Shown: positions 1 through 64,000 of the stretch, one piece after another
Numbering within the stretch: the first letter of the stretch is position 1
Layout: the number at the start of each line of letters is the position of its first letter
Assembly: GCA_023515725.1 (NCBI GenBank)
Contig: JALDTO010000266.1
Location: 568,708-632,707, forward strand
Direction: 5' to 3'
Origin: Amoeboaphelidium protococcarum X5
Taxonomy: Eukaryota; Fungi; Aphelidiomycota
Length of the DNA: 64,000 nucleotides
Program-made: the position numbers and the translations under genes
The notes under the pieces: generated by a model
Told to the model about the DNA's origin: nothing
What the model saw: only the letters and a program-made list of their open reading frames with translations
The model's database searches: none

Positions 1-2
1 TC

Positions 3-698
3 TGTCTGCCAAGCTACTCTGCCAGCAGTTAATGTAAAAGACTGTCCCGCTTTGTGTCACTATATTATCATTTACCTAAATCTGTGCGACCGTCAAAGAA
101 GGATAAATTTGGATATTATTAACTTCTTCGTGAAGTTTCAGTTCTAGAGTTAATTTTAGCTCTGAGCGCGTGTGGATATGTATTCGGATCTTTATTTGGA
201 GGAGGCTTTTCATATCGATACTTTACACTGTCATGGTATAGTTTGCGGAGATGGAGAGTTTGGACTCTATTCACTTGGCCATTTAATCACGCATCTCTGT
301 TTAATCTGGCTTGGACTGTGTACTTGATTTACTCTGTTAGTGTGACTAATTATCAAACTTTGGGTGACAAATATTTTGGTAAGGCTTTGCTCTGCGTTTG
401 GTTCTCAATGACAATCTTGTCGGTATTTTATGGAGGTGTTATATCGCGCAATTATAATATAGCATCCATGTCATTGGTCTTAGTAGCTGTTGCAATATAT
501 GCAGGTATTCGCAACTTGCGACAGGACGATCTTTACAGAAGAGGATCTTAGCTATAATTCACTCAAAGCGAGATATTTATATTCCGACTCCTCGCGTATC
601 AATTAATTTATGATGTGTTTGTCAATGCATCTCTATCGTTGGTAACTCTGATTTGGCCAGTGGTAAGTGCTGTAGCGTGTCATACATTTATTAAATGA
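3..698 (+). CDS. 3' part of a multi-pass membrane protein (5'-truncated by window edge), function unknown
   Basis: Frame has no TGA from position 3 to the TGA at 696-698 when TAA/TAG=Gln; several hydrophobic segments. Confidence 0.6.
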
Positions 699-798
699 AG
701 ATAATGTACAATTTTAAAACTCTATCACATCGTTTTGTTCTCTTTCATTCAATCCCAACATTACAAAATTATTTTCTACCAAACAAGTTCGCATAAAA

Positions 799-2423
799 TC
801 ATATAAAGTGCCAGACTTCGATCGATTTAATCTCAAACGAGTGCCTACTATGGAGACTTTTGTTATGAAAAGTTTTACACGTATTAGTGGTGCCTTTGGT
901 CAGAGTTTCATCGATGGATAGACCAAAGTGTGCACCACCACCGCCGATTGCCATATACTTGTTAGTGCCAGAAATAAATAGAGACGCACCATCAGTCAAA
1001 GCTTTCACCTGCTCGGCATTGTCGGCATGGACATGAAATCCGACCCACCGATAGGCATGATCATGAGGTGCAAGAGTAAAGAGAAATGTCTCTGACGATC
1101 CAAAGAATCGCCCATCAAGTGAATGTCCTTGCCATGAGTCTGAGAGAAATGCGCCTAGGATGTGATCATCCAGTGTTTGAATTAGCAGAACTTGAGGCGC
1201 CTCTATCGCGCATTCTTTATACAACGATGCCAATCGATAACCGTGAATCTCGGTGCTGAACAGTAACTTCATAAAGTGACCCTTGTACTTCTTTGGAATG
1301 AACTGATACAAATACTTCCAATCCTGGTCTTTCATGAATGAGCTCTGAGACTTTAGCATAGGCATCACTTTGTAATCTTGTGGTGAGAGCACCATATCAG
1401 ATGAGTTACCACTAGCAAGCAGGTCAGTCTTCACCTTCACCTTCAGACCTTCAATCTAATTACGACTTAATTAAATATTAAAAGCGGTGTCGGAGAGCTT
1501 ATCATCATCTACTCCTAGTTTAAACTCTTCTTTCAGCATTAATTCATCAAGTTACTGGACATTGGTGCACTTGAGCATCTGCGGTCCACGTAAAATCAAC
1601 ATTGCAACACCATAGCGAATTATCACCTTATAGCCCTCCATGAGAAAGCTATCAAGCATTCTAAACTCGCAGCCAATGTCCATAGAATTTAGCAGAAATT
1701 CATTAATCCATTTTATCCAAAGATCGGAGTTATTGCTGATGTTACGGAGATGTTTGACAATCTTTGGCGCGATTTGCTGAGCAACTTCAGCGAATACCTG
1801 GTAGAAATGCATCATCTCCTACAGATTGATTGGCAGGTACATCCACTTATCATTTCGCTGAGCTTGAGATACCATGATCTTGGCAATACCATACACTTGG
1901 TCTTCATTCAGATTATGTAGCAGTAAGGCCACTACATTTGGTAACATGGGACTGTACTCCAACAGGGGAAAGTCGTGACTAAGCAGAATAAGAATGACTT
2001 TAACAACAGATTCACCGTACGGACTGAGAGCAAAGAGCGAGAAGTCAATTGCGCCTCCAAACGTAGGATACGAGCTGTTGCTTGCAGTATACTTTACCAG
2101 ATCTTCAGGTTAGATGTTGATCGACTTGAGAGCACTCACAAAATCATAGTCATGCTCAGCGATTGTGGACAATTTCATAATCTGAGGCCACACAAGGCTT
2201 CTGATTTCATTAGGAATTGACTCTCTGATCAGCTTCTTCAACTTTTGGCGATATTTATCCTCTTCCATCCATAACTTAAACTGGCGACTATCGCTCCATA
2301 CAGCAGAAGAGAATTTCTACACTTTACATGATAAGATCAGTTTGCTGTTATACTGAGTATTATATAGCCTACTTTGCTAAACTTGATAGTCTAGTATTTC
2401 TTTTAATCAACTAGCGAAGGCAT
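799..2423 (-). CDS. TBC (Rab-GAP) + TLDc domain protein, TBC1D24/Skywalker-like
   Basis: ATG 2423, intron 2317-2372 (GTAGG..TGTAG); TBC motifs LKKLIRESIPNEIRSLVW and RMLDSFLMEGYKVI; TLDc motifs LLFSTEIHGYRLASLY, FFGSSETFLFTL, IGGGG..FGLSID, CKTFHN; TGA 799-801. Confidence 0.88.
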
Positions 2424-2787
2424 TTAATTGAGTAGATCCAAGAAGGTTACTATATAACGAGTGATTTGTATAACTTTAAGGAGAGAGAGAGAATTCAGAG
2501 TGAATACAATCCTTATCGCTTATCGCACTGTATTATCATTTAGAATGATATTTATATAAGGCCCATTATGCGCAATTAACCGATGCTATTTACAGGCCAT
2601 TTGTAATTTCTCATGCCTTAAATGGTAACATGTGCTCTTGATTTGGCTACGTGGAGCAGACATCACGCGGAAATTTTTAAACTGCGCTTTATTTCGAGTT
2701 ATATAATCACTTAATTATTACTTGTATTTTTCATCATCATCAAGCTTTAAATATATATCTGCATTTGAATTAGCAAGGTTTTAAGAA

Positions 2788-3429
2788 ATGAAGGGACATG
2801 CGGATACGCTTCGTTAAATAGACAATCAATCGCTTCTGAATGGTGGCAATGGCGCGTCTCTAAAGTCTGATACTGGTAGTAAGACGCATTAAATGCATTA
2901 AATTCAGACATCTCATAATCTAAAAACTAACACTAAATTGTAAGAGCTGATGACAATGCCATTGACACCGTTCACAGCGTCGCCAAAATCTGGTATGTAT
3001 CGTTGTTTCATCTGCTGGGAGTCTTCTGGCGCGTCGGATGAGTTTATACTGCCTTGCAAGTGCAAGAATGAGAATTTAAAGTTTGCCCACACAAAATGCA
3101 TTGAGCGATGGGTGAATGACAATGGCAAGACGTCATGTGCTGTATGCACGGCACCATATAAATTTCAAGTAGATCATTTGCCGGCAAGTGCGATACTCCG
3201 CAAGAATTTCTGGATTCTACTCTCATTTCTAATACAGATCACTCTCCCTCTCAGCATCTACCTTATATTGTATCTGAATGGCGCTCTTTCTCACGTTAAT
3301 GGTGTTCTAATAGCAGCGCATCTTCTTATGCTTCTGGTGATGTACGCAGCGTTCACTATACACGTCTTCTCCGGTCTTGATAGATATAAAAAGAAGGTGA
3401 TCGCGTCGGAAGACATATAAAGAGTTTGA
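2788..3429 (+). CDS. RING-CH (MARCH-type) membrane E3 ubiquitin ligase
   Basis: C4HC3 RINGv CFICW..PCKC..AHTKC.ERW..SCAVC followed by two TM helices; ORF ATG 2788 to TGA 3427-3429 under table 6. Confidence 0.85.
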
Positions 3430-4839
3430 CATACTCTTACATGATTTGAATTTAATAGAATATAGACAAAATCAAACTCTATATAGATTATAATCGTGAA
3501 ATCACAATTTAATTAATCTGGCTTAGTAATTGTTTCTGGGTTCATGCCTGTCTCTAGCGTTTCCTGCTCTATCTTAGGTCTGCTGATAGCAATTTGTACT
3601 TTAATATTTCTATAAATATCACTTGTTTTAACCGCAACACTTGATATGATAACACTATCAAAGAGAAGCGTTCAATATTCGCCATAATTGCATTCTCGCG
3701 TGTAAAATGCACGAGAATTTTTCGTGAATTCCACTCTTTTCTGAAACGGATAGTTGACTCTGAAACGAACTTGATGTTGAAGATTCTCTTTAACGCTTCT
3801 TTCTTCATGTAGTATTTCATAACAATATGAGCATAAAGAAGAGCCAGTTCAAAGACATTTATAAACTGGACATCTAAGATTTACAGACCAGGTTTATTCC
3901 AAGGATTTAGTTATTCATCCCTCTTTGAAATGTACGCGCGCCTTGTTTCATAATTTTACTCATCCCCCTTAATAAAAAATCGCTGTATAAAGTATAATGT
4001 AACGTGAAATGTGCTGTTATTGTTAGTAGAAGGTCCATACACATTAAGAGACACAACATACTGCATTTCTGATTTCTATTACGTCCCGCTACCAGCAGGG
4101 AAGCAGCAAATCGATGTCTAACGATGAAGGAAATTTACGATATATATAATGCTTCGGAGATTGCAAACGCGTCATCAACAGACACCCTCTCTTTATCTGT
4201 CTCCGACTTACAGATTTGGCTACAGTATCGACGTGATAAATCTAAAGCTTATAGAGACTTTTATCAGTTCAAATCCGGATGCAGTATTTCAATTATAATC
4301 GTCTGAAAGCTTGCCAAGAGTAACCGACACATTATTGGGCTGAGTACCTTCACCAGATACTTCAATACTTTGAGACTTTCTGTTATTAATTCTACTTAGC
4401 ACATTATTTTAGAATTTCGAACTACATATATTCCATTGATGTGTTTAGTAAAGGGAAGAAATGGTAGAGGATGAATAAAGTGGAGACAAGTAGCGTCAAT
4501 CAAATTTCAGGGCGATGAATAATCATGTATTCTAGGGAACGAATAACTTAATCCATTAAAGGTTGACATGATTAGAGTTCTAATCAGACCCACATTGCTG
4601 ATTACTGTGTGAAAGGGACTTGTGGGCGAGCGGTTTGCCGTTTCCATCTCATTTAATTGAGAATAAAAATCGGTTGCCGCATATACGTTACCACTCATTC
4701 AATATAAGTTTAAAACCAAAGTACGTGCAGATTGAGCGATCACCTCCTGAAAAACTGTGACAATCACACAGCATTGAGTCACCGCTCCATCTTCCTCTCT
4801 CTCTCTTTGTGTCAGAAACGCGCGGGATCTGAAATCACA

Positions 4840-6318
4840 ATGGCTGAGCAAAAAGTGAAAAAGTAAAAGAAGCATAGACGCGATGAGACTGATGAAGAGC
4901 GTGCGGCTCGTAAGTAATGGAAGAAGCAGAAGAAGTATTAATAGTTGTAGTAAAAAGACACTCCATAGGATACTACTACTACTGTAAAGCATGATACTCA
5001 AGATTCTGCAGCACTGTGGCTCAAGGAGAATGATATCGTGTTGAGTAATGCTGGTGATTGGAAGCCTTGGTACACGTTTGATCAAGTCAATTTACCCAAG
5101 GATACTTTAAGTATCACCAAGAAATTTGATAAGCCTACTCCTATTCAGAGCTGTGCATGGCCTGTTATCACAACTAGACGTGACTTGATAGGTATCAGTT
5201 CAACGGGTAGTGGAAAGTCTCTCGCGTTTGGTATTCCAGCCCTGGCTCACCTTGTGCGTGAAGGAGTTGATTTCGGTAGAAGAAAGCGACTACCTCGCGT
5301 ACTTGTTCTATCTCCAACCAGAGAATTGGCTCTGCAAATCTTTGAATAGATTCAAGAAGCATCGCAAGGGATGAAGTGCGCGTCCGTATGTGTCTATGGT
5401 GGTGTTCCTAAATATGAGTAGAGAGAAATGTTCAAAAATGGCGTTGACATTGTTATTGGATGTGCTGGTCGTCTTGTTGATCTGATGGAAGATGGCTCAT
5501 GGAAACTGTCTGATATTGATTATATCGTATTGGATGAGGCTGATAGAATGCTGGATCTTGGATTTGAGAAAGAGGTGCGCAAGCTGATTTCTGCCACTAA
5601 TAGTAAGCGTCAGGTGGTTATGTTTAGTGCTACTTGGCCAGAGTCTATCCACAAGTTGTCTCAAGAGTATATGCATAATCCGGCAAAGATTGTTGTCGGA
5701 CAAGAGCAGGCTGCCAACGTGAATATCACTTAAATCGTGGATGTCATTGAGCCTCATTAGAAAGAGTAAAGGCTGCTGGATCTGCTTCAGAACTATCACA
5801 AGAAGAGAGATAATCGTATCTTGATATTCGCTCTGTACAAGAAGGAAGCTTCTAGATTGGAACAGTTCCTGATGCGTAAAGGATGGTCAGCTGTAGCTAT
5901 TCATGGTGATATGAATCAGACACAGAGACTTGATAGCTTTGATAAGTTCAGAAGCGGAAAGGTGCCATTGCTTATTGCAACTGATGTCGCGTCAAGAGGC
6001 TTAGATATTCCTAAGGTGGAGTATGTGATCAATTTCACCTTCCCACTTACCATTGAAGATTACATTCATCGTATTGGAAGAACTGGTCGCGCCGGCAGTA
6101 CTGGTATAGCTCATACTTTCTTCACGCTGCATGAGAAATCAAAGGCGGGTGAGTTGGTAAATGTTTTGAGACAAGCTGATTAGAAAGTGCCTCGAGATTT
6201 AATGAATTTCGGTACCGCTGTCAAGAAGAAGGAGCATAGCGCGTATGGTGCATTTTTCAAGGATGTAGACACTGACGCTAAGCCAACCAAGATTACATTT
6301 GATTCTGACTCTGAGTGA
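4840..6318 (+). CDS. DBP3: DEAD-box RNA helicase Dbp3 (60S biogenesis)
   Basis: [35 protein letters not shown]; Dbp3-type C-terminus [26 protein letters not shown]; TAA/TAG at conserved Gln sites. Confidence 0.95.
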
Positions 6319-7222
6319 TTATAAAATCAAAGGTAAACAAGTTTTTATTCACATCTGAGTCGCTTTAATTTTTGATTGACTGGTTAACGGATACTCCTCT
6401 ATCATGACACTTAAATTTGTTACGCAAGACATTGCTCAATACTTCAGTAGGTATGCCAACATTAAACGGCGTTCAATCGATTCTACTATAAAAATGCAAG
6501 TTCAATGTAAAAAGCCAACAGACACACTAGCTATAAAAATGAAAAAAGCAATACTAATCAACTGACTGGAACAGCTAAACATGAAATAAATAATGATAAA
6601 TCACAACCAAAAAATTAGTCAATCGATCTGTTGACATCTTCGGTTACATTCGCACCAATCATAACGAACCAATGTTGGCCCCAGTGACCTCATCTTTCCC
6701 ATCGGCGTTGTGTGTGCTGCTTTAGTAATCATCACACTTGGTCCGTGGTGCTATTTTTTACCTCGCTTCCTCTCCTTACGGTATTCTCAAAAGTCCTCAC
6801 ATTTAACACAGCCCTAGGCCGATCGATCGACAAATACATCGACACAAAAGACAGCTACTGAAAAGCAAGCGACGACCAACCCCAGCGCGATCTGAAAGAA
6901 TAAATTTCTTCCTGCCCGACGACTCACAAAGTGACGACAACGACGACGATTGACTGACTGACTGAAAATACATCAACCAAGAGGCAAAACAACTGAATAC
7001 ACTCATCGCTACTATTATTACGAGTAATTATACTAGACAAGCATCAATATCATCATCATCTTCACAACCAGATTGTCAGAGTGTGAATAATTTGAAATAA
7101 TCGCTGGATAATATTAAGTGGAAAAAGAGTGTCAACTAAGCTTTGGGTTTTATATCTGATTATTAGTAACAGTAGTAGAAGATTTTTTAATATTAGTAAG
7201 AAGCAGTGTTATTGGCGAAAAC

Positions 7223-10003
7223 ATGACAGACATTGTGCGGGATATTCATAAAGTGTCCGACCAAGAATTAGAGTAAGATTAGTTGAATACGGAGTAGAAT
7301 ACTGCTGATGAGACTTTAGATGTTGCATAATCGGAACCTGCGAAGAAGTAATAGGAATAGTAAAAGTAATAATATACCACAGCCTAGCCGTCTTAAGAAT
7401 CGATACATCCGGCTGAGAGCGAAAATAAGGTTCTGGATTTGAGGAGCTGCGGCGATGCTTCATGTCAATAGCTGAGTAATGGAATTCATGCCGCCGCTGA
7501 TCCTCCTCTGGATGGGCAGCATTCAACCAGTGTCACTCTGGCTTTAAATCCCACTCCGGTTGCATCGACGATACAGATATCTGCTCATCAGTCTGCACAT
7601 GAAGATATTAACGCCTTACATTAGGCGGGCGATGAGGCTCCTATTGACCATGAAAGTAAAGTTGATGAGAGCGGTAATCGTCTGGCTTTAACTCAGGGCA
7701 ATCTAGCTCTTCATAATCAAGTTTGGGAGAACTAGAGAGCCAGTGCTAGGAATGTCCATTGTAACTGCGATCCTGTCTAGTCCGTTGGATTGTGTGAATA
7801 AAAATCAGTGGTATAGTCGGAATCAGCAAAGAATATGAACGCTGCTCTTTTATCAGACTAGAAATCGAAATCATCTATAAGTGCTCTGCCTCCTGTACAT
7901 CCTTAAAGCAAACCAAGATCTTCGACGTTCATTTATAGATGGTTCCATCCGAATTCTAATTCTATGAATCAGCTGCATGGCATCTAGATGGAGAATGATT
8001 TCAAGCACCATCAAGGCTCGAACTAGGCTACTAGATCTGTGGCAAGTAGCCGCGAGTCTCTTAATTCAACATCATCTGAAGCTTAGCGTAAGCAATCACA
8101 TAGTACTCTCTTATATCGCCTATTGCATCCCACGTATTTGAATAGTCACGGTGGCGTTCATGGAAATGATGGCGCTACTGCATCATAAAATGGCCACTCC
8201 AATGGTGTTCCTCATGATACTCTGCCTGAATAATAATAATAAGGTGTTGGTTGGCACCCACCTCGTCCAACAGACTCGCCTTAGACTCAGAGAAGACATG
8301 CGGTGATTGAGAAGCTGCTTCATCACGTACAGCATGCAAATCATGATAATGATCACGGTGGTGGTACTGGTAAAGATAATGGCCATAGTCACTAGCAGCA
8401 GCATCATCATCATGATAGATCGTCATCTCCATCTATGAGCTTTCAGAATTTCTTTAGTCGCAAGAGACATGCTAAGCGTCAAGGCTCTGTTGGCAATACC
8501 GCTAATGAATAAAGTGATTTAGAGTCTGTTTCATCTGCCCGCTCCTCAATAGCGTCTTTGGATAATACCCCCGGCGATCATGGCAGTACTGATTAGAACT
8601 TGGGCAGTGGTAGTGATGGGCTCAATGATCATTCATCTTAGAAGCATTCATCTAGTGAATAACACGGCTCTCCTCCATCCAGATAAGGTTCACCCATTGG
8701 TTCCAATCCGCATCTCAGAGGTAGTCACACGGCCGCTTCGAGTATCGAGAAGGTGCCAGATAGCAAGAGTGATATCGAGTCTCACACCTCTGGCAGAAGA
8801 AGCATTAATCACATGTTCAGGAATATGATGGTTTATAATAAGAAGTTGGCTAGCAGTAGCGAATCTACCACTAATATGAGCACGGCAAGCCACGAGAGTG
8901 CACTGTCTGACAAGTATGGAATGGCGGATAAGATTATTGGGAAAGGTGCTGGTGGTACAGTGAGACTTTTCCATAAGATTGGTTTTATTGGACCTGGCGA
9001 TAAACTATACGCAGTGAAAGAGTTTAGGAAGCGACGCAAAGATGAGAGTGAGCGGGATTATATAAAGAAGTTGACTGGAGAATTCTGTATAAGCTCCAAT
9101 TTGCATCACATCAATATCGTGGAGACTCTGGATCTGGTGCAGGATGAGAAGCACAGGTGGTGTGAGGTGATGGAGTTCTGTCCTGGCGGTGATCTGTACG
9201 AGATTCTAAGAGGTGGCAAGATGACAATGATTGAAATCAACTGTTGCTACAAGCAGCTTATTAATGGCATTGAATACCTGCACTCTATGGGTGTTGCGCA
9301 TCGAGATCTTAAGCCAGAGAATCTGCTGGTTGACGCGCATGGACATATCAAGATTACCGATTTTGGTGTATCTGATGTGTTTAAGACGTGCTGGGAGCAG
9401 GAGCCTCATAAGTCTAAGGGATTGTGTGGAAGTGAGCCGTACATTGCACCCGAAGAGTTCACAGGGGAGCCGTATGATGCTCGCAAGGTTGATATCTGGT
9501 CATCTGGTATAATTTATTATGCGATGCTCTTTCATGGTGTACCTTGGCGCCAAGCCACATTGAAGGATCCTAACTATGCCTATTATTTGGAGCACAGAGC
9601 ACGATTTGAGCCGTTCATGCGACTACCACCTACATTGTCGCATCTTTTGGAGAGGATACTGGAGCCGGATCATAATCACAGGATTACTATTGCAGAGATG
9701 AAGGAGGATCTTTATTTTAGTGCAATTGAAGTATGTGATGACTGTGTGGATAAGGCTGGTCGATATCATCATCACTTTACGTGGGAGTATGAGAGCAGCC
9801 ATAAAGGATCGATGCCGTCACAATCTCCGTCGATGAGTAATTCTCAAATGAATACAATGGAGAGAAAGTGGTAGTAGCACAAGGTATCTAATCCTCCTAC
9901 TCCACAGCTTAGGCCTCAGTAGCCGTAGCAGTAGTAAAAGTCGCATAATGGCGATGTCGCTCAACCTGTGCCTCCGACGTCTCTTCCTGAAAGTGTTGCG
10001 TGA
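7223..10003 (+). CDS. HAL/NPR-family Ser/Thr kinase (Hrk1/Sat4/Oca2-like) with long low-complexity N-terminus, ~926 aa
   Basis: GKGAGG, YAVKEFRK, KKLTGEFCISSNLHHINIVETLDL (HAL signature), HRDLKPEN, DFG, CGSEPYIAPEE; ATG 7223 in frame with kinase domain; TGA 10001-10003. Confidence 0.9.
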
Positions 10004-10102
10004 TGCATGTTGTAACTATGTGATAGCTGTTGTAAGTAAATAGAACGATTAAGTGCACTTATTCAACTTGTATGATTTCATGTTTGGATTTCATATTTCA
10101 AA

Positions 10103-10715
10103 TCAATTAGTGCCAGTAGATCCGAATCCGTTTACTCCACGGTCGGTGTTGTCCAAATCTTCCACCTCGACCACTTCTGGAGTGACAATACGCTCCAAGA
10201 TGAGCTGAGCAATGCGGTCACCTTCCTTGACTAAGAAATCCACGTCACTGAAGTTGAACAAAACTACTCCGAGTGGGCCACGGTCTACACAATAAAAGAA
10301 ATATACATACAAAGAGTATCAGAATGATATTTGGTCCAGGAATATAATAATGATATATCTTACAGTCAAAGTCAACCACTCCAGCACCAACATCGATAAA
10401 GTTCTTCACTGCAAGTCCGCTGCGAGGAGCCACGCGAGCATAAGTTCCTTCTGGAATGGCAATAGATAAATCTGTAGGTACCACGCACTTTCCTTTCGCT
10501 GACACGGTGACCTCCTTGGCAGCATAAAGATCGTATCCAGCAGCATGTACTGAGCCTCGGGTTGGCAGCCTGGCCTTGTCAGACAGTTTCTTGACGCGTA
10601 ACAGATTCAAGTCTTGAGCCAGTTTCTTTGCCACATGAACACTTGATGTCATTTCTTCTGAGATGTTTCTCTTTTCAACAGCAGATACAACAGTGGTAGG
10701 ATCAACTACAGTCAT
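10103..10715 (-). CDS. DUT1: dUTP pyrophosphatase
   Basis: AAGYDL, APRSGLA, GVVDFD/YRG joined across intron 10285-10363, [17 protein letters not shown]. Confidence 0.96.
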
Positions 10716-10956
10716 GATAATAAATAAAATGCTTAGGGGATGTTGGTAAACGGAACGAGGATAAGATTGAATCGTCTGAAACTGGAAATTTAAACTGAGC
10801 TCAAAAGTGAAACGAAACACGCCACTAAGGAACACTATTTCCCTAAAAGAGATATGCGCGATTAGTAGCTGAAACGAGCTATTAGAAATGAAAGAGGCTT
10901 TTAAAGTGTAAAGACGTAAGTTAATTTAACATTTCATTTTGTAAAGCATACAAGAA

Positions 10957-12258
10957 TCAGCGAATATTAACGCGGAATTCGCAACTTGGACGGTATACCG
11001 TATTTTGAGTTCTGGCGTGATACTGAGGCAGATTTTCATAGCGATATGGCACAGAGGGACCTTGGCTAAACTCTTCTGACACTTTTTCATGCGACTTACT
11101 GATCGCAGGGTCTATATAATGACGTGGGTTCGAATACTGATACTGGTTTACAGGCACAAATACAATCGGTCTTTAATAAACTTGTTATACTCCATAACTA
11201 TTAGAGTATGATGAAGCGCTCTGGTCATGGTCATACGCCGACTATACTTCAGCGTGATTATATCTTCCTTGTACATCGCGTTACAACTCGCCCTGCATAC
11301 CACCACCTTTACAAGTAGAACCATTCAAATGTCTTGTCAAAGCATCCTGGCGACTAAACTTTCTTCCACAATCAGAACATTAGTACTCTCGCTCACCAGA
11401 ATGTGTCTTGCGGTGGCGATTCAAATCATGTCGACGCGTAAAAGCAGCCGAGCATCCATCAAAGTCACATGCAAATGGTCTCTCACCAGTGTGAATTTTA
11501 AGATGAGACTTTAAGTTGTAATACTTTTTGAATTCCTTGCCACAGTTCTCCCAGTTGCATATAAATAAATCACCACCACTTGAACTGCGAATCTTGGTCA
11601 GAGGATGATTGTGCATCTTCATAGATGTTCCCACAGCAACTGGATGCTCTGACTAAGAAGACCTTGAAGAAGTATCAGTACTCGAGACACTACGCTAGGA
11701 TTAAAACTAAAAATCATTCTAAGGAACTTTATGTTAATGCGTTGGATGGACTGGAACTGGTTCGAGGGAGAGATGATCAGCTGATATAATGTACTTTTTC
11801 ACCGTAGATTGTGAAAACTCTTGAATACTCGGCAGCTACAACTGTGGCTAATTCTACGCAAAAGAATAATAATGATTAACACCTGATGCCATGTCATGTC
11901 GCACGCTGTTTGAATGCGTCGAATTACTTTCAGGGGTCGAGGAGACAGCGATTGGCTAGCCCAGAGCCTAATCATAACCTTGCTAGAGCAATTCATAGAG
12001 CAGCGGTAAGCGGGAATTCACATGACCGCTATGACTGTCCGGCAGATGACTGTGATGAGTATTGTTACCATGACTAACCTTCTAATGCGCAGAGGATTAC
12101 GACTGCGTTACAGACCTTCCTCCATCACCAGCGCTAAATTCACCGTAGTAAGGCGTTTGCGAAAAATTCTCGGAGCGACCAGCGGACCTTAAGTGTTCTT
12201 TTTATTATTAGGAGTAGCCTACTTCAGCAGCCATATCATCCTGTTACTGGACAGTCAT
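10957..12258 (-). CDS. C2H2 zinc-finger transcription factor with three fingers (KLF/Sp/Egr-like array)
   Basis: FICNWENCGKEF..LKSHLKIHTGERPFACDFDGCSAAF..RHRKTHSGEREY[Q]CSDCGRKFSRQDALTRH; single frame ATG 12258 to TGA 10957. Confidence 0.88.
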
Positions 12259-12799
12259 CGGCCTTGTAATTATTGAATATTTAAATAAATGGAGCAGTAA
12301 GCACAAATAGAGTGAATGTGTGGGTGTAAATTAAGGGAGTGTGAGCTACTACGAATGAACGCCGCCACTCGGTGTTGCTGTTGTAATTTTGCTCGGGAGG
12401 AGTAGCGTGAGTGGCGTCGCGATCGAGTTGAGCCACGCGCGAAACGACCGTCCGCCTGGATCTCACGGCATGAACAGTTTACGATCGCAGTATCGCTTGA
12501 ACGCCTTGAACACCCTGACTCATTCATACACACACCATACACGCGCGCGTACCCGAAATTTGGACATATCACTATTGCGTACACTGCGCCTCATTGTAAT
12601 CGCATGTACGGTTCGGATCCATCCTAGTCCCTGACTCACTGTATGCACAACAGGGCTTCCACTCATGAACTTCATTCTAACCATTTTTTTTAAACATTGA
12701 TGGAAGCAATACATAACACACTAGTCATCAATGTAGAAATAGTATATTAAGAAAAAATATTGAATTCAAGAAAAAGAAAACGAAATAAAGTATTGTAGT

Positions 12800-13081
12800 T
12801 CAATCAACATCCATGAACGGACTTCTTTGCGACTTCATTTTGCCTTTACTAGCAGTATTGTCGAGACTTCCTGAAAGCTATCCAGATTATGGATCTTGTC
12901 CCAAAATATTCTACTAGATTTCTGAAACAGTCTACTAAATAACATTCTATTGACTTTATTCATCAGCTTTCCTCTGCAGCACATCCGCCAACTATTTCTC
13001 AGTTACCTCAATAGCAGATTGTAATCGAAGATCTAAACTATCTAATACTTTTATTGCCTGATCTGTAGTAAATTTATCCAT
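12800..13081 (-). CDS. Small coiled-coil hypothetical protein (93 aa)
   Basis: MDKFTTDQAIKVLDSLDLRLQSAIEVTEKQLADVLQRKADEQ...SPFMDVD*, heptad pattern, divergent from SPC2; no family recognised. Confidence 0.6.
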
Positions 13082-13248
13082 AACCAGCAGTCAATTTAGT
13101 CTGTAAACGCGTAAGTCTTTAATAGTCTTGAGAAAAAGGGCGAGTGTAGAGAGAACGAACGTAATACCGCGCGTTCTTCCAGTTCAGTTAAGGAATTCCA
13201 GTCTTTGCTAGTAACACAATTGCTTTTACGATTGTTAATTTTCAGATC

Positions 13249-13865
13249 ATGGATAAGTTTGGTAATATTATCTAGCATCTCTTTGTACGTCATATTCATA
13301 ATATTTGGAGGATATTGTAGACGCTCAAGAGTTTAAATGCTAGAAATGGAGCTCTGTTGAGAGTAAAGCTGCGATAGACGATGCGATCAAGTACTTGATG
13401 GATGAGGTTGAAGGCTTCAAGTAGGACCATTTTCATGTTGATGTCAAGATTTTAATTGGGCTATTCTCTGCTCTTGTTGCTGGCTTAACCGCTTTTTACC
13501 ATTACAAAGTTTCGTTTTATGAGAGTAATCATTTACTGGTATTGGCCGCCTGTGTTCTCTACTTTGGTCTGAATGCATTCTACTTGTTTTACGTGTATCA
13601 TATTGAATAGCATGCCGTATATGTGGGCAAAAAGTCATAAGATACAACAGTCATTATTGCAAGTAATGTTGACAGATTTGATTTTAAGTACAAGTTGAAA
13701 ATAAAAATGTAAGCAGCTGGAGTCTCGTATCCTGAGTAGCAGCACGTTGCTCTGTTCTCAGACTATATTGACGAGGATGGCCATGTTGTTGGATAGCTCT
13801 TACTGAATGATCTCCGTTCTCTTATGGCTAAAGTTTCCTCATCTTCAAATAAGAAGAAACAATGA
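13249..13865 (+). CDS. SPC2: Signal peptidase complex subunit 2 (SPC25/SPCS2)
   Basis: Intron 13262-13320; KWSSVESKAAIDDAI, HVDVKILIG, two TMs (CVLYFGLN), DYIDEDG, C-terminal KKQ. Confidence 0.85.
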
Positions 13866-13993
13866 ATCTTTTTAATTGCATTTCAGTCAATTTCCCCCTT
13901 GCCTTTTAGTTATTCAGCATTGAGTTATTTTTTCGGTGGATGCTCTCGCTTCTTCTGATTGAACTCTGTTCAGCCTTTCTCTCACTTGCTTGC

Positions 13994-14017
13994 TTGATTG
14001 ATTGATTGATTGATTGA
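13994..14017. repeat. (TTGA)6 microsatellite upstream of SRP54
   Basis: Six perfect TTGA units preceded by two TTGC units. Confidence 0.9.
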
Positions 14018-14071
14018 TTTATCGTCAAGCTATCATTATACCTGCAACCATTTGTCGAGGAAATAATTAAT

Positions 14072-15739
<1,668 letters not shown>

Positions 15740-15828
15740 TCTCAAATAACAGAGATTTATATAAATCGCCTATCATAATGATTAATCTACTCTCTACAAA
15801 TATTACTCATATGTCTACAAATTCAGTA

Positions 15829-16419
15829 TCAATCACAATTCTTGTCAGCATAGCCATCGCGCCAACGTTATCCAACAAGCTGACAATCAAATTGAGGTTT
15901 ACCGAGACGAACATTTACGCGATTGTGCAGTTTACACATGTACTGCTCCAACTCTGAGCGCGTATTAAATTGGGGAGGATGCTTCTGCAGATCACTTTAA
16001 AGATCTTCGGCACACGTGTGACATGGATATATATGCGAGAAGGAGTTTAAAAGCTGTATCACTGACGTTTTATGAGTATCAGTCGGTTCTTCTGGGTAAT
16101 AAGAAGCCATGGTGTGTAGAAGTGTCCATCCTGATCGACCAATCTCTGTGGCATCCGGTGGGCAATCTTTCGCGTAATTATTGGGCAGCTTTTACTAGTC
16201 CTATATGGGTATATTCTCCAAAGAGCCGCGTGTATTTCCATAACGATCATCAGTCTATGACTTGCTAGATTCATGAGAGGTGGAAGTGGAAGTGGAAGCA
16301 GCAGCTTTCATCTACTTGAAGTCAAAGCACGCTCTGCATTTCTTCTTCGCTTTGCCATGTGCTGTCTGCTCTAAACTATTAATATCATTCTGAGCCTCGG
16401 AAGTATAACTCAAAGTCAT
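15829..16419 (-). CDS. ERV1: FAD-linked sulfhydryl oxidase Erv1/ALR
   Basis: N-terminal CRAC, CPPDATEIGRSGWTLLHTMA, YPCHTCA, CKLHNRVNVRLGKP.FDC, RWRDG...CD*. Confidence 0.95.
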
Positions 16420-16643
16420 TACAATCAATCTTTTTATATTCCAACTGTTTACTCTTATTAAATCCAAGTTCAACAAAACTATAAATTTAGCGGTATTTAA
16501 AGCGATCGGCTCATCCGATTCTTTTTGAAATTTTGTTGATCAAATCGACTGTAGTTGCTCTGTATACTGTAAAATCCTGATTCTTGGTATTGTAAGCTTA
16601 GCGGATTTTATAGATATTAAATAGCATTTGCAATATTTTTATT

Positions 16644-18021
16644 ATGGGAGCTGTTCTTGCTTGCTGTGTCGGATAAGCTGCATGCTGTGCGGCTGGCCAA
16701 GTCTTTGTAAGTTGTCTAATTTCAGAACGTAATACTATATTATTGAGTATCAAGTTTCTATCAATGTATATTTTTGTAGAGTTGTCTGTGCTGCAGTTTT
16801 TAGTTCCGTCCAAGTCTGAACACTAGATTATTGTATACTCTCGGGTTTATAATATCGACAGCTGTTGCTTGGTCTTTAGGTAGGTATGGATATCAGATCA
16901 GCGGAGTTACTCTGGATTAGAATTGCGATCGGGACTGTTTTAGTTATCTCGCAGTGGATAGAGTCAGTCTGGCGTCTGTGTTCTATCACACTCTACTCTT
17001 TATAATCACTCTAGGTGTACGAAGTTCTAAAGATCCGCGTGCTTACATTCATAACGGGTAAGACTTTTATTATGTTCTTTTTTGAGGAATCGATTTAGTA
17101 TGTTATGAGTAATGTGAGTACTGTAGATTTTGGCCGATTAAGACAATACTTTGGGCTGGTCTCATTGTCGCATGCTTCTTTATTCCAGCTGATCAACTAA
17201 AGACTTACTGGATCGCGACTTTTGTATTTGCAGCCTTATTCATACTACTCTAAGCGATGATGTTGGTTGACTTTGCCTGGGTGTGGAGTGGTACTTGGGT
17301 TGGCAAATATGAAGACGATTCGGGAAATGCTGCATTCTACTCTGCCCTTTTGGTTACCACCACCTTTTTATTCTATGCTGCAGTACTCGCCATGACAATT
17401 GTATTTTATATCTTCTATGGAGAAGCTGGATGCTCACTTAATTAGTTCTTTATCTCTTTCAATCTCATATTGGCCATTGTGATGACTGTTGTCGGTATTC
17501 TGCCACGCGTGCAAGAGGCCAATCCTAGATCTGGCATTTTCTAGTCTGCCATATTATCCGTGTATACTACCTATCTAGTTGGCAGCGCGATCAGTAGTCA
17601 GCCCGTTAATAAGTGCAGCTCAGCATCTTCATCAAGCTAGCTGTCAAACGGTGTTCTGATCACTGGTGTCGTCTTGACGTTTCTCTCTCTCGGCTACGCT
17701 GCGTTTAATGCTGGAACAAATTCTTCGTCACTGTTTGGCGGCGCCAATGGCGACAATGACGATGAGCCGGAAAGTGAAGAGGATGGCACCACGTACAACT
17801 ATTCCCTCTTCCATTTCATATTTATTCTCGCTGCGATGTACATGGCTGCCGTGCTTACTAACTGGGCAACGTTCAGTGAAGGTTCATCCAGTGTTCTGTT
17901 TGTGGATTACGGCTACACGTCGTCATAGATCAAGATTGGCACGTCGTGGCTCGTTTCAATTCTTTACATTTGGACTCTGGTGGCTCCCGTAGTGTTTCCT
18001 GATAGAGACTTTGGTGCTTGA
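16644..18021 (+). CDS. Serine incorporator (SERINC/Tms1) membrane protein
   Basis: Cys-rich MGAVLACC start; SSKDPRAYIHNG/FWPIK, QEANPRSGI, YNYSLFHFIF, LTNW, APVVFPDRDF; introns 16707-16779 and 17058-17126. Confidence 0.92.
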
Positions 18022-18338
18022 AGTCATATCAATAATATAATACAAATTTGTATACTTGATTAAATAAATAGATTATGTAAAATATGCTAGAGGGTTTTAT
18101 TATACTGCTGATACACGGGCATGCTAGTTTCACATTTTGATGTTTCGTGTTGTTGCTACGAAAGTACCCTTGATCTGATTTAGCATGGTGATGTCTATAA
18201 ATATCACCATGAACCACAATGCACGATCTATATTCAGACTTTAAATGATAATTTAGTTTATTATATCACCTCATAAGCCCTTTTCTATCTGAATACATAA
18301 GTTGAAGTTGAATAATTAACGTAAAAGACCTCACTAAT

Positions 18339-21300
18339 ATGACAGATATCGTCAAGCATCTTACTTAGTATCTTGACTCATTGTCGAAAGAAGGGAAGGA
18401 TATTAATACTTACTTTAACAGTACATAAGGAAGCAATAACAATTTAAATGATCCTCAGCAATCGGTTGACGCAAAGGTGCTGAGAAGCAAGCTGATTCAA
18501 TTTGCCAAGAATATACGTGGTATGGGCAAAGTTTTGGAGCAGTTGATGGCGCAAGATGATGAACTGAGTTAACTTGTTGAACTGATTAACAAAGAGGCTG
18601 AAACATTGGAGGCTGCAATTGCCAAGGCTAGCTCTGATGAAAAATTGATGAGAGCTGCTTCATTCATTATATTCCCACCTTTGATGTCCTTGGCGGCTGC
18701 CGTAAAGTTTTACTTCTCCTCCCGACCTATGTCGACAACTGGTGCAAGTTCTGGCGCAGTGAAATCGTTATCGTCTGCTGTTACTCCAAGTCGAAACAAT
18801 CAACTTAATTATCAACAGCAACAGCAGACAAAAGGGTCATCCAACAATATTGAGATTACCGATTTAGATGCTGATGCAAAGGAATCTATCGTGGATGATA
18901 TTTTGGAATTTGTAAGAGTCTGTCAGAAGTTGGTAACGTACTTGAAGTCTGACGCGTTAGAGCGCACGGTGATACTTGGACATCTAACCAAAATTGTGTT
19001 GTTCATCAAAAAAGTTATGGCAAATGAGAAGCTCACATCAATCATCGGTGATGATTTAATGGCTAATTTTATTCAAGTTGTCAAAGATATACGTTCAATT
19101 GAGAAGAGTGATGAGATTGATCCTTAAATCTTAATCAATCTGTCTGCTTCTCTGATTCCCCTTGCTTCTTCAGTGCGATAGACTGTGAAAAAACTTAGTG
19201 GTCAGGATGACAATCTGGTAAATAGTAATTAAGCTTTGGGTTCTAATGAAGATTTGAAAAGATCAAATACTGCATTCAAATAAGGAAGTATGGCACACTC
19301 GTATTCAGCCGCGTCTTTGAATTAGTCTGGCGTCGACGGTGAATCGAATATGCCGCTAGCCTATAAGCACGATATGTTGATGGGTGACACGATTTTGTTT
19401 GGCCAACAGATTGAGTTCAGTGAGTCCTTGTAAAAATCTTCGTATATCCGTGATAGTTCACCACCGTCTAGTCTTGGGTAAGGTCCGAGTCCTTTGAGTG
19501 CATCCATGTAGCCTCCGGTTTTTGGATCTTCATCAGATAGTACATTCCAGGTAAATAAAAGAAAGTAAACTGCTTTTAGAGGATTTGGCCCTTCAAAGTT
19601 GGATTTTGATTAGAAATAAGTCGCCCAGCCAGCTGTGTCATCTCCACTAGCGCGTTCTAATACTGATGGAGAGATTTAAGTTGCCAAATTGTCTATTGAA
19701 GAGTTCTAAGGAGCAGTACTGAGAAAATCTGGCGACTTGAAGAAGATTTATCCAGTGTCTATAGATATTTAGCCTCCCGGTGAGGTTGGCAGGGCTAAGT
19801 ATGCTGTGGTATTTGAAGTATTTACTACTAAGAGTAAGCAGGATGAGGGTAGTCATACTTTACGCAAATCTGATGTGGAGATCTTTTGGCTTTTGCAAGA
19901 GATCAACAGATTGAATTAGAAGAAGATTGCTCCGTTCACAGAGCTAAGCCAGGGACCTCCTAATGTCGTTGAGGTTAACAGATTCCTCCATGAATGCGTT
20001 TAAATGTTTGAGTACATCAACAGGAATGCGGTCGTACTCAAGTCTACTGCAGTGATTGAGTTCGTTTCTAAAGGGTTGTATAATGTTGGTGATGTGCGCT
20101 AGTTTAGTCCCACGCCATTGCAGTAGGCTAGCATTGCTAAAATTAGCTCTTATGATGGTGGACTATAGAACGTGCTATCGCGTCCTGCGTCTGATATTGA
20201 AGCCACGTTCTTCTGTCCGCACAATTCAACTTCTAATAGATTCAGTGTGTATTAAGTGGATCCCAAAGAGGTTGCGTCTTTGCTTCCTAGCTCCATCTCT
20301 CCTGCATCTAATAGAAATAGCTTCTTCAATGCCAGAAATAGTAAATATTACAGCTCAATGAGGGATTTGCGTGATTTGAAGGCCATGTCAAGCTCTAATT
20401 CGGACGTTTCTGATGGTCGCCAGTCTGCAAAGCGTGATTCTGTTGCCAGTATGTATCGCAACTCGTCCAATGATCAGTTGAACAGCTCTAGATTCAGTAA
20501 TGGTACAGAGAACAGAAGATCGCGACTGTTCTCCAGTGTGAAGAATATGTCGAAATCTAGCTTTAACAAATAAGACTCCTATTAAGAAGGTGGATCATCT
20601 AGTAGCAACATAAGCAAATCCCAAGATACAGGATCCAGTAGCAAGGCTAAGCTGTCTCTTAATCATAAAGATCGCGCTAAAGAAGCTCTGCGATTTATAA
20701 ATTGTGCAGATACTTTTGTCGCGTCAGGGTTTACAAAGTAGGATGAAAGTACTTATGTGCTAGCAAGTGGCGGCAAAGAGTAGATGATAATCAAGGTCGA
20801 AGAAGGCATTCCCCGCATTGATGCTGCAATGCTGGATAATTTAGTTTCTGCTAGTATTACGAATGATCCTCCGACAGATAGCTAATTTATTGAGTGCTTT
20901 TTCCTCACCTACCGCCATTGGATGAAGTCTCATGAGCTCCTGATGAAAGTCATTGAGAGATATAAGCATAGTGCGTAAGATAAACAGGCGCGATCTGAGA
21001 TTGAATAAATGCAGGTCGCGTCTTACGTCTAGAATTGGATCTTACTGTCGTGGGACGATTTCGATCGCGATAAGAACTTGCAGCTTATTCTGGAGAAATT
21101 CATCGATATCATTCGTACGTCAAAGAAAATTGCTCTGATGTCGTCTCAGATTTTGGCCATTTCCGACTAGAAAAAGTAGGAGTTTAAAGCATTAAAGGCA
21201 GATCTGGCGAAAAGAGAAGCTCCGAGCACTGGAATTATATCTAATGTCGGAGTAACCACTTTTATCTCGTTAGATCCTAATGCTTTTGCTGAGCAGCTGA

Positions 21301-22172
21301 CCAAGGTCGAGAGATTGCTCTTTGAGAAGATCAGACCCATTGATTACATTGAGAATTTGTGGTAGAAAGAGAAGACTATAACGGCGATCGACGCGTGGGT
21401 TAATCACTTTAATCAGGTCAGTTATTGGATTGGTACTGAAATTTGCACTACCCCTATTATGAAGAACAGAGTCATGGTGATTGAAAACATCATCAGGATT
21501 ATGAAAGTTTTGAAAGATCTCAGCAACTACAATGCGCTGATGGCTTTTATCTCTGGGTTGAACATGGCGGCGGTGATGCGACTTAAGAAAACCTGGGCCA
21601 ACGTCAATCCAAAGCTGATGCACACTCTCCATGACATTGAGAGGATTATGGACCCGAAGCATAATTATCAGACTTATCGCGATGTCGAGGTGAAGTTACT
21701 CGGTAATCCATTTGTCCCTTTCCTCGGATTGTATCTAAAGGATCTGACTTTCACCAATGATGGTAATCCAAAGACGCTAGCCAATGGACTCATAAACTTT
21801 GGTAAGAATTGGTAGATATTTGAGATCATCAAGAGGATTGAGGCGTTGAAGTAGACACCTTATGTGTTCGCCGAGGATCCTGTTACGTATGACTTTTGTT
21901 CCAAGTTGATAGCACTGCCTGATAAGAGACTTTATGCGTACAGTCTTTTGTGTGAGCCCAGGCCTGAGACTAACCAGTCTGTAGATTCAAGCTCATCGTC
22001 AGGTGGTAATAGCGGTGGTGTTAAAGGTGGAAGCCGCGTTACCTCCAATGACAACGGTTAAGCGTAACCAGCGCCGTCTTTGAAGTAATCCTCTGGGCTT
22101 AAACCTGAGACACAATCAAAGGATGGAAGGCTCATTGATAAATGGCACCATGGTGGAGGCAAGTAAAAGTGA
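18339..22172 (+). CDS. Ras guanine-nucleotide exchange factor (REM + CDC25 domains), ~1277 aa
   Basis: REM FIECFFLTYRHW; CDC25 FAEQLT, FNQVSYWI, NYNALMAFISGL..AVMRLKKTW, PFVPFLGLYLKDLTF..DGNP...INFGK, LYAYSLLCEPR; ATG 18339 and TGA 22170-22172 share the frame. Confidence 0.9.
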
Positions 22173-22278
22173 TTTGAATTTTGTTCGACCTATTTTACAC
22201 CGAGAATAGCCTGACATTGATGAGTGTGATGAGAATAAATCAAAATAAATTACTACTTATCATCAGAGCTCATATCTA

Positions 22279-22776
22279 TCAATAGTACACCACCATCTCA
22301 ATCTCTTTCTTCTTATAGCCGCACTTGGCGTAGAAGCCTTCATTCTTCTCATCGCAGCACAGAATAGCCTTGTAACAACCAGCAGCTTTACCAATAGCCG
22401 TGAGTTGATCAATCAGGCGGCGGCCAAAGTTCTTGCCTCGCATATTATCACTCACCACCACATCCTCGATATGAGCCACCTTGCCGCATTCCCTGATGAA
22501 CTTTTATTCCACCATACAACTTCCGGAGGCTACGATACTCTTAGTAGACAGCTCTTCAATCACAACGACATGATACTCCTTGTTCCGCTGTGCCATATAC
22601 TTGAATGTTTCATCAAATCGCTGCTGTGTCACATCCCCGACCACAGTGAGCTGACTCAACAACTTCATATATCCTTTCCCAAAATCATCAGATCTAAGCG
22701 GTCGGATCGCATATCCATCAGGCAATTCCTTCTAAACTTGATCAAAAACTGAACTTCTTTCAAACAGATCCATCAT
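22279..22776 (-). CDS. GNA1: Glucosamine-6-phosphate N-acetyltransferase, copy A (intronless)
   Basis: IRPLRSDDFGKGYMKLLSQLTVVG, E[Q]KFIRECGKVAHIEDVVV, RGKNFG, GCYKAILCC, FYAKCG. Confidence 0.93.
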
Positions 22777-23049
22777 GATATTGTTAAAAGGATTTTGGAA
22801 GATACCAAGCAATAAAGTCGGGCAGTTTTGAAATGAATAAATATGAGAAGCAAGTCCAAAGAAGTTAAATGTTGTGCTACAATGATCTCAGCATAGAAAC
22901 AACAACACAACACTCTAACGATCAGCGCAACATTTTCTTTCAGAGCTCTTTTTTAACATGAGCATTTACAGTAGATTTTCATCGCAATTTACTTTAATTC
23001 AGTTCTCTTCTTAAAACAACACAAAAATTGCATATTTTAATTAAATATA

Positions 23050-23920
23050 ATGAACAGATTCTTTGGAAGTACTAAAAAGGTCCCTAAGGCGACACTAGGT
23101 GATGCGATATCAACAGTAAGAGTTTTATATATGCCACCCGCCTTATCTGATATAAGATCGACTATTCTAATCTTAATCTGTGATGTAGACTGATAGTAGA
23201 GTAGAGTCAGTGGAGGTTAAAATTAAGCGATTAGATGCCGAACTAATGAAGTATCGCGATTAAATGTCCAAGATGCGAGATGGTCCAGCTAAAGTAAGAT
23301 TATGCAAATTAATTCATTACGTATGATTGATTTTATCGTTTAATCGTATCATGTCTGTAGAATAGTGTAAAATAGAGAGCTATGAAAGTGTTGCAGTAGA
23401 AAAAGTTATATGAAAACTAGCGAGATTAGTTAATGCAATAAGGATTCAATATGGAATAGGCTCAGTTCACTACAGAGAACTTGAAAAACACGATAACCAC
23501 CGTGTAAGCCATGAAGACTGGAATGAAGGAAATGAAGACTTAGTATAAGAAGATTAACATTGATAAAATCGAAAAGATGCAAGACGATATGGCTGACATG
23601 ATGGAGGAAGCCAACGAAATACAGGAGGCTTTAGGCAGGTCATATGGAACGCCTGATGACATTGACGAGGCTGATTTAGAAGCTGGTAAGATTTCATAGT
23701 AGTCGCTTAAATGCTTATATCTTCTTTATGTGTGCTCGTAATTGTAGAGTTGGACGCACTCGGAGAAGAGGTGATGTTTAATGAAGATGAAGTTCCCACG
23801 TACTTGCAGGATGAGCCTGAAATCGGAGGCGCTTTACCCGCCCTGCCTGAAGGTGGAAGCGGCTAGCAGACGGAAGAGCCGCAGAAGGTTGATGAGTTTG
23901 GATTTGTTACAGCGCAGTGA
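23050..23920 (+). CDS. VPS60: ESCRT-III-associated Vps60/CHMP5
   Basis: MNRFFG, MRDGPAK/NSVK[Q]RAMKVL, FNME[Q][35 protein letters not shown]; introns 23116-23188, 23294-23360, 23686-23747. Confidence 0.95.
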
Positions 23921-24109
23921 ATCTCTTGTGTTGTGTTAATTGTGACTGATTTAGATCTTTTGATTCTTGTTTCATATCTTGCCTCTTCTCCTTCCACCGC
24001 GCACTGTATTAACCTATAGTATATCATCTCTGCTTGTGATATTCCAATTAAACTAATATTTCAATATTTCAAGTCAATCTGCAATTACATAGTGGCATTC
24101 AATCATAGT

Positions 24110-24727
24110 ATGACTTAAAATACTTTTTTGACGCATATGTAAAGTGGGAATGGGTCAGTTTAAGCATCTCATATGGTGAACAGATCAATTTACAGCCAGG
24201 AAGACACTATCAATCTAACTGGTGATAATGATGGTGACGAGTCATCCTCAGAAAGCGTGGTTTCAGCAAACGGATTCACAGACAGTGAAGATGAAGAAGT
24301 TCACAAGGATCTGATGGAAGTTGAATCTAAAACGGGCACTCAGTCTGCACAGTAGCCAGATATCAAACCTGACATGGACGTGTATGCAAAGCAATGGCTG
24401 AAGAAGCAGGAAAATGCTGAACGTTTAAAACAAGACGATGCAACTGATAACAATGACGATGCAGCATCCAATGTTATGAGCATTTTCAATCCTCCCGATG
24501 CTGAGCACATCTCAAAGCAGCAGTACCAGGACACCATCAATCGCGTCAGTCAGCTGACTAATCACTCATTGCGCCAAATGCTGAGCCTTATCTCTGAAAC
24601 GGATAAATTTGAATTGGATCTGAAACAGAAAATGGCGACGCGTTACGCTGAAGTCTCCAAGACGCGCGAACAGTGCCAGATTAGAAGAAAGAAGGCGCTC
24701 GAGATATTTGGTCCCATGTTGGGTTGA
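24110..24727 (+). CDS. Hypothetical protein with acidic N-terminus and C-terminal coiled coil (weak resemblance to Ecm11 C-terminal domain)
   Basis: Single frame under table 6 joins track ORFs 24173 and 24374; family resemblance by eye only. Confidence 0.65.
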
Positions 24728-24821
24728 ATTTCAAGTGTGAATGAGACAATGTAGTTGAAGGTGGAAGGTGTCAGTATTGTAAACAAAGTGGAAAATAAAA
24801 TAAAATATTCATGAATTTATT

Positions 24822-26108
24822 TCATTGCCATGCTTATAAAGCTTGAGCCATGCCAACAGGCATAGTTTCTTCAATCTGTACTTCGTCCGAATTTCTAGTT
24901 CTAAACACTGTCACCTCCTGTTACTTGAAGTAGCGTCTATTCTCCTCATCTATCAGCACCAGGTTGAGATAATAGCGCACGGAGAATCTCTTGTTCACGT
25001 CTCTAAAGGTTGGTGTCAAGTTTAGCGGGGACAAGAACAATCTCAGCGGAATAGTCTCACCGCGAATAGGCGCGCCATCCATAATCTCATGCTTCACAAC
25101 AGTTTCATTTTCATTGTATTAATTAGGAGCTACACAAACACATATCAATAAGATCGATGATAAAGTACATCGATGAGTATGTGTAACAATAAATCTTACG
25201 TGCTCCGACAGTCTCGCGTCTTATGATTGACAATTCCATGTGCTTCACTTTAATGCGCACCAGCAGAAAGTAAATCTTGCCAACAATAACATCTCTCATG
25301 TTGTATTTAGACTTGTTATATTCAAATTCAATATGCAAACAGTCCTCAATACCAACCTCCATTCTAATAGAATCATTAACCTGAGGCGGTATTTTATAAT
25401 TGTACACCCAGACATCCTTCTCATTTATAATGTCCGACAATCTTCTACTGATCGTGACTCTGACCATATATCTACACAAAGTACATCACGCACGTTATTC
25501 ACATAAAGTCGACTACCAAAATAAATAGCAAAGACATACCGTAAGCGAGCATTAATACCCCTATAGCACTCGTACTACTTCTCCACATTTCTAAACTCAA
25601 AATCATAATTGACGGTATGTCTCAGTTCTCCAGGTGCAGCCAACTCATTTCTCAAAGTTAAAAATTCATTATGGTTTCCGCGGTCATTGAATAGTTCTAC
25701 ATACTAAGCACTTATACTGTATGGCTTCTTAGAGACAATAAAATACAATAATTATCTCACCTATTTAGCCGACAAATTCGCACTTGATCCCGTTATGCTC
25801 CACCTTCTTGCCATCTTTCGCCTTTATAAGAATCTTGCCTTTTACTGGCTCTCCATCAAAATACAGTGGGAACAATTCAGTCTTCTACTCTGCCTTGTCC
25901 AGTGACATGGTGCTGCCATTCTTCATCTCTGAGCGAGACAATCTCAACGGAACGGCAATCTTCTTCCTCTAGTCTTCATTATTCAGAGTGATTTGAATAT
26001 CCACCGAGGGAGCGCCCAAACCAAGCAATGACTACATACGTTGATCGGATACACCAAATTAGTTTAGAATATAAATTTAAATGATAAGCCTACAGAAACC
26101 GCGTTCAT
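24822..26108 (-). CDS. VPS26: Retromer subunit Vps26
   Basis: [76 protein letters not shown][TAA=Q]QE; four introns, all ending TGTAG. Confidence 0.96.
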
Positions 26109-26781
26109 TAGCTTATAATTGAATAGCTACTTGACAATACAACTGTTATGTCTATCGAGAGCGACAACAGAAGAGAAGGAACAATCGAGGTAAGTCGACT
26201 CAAGAAAGCGACGCGGTAATTGAAAGGAAAGTTTCAGTCGAAGGGCGACTGAACGTCAGATACTTCGACATGTATTTAAGAGAGTCAAGGATCCGCTACC
26301 TTAAGCACTTTTCATAATGATACGCGTCAACAATATACCGGTAGACATATGTGATTACTTGGTTATATATAGCGAAAAAAGACATGTCCTGAATAGTGAG
26401 CGACTGATTGTTAGAATCTTTGAGTCCAAAGTACCTCAAAACTATAATCAGCAACAAGTCCTAAATAAAATACTGGGAATTGTGACCCTTGCATTGTAAA
26501 GAGAATGTGAAACAGTAATAAATGACGCGTGCAGTATAATGGTTTGAAGCGTCAAGTAAAGTAAATTGAGCCGCGTTCCAGTTTGTATTTGTTTCAACTT
26601 TTATCCATTTCATCGACTCGTTCAGGAAAACGACCAAGATCCATCTGGGAAAGAGGCAAAACAAAACCCGTTCGCCCATCGTTCGGCTGCTATTCTGTTT
26701 TTAAATCGTAATTTAGTGCTGGTATTTATTGAGCTGCTGTTGTATTTAGTATATCTGTCCTCTATCCTGTATTTGCTCAGT

Positions 26782-28610
26782 ATGACTGTCCATCAGCACA
26801 AGAGAAGAAAGACTGCTGGTGATGAGCCCTCGGTTGATTCAAGTGCAATGTTTCAACATCATGTCACTTATGCTTCTCAAAATCTATCCTCTCTATAACC
26901 ATAGTTCTCTTAGTAGCAGAATGCTCTGAATAAATGCGTCTTGTTTCCCTCACCATCCTAATAGATTTTCCTATTTGGTGGCAACAAGACCACAATGTCT
27001 CCCTCCTCTTCCGTCGCCTCGTCCGTATAATCATCATATCATCATGATGTCCATTCATTTATTTCTGGGTTCATGCAGCTGACTGACTAGTAGAAAGATG
27101 CTCTTCTCAATACTCTCGTATCAAGACATTGCAGTATCAGACAACTCTCTCTTCTGGCTAATATCACCCTCCCTCGTCTGCGTGTGGATATTATCGGCCA
27201 GCTTCCTCACGAGCTGGCTCTTCATGTTTTGTCGTTTTTGCCGATCGAGAGCGCGTGTCAGTTGTTGCAATGCTCTCGCCTTCATCAATCTATCACTGAA
27301 GATGATCACTTCTGGAAATAGATGTGTATCAAATATGGATACATGGCTAACAAAAGTCAGGATGTTCAGTGCTCTTAAATGTCCTCCTAGAATAGTTCGC
27401 TATCGGATTTGACGTGTATGGTCCCACTTACTCCAGTCTCTGCTCGAAGTAAAGCCTCAATTGACACTTATCTCATGGATATTGACACTGTTGGTGTATA
27501 AAAGTCATTTAAGAACTAGTTTATATCCGAATACACTCTTAACCAAAACTGGAATAAAGGACATTGTGCACACATTAGCTAGGAAGGCACGAAATCTGCT
27601 ATAGTTACTTGTCTTCAGATTCAAGGCTAATACTTGGCTGTTGCCACTGATAACTCTGCCTTCGGTCTCGTCGAGGTATACGATCTCTCCTCAGGTAAAA
27701 GAATACGCAGATTTACAGGCCATGATGGTGGCGTTTGGGCCATGGAATTTAGAAATAATATCCTGGTGTCTGGTGGCTGTGACAGAGATCTCAGAGTGTG
27801 GGACATCAGATCTAGTACTTGTCGGTTGAGGCTCTCCGGTCACACTTCTACCATACGCTGTCTCAAGATGCTGTATGAGAGCAGATGCGTTACTGGATCC
27901 AGAGATAACACTCTTCGTGTATGGGATATTCTCAACGGCGAATGCCTACATGTACTACGCGGCCATACTGGAAGTATCCGCTGCCTCTCTGTTCAAGATA
28001 ATTTAGTCCTGTCTGGATCGTATGATAATAATTTGCGCTTGTGGGACCTTCAATCTGGTCAATGTGTGCGCGAGTTTAGTGGACATGAACAGTAGATTTA
28101 CTCTGTGTGCTTTGATGGAAGATTTGCATGCTCTGGATCATTGGATGCTTCTGTGCGGGTCTGGGACTCAAAGACTGGCTCCTGTCTGGCTGTACTTGAA
28201 GGTCATGATTCCTTGGTGGGTCACATGTAACTGAAAGATGGTGTATTAGTTACTGGAGGATCTGATGGATATATCTTTGTTTGGGACATGCGCACAATGG
28301 AGTGCAAATACCGTCTGGAAGCTCATGCCAACAGTGTGACTTCATTGCAGTTTCAGGGAGACAGACTGGTCTCAGGTGGAGATGACGGCGTTAAAATATG
28401 GTAAGTTTATTTTCTGTATAAGTACGTTACATTTCATAATGTATAACTAATTCAATTACGCGTAGGGATCTGAAAACTGGCAAATTGATCAGGACTTTAT
28501 TAGAGGATACGACTGGGATTTGGAGACTGGCCATTGACAAGACGCGACTAGTTACCGCCATACAAAAAGGAAGCACAACAACTATTGAAATGATGGACTT
28601 TTCAAGATGA
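26782..28610 (+). CDS. F-box/WD40 protein (Cdc4/FBXW7/Sel-10-like)
   Basis: F-box DIIGQLPHELALHVLSFL...WK[Q]MC; WD repeats GHDGGVWA, GHTSTIRCL..TGSRDNTLRVWD, GHTGSIRCL; intron 28401-28465. Confidence 0.9.
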
Positions 28611-28809
28611 TCAATGATGATGAGAATATTATGAATGATTTCACTTTAGTTATAATTAATTCTTTGTGGTGCGTACTTCTATTGATAACGGACTGAAATT
28701 GTAAAGGGACACTCAGTTTATATACTGTGCTTGGTACATACAAAGGCTTGTTTGTCAAAATGCATAATTTACCAATCGCAGATCTGAAAACAAAGCAATC
28801 ATTCATATT

Positions 28810-29030
28810 TCATTTCCTTATTTCACGGATGACGGCTGCTAATGCCTCTGGATTGACACCAGACTGTAAAAGTTTGATACAAATCGCCAATGCTTCATCT
28901 CCCAAACCAGTTCCTAGAATTTCAGACATTCTCTTTATTACTACACTAGATTATTACATTGATTCTGAAAATACAAATGACTCAATTGCTTACTTTAAGT
29001 AGGATCAACCGAGTCGTTAAAAGAATCCAT
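28810..29030 (-). CDS. MZT1: Mitotic-spindle organizing protein 1 (MOZART1/Mzt1), 55 aa; absent from the ORF track
   Basis: Intron 28941-28993; MSEILGTGLGDEALAICIKLLQSGVNPEALAAVIREIRK* matches the MOZART1 pattern (ILNTGL..LSIC..L.E.G.NPEAL..VIKELRK). Confidence 0.92.
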
Positions 29031-29271
29031 TATCAAAAATCGTAATGTATTACGGTAAGAAAGGAGAATAATGAGATATTCATGTACTGTATTCCAGAAA
29101 AGAAGTCTGAGATCTGAGCTGTTTGCAAGAGGCGCGCCTAGAGAACGTTATATTCTCGCTCCAACTCTTCTTTTTGGCTCTCATTCTCAGTCTTCTCACT
29201 CAAACAATTTTTCCCATCTACAATCGGAAGTCTGTAATTTCATTGAAACAATCACTAAAAAGTACTAGAAA

Positions 29272-29999
29272 ATGGATTTGTTTTCAACAAAGTTCATATC
29301 TGACCAAGTACAAAGTTAACTGCCTACTGGCTTCAAGTTGCGTCCTTTAAAATCTGATGATTATCACAGAGGATTCCTGACTGCGCTATCTCATCTGACC
29401 ACTGTTGGCGATCTGACTGAGGCGTAATTTCTGGACAGATTCCACTATCTGAAAGCTCACAATTACGAGTATTTTACCGTTGTAATTGAAGATACAAAGA
29501 AGAATATAATTGCCGCTTCTGGCACTTGGTAAAATTAGTGTTAACTTTGAGTTCTTTACATGTATATATTTTACAAAATGAATTTTCTGTAGTATCGTTG
29601 AGAGAAAGTTTGTCCATCAGAACGGTCTTGTCGCGCACTTGGAGGATGTTGTGGTGCATAAGGAATACCGCAGTCTGAAGTTTGGTCTGTACATTATCGA
29701 GGCTTTGAAGTATGTTGGAAAGTAGAACAGCTGTTACAAAATTATCCTGGACTGCAGTGAAAAGAATGTTCCATTTGTAAGTGTTAATTTAATGATATCT
29801 ATTTTTCATGTTACGCACCTATGATGTATGAACAGTATTGATATCTTTGTAGTATGAAAAATGCGGATTGTAAGATTTTTATCAAACTTATATAAGACGA
29901 TTTCATCGCCTATAATTATCCTAAATGAAATGTAGCAAAGCTAAGGAAATTGAAATGGTAATGTACTTGGAGGATCAGAGTAACAAGGCAAAGTTATGA
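29272..29999 (+). CDS. GNA1: Glucosamine-6-phosphate N-acetyltransferase, copy B (3 introns, C-terminal -AKL)
   Basis: LRPLKSDDYHRGFL..LSHLTTVG, VERKFVH..GLVAHLEDVVV, CYKIILDC, FYEKCGF; introns 29529-29592, 29777-29852, 29870-29935; ends SNKAKL*. Confidence 0.9.
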
Positions 30000-30229
30000 T
30001 GTCAGACTGACTTGACTGACTGAAGGAATTGAATGATGGGACAGTTGAAGCAGATGCTCGTGTAATCGTTGAACAGCGGTCGCCCCTTCGCTCTTTCGTT
30101 TCAGTTTCGCTTTTCTCCAATCGAAAACTTTCCTGTTCCAATTCATCCAGTTGGAAACTTGTTTAAGCTTTAGTGGGATATATCTGATTTTAGCATCCCT
30201 TGTTTAAGTGTTGTAATAACCTTGATTAA

Positions 30230-32155
30230 ATGGTGTGTCACATATTGCTTCATCATTTAATATTCGCAGCGATTGCATTAATTTGCTTTTTGAGCACAGT
30301 CGAGGCTTTCTATGTGTCTCAGATTGCCCCGGTCAAGTACAAAAAGGGTGATGTGGTTGATCTGAAGTATAACAAAATTGAATCAGACACTAGTCAGCTG
30401 CCTTTCGCTTATGTCGATGTTCCTTTCCTATGTCATCCGTAAAAGTATGAGTTTGACTCGTTGAATCTTGGAGAGATTTTCAGTGGAGATCGTATAATTA
30501 AGAGCGGTGTTCAGTTCAAGGTGTTGGAAGATGTTAAATGTGGAGTTATATGTGAGCACGAATTCTCTCAGACAGATCTTAATCTTGCTAAATAGTATAT
30601 CGCTGAGGATTACCGGGCTGAATGGCTATTGGATGGTCTACCCGCTGCCGTTGAGGACCCCTTCAATCCTGGCAGGTATGAAGTTGGTTTCTACCTGGGA
30701 CAGGTGGATTTGGAGAATAACAAGTTTTATCTTAATAATCACGTCGACATCACAGTTCTGTATCAGTTTTCTGGTAGTGACCAAGAAGAGATACTGATAA
30801 CTGGGTTTCGTCTGGTACCAGTCAGCGCTGAGGTTGAGGCTAGTAAGTGTATGGGAGGTGTTGTGGATGAGCGCAGTGATCCTTTGGAATTGCGCAGTGC
30901 ATCAGAACTAACTAACAGTGCTGATGATCACGATGATGATGATGATGTTTAAGATGTGGCGTATACTTACTCTCTCACATGGAAGGAGGATGGTAATACT
31001 GACTGGGGTCGAAGATGGGATGTGTACATTGATAGTTCTAATGCTCAAATTCATTGGTATTCCATTGTCAATTCACTTATGCTTCTTGTTGTACTCACAG
31101 CGATTGTGGCTTTCATTATGCTTGCCACATTGAGAAAAGATATTGCTGCTTACAATAAAGATGATGAAGAGTCTGTGGATGACATTATTGGTTGGAAGAT
31201 GTTGCACGGCGACGTGTTTAGAACTCCGAGACGTGTTGGTCATCTGGCGGCTTTTGTCGGGTGCGGTGTTTAAATTCTTGTTAGTGCATCCCTCACACTT
31301 CTCTTTGCTCTATTCGGTATATTTAATCCAAGTTTCCGTGGCGGATTCTTGACTTATGCGCTGGTATTCTGGGCATTGGCTGGTGTTTTCGCCGGCTATT
31401 ATACTTCACGCCTGAGAAAGTCATTCAAAGGTGGCAGAAGTGGTGTATTGATTAATGCATTCTGGACCGCTACTATATTTCCGCTCATTCTCTTCATTGT
31501 GCTGTGTATTCTCAACACTTTCAACTGGGCTCTGCATAGTAGTGGAGCGTTACCTTTTGGAACTTTTGTGGCTCTGATTTCCATCTGGCTCTTTGTATCC
31601 TTGCCACTGGTACTGCTTGGAGCATTCCTTGCAGATAGAAAGACGGCGGCTATATCGCATCCTGTGCGCACCAATTAGATTCCTCGGCAGATACCAGAGT
31701 AAAGTATATACTTTAAACCAGTTCCGAGCATGATCATTGCTGGAATCGTCCCCTTCACTGTCATTTTTATGGAACTTTTCTTTATCATGAAGTCAATGTG
31801 GCAAGATTAGTACTATTATATGTATGGCTTCATGGCGCTAGTGTACATTTTGCTGGTAATCACTTGCATTGAGGTAACGATAGTGATGATATACTTCTAG
31901 CTGTGTGGTGAAGATTATAGATGGTAGTGGAAATCGTTTTTCGTTTCCAGTAGTTCCACTTGGTACATACTCACGTTTGGTATTGTACAGTATCTGACTA
32001 AAGCTGAGCGAGTGACCAATTATATGGCGGGTATGATATTCTTTTCATATCTACTCATTGGATGTGTCGCATACTTTCTAACTACTGGAATGATTGGCTT
32101 CTGGGCTACATACGCATTTGTTCGCAAGATTTATGGATCGATCAAGATTGACTGA
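30230..32155 (+). CDS. Transmembrane 9 superfamily protein (TM9SF/Emp70/Tmn)
   Basis: Signal peptide; NLGEIFSGDRI, IHWYSIVNS, GWKMLHGDVFR, PVRTN[TAG=Q]IPRQIP, EDYRW.WKSF, RKIYGSIKID*. Confidence 0.95.
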
Positions 32156-32453
32156 CTGACTGATTTACCCATCAATTTATTGTGGCTTTTGAATGATTTA
32201 TATCATGGCATTGCGCCATTCAATATAATTATTAAGATTATGATATATATTCTTTGTTATGTGCGTTTTTTTCAGTGCTATAGTGGCGTAGTAATGCCTA
32301 TTGCATCATAGAACCATTTCGCGTCTAACAACCATGTGTTTATCGCATTTCCGTTTCAGCTTTTGTTTCAAGACGGTAGTGTTCTTTGCATAGAACAACC
32401 ACCTGTACTCTGAGAAGTATCTGTAATTAAACATAGTTTGAACGTGCCACACG

Positions 32454-34481
32454 ATGACTAGAAAGAGATAGCCATAAGTATATCCTGATTCAAATATAAA
32501 GTTGGAGTCGCCTAAAGCTGCAGATGAACTGGATAAGAATTATGATCTGTGGATGAAGATTGCATCTGACAACAAAATAAATGTCAAGAACAGTTGGTCT
32601 GTCCATTTGATAGACTATTTTCATAATTTGCACTTGTTCAAAGATACCACTGGTGGTAGTAGTAGTATAGATTCTCAGGATGGAATTAATTTCACTAAAG
32701 CCAGTTGTACCCTCGATGGCTGTGTAAAAGTGTACTCCAACAGAGTGGACGCCGTGTTCACAGAGACTGGGCGTCTGCTGAGTGGGCTGAATGGTTCGCG
32801 AAGAATGAACGACGGCGAAGATGACGAGGCTGCGGATGAAGACGATCATGGTCTTGATATGGATCGAGATCAAGATGGTGATGATGATGATGTGAAAATG
32901 AAAAGGAAGAAGCAGTAACTGGCTTTGAAGAAAAAGTAGAACCGTGGGCGCAATGATGGCACCAATAACATTGAGAAGAATGTGACATCTTTAAACTTAA
33001 GGCAATTAGATTTAGATCATCAGTGCGATCCCTTGTTTAAAAAGATTTGCGCTGCTACCGAAGAAAGTGGATCCAATTCTCTCCTCCTAAATCATATTGA
33101 AGTACATGGTCTCTGCTAGTATGATTTTGACACCACTGTTCCTTTCTCTGTCTACAACACTTATGAGGACTTGAAAATATTGCAGACGCACATTGATCTC
33201 AGCAGTGTGAAAGAGGAAGTTGAAGAGATTATCGCTTTAATTTCGCAGACAACCTTGTGTCCTCCGTTGAGTCATTTTGCATTTAGTCAGAAGATGTCGC
33301 TTGACTAATTACTAGAATAGTACGAATTGCATGGAGTGAATACCCAAGACTTTGATATTGGTTCTAATAGATCAGTTGCAGCTGATCCGGTTGTTCAAGT
33401 TTCATAAATAGATCAGTTGTTGGAAGACGCTGAACTGGATTATCCTCCTGTGGCTATTAATGATTTTAATGATGATAATATGGATTATGCTTAGCCTGAG
33501 TCATATCCAATAGACGAAGATGAAATGCCATTGACCGCAAGATTTGAAATTCCGGATGAAGTCAAGGCTCAGCTGCTCAAAACGTAATCTTCCGCCTTCT
33601 CATACTTTGATGAATAGAAAGCTAATGAGACATTATGCGATTAACCTCGCTGGAGAAAATTGCGTCAGACTCTTGTTAATGGCAATGCTCCAGAGTCGGA
33701 ACTGTCTGCGCGTAAATCGACCAAAAAATCAGCCTCTTCTGCTGTTGGTAAAAAGTTGTAGTTTGCTCTATCTTTTGTGGATCTACGAAGCAAAAGGGAA
33801 GTGTCTAAAATCAAGGTAAAGTCTACAAGCAAGGCGTTTAAAGAGAATACATTGATTCCTATGAAGGCAATTGAATAGTGTCGCGCTGAAGACAATTTGC
33901 GGTAATCAAAAGGTACGATTAACAGAGATTAGGCCTTTAAGCTATTTCTTAGAGATGATATTGACGTGCGTTCGTGGAAAATTTATAATTTGGATATTGC
34001 CAGCGATGCTCAGAGTGATCACGATTATAACGGCCTTCCCGCCGATATCGATGATGATGAGTAGGAATATATCTAACATCAAAGTGCTGATCTTCCAATG
34101 TTTACTCCTGATGCTCAATGTGGTGAACTTGGAGATTCATTTGGACCTTTACCGAATGGTGAATTTCAACAACAGTAAAATGTCCAGAATAAGATGCCTA
34201 AATTTTAAGAGCAGTCTGCATTGAATTTCTCTACCAAGGCGAAGAGAGTTGACGTAAAAGATTTGAAACAACGTTTGTGGCAAGTTTTGAGAGCATGTAG
34301 TGGAGATACTGATCTGCAGTAAGCTATTAGGAAAGTGTCAGGTTCGTATCCACCTAAAGTCGCTGCTGATATAACGGTGCCGTTCTATTTCATTTGTATG
34401 CTTCACTTAGCTAATGAGCATTGTCTAAGACTTAAAGGAACACAACAATAGGACAGTGTTATCATTGCAAAGAATTTGTGA
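32454..34481 (+). CDS. BRN1: Condensin I kleisin subunit (Brn1/Cnd2/CAP-H)
   Basis: WMKIASDNKIN.KNSW..HLIDYF, INFTKASCTLDGCVKVYSNRVD, DPLFKK, AKRVDVKDLK, FYFICMLHLANE. Confidence 0.92.
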
Positions 34482-34538
34482 TTAAAAAGCGGTGTTGAAA
34501 TGTAAAGAAGAATTGATGATTATAAGAAGAAAATAACA

Positions 34539-35654
34539 TCAATTCTATTCTTTTGCCAGGCCTAATGCTTTCGTAGCCTACTCAATCTGCTTCTAGTTCT
34601 TTTTCTTGAGATATGACACCATATCATCCCAAGTGGTCTTTACATCTCGCTTGAACCTGGCAGCTATATGCACAATTTTAATACGATTATCGTCACTATC
34701 AGCCGCGACAGATTTGAATTTTGCCGTGATATAATTGAGGCACTCCATTGCATCAGAGCTACCTTCATAATCTTCAAAAGCGGGACAAGCATTAATCGGT
34801 GTAGTTTTAATCAACTTCTCAAATAGATCCTTCTTATTAAACACCAAAAATACTGGAGTGCTGGCAAAGACAGAGTTATTCACAGTCTATTTGAAGAGAT
34901 TGAGACATTCCTCCATTCTGTTAGTGTTTCGATCTTCAAATAAGACAGAGTTGTAACCAGCTAGATTCACAACAAAGATTATAGCACTCACATCATCAAA
35001 GCAGTGGATCCATTTGCGGCGTTCATTTCTCTGCCCACCTACATCAACAATTACAAACTGAAGCGGAGGATTCGCGATCTCGGTAGTTACAATGCCCGTA
35101 GTCATTATGCGCGCCATCACCAAATCCTCCTCTGACGGTGTAAAATCGTCTTGAACAAATCTCTCAATATTCTCAAAGTAATACTCGGCCGAGTCAAGGA
35201 TCCAAAATTCATTTCTCCGTGCAAACGTTTGCTAAATCACTGATGATTACCACAGAGTTTTAATAGAATCTGCAATTTATACAGTAATCTCCTCATCAGC
35301 GGCATCGCTACCAATCTTTAACAAAGCTTCGGCTTTTGCGATCAGCTCACCATTCTCCAGCTGGTAATTGAACGCCTGGGCTTGATTGATCAAGACAATC
35401 ATACTTTCCAGAGCATTACGCTTCAAGCCATAAGCATATTCTCGAACCTCTTTCGATGAAGGATTGATTTTATGGATGAGCTTCAACTATCTCAGGACTG
35501 TGGATTTTCCACTCTCACCAGATCCCAGGAGCAGTACTTTAAATTTCAATTTATCCTATAAAGCGGCCTGTTTCAACTGCTCTTAAATCTGCAGATCAAC
35601 TTCATCTTTAACGCCCTTGCCGTTGCCTCCAAAGCAGCAAGCAAAGAGAGACAT
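34539..35654 (-). CDS. Heterotrimeric G-protein alpha subunit (divergent)
   Basis: LLLGSGESGKSTVLR[Q]LKLIH, RIMTTGI, DVGGQRNERRKWIHCF, NKKD; atypical G5 region; TGA 34539. Confidence 0.93.
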
Positions 35655-36134
35655 CAATATGATTAGTTATCTACAAAAGATATCTATTCAGGTAACACTT
35701 GGAGTTTACTATCGGTGATAATGATGATAGTATGAAGCTTCGATTAGTTATCAAAGAGAAAATATCTTGTTGCTAAGTTTACTTTGCATCAGCTACGACA
35801 TCCGCCCACTAATGATTACGAAGTTTAAAAATAGCCTAGTTTGATGACGAGAAGGACCATTAATGAGGAATGTTTAATTAATCGCTTAGTAGATCTTGTA
35901 TCTATCCAAAACTGGCACGACTCCTCTTGTACACTCAAGGCAAAGCCGCCTGTTATTGGTTTCAACCAGAAGCGAAATTTGATTCGATTGCGTCACGACC
36001 ACGAGGACAGCTCTTTTACAGGCAGTTCTCGCTCACTCTTTCTTCATCCATTGCAGCTTTCTTTCTCAAGAAATTTACTGAGCATTAAATCTGCGGTGTT
36101 TACCATACCTTTGAACTAAAACTACTCATAAAAT

Positions 36135-36707
36135 ATGATAAAACTGTTTGCACTGAAGCAATAAAAGAGCTAATAATCTCAAAGTAGTACTGATAGCACG
36201 TCTTAATAGTCTCTGGATTCGCAAGGCAAAAAGGCCGCCGCGTGTTAAATTAGATTACAGACTGACATGTCATAACTGGATCTGCCGCTATCATGTAAGT
36301 TGGAAATTCCTGATCATAATGATTTGCTGAATTTCTTCCTTTATATTACACCAGATGAAGGTGTATACAAAGGTGGCCGGTTTAAACTCTCATTTAAATT
36401 CAAGACTTCATATCCTCATGATCCGCCTAAAGTCACATGTACTCAGAAAGTTTATCATCCCAACATTGATTTGGAGGGAAATGTGTGTTTGAATATACTG
36501 AGAGAAGACTGGACGCCGGTTCTCAATCTGCAGGCTATTATAATGGGTCTCAACTTTTTATTTCTCGAACCCAATGCCGACGACCCTCTTAATAAGGATG
36601 CTGCTCAGGTGATGCGGAAAGACCCCGTTAAGTTTGAGCGAAACGTTCGTTACTCAATGGCAGGATCTACGGTTGATGGCGTTTAATTTGACCGCGTTCT
36701 AGTATGA
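36135..36707 (+). CDS. UBC12: NEDD8-conjugating enzyme Ubc12
   Basis: MIKLFALKQ[Q]K N-terminus; [50 protein letters not shown]. Confidence 0.96.
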
Positions 36708-36866
36708 GATTTCTAATGCTCTTTATGTTGGTTGCGTTTGACATTAAAATTGAATTTAATTCGGTTGAAGTACATTATTCTACATTTGCTCAATCAACCA
36801 TGCTGAATTTTATCACATTATTCATGATAAATCAACCATGTTATGATCATTTTTTTCAGTACAATT

Positions 36867-37826
36867 TCAGAGGGCAACGCGCTTAATTTGAATTGATTAT
36901 GCCAGTCTTTCTTCAAAGTTTCGGCTTTTACAGATTGCAATGACTCCGTTAATAATGACAAAGGATCCCGTGATTTATAGCGTTCTAATCTGTACGCCTT
37001 TTGGGAGAACAAAAGTCTTGACTGTTCGTAAAATGTTATCATAGACAGTGGGCGATTAAGCCGATTAAACCTTACCCGCAGATAGCAATGTCTAAAAGTG
37101 ACCATAGTATGATACTGATGGATTGAGGAGTTTCAAAGTGGACAGGTTGTGTGGCACATGACTGATGTATCCAGCAATAACACCTGCGCAGATACTACCA
37201 GCAAAACTATTGATCGTTTCAGCTTGATCTGATTTCGAGAGTTTCATTTACATCGCGTTCAATGGCCCGGTTAATGTCAATAGATGAGAGGATGAAGTCA
37301 TGACATCACTAGCCTGATTCAATCCGATAGCAAAAATTACCTCCCTTATGGATCTAGGTACAAAGCCACGAGTCGCTCTTTTCAGCAGGTGTTCCTTGTT
37401 CATATGACCAGCATTGAACGCTTCCAGCAACGAACTCAGCGGAGTCATTGTGAGGCCTGGGATAATGGCTGCAGTTGTTTCAATAAGTTTCTGTTGCCAT
37501 GGATTGACGATGGTGCCATTCTAGTATAGCGTTGCTTTTTATCTCTCAACATATACTCGCATACTCTTTATGCCATTAATATACAGAATACGCGTCGGCA
37601 GCTGATAGTGCATGTTAGGAAAGTATCTTATTTTGGCTGGAGGTGTTGACAACGACGAGATTACAGAAGTTGATTAAGTCATAAGCTTAGTGAGCCGCTG
37701 GTTGAGCAGCGAGTTCATGCCACTGCGATAGAATGCATCAATAGACGCGCCAATTGTGGTTGAAAACACAGGTATTGATGCAGTAGCAGATGTAGACGGT
37801 GTTTACTTTGCAGCAAGGGATGACAT
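36867..37826 (-). CDS. Divergent mitochondrial-carrier (SLC25)-like membrane protein, 319 aa
   Basis: Open frame ATG 37826 to TGA 36867; carrier-like segments IIPGLTMTPLSSLLE, RGFVPRSIREVIF, AGSICAGVIAGYISHVPHNLSTLK, KGVQIRTL; canonical PxD/ExxK/R motifs degenerate. Confidence 0.6.
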
Positions 37827-38190
37827 TGAGACTAGTAAAATGTAAAATCGATTATCAATTTTCAAGAGAAAGTTTTTGATAAGAAAGGAAATGAATAAAA
37901 ACCAATTGTTTTGACTTTAAATCATGTCTATTTTAAGCCCATGTATCAGCTAGATCATTGCCGGTAATGCTCAATCAGACTTGTTTGATCCAGGTGAGGG
38001 GAATTGACCATCGGCTTCGTCGATCAACGCGTTCGGGAAAAGTCAGACTTGTGCCGTCCATCGTCATTGAAAAATTATCTCTTCTTTTTTATTTTATTGC
38101 ACCGCTATCTACTTATTCAATCTTTTATTATCGTATTTATAAAGACTACACTATTAAAAGGGCTAACCAGCTGTTGTTATCATCATCAAG

Positions 38191-38538
38191 ATGTCTAAAA
38201 TGATATTTAATCGTGTGTTTGGCTGGCTTGCTAACGAGTTTATCACGAAGCGATTGGCGAATAGTGAGACCTTCTAGAGTGCTGCACATAAACTGCATCA
38301 CAATGTATCTAGCAATCCTCTGTTTAAATAACTGGCTGAAAGCTAGAAGCCTAAATATACTCGCCCCATCGATCCATATAGAATTAGCTCGTATCACTAA
38401 CCAAAGCCTCAATCACATGCTTCGTAATCTGCATTTGCCTCACTCAATCTCAGGAAGGCGTAAAAGTTTGCTTCTGAATTCCAGTCTGCTCTATCCTCAG
38501 AATTATCTAAAATGAACGCCAAGTCTGCAAAGAAATGA
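38191..38538 (+). CDS. Small probable mitochondrial protein, Mrx7/NCBP2-AS2-like (115 aa)
   Basis: MSKMIFNRVFGWLANEFITKRLANSETF[Q]SAAHKLH...KFASEFQSALSSEL; resemblance by eye. Confidence 0.55.
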
Positions 38539-38712
38539 TTAATATTATTTACATTCTAATTGGCTTTATTTTTTTCATCCTTAGTGCTGGGTTTGATGTA
38601 CTCTTTTAGGGATCATATCTTCTTTTTATTTTTCGTTGAGAGTTTGATCAGTTGATTTCCGTTCATACATAGACGTTTACACTTTTCAGCAGTAAAAGTA
38701 GTATTGTTTAAA

Positions 38713-39972
38713 ATGCTTGCATCATAACACTACAAAAGCGCCTCTTAGGATAGACCATCAGCGACGTACAATCCTTATATAAGTCTTGTGAATGGCCTGT
38801 AAACTATTCAAGTACCGCATTTCGTGTTGGAAGATGGGAGACAATTTTCTAATGTTCCCGTTGGGTATAAAACTTGGGGCACCTTCAACGGGCAGAACTT
38901 GATCGTAGTTTGTCATGCAATATCTGGCTCACCTGATGTGGAAAGCTGGTGGAGCGATTAGATTGGAAGTGGGAAAACGTTCGATCCTGACAGAGATTTT
39001 ATAGTATGTCTCAATGCGGCCGGTTCTCCGTATGGCTCTTTTTCTCCTCTGACTGCTGATCCCAAGTCTGATGGCAAGCGATATGGCGCATCGTTTCCCA
39101 CCATATCTATTCGTGATTCTGTTCGCTTGCACAAGATTGCGTTGGATATATTTCTTGGGTCTAATACTTTCAATATCTCTGCAGTTGTTGGTGCCTCGCT
39201 GGGCGGTATGTATGCTCTAGAATGGGCGGCCTCATATCCAGCCGTTGTACAGAAGGTGATTTCTATAGCTTGTGGCCTCCGATAGTCAGCGTGGGGAATC
39301 GCGTTATGCGAGTGCCAGCGATTGTGTATTTAAAGTGACCAAGCCTATGCACAGGGTGATTATTACTATAATATTAAGCGCTAAATAGATGGCGGAGGTA
39401 ATGATGGGTAGTAAAAGTCAATAGTTCGTTGGAATCAGCCGGTTAGAGGTCTGGCTAATGCTCGCATGTAAGGCATGATCAGCTACAAATCTCCTGCGAC
39501 TTTTAATGTAAAATTCGGTCGTTCCGTTTATCAGTGTGATCAGATGGAGTAGCACCGATATCGTATTGAGAGTTGCGTGTTTTCAGAAACTGATTGCTCA
39601 TTTTCGGAAAGTAAAGACTCAAAGTTCAACATGCAGACTTATTTGCGGTATTAGGGATCAAAGTTTGTGGAGAGATTTGATGCGAATTGTTATATCGCAT
39701 TGACCAAGTAGCTTGATACTCATGACATACTGAGGAATCGTGACATTAACGCCGTATTTAATTCAGATCTCCGCATGCTTATAATTGGCGTGGACTCTGA
39801 CATTTTGTATCCCGTCTCTGATTAAGAAGAGATTGTGCAGCTGGCGTCAAGCAATGGCTGCAATGCCTAATTGATTGTGATCAATAGCTCTGAGGGACAC
39901 GACGGATTTCTAACTGAGCACTTGTAAGTCTCTCAGTATATGTAATAATTTTTGAATTCTCCCGAATAATGA
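38713..39972 (+). CDS. MET2: Homoserine O-acetyltransferase
   Basis: YKTWG, VCHAISG.PDV.SWW, CLNAAGSPYGS, FP.ISIRDSV, nucleophile GASLGG, FDANCY, EGHDGFL. Confidence 0.93.
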
Positions 39973-40271
39973 AAATTTATTCTAAAGATATGTTCTATTG
40001 GCACTTTCTAACTTGAATAATCGGCATTCGGTCAATCGACATGGTTCAAGCGACCAAACTCGGCAATTGACAGAGCTCCGATAAGTCGCGATTATAACTT
40101 TTCTTATTGCGATTTGGGCGTAAATTGAACGTAGATGACTTGATAGTTTTTGCGATCTATTGTAATTGAATTTAATTGATCAAGCTGAGAGATATTTCTT
40201 GTTCTTTTGACAAGATTTTCGCTTTGTTTCAACCTTTAAAGTCTGTTACAACTTTCACTTTTATTCTCTGT

Positions 40272-40277
40272 TCCGAC
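40272..40277. repeat. Left target-site duplication TCCGAC
   Basis: Identical to 44764-44769, directly abutting the left TIR. Confidence 0.92.
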
Positions 40278-40318
40278 TACGGAGTTCGAGAAACGCAAAA
40301 CCGCCTCGCAGTTTAAAA
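40278..40318 (+). repeat. Left terminal inverted repeat (41 bp)
   Basis: TACGGAGTTCGAGAAACGCAAAACCGCCTCGCAGTTTAAAA. Confidence 0.9.
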
Positions 40319-40492
40319 TTACTAAACATAGAAAGTAAAATGAAAGTTCCCATTAATATTTTAAATGATTTTTAATTTTTATTTTGTTTTGTAATTTTAA
40401 AAATAAATTCATTGCTATTTTGTTTCTTATCATGCACTATATCCGCCTTATAATAGGGGACATCTTAACTCGAATTCATTTTTTGCAGCAAA

Positions 40493-41872
40493 ATGTCTTA
40501 AGAAATCGACTTGGAACAGGTACGGCAGTTAGTAAATTAAGGTTTGAAGCGCAAGGAAATTTTAGATACTCTAAATTCTAGTGGAACAATCTGCTCCAAG
40601 TCCAAATTGGACCGGTTTATGACTGAACATGGATTGAGTACTGCTTTAAATAGAGCCACATTTGCGGATTAAAGTGAACATTGGATTGAAGAAGCTCGCC
40701 ATCTAATTAATGGCGGGTCCACTTAACAATAATTATTGGATTGGCTGAAATAGAAGCATAATATTTAAATGTCCTTAAGGACTTTGCAATCGATTTTGTC
40801 GCAGCATTAAATTGGAACGAGACATTGTGCGCTATCTCCTGTCGAAGTTTTGGATTTAGTGCATGTTGTAAATCAGGATGAAGGTGAAAGATTGGGAATT
40901 AGATCAACTACATAAGTCCTTCGTGAACTATCAGGCCAATAAGTATCTCGAGACATGGTTATGGTTTGCTAAAGATTCGACAATCCAGAGGCTGTGTAAA
41001 TGCGTAAAAGGCGCAAGTTGAAACGCCGTGAATATTAAAATGATGGTCCTAATTAAGTGTGGCATATAGATGGCTTCGATAAGCTGTCGTAGTTTGGCTT
41101 TGGAATAAGTGCGTGTGTAGATGGTTTTAGTAGGTATGTTGTGTTTAGTATGGTCGCAGATACGAATAGGCCCGCGCGTTACATACTGGAATATTTTCTG
41201 GATGCGGCTGACAAATGCAATGTTATGCCTGGAAAAGTTCGTGTTGATGGCGGAACTGAGAACAATTACATCAAGTAATTGCAAGAAATATTGGTAGGTG
41301 AGAACTCTTATATTGTGGGTTCATCCAATTTCAATACGCGTATAGAAAGTTACTGGGGCAGATAGAATCATTATGGGCTTGAATATTGGATAGGAACGCT
41401 GAACAATCTTCACTTTGCAGGTTATTTTAATACCACGCTTTATTCTCATAAGACAATTTCTCAGTATTGTTTTGGACATTATATCGCTGAGTGTTTAGAT
41501 AAAATTACCACCTTGTGGAATTACCATAAGATTCGAAATCAAGGACAGCCCATCATGCGTTATCAAGTTCCCGAGATGTTTGATGGAGTAGAATGTGGTT
41601 TGGAGCCTCCTCAAGACATGCGTGATATGGCTATTCAATTGTTTGGACCAAGTACTATAGATATGAATGATAGGTTTAGAATTAATTACGCTAGGCATCT
41701 TATTGATGAAGTTGTTATAGAGAAAGGTTTTGATCAACTTACCTTTGACAATTGTCAAGATGTGTTCAAGGCTTTAGTGTCCGATGGCGATCTCGTAAGC
41801 GCGCTGGATGCATTTAGAGATTAATTGTTGATAGCAGAATAGTAAGTGAGAGGGTAGGAAATTGCTTAGTGA
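40493..41872 (+). CDS. IS3/integrase-like DDE transposase (IS3EU), 459 aa
   Basis: N-terminal HTH-like repeats (LLDWLK[Q]KHNI[Q]MSLRTL); RRKLKRREY..DGPN[Q]VWHIDGFDKL..FGF...CVDGFSR; VRVDGGTEN; SSNFNTRIESYW; WNYHKIR; D, D and E all present; TGA 41870-41872. Confidence 0.93.
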
Positions 41873-41957
41873 AGAATGGTCTGAATAATTAAAAATTTCT
41901 TATTGCTATTACTATCTTTACGTACTCATTGTTAACTCCACCAGAGCTACTAAATAC

Positions 41958-43973
41958 TCAATCCTCAGTCAAAGTTGGCAATTTCTTCTACGCAGCATTT
42001 TTAGCACGCGTATTAGGTCTTCTGCTAGACGGACGTATGTTTTTAACAATAGGATCCACCAACTTAATCTTAGATTTCTCCTTTACTATCTGCAAATCCT
42101 GAGTGGCTTGATTATTAACTTCTACCTGTTTAGACACAGAAGTTATGGAGACATCCGACTTCAATGATGTCTTCTACTATCCAAGAGGATTAGGAGCGGC
42201 CTATGCTGGAGATCCAAACACAGTGGACTCGAATTTATCCATTAAGAGAGAATCTTCCATAATCTTCTCCATTACTAAAGACGGAATGGTCGCGACATCT
42301 AAATGCAAAGCCTTGCAAATCTAATTGCACTAGTGCATAACGAAGAACTTCACAATTGCTGGTAAACCCATATTGCCAATACTGCAATCGGTGCCATTGA
42401 CAGTGCACACCTAAAGATCTGTAAAGTGACACTTAGAGCCTTGAATATCAACTATCATTTACTCGTAGTTCTCCTTCTCAAACCAATAATAGGAGTAATG
42501 GGCAAAAGCCCAGGCCACTTCTTCACGAAAGTTCTCCTCATAAGTCTGATCATCATCACAAATTTGCATAAAATGCTCGTTGTCGATATACTTCACAAAT
42601 TGGCCATCTACGAAGGGTTCAACTGTCCATATCTTTGCTAGATCCACCATATCACCAAATTCCTCATTTTATTTGTCTCTAATCTCCAGCATCACGCCAG
42701 CACAAACTCCACGCTACTCACCAGCAACCTATAGATATTCTTAACCCAGCAGCGTCTTAATCAATTCCGCGTCAAAATCTAGGAAGCACCTTTGAGCGCA
42801 AACAGAGTTTAATATTTCCCTAGCATGTAATCCATAATCATCGTCATCCTTATCAATTGCGCACTTAAAGACTACTGGCAGATCTGGAAAAAACTTGACC
42901 AGAGATCCATTATAGTAGCATCTTTTTATATTCCCTTTGTTAGTCTTTCCTGCCAGATCTGGCATTCCAACTACTCCTGGATCCTCAGTGAACCAGGAGC
43001 CTGTTTCATAGTCGTAGACATGCACAACCACACTGCCTTACAAGGAGCGCGTATTTTTTATTACACGCTGAGGGGACACCTTGGAAATGTTTTCAAACTA
43101 GCAAAACTTATTCTTATGTTCAATCTAACTATTTCTCGCAACATTTGAACTGACAGGTATGATCGTAGACTCCTGCGCAGATTTGATCTTTTTGACAGGC
43201 TTGACAGGTTGAATAATAGGCTCATCTAAAGTACGCGTCGGTTCAACAATTTCAAAATCATCCTTATCCTGCATCTTCTCATCTGGCAAACCATACTAGT
43301 AATCAAAGTCCTCGACATTCAAAAAATTCAGCTACTGTAGAGACTCATAGTTTCTCTTTAAACTAGGATGCAATTACACGCGATTGCTTTCAACCAACGG
43401 AATCAAATATAGCACCTTATCCTTATTAGAGGTATACTTACATCCTGCCAATTGAATATTCTGGGTCCATTATATTACGTCAAAATCAACTCCAAATTAG
43501 GGGATTTGGTGGATTTGACTTTGTCCAATTGACGATTGCTCAACTTGATAGTGAAACAATGCACAAGCTTATGCTAAGACAGATTGATAATTGTCATTAT
43601 ACTTGTCAATCTAAATCATCTATGGGCCAACATTTTCCAGACGCTTAAATTATCCAACCTTTGATCCTGAAATACAAGGGACAATGCTAATTTGCACCAG
43701 CGCGTTTTTACGCGTCAAACCTCTATTTCCACTACCAGGACCGTTTCTATGAACAGGGGGCGGCGGCTTAGTCTGGTATCCACTGTGCAATCTATTTACC
43801 ATTGACTCGGTTCTTGTCTGCACCGCAAGCTTTTTCTTTTACTCAAATTGCATTTGTGAATGCATCAACTAGGCTTGCGCCTATTGCCAAGATTTACATC
43901 CAGCACAATGACAGTCCTCCCTTTTGAGTCCGGACGAATTGGGACATAACACATCTTACAACGGATTAAACAT
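41958..43973 (-). CDS. Transposon-borne alpha-kinase (eEF2K/MHCK family) protein, 671 aa
   Basis: KGNIKRCY, VVFK, EPFVDGQFVKYIDN, AFAHYSY, MIVDIQG, FTDL[TAG=Q]V, GNMG..AIVKFF.MH[Q]CN[Q]ICKAL; single frame ATG 43973 to TGA 41958. Confidence 0.9.
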
Positions 43974-44722
43974 GCTTGATACTGATTCTATTCAAAAGAC
44001 ACTAGGATATAGATATCAACTAAAGAGATTGCGTATATTTGTCGCGTTTTAGTTATCTGAACTATGAGAGCTGTTATTAATAATATGATTGCGTAAGATC
44101 TTAGAGTGGCGTAAGGGGGGTGGCGCAGCAAGTAATGACAACACTACGGCGTCCCAATGCTGCATTGCTTATACCTGTATGCTTATCTCGCAAATAAGAT
44201 TGTACGTTGTTAAAAAGTAGTTTAGTGAATAGTGTGTAAGAGATAATAAAGTATCATTCAGTATCAAAACAATTTATCACAAATAATCGCTTACTTACTG
44301 TTAAATTGCAAGCGCAAGTTTCGAGATTAACGCATCAAGCAATCAGTTGTGACAAAGATCGAGCAACCACTACTCACAAACAGTTTGCAAATTTTTGCTT
44401 GAGGTTTGGTGCATATATTTCTTTACTAGAGAAGCGGAGCAAATACTGCTATATTAAAAATCTTGAGATATTTACACCAATACTGCTGCAGTTGCGCAAG
44501 TTGCACATTAAAGTAAAGCAACACACACACGGTGCATGACTAATACATTTGATTTTGCAGCATGATATAAATAAGAAAGTAATCACAAAAATTAATCAAT
44601 TTGTTAAGTCGCATTCGCGTATTACAAGTGCAAAAACGTTATGTATTAATGTGAGGCACTGATTGCGGCTCTCGAACATTAAAAACAAAAACAGTTGTAA
44701 GAAACAAATATTCGTTTCTGCT

Positions 44723-44763
44723 TTTTAAATAGCGACGCGCTTTTGCGGCTCTCGGATTCCGTA
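44723..44763 (-). repeat. Right terminal inverted repeat (41 bp)
   Basis: Reverse complement TACGGAATCCGAGAGCCGCAAAAGCGCGTCGCTATTTAAAA; its internal 12-mer TTGCGGCTCTCG recurs at 44663-44674. Confidence 0.9.
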
Positions 44764-44769
44764 TCCGAC
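44764..44769. repeat. Right target-site duplication TCCGAC
   Basis: Identical to 40272-40277, directly abutting the right TIR. Confidence 0.92.
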
Positions 44770-44819
44770 TTTGTTTCATGAGAAGTAATCAATTACGATA
44801 ATTGCATACAGTAGATAAT

Positions 44820-45921
44820 ATGGCCAAAAGAAATTAAAATGTGGATGTTCTAGCCAGAGCCCTGGTAGGAGAAAGAGAAAGTTATCAGGGCGCAGTCAGT
44901 AAGTGTATGTCTATCATACTGTCTATACATAGTTTGTAATGAGTTATTGTAGGATCCGATTTCTAACTTCACATGTCCTCAGTCAATGATCCCAGCTTTA
45001 AAAAGCTATAAAGAGTAAGCTTCATTAGAATTATGACGATAATATTAACATTTAATGTAGATGCTGACAATGTGGGTGAACAATACAACCAAAGGTGGAT
45101 CGACGAGCGTAATTGATCTTGTTTCAGATCTGGCGGATGGTTAGATTTTGGCCAACTTTCTATCTTTACTCACTGGAAAGCCACTAGAACTTCCACCTGC
45201 CATTAGTGATCGTGCCAGGCGATAGAATTTTCAGCTCATAATCAGCTTCATCTAAAGGGAGCTTAGTCTCTCGGAGAATGATCAGTGGTCTTTGCAAGGT
45301 CTCTTTGAACGTGATATCTCCTCAACTTACTGCCTGTTGGTAGATCTCGCTCATGCTCTTCAGTGTCCATATCAATTGCCATCTAATGTATCTATAGCGA
45401 TTGTTCATACAGAGTCGGTAAATGGTATTAAAACTAACAAGACTCGTAAGGTTCAATTGACTAAAGATGAGAAACTATTCTACCGTCCAGATATGATTGG
45501 ATCTAATCAGAATTTGAAAGGTTCTGTACTATCTCTCACAGAAGACCCATTTGACGCGTTATTCGACTCTAATCATGAAAGGGAACTGGAACAAGTTAAG
45601 CATTTGGTTACTGAATTTCTGAAGACCCACCTGGCCAAAGTTGATCGATAAATTACAGACTTGGCTCAGGACATGCACGATGGAACGAATTTTGTACTCC
45701 TGATAGCTGTGCTGAGTAACTTTTTTGTGCCTCTTAACAAATTCTCAATCAATCCACAGACTAATGAAGACAAGCTGAAAAATGTTCTATTTCTGTTGAA
45801 AATGCTGGAGCGTCTAGGAATTCCTGGCTCAAAATGGAACGCAGCTGATGTGGTCCGCAAAGATTTGAAGATGATCCTTAGATTGAGTTTTGATATTTTC
45901 AAATCATTCAACGCCAATTGA
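44820..45921 (+). CDS. Parvin (tandem calponin-homology protein of the ILK-PINCH-parvin complex)
   Basis: SVNDPSFKKL..MLTMWVN, DLVSDLADG[Q]IL, DPFDALFD, ITDLAQDMHDG..FVLLIAVLSNFFVPL, DVVRKDLKMILRL; two introns ending TGTAG (44952, 45060). Confidence 0.88.
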
Positions 45922-46002
45922 ATATTATGAAGATATCAAACTATAAAAGCGTTTAATGCATGTTGAAAAATAGTAGTCGAAATATATGAATATTATTTGA
46001 AA

Positions 46003-47448
46003 TCAAACTTAATTCAAAGCTGATTATGTTGAACTCTACCACTCCTCGGTGTACATTATTCGTCGTGCAGAGTTGAACCAAGGTCCATTCTTCATCCGTA
46101 ACTCTTATTCCGCGTTTAATTCCCCCACCATGAGCATACAACACAGCATACACGGGAATATACAACAGCTACAGCACAGAACTATTCCGAATAGAACAAA
46201 CACCGGAATCATGATAGTACCCACTGCATATTAGAAACCAGGACCGGTTGATAGGAGATTATTTAATCGCTAAATCAACATACCAATGACAGCCAAAGCA
46301 AATATACAACCAATCGCTACAATGATTGTGATAAAAGTCACAAATCTCTTTATGGAAATCCGTTCCCTCTATGGCAAATGTCCAGCACGTAATCGATACT
46401 GGATCCAAGGTGAAAGTAACGCTATAGCACACATCAGATATAGAGGAATAAAGACAACTGCCCAATTAGTGAATTACTAATCTGCTTGTCTAACAATCAA
46501 TATCGCCAATACTATTCTCAGTACCTAGTACTTGAATGTATTTATAACGCGTAAACTGGCGGTAATGAACTTCTCTCTCATTGAATTAAGATGACCAAAT
46601 TCCAGTGATTGCCATAAAGTCAACAAAGACTCTACAAAGTGTATTCCCTCCAGTACGAACCAAGGCACAAACACAACAGCCCAAGACATTGCTCCACTAT
46701 TCTCCAATTTAATCACAATCAAAATTTAAAATACACAGAACAACACGTACTAAATTAATCTTTTCCACGCAAGTATACTCTCCAATACCTTCTTACTGGA
46801 GAGTCTATTGAATAAAAAAGACTCCTATTACTAATGTTGGGGTTACGCGTTATCACTATCAAAATCCAAACAATCTTAATCCACCCCATTATACGTATTT
46901 TACTGCTGCATATTTACAACTTCACTATCCTCATAATCAGTTTAAAGACTTTCATCCTGATCTTGAGATCCAAAATAACGCGCAAATACAAATATACCGC
47001 CAACCACGTCCAAAATCCAAATTGGAATAAACACCACGGCCCAATTCCATTAAACATGACCATCAGCTTTCAGGACTACAAATATCGGGAAGAGAAGTAA
47101 TATAAGAAGCAGTACGGAGACTACACATAGGAGAGTCAGCAATAATCCCTACGATTCAGGATCTAAGAGAAACGAGGCAGACTCTCCCATCTGATTATAC
47201 ATATCCACACCAAATTAGCCATGCTGATCATAAATCCTCCTCAACTTTTCATTTCCCAATACATCCCAAGCAGCATTAATTTTCTGAAATTAGGCACCAG
47301 CCTCAGCAGATTAATTCTTATCAGGATGGTACTACAACGCAAGTCTGCGATACTACCGCTTTAATTCGTCAGCTGATGCATCACACTCACACTATAATAT
47401 TTCATACAGCTCCAAATTGTTGCCTTCTGATTACAACGGGAAATCCAT
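46003..47448 (-). CDS. J-domain protein fused to a TMEM185/Fam11-like polytopic domain with a C-terminal Cys string
   Basis: J domain LYEIL..YRRLAL[Q]YHPDKN..F.KIN.AWDVL..RRIYD; repeated L+.DG...W.W.VVF.P.W motifs; VLCCSCCIFPCMLCC. Confidence 0.82.
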
Positions 47449-47683
47449 AATTTTTTTTGTTAATTTAAATAATCTCTCGACGCAGGATAATATATCGCCG
47501 TATAAGATTCAGGCTGATTGAAATTGAAGCTGAGAGAGAGAGAGACTTTAACGCGTTTGTTCTCTTTCCAATCAGCAAAAGGGAAAAAGCTCTCCTGCTA
47601 TCTAAAGGCGTTTCGTCACAAAGAGGGCGCCCGATCACTGAAGGGAATTGTCATTAGACTCTATAGGTTGATCCAAGCTCAGT

Positions 47684-49215
47684 ATGACAACTATTGAATC
47701 GATTAAACAAGATTTAAAATCTTACATTCAACAGTTACTATTACCTGCAGAGAGTAACCATTTATTCGTTGTTTGTTCTCTAGAATTTATTGCGGTACTT
47801 TGTTGTAGTACATCATGGAGGTTGGTAATTAAGTTATTGCAGCAGATTGATGGTTCGTCTGGACACTTTGATTGATCAACTTGTAAATAAGTTCTAAGAG
47901 GCATCAGTAGACTAGATGTAAATTGACGCTTAAGATTATAATGATATTTCTATGATTGATCAACTAAAGGTATTCCATCTATACACTGTAGTTTGCATAA
48001 AATGCTCATTTGTTAAAAAGAAATGACATTATTGTGTAGAGTGACGCGTTGATTCTCATTAGAAAGGCACTGCAGCAGCAGGTGATGGAATATTTAACAT
48101 TCCAATCTTGTGTTGATAATTATGCTTAGCAGGAACCCGTTCAGATTACACCTCAGATGCTTCAATAGATTGCCACTGATCTCGGTATTGAGTGCTTTAT
48201 TGATCAAGATTCAGTGCCTGGTGGTTAGATGGTCACTCTTGCAGGATCTACTCTGGTTGTGGACGTGACATCAACTGGCGATTAGTAGTCGTTCTCTGTC
48301 GATTTAATATTTCCCACAGACACTTTTAAAGATGAAGATGGCTACGTTGCTGATACTTTTAAATCTAATCTCGAAAATGGATAAAGATCAATGCTGATGC
48401 TGAATCTACAAATATTCTTTGAATGGGATAAGATTTATTCGGAATGCAATATGTTTGATCATTTGAAGTCGATTCTCACTCAATTCAAGTAATTGACTCC
48501 CTCTGAGGATGTGAAATTGGTGAATGGTTTTATGGTACCTGTACTTGAAATCTAAACAGGTTCTGAAGGTAATTACTTGATTGCGTATACTGACAGTCTT
48601 TTGGAACGTGATATTTCTCTAAACAGTTTGTGTAGAAATATACCTTAGAATGTAATTGATTCGATCGGGTCAGAAAGTTGATTCATGTTTGGTGTTATCC
48701 CAACCAACAGTGTTTTGTTAAGCAGCCTATAGTTAGTTATGCTAATTTGTCAATTTGGAAGAATAACAGTTATCGGGGATGTCTTACACTGAGAGATTAA
48801 ATGTAGGCTTTCCTTTATGATTCTCAGTGTAATTATTACGCGTGTGTAGCTTCATAATATTAATACTTGTCTCTCCGCACAACTTATGACACCCTGTGCT
48901 GTGGTTCATAATATTCTTCTGAACGATCGCTCCGTACTGTTTGAAGTTTTAAAGATTGTCAAGGCTTAGGTCTCTCTTAATCGCTTGTTGGAGGAATGCA
49001 CTGAATTTGGTGACGCGATTGCATAAATGTCACTTGATGAGAATCTCTTATTGAAATTGTAATTGGCATCCGATTCCATAAAACTGTCCGTAGACTTGTA
49101 ATCTATGCAAGTATATGTGAATGGTGCACCGATTGAAGACGTCGTTCCATAATCACTCTCTTTAAAAGACGCGATTGCAATTGTGAAACAGAAAGTCTAA
49201 TAATCGTCTTGTTGA
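47684..49215 (+). CDS. Probable Mediator subunit Med1
   Basis: Four GT..TGTAG introns give a continuous frame; L[Q][Q]IATDLGIECFID..VTLAGSTLVVDV, NL.IFFEWDK..NMFDHLKSI and VLKIVKA[Q]VSLNRLLEEC resemble the Med1 core; exon boundaries inferred. Confidence 0.62.
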
Positions 49216-49427
49216 AACCATCTCTCGCCTGTTTCACTCGCTTCTTCTCTATTTCGTGTTTTCATCTTTCCGGTTTCTTCAGGCTTGAAACAATTTCATT
49301 GACGTACAACTCTATTCATTCATTTCATTTCATTTACAGTATCTGCCTTTTGGAGGTTTTTATTTATATTCTATCAGTGGTCTTTCATTCTAAGTGTTGG
49401 TGGTAAAAAATATCATACAAGAAAGGA

Positions 49428-51368
49428 ATGGAAAGAGTTTTGAAGAATTGGGTGTCGTCATATCAAGATAAGCTGGGTGGTAAAATTTCATCTGCTGTGG
49501 ACTTGGAAACTTTTAGTTTGGAAGTGGATGGCGCTTGTGAATGGCTGAATGATTACGTGGAGAACATTGTGAGTGGACACTTTTAAGATTTTACGCAGCT
49601 CTTGTAGACTCCTGCTACTAATAAAAAGAAGAATATCCATAATCAAGACTAGGCAGTTTAGTAAAATTTTGACTCTGTATCTGTACCTCAGTTTGCATAA
49701 GAATAGATTACAATTCCGGATCGACGTGTGCCTGTTATCAGTGGAGGTTAATTATTTGACATTGCCGAGGCTTCCTTTGAGTCTGTTGTGTAAAAAGAGA
49801 ACTCTTTTGATATTCAATAGCAAGTACCTAAAAGAAGTTTTGATGTTGCTTAACAAGATGATATTCATGAATCCACTGGCATCTCGTACTCTAGTAGTAA
49901 TAAAAATAGTAATAACAAGAAGTAGAAGACTGGATAAAAGAGCAATCTTACAGATTAAGCAAGTCATTTGCAAGAGAATCAGAGAGAGATTGAGAAGTTA
50001 TTGAGTAGCTCTATTAACTCTTTTGGTGATTAGTCCAACAACTCTCGCGGTGATGATAATCGCTCTAATAAGAGCAACAGCAAGAGTCGCTATGAAGAAG
50101 CTCATCCTGCGTCAGATATCCTATCTTTCACCGCCTCTGACGATGATGCATCTATTCTGCAGTAGCTGGATGGAAATGTGTTGCCTGGTACGCTAGAAGT
50201 TGAAAAGTTGATGACTGTACAAGAGGAGGAAGAAGAAGAGGATGAGTAGGAGTAGTATGAAGAAGCCAATTCTGACGGGGAACATGATGTCTTGAATGAG
50301 CAAGAGTCAAAGTTGAAGTAAAGTGTAAATGTGGAGCTTCCAGATGAAACTGTAGGCCATCAATCTTAAAATGTATCTGATAAACCATAATCCAGTCAGT
50401 CAAGTCAATTTGCAAGTTCTAAGAATGTTAGTGCCAAAGATAATGATAGTCAAAAGAAGAATGTTAAAGGTAACATTGTGAGTGCGAACAAAGCTGGTCA
50501 GTTTGTGGATAGTATAACTAAAGTTGCTAGAAAGACGGCTGTAAATTAAGGAAATAGCAGTTCCAACAGTAAGAAGAATCTTCATGTAAGTGGAAAAGTA
50601 TTGAGTCGACCGCTTGGAAATCCTGTAAAGACTGCAGCATAACGCCGTGAAGAAGAGGAATAAGCCAGGCAGGCAATGTTACGTAAACGGGAAGAGGACA
50701 AGGCCAAGAGAATGGAAGCTGCTTTGGAGGCTAAGCGGAAGGAGGAAGAGTTGGTGCGCAGGAAGAACTAGGAACGACAAGCCAAAGTATTGTAGAATAA
50801 GGAAGCAGCAGCAAAATTGCAGTAAAGTCAGCTTTAATCTTAAACTCAGGTGAAGAAGACTCTAAAGGGTACTACAGTGACTGTTTCCAATGCTGTAACT
50901 GGAAAGACAAATCTGCATAAAACCAAGTAGACTCCGGCAAAGAGGAGTGAAGAGTAAGAGAATGTGCCTCAGCAGTCGCCTGCTCTTGATCCGCATGTGA
51001 CCATATTGAACAAGAAGAATGGCAAGTACGTGATTCCTCATATTCCAAGTGATGATGAGTATGAGAGTGACGATGGATATGCATAGTAGAAAAAGGCAAG
51101 TACTCGCCTTCCACAGTGGGCCAACAGTCCTAATCTGAGGAAGGCTCTGCGAGATTAACACAAGTTTGACCCGGATGCTCTATTTGGCACGATTCCGCCT
51201 ATCAGAATGGAGTCAATTTTCTCCACTTCAAAGTCAATCAGCAGTTTCCGTGTGCGAACAAGCTCTGCCAACTGGTCTCAAGATAAACTGACAATGCAGG
51301 AGATGAAAACATACCGCATGATGATGGGATTCCCCGCTGAGCCTTCTAGTGAAAGAAAGTCTGGTTGA
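49428..51368 (+). CDS. Inner centromere protein (INCENP/Pic1/Sli15)
   Basis: N-terminal WLNDYVENI..F.QLL[Q]TP; central charged helix; IN-box LPQWANSPNLRKAL..DPDALFG.IPPIRMESIF..FRVRTSSANW. Confidence 0.9.
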
Positions 51369-51554
51369 GCGTTTGTTAATAAATAATCTGTTCTCTATGC
51401 AATCGATGTTGATGATACTTAATCACTGAAAAGCTTGATAGCTGACGCGAATTTTAGATTTATCATTAGGACGCTTCATGTTCTTCGGGGCGAACAATCT
51501 TCATTAACTCTCTCATTCTTTCTATTGTTTTCGAGCGCAAGAAATATATATAAA

Positions 51555-51953
51555 ATGGAAAACATTGGTGAAGACTCGGGTCATATATTAAAGAAAGAGG
51601 ACATTTAATCGCTTATAAAGCAGGTGGACTAGAGCTAGAATATTGAGCCTGATGTTGAAGATGTTCTGCTCTCGATCGCAGATGACTTTCTAATGAATAC
51701 CATCACTGCTTCTATTTCGTTGGCCAAGCATAGAAATAGTGATACGCTTGAAGCGAAAGATCTTGCGCTGGCTCTTTAAAGTCAGTATGGAATTAGATTG
51801 CCTGGATTCGGCGGTCTCTCAGCAGCTCAGTCCCTGTAATCTAGTATTTAGCCGTCCGTTAGTGGTGGTGGATCTGCAGACTAAAAGAAAATAAACGCTC
51901 ATCAGTAACGACTAACTCAAGTGCGGAAAGCCATTAGAGATAATAAGAGATGA
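51555..51953 (+). CDS. TAF12: TFIID/SAGA subunit TAF12
   Basis: LIKQVD...IEPDVEDVLLSIADDF..SLAKHRNSDTLEAKDL.L.L...YGIRLPGF; AHQ[Q]RL. Confidence 0.92.
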
Positions 51954-52030
51954 AGTGAATGTACAATGTATAAACTGAAAATTAAAGATCTTAATTTAAA
52001 GTAGGAAACTACATATACAAAATGATTTAT

Positions 52031-52897
52031 TCATCTCTTTGACACAAGAACAATTATGAGAATTGCTAAAATAATGGCAGCGACTATCAGTAGGAAGCAC
52101 ATCCTATTACGCGCCTTCTTCTAGTGTCTCTCCGCAGTGTTCAACTCCACTACGGCATCTCCCATTCGAGTGGCACTAGATTCAATGTTGGACTCAATAT
52201 TGTCAATCATCACACCTTGATCCACAACCAGAGTGCCCAAATCACGAAATATTTCATTCACCTCAACAATACTCTTCTCCAGGTGTGCAATAGACTCTTC
52301 ACGCTCTTGGATCAACTCTGTCGTGTACTTTATCTCGTTATCGAGGAGGGCGGTCTAATTCGCTGATTAAGTCATTGTCGTCAGTTCACGTCCAGGTCCG
52401 ATGGGAGAGGACATTAGCGGCTCTTACTCCTACAATCGATCCAACTCTTCCGGAGGCAGAGATTACTACTACCGCTATGAATTTAAATCTCGCTAATGGC
52501 TGACAGCTTTCTACAAGGCAGATTTACTTTAACGCGCCATAACCTTCTGGATCTGCTGAAATTCACTCAACACCCTCTTGAAGTCTCGATTCAATTTATC
52601 AACATCAGTGGACGCGGTAGTAGCGGAGACGGTGGACTAATGCTGCCTCACAATCTCCATAAAGCGCTTACATTAGTCCTATGTACTCGACACTAAATTC
52701 TCCCTCTTATCATGTGCATTAGTCTGCGTCAATAGTCTCTGCAGTGTGGATACATTTGAGTTGATGGAATACAGCAACTCTCGCAATTACTTTACAACAG
52801 ATTAATCTCCAGACAGAGGTGATCGACCGCTTCCACCTGGAAATTTCTAGCTGTTATTATTATTGCTATTTCCTCTTGATTATAGATCAAATGACAT
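52031..52897 (-). CDS. Endosomal/vacuolar Qa-SNARE (syntaxin-7/12, Pep12/Vam3-like)
   Basis: IQEREESIAHLEKSIVEVNEIFRDLGTLVVDQGVMIDNIESNI SNARE motif plus C-terminal TM anchor. Confidence 0.92.
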
Positions 52898-53261
52898 TTT
52901 CCAAAATTAAATAAAGCCGTAATCAATAATTTTAGTTTTAATCACTCAATCAATCACTAAGAAAGAAAAGGGGGGACTTGACTTGTGCATCAAATCATCG
53001 AGTTGGCCAATCACCACCTGATCATAAAAACCTGCGATTTCACATCCCGTCTCTCTGACTCTTACATATAGCCTCTGTAAATCAATGCAGCTAACAAGCA
53101 ATATAAAACGTTTTCATTAAAACTCATAGAACACGTAAATAAGCAGCAAAAAAGCTCAAGTATGTTATGAGATATACGTTTCAGCACTGTATGTGAACGG
53201 AACAGAGAAGCGACGCGCGCGTGAAACGAAAAATCATTTCGACAATCGAAGGGAAAGGGAC

Positions 53262-53285
53262 AGAGAGAGAGAGAGAGAGAGAGAG
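53262..53285. repeat. (AG)12 microsatellite in the divergent syntaxin/PSY2 promoter
   Basis: Perfect AG run. Confidence 0.9.
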
Positions 53286-53378
53286 GAGCTCTTGTCTCAA
53301 CTTTATCGACGTTTTAGAGAGAGTAGTACTTTGAACGTCACTTTCATTTAGATTATAGTGAAGGATAACTCGAACAGA

Positions 53379-55598
53379 ATGACGCAGCCTAGTTAGTAAA
53401 AGTAATAGCAAGATGCGCCAGATTTCATTAAGGATGGTCGAAATAGGAATTGGTGGAGATGCAGAATGTATGAACTGCGTCCGACTGACAGTGCTCCTCC
53501 GTTAGATGCTGAGTAGAATGAAGCCGTTCATTGGGTTCAAGTTGTCACTGGATACTGTGCTGTTATTTAGGAATCTGAGCAGGAGTACTACATTGTTTTG
53601 AAAGATGAGAAGAAATTACTTAAAGAAAGTGGCAATATGAATAATAATAATGGCACAGAGTACCAGTAGGAACAAGATGAGAACATTGACAGTGAACAGA
53701 TGGCGCGTGCTCGGAGTTTCTCTTCGGCTTTGTCTCAGCAGACGAACGCGAGCGATGGCGATCAACAGTCGTACGAACTGAAACATAAAATCACTCAAGA
53801 CGTTTATGAGAAGCAGTAGAATAGCCTCATAGTTTTCGAGTATGGAGATAAAGAAGTCGCGCTGTCTTTCTAGAATTCTCAGGGGTGTGAGAGTATATTG
53901 GATTAGATATATGATGTGTGTTTGCATGTAGACGCCCTCCATGGTCAGTTGCGACAATCTCCTGTTCAATACAGTCTTAATAATGGTGATCATGGAAATT
54001 CGCATATAATCAAGTAGGATTTTATTCAGCTACTAAATATGTAATTGTCTTATAATGAACTTCCTGTGCTCGAAAATGCAGTTGGTGTCGTGAATCGATA
54101 GAATTCCCAATTACTTTGTTAGAACGTTGACAAAATTTTAAAAATTGTCACGTAGTTGTTCACTCTGGTTGAAGATTTGAAAATGAAGGATTTGATAGAG
54201 AACTGCTTTTCTATTATGAAGACTATTGTTAATCTGAATGATGTTGAAGTTACCGCTGCTATTTGTAAGAGTCAAGATCGATTTATCAAAGTACTTGGCA
54301 TTTTCGAATATGATCCCGAATATCCAATGTCAGAGCACTCTCTCAGGCGACCGCTTATAAACAGTATGAATGCATTTGTTAATATCCTCTAGTTGGACAC
54401 TTAGTCTCAGCTATTGCAAAAGATTCATTAGACGTTTCGTGCTCAATATCTTCGGGATGCAGTTCTCAGTCGTTTGTTGGATGAAGGATGCTTTGGCTCT
54501 GTGAACTCGTTTATTATGTTGAATCAGAGTGAGATTCTGAATGAACTTCTGGCAGATAATCATCAATAAGCTTTAATTTCAATCTGCAGAAGATTCAAGT
54601 AGCTGTCTATGAAAAGTGGCAGTGATAGTGGACAGATTTTGGCGATGATTCGATTTATACATGAACTCTTTGCAACAGTTGGAGAAATTACACTGATTAA
54701 TAAAGAGGACTTTTTTAGACTTATGGCCAGTCAGGGAATAGTTTAGGAGCTTTGCAAGTATTTGCGAAACCCTTTATTCTCAACACTGGTTCTGGACATT
54801 ATTCAGGTGCTTTAGGAGTCTGACATTAAACTCCTCAGGCAATTTGTTATTGCGCAGTAAAAGTATAAAGTCACCAATCTACTTGAAGATCTAACATTTC
54901 TCCTTAATCAGCGTGTCATATTATCGGATGGTGTATTGAATGATGAAGAACTGTAAACTTCGGTAGCTGTAGATGGAGCCAGATTGTAAAGTTTTGAAGT
55001 CGTATATGCCCTGCTTAATGTGTCAGCGGGTGATTAGAATATGGAATCTGAGTAATTTTTGGAACTATTCTACTTGTAGTACTTTGAGAAACTAATTGCA
55101 TCTTTGAAAGTTTATATCAACTCTCAGGGCACGGACAAGTTGCGATTAAGAGTTTAAATGAGAAAGTTGAGACTCAAAGATTACCAGATACTCTCCCATC
55201 TGATCTAAATAATCACTGTAATGGTACAGAAACACGCGGTCAAGTCTCGGACAGAACTATTTTAGCATAGCGTCATCATAGCCATCTCTAATCTTCTCTA
55301 CTCATCGCATTCAGTCGTCAAGTTGGACGCGATTAAATTCATTAAAGCTGTAATTCTGCTCAAAGACTCGTTCTATAACAGACATTTGATCATCAATGAA
55401 GTTCTGGACAAGGTAATGGCTAATTACATTGATAACAAGTATCGGTACAATATGTTGTACTCAGCCTGCCTAGACCTCTTCAATTACATATTCGCCAATC
55501 GATTGATGGTATTCGTCACACCTCTGTTGGCTAGGTACAAATAAGAGTTTATAGATTTATAGTATTTGATTCCTTCCATAGGTGAACTGACAATGTGA
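53379..55598 (+). CDS. PSY2: PP4 regulatory subunit 3 (Psy2/SMEK/PPP4R3)
   Basis: EVH1-like RCRMYEL..W...VTGYC, YEKQ[Q]NSLIV..VALSF[Q]NSQGC; SMK-1 domain VLGIFEYDPEYP, KIH[Q]TFRAQYLRDAVL, RYNMLYSACLDLF. Confidence 0.88.
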
Positions 55599-55731
55599 AT
55601 GAAATAGCGTATGTTATAATGATGATGTAAAAGAGTTCAAATAAAACTAACTTGTTCTTACAACTTTTTAATAACTCACTGAATAACTCACTGCTGGCAC
55701 GATAGTAATCCCAACCACCATCATGTATAAC

Positions 55732-57999
55732 TCACTCATCGTCCTCGGGAGGAATGTCGTCTTCATCTTCAGGCTCAGTCTAATCTTCAGCGCGGCGATG
55801 AATGAGCGGCTTGATTAGACGCTCAAAGTACGGTGGTGGATGCACAGGCGGATTTCTTGATACAACCTTGTTGAAGTAGTGAGTGTAAATATCACCGTCA
55901 TATCTACCCAGCGGACTATTCAACACGAAATCCGGCAGATTAAAAGCATCAACCAGAGGAACGGCATCCTTTCTAATTTGATGACACAGCTCCAACACTT
56001 GGGACTTTACAAAATCCATCTGCTAACTGTTGAAGTAACCATACTGCAGAAAATTGCCAGCATTCTCCTGAATATTGTAAAGTCCATATAGGGCACAAAG
56101 CTTGGTCAATACCGGCTTCAACTCGGCCGGAGCCTTCTGCAAACCATCATAGAACCTGTGGAATAGATATCCGAATGCATGATTCTTAGCCGCATGCAAA
56201 CGACTGATGGCCGTCTCTTCATATGCCGCATCGGTATCCAAGCCACGCTTTAGACACTGCTCAAAATCCTCACCAACCTTCTTAACCAAATTGGCAGATA
56301 CGACATCGTACGCTTCACCAATCACATTCAAATCCAGGATATCAGCCTACTACTTCACTCTACATTTCTTGTTCAGCAAGGAATCGATATTATTCAAATA
56401 CTTGACTCCACCGGGAAGAGTCTTGCCCGCTTTGGCTTCTCTATAACAAGAGACCAAGTATCTTCCGGACTGTAAAGTCAGAATAGTATTATCACCTTCC
56501 CAGGAACACTGTACAGCAAAGTCGTTGTACATATGGGCCAATCCAACATAACTAGAATATCCATGACCACCACACGACTGACGACACTTCTCAATAGTAT
56601 CAAGACAATTCCAAGTACAGAACGCTTTCAATCCAGCACTGGTTGCATGAGTTTCTTTCAAAGCAGCCAGTACAACATCCACATCCTTATCACCGGGCTT
56701 CAATCTATTCAACTTTTCCATCAAATCGTCATACAATCTCATAGTCTCCACACCGGTAAAGTGCATCGCATAGGCCTATGCCAGCAATGGCAGCAATCTA
56801 TGCTGATGAATAGTATAATCTAACAGTTGAGTTTCCACATTAAATTCAGATGGCTAATTCGTTCCACTTTAGTTATCAGGTGGAGAAGTAGAGGAAGATG
56901 ATTAATCAGAATCTGAGGAAGTGGCTGAAGAAAACTATCTACGCACGGCAGCGTATCTAATCGCTATGGTAAGGGCCTTCTTTGACACATTGGCACTATC
57001 AATCACCATAGAGACTCTACCTTGGATAAGAGCACCATAAGCCAATTAGTTCAAAGGCGGCTCCTTGACAATACCCTCTCTGCTGACTTTGGTATACTTC
57101 ATGAGCATATACGTTCTAGGAATGCGGACATTAGTAAACTAGATCCAACCATTATCAATACCATTCCTGCCCATCTTAGACCCATTATCTCCAATACTAA
57201 CACCAGGCTTCAACTTGTAAGTATGAGGATCTCTCAATGGAACAACGAATGGCTTCACACCATAATCTTTACCATTCACAATAAGTCTAGCAAACACTGA
57301 CGCATGAGTTGCAGTATGAGCAGCACCGCCTATCCACCACTTGGTACCGGTCAAAGATGGCGTGTTGATCACAAACTAATCAGATGCAGGATCAAATACG
57401 GCCACAGTCTCAATACCGGCGACATTACTACCATGTCCCAGCTCCGTCATTGCAAAACAGCCCACCATACCATTCAAGCCCATAGCGCCCTTTTCTACCC
57501 AATAAGACAATTAATTCGGTGTGGCCTGTCCTTGAAGAGTACTAAAGAACAGACCAAAATGGACACCGATTCTAGTCCAAAATCCAGGATCAATCAGACT
57601 GACGAGCTCCATACGAAGACGAAATATCTCCAAAGGTTCATTCATCAGATGATGCACAAAGCCCTGGAACTTCTCAATGGTCCGCTCTCTCCACTGCTCT
57701 TTCGTCAGATCATAGACATCATCCAAGCGGAAAGTAGGATCTCTCTCAATCTCCAAGAATATCTTCTCCTTCAGGCAAGTCATGTTCTCATCGCCACCAT
57801 CCATAAATATAGTCAGCTGTCTTGGATCAAAGGAGGCCTTGCTTCTCTCCGCAGCCATAGTCTCCATAGTACTACAATATTACAAGGTACCATCATAATT
57901 ATTATTATTTATCCACTCTCACGTAATCTCAACAAAGTCATACCTAGGCTGCGAACGGATATGCCTTTCAATAGCAGTTAGTCTATTACTCGGTGCCAT
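55732..57999 (-). CDS. POX1: Peroxisomal acyl-CoA oxidase with N-terminal PTS2-like signal
   Basis: [74 protein letters not shown]; intron 57872-57943; N-terminal RLTAIERHI. Confidence 0.95.
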
Positions 58000-58344
58000 T
58001 TTGCGTAATAAGATTTCTTATATTACTTTGCACACACGGTTTGAAGATTGATAATACTGTAATAATGAAAACGTATTTCGGCACAATACAAGAAAGAAAG
58101 AGAAGGAACGAACAGGCAGAGATTGAAAGTGTGAAGAAACGAAACTTTTTCCAAAGCGTGAAATTAGATCGAGAGAACGTCATTGCGAATTCTTTGGGAC
58201 TGAAACGCGATTTTGTAAAAAAGATTAACACGTTGTAGTCATATTGTGCAAGCATTGAATGTGAGTATATATTAACAATAACAATAACAAAAATGGCAAC
58301 GTCTACTTCCAGCAAGAGTTCATGCAACGCAAGCATATCTTAAA

Positions 58345-59592
58345 TCACTCCAAAGAAGGATCAACGAGAAGCATTCCTAGCTAGCCGTCAGGGCTTCTTG
58401 CACCATCGCCATCAAGCGGGAGACATTGGATAGCTTTGGGTAGCCCTTTGTACCTAATGGAATGATCGGATGGTCGACTTTATCTGCGATTATACTAATT
58501 AGATAGTTCTTGATATGTATGAAAATCATAAGCAACTCTGACAGCTGGTACAACGACAATCTTGTTTAATCCAGCGCGTACAAAGTCATCGCATAGTTGA
58601 TTCATTTCAGACTGAGAGCAGGTGGAGTATATGAGATCCGTTTTGAACATGTCTTTAAATTGTTGGAGCAATGGGCCTTGATATAGACTACTGTATTCCC
58701 TTCTGAATTTAATATTGATACCATTTTCCACGAACGCGTCAGCATTTAATACAACCATACCATTCCAGCAGCATTAAACTTGAAATGGATGCTCCTCTCG
58801 AAGTAGATCATCAGCGGCTTGATCGTTTGTAAAAGAGTCCAGCGGAATTTTCTTAAACATTTCACCCTTCATGTTTCGGTCCACCCATGTGTCATAAAAG
58901 CCCAGCTAGTTGATCTCATCATTTATATCAAAGTCAAGTGCGCAGGTTATATCAGACTATTGTAGCCTAGATTGATACAAGAGCTCGAGAGCGTCATTCA
59001 CACAGAAGAACACGTCGTTGAGAAACAGGACTTTATCAAACTACTTGCCTGTGGACTACATTGCGTATAGAGGCTGCATCACCTGATTCCGGACACCGAC
59101 AAGGTATTCAATTCTGTTCACACCATCAGGACGGTGATCTGAAGATAGTTGGACCGTGTGCTGCACTTTGAGCGAGGTGAGAATCATCTCAAACAGGGCA
59201 AGATACGTCTTTGTTTGATCATGCGAACCGCTTTCAAATACGGACACGTAAACGCGTTGGCTACCGAGGTGACTAACTAGAGAATGCAGTTGTATTATCA
59301 TGTCAATGGCAATTTCTTGATTGTCGCGTAAATTTATAGCAATGTATACTTTCTCGCTACTAACTGCCAGAGCTTTGTATCTTTTACCTCGAGCCCAAGA
59401 GCTCTTGCGGTCACATAATTGATTTTTCGCTGATAGATTAAAAGATTATAGTACACCATCAATGTTGATAGCCTGGTGTTTAGTTTACATCGTCTGCAGT
59501 TGAACAACAGTAAACAGAAACAAAATACACGCAGTGAGTAGCAAGAGAAACATGTAAGAGTTGGCCATTAGATATCTTCGCCACTGTAACAT
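58345..59592 (-). CDS. CAP59/CMT1-like alpha-1,3-mannosyltransferase (GT69), type II membrane protein
   Basis: N-terminal TM; VYVSVFESGSHD.TK, RIEYL..VRN.VM.PL, FDKVLFLNDVFFC, FYDTWV.R, CCWNGMVVL, CSQSE...LCDDF. Confidence 0.88.
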
Positions 59593-59926
59593 GATAGTGT
59601 AGTTTAATCACTGATTAGCTATTGGACCCAATGACACTTGGTTAAAATTTAGATGTAACTGTTGAGGTAGAGCGATAAATGGTTCACCAAGTAAGATTTG
59701 ATCATAATGATCTGTTAGAAGTCTATTCATCAACTGATAAAGCCATCCCTCCTGTCTGATTCAAATCCAACAGTTAAACTCCTCATGGAAAAAATAAGTG
59801 GTGAAAATAGGATTTAAAGCCATTGAAATAGCATAACTCACGTATACCCATATCTAAAGGGCGCGAAATAGTAAGCTTGTGAAACAATTCAAAATGCTCA
59901 AAGAGTTTATAAAGTGATTTATTCAC

Positions 59927-60565
59927 TCATTTCAATTTTCGAATGTTAGATATAAGATTCCATAGAATGAAAGGTCTAACAATTTTACGCTTTCTAGCTT
60001 TCGACTTCTCAGATGGCAGGATCATGGCAGGCTTAGATGGGATCATAGACACCAAATGTGCTTGTCTCAAATGTCTTTGTTTCAGCGCGACATTTTCATT
60101 GGGAGACACCAAACATTCATTAGTAGGCATGCGTATTGATGTGATGAGACTAGCACTATCTTCATCATTATCACTTAATGACCTTTGAGAATTTCTGACG
60201 TGATTTACAACTTGCTCTTTACTAATATACGGAGCAGGTGTATAATGATAGCACGGATTCCCAGAAAATAAATGCTGATTATGCTTTTAGCAATAGTAGC
60301 ACGAAATTAAACTCACCAGTGGCCTATATTCTATAAGACTATTCTGATTATCAGCAAAATCTATATACTGATTCAATGACGCGACTCGAAGCTATTGAGG
60401 CATTGATACAATGGCCCGCTGGTTTTTGGTATAAATTCCAGAAAAATGCCGCGGATCAAAGTCATTAGGCAGCAGCAATTCCCCTTAGAGGATACCAATT
60501 GAGTATGGTGGCAATGAATTGCCAGTCGACGTGGTAGAATCTGAAACAACTGACTCTCTGTCCAT
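59927..60565 (-). CDS. Orphan tandem family member 1 (212 aa; CxxC..CxH motif)
   Basis: Open frame ATG 60565 to TGA 59927; LPPYS..GE..LP..FDPR, RPLVSLISCYYC[Q]KHN..PCYH and LVSMIP shared with copies 2 and 3. Confidence 0.75.
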
Positions 60566-61087
60566 TTTATTTTAGTGTTTTGTTACTATACGGGAGGTAG
60601 AATAAAAATGAAAGATTGTTGACTTCATTTGCGTGAACATCTGATTAGACCGTGTAAAGGGGCCCGCGGATTTTGATTGGTCCCAACTGGATGAAACTGA
60701 CATTCCATGATTTAACTTGATGAAAAAGATCTTGTGGTGCGGTGAAAATCAAAATTCTTGGATCATACTTCTAAGTGTCTAGTTTTGGAAGGAAACGGTT
60801 ATTTAAATGCTTTAAAGACCCCACCCACACATTTACGTTTTAGTACCAATGTAATTTCACACCAAAGGACGCCACCTGAAACTGAGCGCACTTGGATAGA
60901 CTAGGCCTTTAAAGTCACTAGTACAAAAAGAATAAAAACTGTAATCTTTACTCATATTCTTCACGTTCTAATCCTTGATGATCCAGAAGAGAGATGGGCG
61001 TTTCACACTGTAATGTCCAGTGCAGTATACCCGCAGTGACACGAGTCGATCGCGACACGATTGTCGGCATCAAAATTATGTTCATTA

Positions 61088-61954
61088 TCAATGCTGTTCA
61101 TTATCGAATAAGTTTTATATCACACCAAGAAGCGGATATTTATAAAAAAAGGGATTCACCATTATGCGGCGTCTAGGAGATTAAGCCTGAGGAACAAATG
61201 CAGGTTACTGAGGAATCATAGCTATTAAAGGCTCACGCTATTGTGCAAGGTTTAGGTGCCTGTCAGAGGAGCCCGTGGTTTATATTTACTCAGGGATGTT
61301 AGCGATATTGATCCCTGCGCCACTTCGGTGCTTCCTAGTTTAGGTTGATCCGCTCGCTGATCTGACGATCACCACTTTACTTCAGATTTTTAACACCACT
61401 TAGTAGTAATATATTGATCATCTCTTATTAGTCTTTCCAACCACATTTCAAAAAGGGATTTGACCAGAATTTTCATTTGCTCTCATTTACATTAAGGTAT
61501 TGAGATCAATGTAATCTCCATCGTCTTCACCATAATCGCCATCATCAATGTTCTATTAACGTGTCGACTCAGTATCGTGGCGCTTACTTTAATTAAATCT
61601 CCTATTACTGTTCAACACTCTCATTTAATGCTCGCATCTCTTTCCCATAACATAATCCGTATTATACTTTTAGCAGTATAGACAAGAAATCTGATCAATA
61701 AGAGGCGTCTGCTGCGGTCTTGCAAGCTAATGAGGATGACCCAAATTAACGTGCCCATTCATAGGCGCGTCTATTACCTACTGCTGTTGCATTGAAACAA
61801 TTTATCCCTGATTGAGCGTGTGAGTCGCAGCAAAGTAACAAGGCTCACAATCCTGCGGCATAGGATGTTCACCGCTTCTAACAGATTAAGAGTATGTCGG
61901 CAAGGAAGCATCAGCTGGATTGGAAGAATTGAGTGCGCTTTACTAACTATTCAT
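61088..61954 (-). pseudogene. Orphan tandem family member 2, interrupted by a block with three in-frame TGA (truncated, chimeric, or carrying an atypical intron)
   Basis: Clear nucleotide similarity to 62246-62935; TGA at 61448, 61418 and 61382; family C-terminal motif PLIAMIPQ[Q]P resumes in the same frame. Confidence 0.6.
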
Positions 61955-62245
61955 ATTTAGTTATGTCAATTGGTCAGTTAATATTGCAGTTAGAGAAAGA
62001 GCATTGTGTGATCATTTAACTGATTGCATTTGTCGCATCACGAGGGCTCAAACAACGGGGCTTGTCACGAGCCGTGTCATGCATAGTTTTTGAATTCATC
62101 CAAAAATGGGTTAGGATAATGTAAACATAACATTTAACTAATTAACAAGATATTAAGAGATGCCAAATTATATTATAAACGCGATCATGTTTTTTATGAA
62201 ACGAAAATCAAAAAGCTAGTTTCACTCAATTGATGATGTCTGCTA

Positions 62246-62935
62246 TCATGTCAAATAGTGCCGATGGTCTCTCTCCAGTTCCAGCATCCGGGATACACTG
62301 CCGCGGTATCTTGTTCGAGTTTGAACCCGTACAACGACGATAGGCTATTACGGAATCATGGCTACTAAAGGTTGGTTCTACTATCTCGTACCCAAACCAT
62401 TATGGTGAGGAGCCACGGTTTAAAACTAGCGTGGAACGTGACCAATATCTCCACTGTCACGTAAACGCATTATCGTGCTAAGATCAGTCAAGTCTTCATC
62501 ATCATCATCATCTTCACCATCATCAATATTTTATTACCGAGTCGACTAAGTATCGTGGCGCTAACTTAAATTCAATCTTTCATTTCTTGTAATAACTCTC
62601 ATTTAGTGCTCGCATCTCTTTCCAAGAACATAATCTTTGTTATACTTCTAGCAGTAGTAACAAGAAATTTGATCAATCAAAGGCCTCTATTGCGGTCTTG
62701 CAAACTGATGAGGATGGACCAAATTATTAGCGCGGCCATTAAAGGACGCGTCTCTTACCGGCTGATGCTGCATTGAAACAATTGGTCCCTGAGTGGTTGT
62801 TGTAACGGAAGGAAAGTTGCGAGGATCACAATTGTACGGCAGAGGTTACTCACCGCCTCTGATACATTTAGAGTATGGCGGTTGTGAAACATCACTTGAG
62901 GAGGTGGACTCGGATACGTTAGACAAACTATTCAT
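62246..62935 (-). CDS. Orphan tandem family member 3 (229 aa)
   Basis: Open frame ATG 62935 to TGA 62246; QPPYS..GE.PLP..CDPR, RPLIDQISCYYC[Q]KYN..RCEH, acidic tract, PLVAMIP[Q][Q]P. Confidence 0.78.
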
Positions 62936-63352
62936 GATTATAAATTTCCTTTCTCGAGGGTATACAAAAGCAGTGATGAAATTAAAAGACTAAAGTCACT
63001 GCAGATCGACGTTGTGTTGATTTATGAGGGCGTAACAGTAGATTGGCATCTGATTCAAGCCCGTTACTAAATAAGACACACAAAGTGGCCTATCTTAGAC
63101 AATGAAGAGAATTTATTTAGTATCAAAATTATGGAGCTTCGACCTGTCAACTAAAGAGTTTAAATGTAGAAATACTCTTAACTTACGTCCATATCATAGT
63201 CATGTTGTTTAACGATGTGACGATGCACTTTCGGTGATGACTCATATAACTTTGAATTTAGGCCAGACGTATGTAATGTCACTTCGTAACTTGCCAGTTA
63301 TTCTGCTGTAAAATTGCATTTTGTAGAAACATCTTGACTAAATAAATCTAAT

Positions 63353-63892
63353 ATGGCAACTACGGAAGAGCTCCCAAAGTATGAAGACGTTGTCCGAGAG
63401 TCTGCTTATCCTCCGCGATACGAAAATCCTGCTGCAACCGTAAATGTGCCGAGACGAAGACCGGCTTAGTCACAGAGAAGACACCCGACGGTCGATATTA
63501 CGGAACAATATGTGCACTATCACGATCATCATATTCAGACCCTGCGCAATCCAAGTACTTCGCATGCTGCCGTCGTTAACAACCAATAACAGGCTGTAAG
63601 AGTGGATCAAACTTAATCATCAGCTGAGCCACCGCCATCGTCCAGCCGAATCAGGGTGAAACAGTTCAAGGATCTGCCGCAGACTGTGAAACGGAAGGTG
63701 AAAGAAAGTTGGAGGCAGATGAAACAAGGCATTCCTGGTGGAAACGTTGAGCACGCGCCTGAAGAACTGCAATAAGAAATCCGCTCTCGCAGGAGACGTG
63801 AATGTGCCAAGTTCATTGGCTTCGTTATCCTAACTGGCGTAGTGTACGCTGTCATTGTATTATTCTTCACTGCAATCATCATTCTGGTTTGA
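63353..63892 (+). CDS. Tail-anchored membrane protein with N-terminal LPxY/PPxY motifs (179 aa)
   Basis: ELPKYED, YPPRYEN; basic patch RRRRE followed by a terminal hydrophobic helix FIGFVILTGVVYAVIVLFFTAIIILV*. Confidence 0.78.
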
Positions 63893-64000
63893 TTTGATTT
63901 AAATGAAGTGCTTTAAGGTGTCGTGAGTGTGGCGTGTTTTATGGGTGAGTGTTAAATTGTTTGAAGTAAAGTTTATTTTTGCATGTTGTGTGTGTGTGAA

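Follow-up and report, generated by a model that had tools for sequence, protein, structure and literature searches.

In-frame UAA and UAG very likely encode glutamine in the nuclear genes of the aphelid Amoeboaphelidium protococcarum

Results

Our analysis of 64,000 nt of DNA (hereafter the window) reveals in-frame TAA and TAG codons at glutamine positions and gene ends at TGA in nuclear DNA of Amoeboaphelidium protococcarum, a parasite of algae. With a probability of roughly 0.96, we conclude that UAA and UAG are read as glutamine (NCBI translation table 6), likely through Gln-tRNAs with UUA/CUA anticodons, together with a release factor whose predicted response is limited to UGA. Nothing in this finding is new, since the code has been published for A. 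protococcarum, where the preliminary description of this DNA had called it established, and is used in its public annotation. The UAR = Gln nuclear code was described by Karpov et al. (2013, Protist 164:195), as cited in the accessible parts of PMC5304391, PMC6299283, PMC11687900, and PMC13192750, and NCBI already contains 8 of 10 table 6 translations from the window, identical in every residue. Thus, the code itself was known, for the same species, and our data add nothing to print or databases.

Species assignment rests on identity to deposited proteins. The SRP54 protein is 99% identical to an A. protococcarum entry, with the next-best match at 63%, while acyl-CoA oxidase (ACOX) and TM9SF, compared with TAA and TAG (together, TAR) masked as X, are each 97% identical, with next-best matches at 76% and 44%. 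A. protococcarum is the sole species named in all 7 protein clusters with named members, and in a quick ACOX tree, built on 28 of 121 rows, the corresponding branch measures 0.0065. The aphelid lineage proposed earlier was therefore right. The argument then offered for it, from gene content (HAL kinase, Met2, CAP59, Dbp3, and parvin), identified domains that are present but merely suggestive of lineage; it is the protein identity that settles the species. Window proteins differ by ~0.3-11% from other deposited A. protococcarum copies. Some pieces in DNA run X1 do not differ from the window at any position, and this run may be the source sample. A metagenome scan of 77 stretches returned 2 loci (L001, 52%, open when read with the standard code; L002, 34%), neither from a close relative.

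Table 1. Features of the window discussed in the text
Feature	Position	Strand	Details
Gene-dense nuclear DNA of A. protococcarum	1..64000	none	~40% GC; short GT-AG introns; genes readable with NCBI table 6
DBP3-type DEAD-box helicase	4840..6318	+	492 aa; 13 TAR; ends at TGA
SRP54	14072..15739	+	555 aa; 28 TAA/TAG and 25 CAA/CAG codons; ends at TGA
ERV1	15829..16419	-	match spans the whole Pfam model (1-93 of 93); 7 TAR; ends at TGA
Serinc gene, GT..AG intron	16707..16781	+	skipped in run X5 contigs
VPS26, last coding stretch	24822..25130	-	TAA 24921-24923 aligned to Gln of RRYFKQQEV
MZT1/MOZART1 frame, start uncertain	28810..28959	-	TGA one residue past Pfam model end
TM9SF/EMP70	30230..32155	+	641 aa; 9 TAR; TGA after KID
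G-protein alpha subunit	34539..35654	-	371 aa; 10 TAR
UBC12	36135..36707	+	190 aa; 8 TAR; residue 10 aligned to Gln
PP4R3	53379..55598	+	739 aa; TGA end common to 3/3 other deposited copies
Acyl-CoA oxidase, main coding stretch	55732..57867	-	13 TAR; ends at TGA

We compared codons with alignment columns in four families (SRP54, ACOX, TM9SF, and DBP3) aligned to non-self homologs. The SRP54, ACOX, and TM9SF alignments held 119 homologs each, with the A. protococcarum record left out, and the DBP3 alignment held 93 homologs among the 150 matches listed. Homologs of SRP54 and DBP3 were retrieved with Gln at the TAR sites, which may have biased their ranking slightly, while those of ACOX and TM9SF were retrieved with X. 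Over all four families, glutamine was the best residue for TAA (17 columns; log-ratio 13.3, versus -27.6 for the next residue) and for TAG (32 columns; 38.9 versus -39.6). TAR codons fell on 16 columns that were at least 80% Gln, where 0.9 were expected (hypergeometric P 9e-18, with 49 scored TAR columns and 39 columns of at least 80% Gln among 2151 in total). Both codons thus score best as glutamine, the meaning that had been claimed from the letters.

At conserved columns, TAR codons behaved like the standard glutamine codons. The column was Gln for 7/9 TAA, 9/12 TAG, 4/5 CAA, and 16/21 CAG codons, so that the match was 16/21 for TAR versus 20/26 for CAA and CAG. The remaining 5/21 conserved TAR columns, which carry another residue (Ala, Leu, Tyr, Pro, or Trp), give glutamine no support, but the miss rate of CAA and CAG was equal (6/26). 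The preliminary description had placed TAR codons at invariant glutamines. Every site that it quoted is present, although invariance holds for a minority only; most TAR codons occupy variable positions, as do CAA and CAG. In SRP54, the columns of GL[TAA]GSGK (14405) and QLK[TAG]NA (14525) are 100% Gln in 119 homologs each, and further TAR codons at Gln-conserved sites lie at 14696, 14771, and 15086. For TM9SF VRTN[TAG]IPRQ (31676), the column is 79% Gln. The VPS26 motif RRYFK[X]QE aligns with RRYFKQQEV, UBC12 LKQ[X]K with LKQQKK, and G-alpha STVLR[X]LK with STIVKQMK, whose Gln faces residue 56 (35487-35489). Columns of 96-100% Gln also face four ACOX TAR codons (57513, 57141, 57048, and 56937), and in DBP3 the columns of TAG 5419 and TAA 5731 are 97% and 96% Gln.

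These alignments also bear on whether TAA and TAG differ in meaning, specify Glu, Tyr, Lys, or Leu, or are accompanied by reassignment of a further sense codon, CGA. Single TAR sites do face Trp, Tyr, or Ala columns (the column of TM9SF TAG 31925 is 97% Trp and that of SRP54 TAA 14081 is 91% Ala), and CGA scored higher as Lys than as Arg (3.8 versus -1.4, on 4 columns), leaving 60/61 sense codons that returned their standard residue by score in the four families. Against such readings, Gln leads the next residue by 41 log units for TAA and 78 for TAG, and 0/4 CGA columns are conserved, one of them being 68 Arg/50 Lys. We rejected CGA reassignment, as CGA encodes the Arg of the kinase HRD motif and of RasGEF RLKKTW; once this motif context settles CGA as Arg, all 61 sense codons look standard. 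We regard other meanings as highly improbable.

TAR codons pervade the window. They make up 445/868 glutamine codons in 24 genes and occur in frame within the Pfam-matched stretches of 27/31 frames; among 6939 Pfam-matched codons, the Gln share is 5.2% counting TAR and 2.8% without. The standard code would truncate 20/20 coding sequences tested, after 2-118 residues. With TGA as the sole stop, 17 frames reach at least 400 codons, compared with a mean of 0.45 and a maximum of 4 in 20 shuffles. We do not take this as proof, because long frames also arise with TAA (7 frames) or TAG (12 frames) as the sole stop (shuffle means 0.1 and 2.8). Deposited A. protococcarum proteins have Q at 50/50 TAR sites; as these were annotated with the same code, the agreement is circular as evidence and counts only toward the code being already known.

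Pseudogene decay or sequencing error, considered as the origin of the in-frame stops, had nothing in its favour. Housekeeping genes have their full length, TAR codons are concentrated at Gln columns, 45/46 codons examined for differences among strains and copies were synonymous, and the pieces of run X1 match the window exactly. We consider this explanation refuted by the synonymous differences and the Gln columns, and assign it a negligible probability. TAR and CAA/CAG (CAR) codons replace each other between copies, twice in the paralog pair 61448-62011 and 62246-62995 and once in the GNA1 paralogs. Against the glutamine reading, TAR-bearing columns faced TAR or CAR in only 6/16 cases in the paralog pair and 1/15 in the more distant pair. 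No convincing terminal repeats were found around the integrase/alpha-kinase pair.

Gene ends identify TGA as the stop. In TM9SF, the TGA directly after KID coincides with the end column of 119/119 homologs. DBP3, ERV1, TM9SF, and MZT1, which had been singled out as ending at TGA, all do so at or beside conserved ends, and UBC12 also ends at a TGA adjoining its conserved end. The absence of TGA within Pfam domains (0 cases) follows by construction, since the frames were delimited so as to contain no TGA. For dUTPase, Snf7, the second GNA1, and an F-box gene, frame breaks were explained, on a by-eye reading, by GT..AG introns; at these four loci and PP4R3, TGA was not seen as a sense codon. For PP4R3, we considered TGA read-through or strain-specific nonsense, and strain specificity was rejected, as all other copies end alike (Table 1).

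Reassignment could be incomplete, with UAA and UAG read as Gln inside genes and eRF1 terminating there in some contexts, near the poly(A) tail or at the last codons of some genes; such dual-meaning stops in the fungal lineage seem very improbable. A context-dependent code of the Condylostoma or Blastocrithidia type, in which both codons are Gln within genes and stops near the transcript end, seems a shade less probable still. The Met2, integrase, G-alpha, DnaJ, and RasGEF frames have TAR in their last few codons, where two successive stops and a Gln followed by a stop look the same. Yet the last 30 codons show no depletion of TAR (33/52 Gln codons, versus 333/654 elsewhere, 20 genes; Fisher P 0.09). 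Moreover, a TAA at residue 184 of UBC12 lies upstream of the conserved last motif and is therefore read through, 7 codons before TGA, and the conserved ends of TM9SF, MZT1, DBP3, and ERV1 are at TGA.

Alignments from DNA alone would look identical if TAA and TAG were edited to CAA and CAG in mRNA and the ribosome used the standard code. Contigs of run X5 skip two GT..AG introns, including that of the Serinc gene, that are kept in DNA runs X1, X9, and X11, and so are likely spliced RNA. For both X5 and X6, the run kind is unrecorded, the strain is another (related) one, and assembly into contigs loses rare variants; the RNA nature is deduced from intron skipping. X5 and X6 contigs span 14681-15115 and retain T at 5/5 TAR codons in 14712-15085. 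Of their 30 differences from the window, the 26 listed are all synonymous, one being TAG>TAA, and the remaining 4 lie near ends. With no positive sign of editing seen, and 445 edits needed across 24 genes, editing appears very improbable indeed.

Discussion

The reading of UAA and UAG as glutamine would be met by machinery known from other organisms with the same code, from which we infer the following scheme. A predicted tRNA-Gln(UUA) would decode UAA and wobble on UAG, with or without a tRNA-Gln(CUA); glutaminyl-tRNA synthetase would charge these tRNAs; and changes in the stop-recognition motifs of eRF1 may limit it to UGA. Motifs listed for the eRF1 N-domain in PMC5304391 are GTS, TASNIKS, YxCxxxF, E55, and S70. 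Within the 64,000-nt window, we found 0 tRNA genes, and Pfam matching of the scanned frames returned no eRF1. The literature searched, which did not include the two main primary papers, yielded no description of A. protococcarum UAR-reading tRNAs or eRF1, and the passages of PMC12731214 contributed nothing relevant. Additional file 6 of PMC5304391, going by the part of that source available, is an eRF1 alignment and may bear on the eRF1 question.

The trait is real and rare: a nuclear stop-to-Gln reassignment in a lineage adjoining Fungi, absent from the aphelid Paraphelidium. We know of no other opisthokont case. In practice, the rest of the A. protococcarum genome needs table 6, or intact genes will appear broken. 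Standard-code gene callers truncate its proteins, as in the Logan fragments P0384, P0390, and P0391. The last of these breaks off immediately ahead of DBP3 Gln258, encoded by CAG in the window, likely because of a CAG/TAR swap in another strain.

Compared with the published A. protococcarum code, the window represents the same species (97-99% protein identity) and shows no difference in code. Users of NCBI table 6 (Tetrahymena and other ciliates, Ulvophyceae, Hexamita, and Streblomastix) likewise read UAA and UAG as Gln and stop at UGA, according to the accessible part of PMC11687900; the A. protococcarum code differs in its independent origin, in a fungus-related lineage. For Tetrahymena, the available source text describes a suppressor tRNA demonstrated by experiment, whereas no such tRNA was seen in the window. 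Paraphelidium tribonemae falls in the same supported ACOX clade (SH-aLRT 100, quick tree) and, in the part of PMC6299283 available, is reported to have a standard code without interrupting stops; the code change is therefore narrower than the aphelids. The aphelid clade also contains three ACOX relatives (P0122-P0124; 625-716 aa, 25-33 Gln) that are seemingly uninterrupted, which hints at the standard code, subject to whichever code was used in calling them. Context-dependent codes (Condylostoma and Blastocrithidia) and split codes (Iotanema, with UAG alone as Gln, and the rhizarian exLh, with UAG as Leu) also use stop codons as sense. In the window, by contrast, UAA and UAG alike behave as Gln, TAR is not avoided near gene ends, and TGA was not seen as sense.

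Codon Usage and Identity of the Organism

Under the standard code, the 64-kb window contains a single frame of at least 300 codons, compared to 32 when TGA is the only stop. Reading TAA and TAG (together, TAR) as X in 64 scanned frames yielded eukaryotic housekeeping proteins bearing whole Pfam domains, among them SRP54, a DEAD-box helicase, TM9SF, acyl-CoA oxidase, G-alpha, UBC12, ERV1, RasGEF, condensin H, and others. Within the parts of 31 frames that matched Pfam (6939 codons), we counted 70 TAA, 95 TAG, 72 CAA, and 125 CAG codons, with TAR present in 27 frames. Across 24 coding sequences, TAR made up 445 of 868 Gln codons, and the standard code would cut all 20 tested coding sequences after 2–118 residues. 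The chance that these in-frame stops represent decay or error is negligible.

The preliminary description had guessed the lineage to be that of A. protococcarum, and database comparison agreed. The best matches of SRP54, acyl-CoA oxidase, and TM9SF were A. protococcarum proteins (99%, 97%, and 97%; next, 63%, 76%, and 44%). Eight of 10 translations using NCBI table 6 (TAA/TAG = Gln, TGA the sole stop) were already present, without a single mismatch, at NCBI, and A. protococcarum was the sole species named in the seven clusters with named members. A quick tree of 28 acyl-CoA oxidase rows grouped the window with the A. protococcarum record, within a six-row clade that included Paraphelidium and three other proteins (SH-aLRT 100). 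NCBI taxonomy places Amoeboaphelidium under Aphelidiomycota.

TAA and TAG Align with Glutamine

To identify the encoded residue, window proteins were aligned to homologs with TAR masked as X. For SRP54, acyl-CoA oxidase, and TM9SF, 119 of 120 homologs each were used, leaving out the A. protococcarum record as circular; for DBP3, 93 of 150 were used (the top 100 minus the first, retained at 400–800 amino acids). Codons were scored against column residues over the 2151 columns of these four families with at least 80% occupancy. Gln was the best residue for both TAA (13.3 versus −27.6 for the next; 17 columns) and TAG (38.9 versus −39.6; 32 columns). Of 39 columns that were at least 80% Gln, 16 carried TAR (0.9 expected; P = 9e-18), 20 carried CAA or CAG (CAR), and three another codon, bearing out the earlier claim that TAA and TAG fall at Gln positions. 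Its examples from G-alpha, UBC12, and VPS26 also held, as TAR aligned to Gln of solved structures. Among conserved columns, 16 of the 21 carrying TAR were Gln columns, compared to 20 of the 26 carrying CAR. The five columns at which TAR missed hold Ala, Leu, Tyr, Pro, and Trp, and two of these lie in the tail of SRP54, where the alignment is poor. The standard residue was returned by 60 of 61 sense codons, the other being CGA, which scored Lys on four unconserved columns. Since CGA in the window encodes the Arg of the kinase HRD motif, further reassignment is not indicated. It is highly improbable that TAA or TAG encodes some other residue, that the two differ in meaning, or that a further codon is reassigned. 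TAR/CAR exchange was seen in three cases between window paralogs, most TAR columns of those pairs facing other residues. A TAR/CAR exchange between strains is likely at DBP3 Gln258.

Contigs from other sequencing runs bear on whether TAR is edited in RNA. None of these runs is recorded as RNA. However, X5 contigs skip two GT..AG introns that DNA runs X1, X9, and X11 retain, so that X5 probably represents spliced RNA from a related strain. Runs X5 and X6 each gave one contig across 14681–15115 with 30 differences; all 26 listed were synonymous, one being TAG to TAA. All five TAR codons in 14712–15085 keep T in these contigs, which come from another strain, hide rare variants, and are likely RNA judging from the intron skipping in X5. 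This weighs against editing, which we consider most improbable.

Runs X1 and X11 are also informative in other respects. DNA run X1 carries two versions of 14599–14962 and 15490–15961 at approximately equal depth; one matches the window exactly, and the other differs by ~8%, mostly at synonymous sites. These are two divergent haplotypes or genome copies. In another deposited set, each gene is likewise present twice on a single contig. A 3183-base contig from run X11, a biofilm metagenome from another study, is ~93% identical to 14840–17999; a close relative therefore occurs in the environment.

TGA Is Used as Stop

As the preliminary description had proposed, genes with conserved C-termini end at TGA. 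In TM9SF, TGA directly follows KID, at the alignment position shared by the C-termini of 119 of 119 homologs; MZT1 ends one residue past its Pfam model, ERV1 nine residues beyond the full model, and DBP3 much as its homologs do. UBC12 terminates where its structural match ends. For dUTPase, Snf7, the second GNA1, and an F-box gene, Pfam matches broke at the frame edge, and GT..AG introns, judged by eye, account for the breaks. PP4R3 in the window stops early for its family, right past its Pfam domain and without a long C-terminal tail; this end is common to all three other deposited copies.

If UAA and UAG were Gln inside genes but stops near transcript ends, as in Condylostoma, TAR should be scarce near gene ends. 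However, it made up 33 of 52 Gln codons among the last 30 codons versus 333 of 654 elsewhere (P = 0.09), a comparison made at gene ends rather than transcript ends. Such dual meaning is very unlikely. We conclude from these alignments that UAA and UAG are very likely read as Gln in A. protococcarum, with UGA as stop.

The base after TGA in 20 genes was T in 11, G in four, A in four, and C in one.

A Putative Mobile Element and Other Genes

Features of the window
Feature	Position	Strand	Remarks
Introns skipped in run X5	16706–16782; 17056–17126		GT..AG
GNA1-like acetyltransferase	22279–22776	−	
GNA1-like acetyltransferase	~29272–29900	+	
Integrase core (rva_4)	40493–41872	+	Intact; 459 aa; 22 TAR of 38 Gln codons
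Alpha-kinase	41958–43973	−	671 aa; 28 TAR of 57 Gln codons; faces integrase gene
Parvin-like protein	45055–45921	+	Two CH domains
PP4R3	53379–55598	+	
CAP59-type mannosyltransferase	58345–59592	−	
Tandem paralogs	59927–60748; 61448–62011; 62246–62995	− (all)	No Pfam match

Identical integrase and alpha-kinase proteins occur on 12 and 11 contigs, respectively, compared to one contig each for six other window proteins found, and near-identical copies adjoin each other elsewhere in another deposited set. Between Met2 and PP4R3, locus-tag spacing in three other copies fits six genes versus eight in the window; the pair appears absent from this gene order there. Together the two genes probably form a mobile element of recent activity, carrying a kinase as cargo and written in its host's code. 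The ends of this putative element were not found.

The GNA1-like paralogs lie 6 kb apart, one intronless and one with at least two introns. The three tandem paralogs have a common motif of the PLIDQISCxYCQK type, and two are identical at 95 of 167 positions. Parvin was the preliminary description's name for a protein in which Pfam shows CH domains only.

Decoding and Relation to Known Codes

A tRNA-Gln with a UUA anticodon would decode UAA, and UAG through wobble, probably alongside a second tRNA-Gln with a CUA anticodon, while eRF1 would no longer recognize UAR. The wobble argument and a Tetrahymena experiment appear in PMC11687900 and PMC5304391, the latter also covering eRF1 motifs. As TAR is about half of Gln codons (SRP54 has 28), weak near-cognate read-through could not give whole proteins, making dedicated UAR-reading tRNAs, as predicted here, likely. 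The 64-kb window contained no detected tRNA genes. A literature search, weak because the main primary papers and supplements lay outside its reach, found no paper devoted to A. protococcarum tRNAs or eRF1.

The reassignment itself is known biology, already published for this species. PMC6299283 states that glutamine appears to be the meaning of TAG and TAA in A. protococcarum. The statements on this code in PMC5304391, PMC6299283, and PMC11687900 all go back to Karpov et al. 2013, a paper that PMC13192750 also cites among its references. PMC11687900 groups A. protococcarum with ciliates, Ulvophyceae, Hexamita, and Streblomastix, and PMC6299283 describes Paraphelidium as lacking the TAA/TAG change.

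Follow-up and report, generated by a model that had tools for sequence, protein, structure and literature searches.

Amoeboaphelidium protococcarum X5 belongs to the aphelids, fungal relatives that parasitize algae, and its genome contains a transposon in which an integrase-like transposase and a complete alpha-kinase face each other. We favor the interpretation, with a probability of about 0.5, that this is a recently burst two-gene IS3EU element, and that its kinase is a resident helper that phosphorylates the transposase or host nuclear proteins.

Element structure and genetic code

The element measures 4.5 kb and was annotated in a window (the whole stretch of DNA that was analyzed) of 64,000 nucleotides, in which its features are as follows, with TSD denoting target-site duplication and TIR terminal inverted repeat:

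40272..40277, + strand: left TSD, TCCGAC, an exact repeat of 44764..44769
40278..40318, + strand: left TIR, starting TACGGAG (inverted-repeat scan and contig starts)
40493-41872, + strand: DDE transposase, 459 aa, rva_4 (PF24764); uninterrupted table 6 ORF ending in TGA
41873..41957, no strand: inter-stop gap of 85 bp, separating the transposase and kinase stops
43973-41958, - strand: alpha-kinase gene, 671 aa, intronless as read; uninterrupted table 6 ORF ending in TGA
42264..43046, - strand: alpha-kinase domain, residues 310-570 (Pfam, motifs, and predicted structure)
43974..44722, - strand: non-coding right arm, likely the promoter and 5' UTR of the kinase
44723..44763, - strand: right TIR, TACGGAA read inward from outside (inverted-repeat scan and contig ends)
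44764..44769, + strand: right TSD, TCCGAC, an exact repeat of 40272..40277

The TCCGAC duplication and the 41-bp TIRs described in an earlier note on this DNA were both reproduced. The 6-bp TSD is established at this one site, where both sides are readable; the termini are TACGG..CCGTA, and the arms pair at 33/41 positions, the longest among 198 inverted pairs at 39500-45500. The two ORFs are separated at their TGA stops by the 85-bp gap, which leaves no space for a TET/JBP gene between them, and there is no third among the ORFs listed inside the element. The right arm is spliced over in a public gene model (n = 1).

Both ORFs are readable solely with TAA and TAG as Gln (table 6): the standard code leaves longest stop-free stretches of 152 and 98 aa, and the kinase gene meets a stop at codon 6. 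TAR codons account for 50/95 Gln codons in the element and 376/732 in the host (p = 0.83), and the element genes thus use the reassigned stop codons of their host at the host rate. The expectation that standard-code gene calling would miss both ORFs held in that they are broken without table 6, but not for public databases, since both proteins are already predicted in NCBI/nr, where near-identical copies from A. protococcarum are labelled 'hypothetical'.

Copies, empty site, and mobility

Identical copies of the kinase occur on 11 contigs and of the transposase on 12, although more than one assembly may be represented among them. Contigs start at 40278 in four sequencing runs (X2, X5, X8, and X9) and stop at 44763 in runs X2 and X5. 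In X2, contigs with these boundaries have a depth of 1382-1454, vs. 62-80 among the flank contigs listed; the depth ratio of the element is about 20 in X2 and about 1-2 in X5 and X8, and the samples seem to carry different numbers of copies. The empty-site check proposed earlier returned flanks joined without the element in contigs from two of four runs (X2 and X5), the X5 contig having 278 letters vs. 283 predicted; this empty site, recognized by its joined flanks, is a homeologous, diverged allele (~92%). A second insertion is evident in gene model P0006, where an eIF4E gene is interrupted at GAVFSR and runs on through the right TIR, in translated form, into an identical kinase; the eIF4E alleles P0004, P0005, and P0007 are uninterrupted. 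Mobility of the element is therefore well supported, and it is present at several genomic sites, likely after a recent burst, in keeping with the earlier description of an intact, autonomous-looking, recent insertion.

The identity of the TIRs, at just 80%, might suggest that the TIR/TSD structure arose by chance or through assembly around a resident host kinase gene. However, among the 427 TAY..RTA pairs of the 64-kb window that are flanked by an exact 6-bp repeat, the runner-up pairs at only 20/41, contig ends and the depth step coincide with the TIRs, and there is both an empty site and the eIF4E insertion. Given the chance check, the depth step, and the identical copies on many contigs, we regard this explanation as refuted.

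Transposase

The 459-aa ORF stands as an uninterrupted DDE transposase under table 6, with a Pfam match to rva_4 (PF24764; E 1e-27) and one to rve (E 9e-4) that falls under the cut-off for that family. The predicted DDE triad is D193, D252, and E285, as placed by the conserved WHID, RxD, and RIE motifs. The N-terminus has a weak helix-turn-helix (HTH), residues 171-179 form a basic cluster (RKRRKLKRR), and Pfam gave no match to an integrase zinc-binding (HHCC) domain; a relative with a solved structure was not found. An alternative in-frame ATG upstream (40340) would yield a 510-aa protein, a form absent from the protein collection.

Alpha-kinase

All alpha-kinase motifs previously listed for the convergent 671-aa ORF were located, and the profile search bore out the assignment (PF02816, E 9.5e-24, residues 348-553; 84.9 bits vs. 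a cut-off of 21.3). The protein consists of a ~310-aa N-terminus, the kinase domain, and a low-complexity tail that ends mildly basic. Its domain includes K350 in the P-loop, E452, N465, and Q511; the catalytic residues K370, K461, D509, and D519 and the G533-N-M-G536 loop are kept, as are putative Zn ligands H492/H547/C549/C553, with N-lobe equivalences and Zn-ligand roles assigned by motif. Judged from these residues, the kinase appears catalytically complete, as had been proposed. In a 127-sequence alignment, it keeps 15 of 17 near-invariant columns, deviating by H467 for G and L520 for P. By motif alignment, Lys350 occupies the P-loop position of Arg592 in MHCK-A (numbering from the accessible text of PMC4876393), where that source describes a basic residue that is important yet dispensable; P0016, P0044, and P0166 also have Lys there.

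The AlphaFold model of the kinase (pLDDT 89.6) matches eEF2K (E 5e-13) and MHCK-A (E 2e-12) in Foldseek, with 44 matches at E<=0.001 that are alpha-kinases throughout among those listed, and no viral alpha-kinase fold at that threshold. The protein is predicted to be an active Ser/Thr kinase. A full-length single-sequence model (pLDDT 33) was uninformative. Residues 1-309 have zero Pfam matches, including to any chromatin-reader domain. A beta-grasp-like N-terminal domain common to P0016, P0044, P0166, and animal-type kinases was considered and rejected (HHalign probability 0.2%; 41/300 shuffles score equally high). The basic cluster of the kinase is weak (5/12 residues), making a nuclear location a guess.

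Origin of the kinase

The kinase seems to belong to the element as a second, resident gene rather than to be a captured passenger, because no host parent gene was found: an intact host paralogue is missing from the matches of the protein searches, and the sole close relatives, P0013, P0014, and P0165, are broken fragments found in A. protococcarum itself. The earlier term 'cargo' is accordingly doubtful. Outside these fragments, the closest full-domain relatives have 32-35% identity. Of the full-length relatives with a name, the nearest comes from Podochytrium: P0016, annotated as a hypothetical protein and located on a 4220-bp contig (27% over 375 aa). The kinase tree, from a quick search with long branches and 107 of 148 domains kept, leaves the aphelid protein in an open group. 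Against the older copy P0013, the kinase core is identical at 52/54 positions and the tail at 76/105 (p = 2e-4), which points to selection acting on the kinase.

Related loci were searched in other DNA. No alpha-kinase was found in the DNA covered around the metagenome transposases (0/35 loci), although the profile used recovers the kinase of the window at E 6e-39; this result is weak because none of the loci had two convincing ends. Neither did Pfam detect an alpha-kinase among 73 ORFs of longer related loci (70 from a list of 129 ORFs, and three others). At one locus (L013), a related transposase is preceded by a TET-like gene and by a Clr5 domain. The 22 viral-contig candidates included no transposase relatives. 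A degenerate TIR pattern had no matches in metagenome contigs and six in viral contigs; because tblastn matched neither protein to any of the six, we ascribe them to chance.

Proposed role and alternatives

Integrase-like DDE enzymes of this family bind TIRs and insert with a 6-bp stagger, and staggered insertion by the element's transposase would give rise to its TSD. Transposase and kinase would each be transcribed inward from their own element end, and the targets of a helper kinase would serve excision, integration, or gap repair. The benefit to the element would be conveyed by a transposition-linked substrate, which is the weakest step of the model. The H467 and L520 deviations, the P-loop Lys, and the weak basic cluster speak against a helper, as do the 0/35 metagenome loci and the silence on a kinase in the accessible descriptions of Styx and GingerRoot. 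A published paper on IS3EU kinase function was not found in the literature, and the structure and function of IS3EU elements are mostly unexplored territory (PMC11934779).

A kinase that instead counters silencing, by phosphorylating histones or silencing proteins and with no part in the transposition reaction, is somewhat unlikely but deserves consideration. Alpha-kinase fragments of TRPM6/7 phosphorylate histones, and locus L013 combines a TET-like gene and Clr5 with a related transposase. The TET/JBP genes present in related IS3EU families are proposed to act against silencing (PMC12730594, section 4.2, in its accessible text). The same text has TET swapped among many superfamilies but mentions the kinase for IS3EU only, a distribution that suits a transposase-specific role, and the N-terminal region offers no chromatin reader. 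A poison kinase gene, acting alone or paired with an antidote (addiction or drive), is improbable, as is an effector aimed at the algal host: an intact enzyme is borne by a selfish element whose copy number seemingly varies by sample, but the ORFs listed include none for an antidote and element-free alleles exist at the same site. An effector is disfavored by the lack of a hydrophobic, signal-like N-terminus (maximum 11-residue hydropathy 0.48), and a cell using the standard code would end translation of its gene at codon 6. Passive capture of a host gene whose decay is still to come is quite improbable. Young copies would be intact regardless of function, and Selaginella GingerRoot/IS3EU elements often bear host gene fragments (PMC6839031, accessible text); yet no parent gene is apparent beyond broken same-species pieces, the core is more conserved than the tail, and a transposase and alpha-kinase pairing recurs in distant fungi according to the accessible part of PMC12730594.

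A broader extension of the helper reading, less likely than not, holds that the alpha-kinase is an ancestral, required transposition component of a large IS3EU branch, co-inherited since before the split of aphelids and Dikarya. If so, this would be a cut-and-paste transposon that activates its own transposition through phosphorylation, the stripped-down, intronless, recently bursting aphelid copy would represent a minimal working unit, and TAR=Gln coding would restrict it to hosts sharing that code. Being small, with two intronless ORFs, no other gene, and apparently recent movement, the element would be a practical substrate for transposition assays after recoding of TAA/TAG.

Comparison with known systems

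The IS3EU assignment of the earlier note is upheld by the termini, 6-bp TSD, TIR length, rva_4 transposase without HHCC, and interspersed copies. IS3EU is defined by TA..TA termini and usually a 6-bp TSD (PMC10045372, accessible text), whereas IS481EU (TNT..AYA ends, TSDs of 4/15/25 bp, single ORF) is excluded by the TAC ends, 6-bp TSD, and two ORFs. The element shares TA..TA ends, a 6-bp TSD, and an integrase-like DDE transposase without HHCC with IS3EU/GingerRoot, for which the accessible descriptions (PMC10045372, PMC6839031) leave a kinase unmentioned and give GingerRoot TIRs of 100-150 bp, compared with 41 bp here; no aphelid member of this group was found in the literature. Styx of Zymoseptoria is likewise IS3EU-related and recently reactivated, and is said to descend from a two-protein ancestor, but has four coding sequences and, in the accessible text, no mention of an element kinase (PMC10853768). 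The kinase has the predicted fold and the catalytic residues of eEF2K, MHCK-A, TRPM7, and ALPK1, at about 15-22% structural identity; it lacks the CaM, WD40, vWA, or channel partner domains of known alpha-kinases, and has a P-loop Lys and TDLQ where these have Arg and TDPQ.

The closest counterparts are the TET-bearing IS3EU families of rusts (Pucciniales) and Tuber indicum (such as IS3EU-7_PSt and IS3EU-2_PGr), in which the transposase and an alpha-kinase are oppositely oriented (Kojima 2025; PMC12730594). The pairing, which the earlier note did not know to be characterized, is thus already in print and is not novel, and the element represents a known kind of system. The accessible text of that paper ascribes the pair to every TET+ IS3EU family, describes TET genes as moving from one superfamily to another, and gives the families TAYGG..CCRTA ends, 6-bp TSDs, and TIRs over 30 bp, a length that the aphelid TIRs also exceed. 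'Opposite' may there mean convergent or divergent, while the aphelid genes are convergent. The listed consensuses start TACGGAAG or TATGGAG, vs. TACGGAG/TACGGAA in the aphelid element; rust families place a TET/JBP gene between transposase and kinase, whereas the aphelid element has none and neither ORF has a Pfam TET domain; and the families compared are 8-13 kb, vs. 4.5 kb. Kinase-only IS3EU families may already be listed in Repbase or the supplement of PMC12730594. The pairing, so far known from one discussion paragraph in the accessible part of that paper, now extends beyond Dikarya, from rusts and Tuber to an aphelid with TAR=Gln. What is new here, as set apart by these descriptions, is an aphelid IS3EU member that is compact, TET-free, and written in TAR=Gln at the host rate.

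Structure and coding of the element

An intact IS3EU-type DNA transposon, 4486 bp between its target-site duplications (TSDs), lies at 40272-44769, TSDs included, and comprises the following features:

40272-40277: left copy of the TSD, TCCGAC (seen in sequence)
40278-40318: left terminal inverted repeat (TIR), beginning TACGGAG (arm comparison)
40493-41872, + strand: transposase ORF, 459 aa (table 6; rva_4 match, E 1e-27)
43973-41958, - strand: alpha-kinase ORF, 671 aa (table 6; Alpha_kinase match, E 9.5e-24)
44723-44763: right TIR, ending TTCCGTA (arm comparison)
44764-44769: right copy of the TSD, TCCGAC (seen in sequence)

An earlier note had proposed this intact structure, its IS3EU type (TACGG ends, 6-bp TSD, and transposase) and the completeness of the kinase ORF, all of which hold: the 41-bp TIR arms agree at 33/41 positions, and the runner-up among the 427 TAY..RTA pairs of the window that have an identical hexamer on either side scores 20/41. 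No further TIR-like copies were found in the window. The two ORFs are convergent, and the insertion point is a spacer between a calponin-homology gene and an alpha/beta-hydrolase gene, the latter presumably homoserine acetyltransferase-like. TAA and TAG (TAR) encode Gln in the window, where ATG-started ORFs of at least 200 aa number 2 under table 1 vs. 50 under table 6; the two element ORFs escape standard-code gene calling, as the note had stated. TAR codons account for matching shares of Gln codons in the element genes (50/95) and in 18 host ORFs (376/732; p=0.83); thus, we infer that the element has long been resident under this code. Public copies of both proteins, each with 2 residues different, are listed as hypothetical proteins of A. 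protococcarum, and their locus tags are neighbors.

The kinase domain (residues 310-570) has a predicted fold with a pLDDT of 89.6 (127-sequence alignment), with structural matches to eEF2K (E 5e-13), MHCK-A, TRPM7, and ALPK1. The hallmark residues are kept, including D509 (of DIQG), D519 (at the same ten-residue spacing as Asp756 and Asp766 of MHCK-A; PMC4876393), K461, K370, the GN loop, and H492/H547/C549/C553, and 15 of 17 near-invariant alignment columns are conserved, the departures being Gly to H467 and Pro to L520. The P-loop Arg position is occupied by Lys350, as it is by Lys in the nearest relatives. The kinase is predicted to be catalytically active.

Mobility and insertion sites

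The element is intact and recently mobile; the recent insertion claimed for it is borne out by exact-copy contigs, element-free joins, and an insertion into an eIF4E gene. The exact kinase and transposase sequences are recorded on 11 and 12 contigs, respectively, not necessarily all from one assembly. In sequencing run X2, possibly the run from which the window derives, two contigs cover the element (40278-42983 and 42957-44763; depth 1382 and 1454; 0 and 1 differences), the flank contigs listed have depths of 62-80, and the depth step coincides exactly with the TIRs, contig depth not being equal to copy number. The high element/flank ratio in X2, vs. ~2 in run X5 (another study) and ~1 in X8, suggests a burst in one lineage.

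In both X2 and X5, the two flanks are also found joined on contigs that lack the element. Between 40036 and 44812, the X5 contig comprises 278 letters, the expectation for an empty site with one hexamer being 283, and a 5-letter deletion at 44807 is present in X8 and X9 alleles. Because this element-free X5 allele is only ~92% identical to the window, it is a homeologous empty site. Different right-hand flanks meet the element at 44763-44764 in X2 and X5. Within one run, a second allele of the flanks (37000-40200 and 44800-48000) is about 8-10% diverged, as expected for a hybrid or duplicated genome.

The gene model of public protein P0006 represents a second, independent insertion: an eIF4E gene is interrupted after GAVFSR, followed by LRNPRAAKA, which is the right TIR translated reading inward, and then by a kinase identical to that of the window, whereas P0004, P0005, and P0007 run on unbroken as GAVFSRRSKG. 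P0006, which lies outside the window, is annotated as a 1075-aa eIF4E-alpha-kinase 'fusion', most likely a gene-prediction product of the element inserted in an eIF4E exon. The readable target hexamers, TCCGAC (window), CGCGCG (X5), and TGCGGA (X2; weak two-contig consensus), all contain CG in a genome of ~40% GC, hinting, from three sites only, at a preference for CG-containing hexamers.

Relatives of the kinase and transposase

The kinase matched 890 proteins at E<=0.001. Among the 150 listed, the only close relatives are one 99% fragment and the broken same-species pieces P0013 and P0014; a separate search gave another such piece, P0165. P0014 and P0165 have in common an N-terminal piece of Myb-like appearance without a Pfam match. 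Older broken copies of the kinase (~86% identical) occur in the same species at the equivalents of 42078-42598 (X2 record 2; X5 record 12); they lack 1 letter at 42563 and are bordered left and right by foreign DNA. Outside the species, the best full-domain relatives among the matches listed (32-35% identical) are the unnamed P0015 and Podochytrium P0016 (KAJ3060443.1); the 4220-bp contig of the latter is near the element's size and may therefore be a chytrid IS3EU. P0016, P0044, and P0166 resemble the element kinase in N-lobe signature and overall layout. In a tree of 107 kinase domains, the query joins P0016, P0015, and others in an open group (SH-aLRT 87, long branches); no domain in this tree is identifiable as a fungal IS3EU kinase, and co-descent is not readable from it.

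Searching metagenomes with the transposase yielded 35 loci. A kinase profile made without the window's kinase, which it nevertheless recovers at E 6e-39, found a kinase beside the transposase relative in 0/35, most loci being short, and two convincing element ends were found in none of the 35; five loci of one ~10-kb repeat have the right end TATGG alone within the sequence covered. These loci thus establish neither that transposase relatives always carry the kinase nor that they lack it. Locus L013 (5208-8585) has a TET-like oxygenase ORF and a Clr5-domain ORF upstream of the transposase relative, with no kinase in 8 kb upstream, and probably represents a fungal TET+ IS3EU. Loci L016-L020 form a young repeat (94-99% identical) at least 10 kb long, which has a TATGGGGCGCC end and a transposase relative; its divergent upstream ORF (L017:5704-6318, - strand) has no Pfam match.

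Role of the kinase and comparison with published families

From family knowledge, the DDE transposase would act by cut-and-paste with a 6-bp stagger; two promoters would face inward, and the kinase would be active and maintained by selection for the element's benefit. We favor a role as transposition helper (probability about 0.5) because, in the published set, the kinase stays with IS3EU while TET genes switch superfamilies. A counter-silencing factor is a possible but doubtful alternative, and a poison or effector is unlikely; the literature search found no study on the role of the IS3EU kinase. That the kinase is a passively captured gene is very unlikely. No intact host parent was found among proteins of 157-1175 aa, and in comparison with P0013, an older copy whose tail includes part of a retrotransposon RT, the core is better conserved (52/54 identical) than the tail (76/105; p=2e-4), which, in this one comparison, hints that the kinase is under selection.

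The pairing of IS3EU with an alpha-kinase, which the earlier note had thought possibly new, is already catalogued in PMC12730594 (Kojima 2025). According to that paper, Pucciniales TET+ IS3EU families have 6-bp TSDs, TIRs over 30 bp, and TAYGG..CCRTA ends; all TET+ families carry the TET gene between oppositely oriented transposase and alpha-kinase genes; and in the supplement rows compared, consensus lengths are 8-13 kb and most consensus sequences start with TACGGAAG or TATGGAG. In the sections covered of PMC10045372, IS3EU elements are described as having TA..TA termini and 6-bp TSDs, with no mention of a kinase, nor is an element kinase mentioned in those of PMC6839031, PMC10853768, and PMC11934779; no title retrieved concerned aphelid IS3EU. 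The value of the element is as a compact aphelid example of IS3EU with a kinase and as a substrate for testing what that kinase does.
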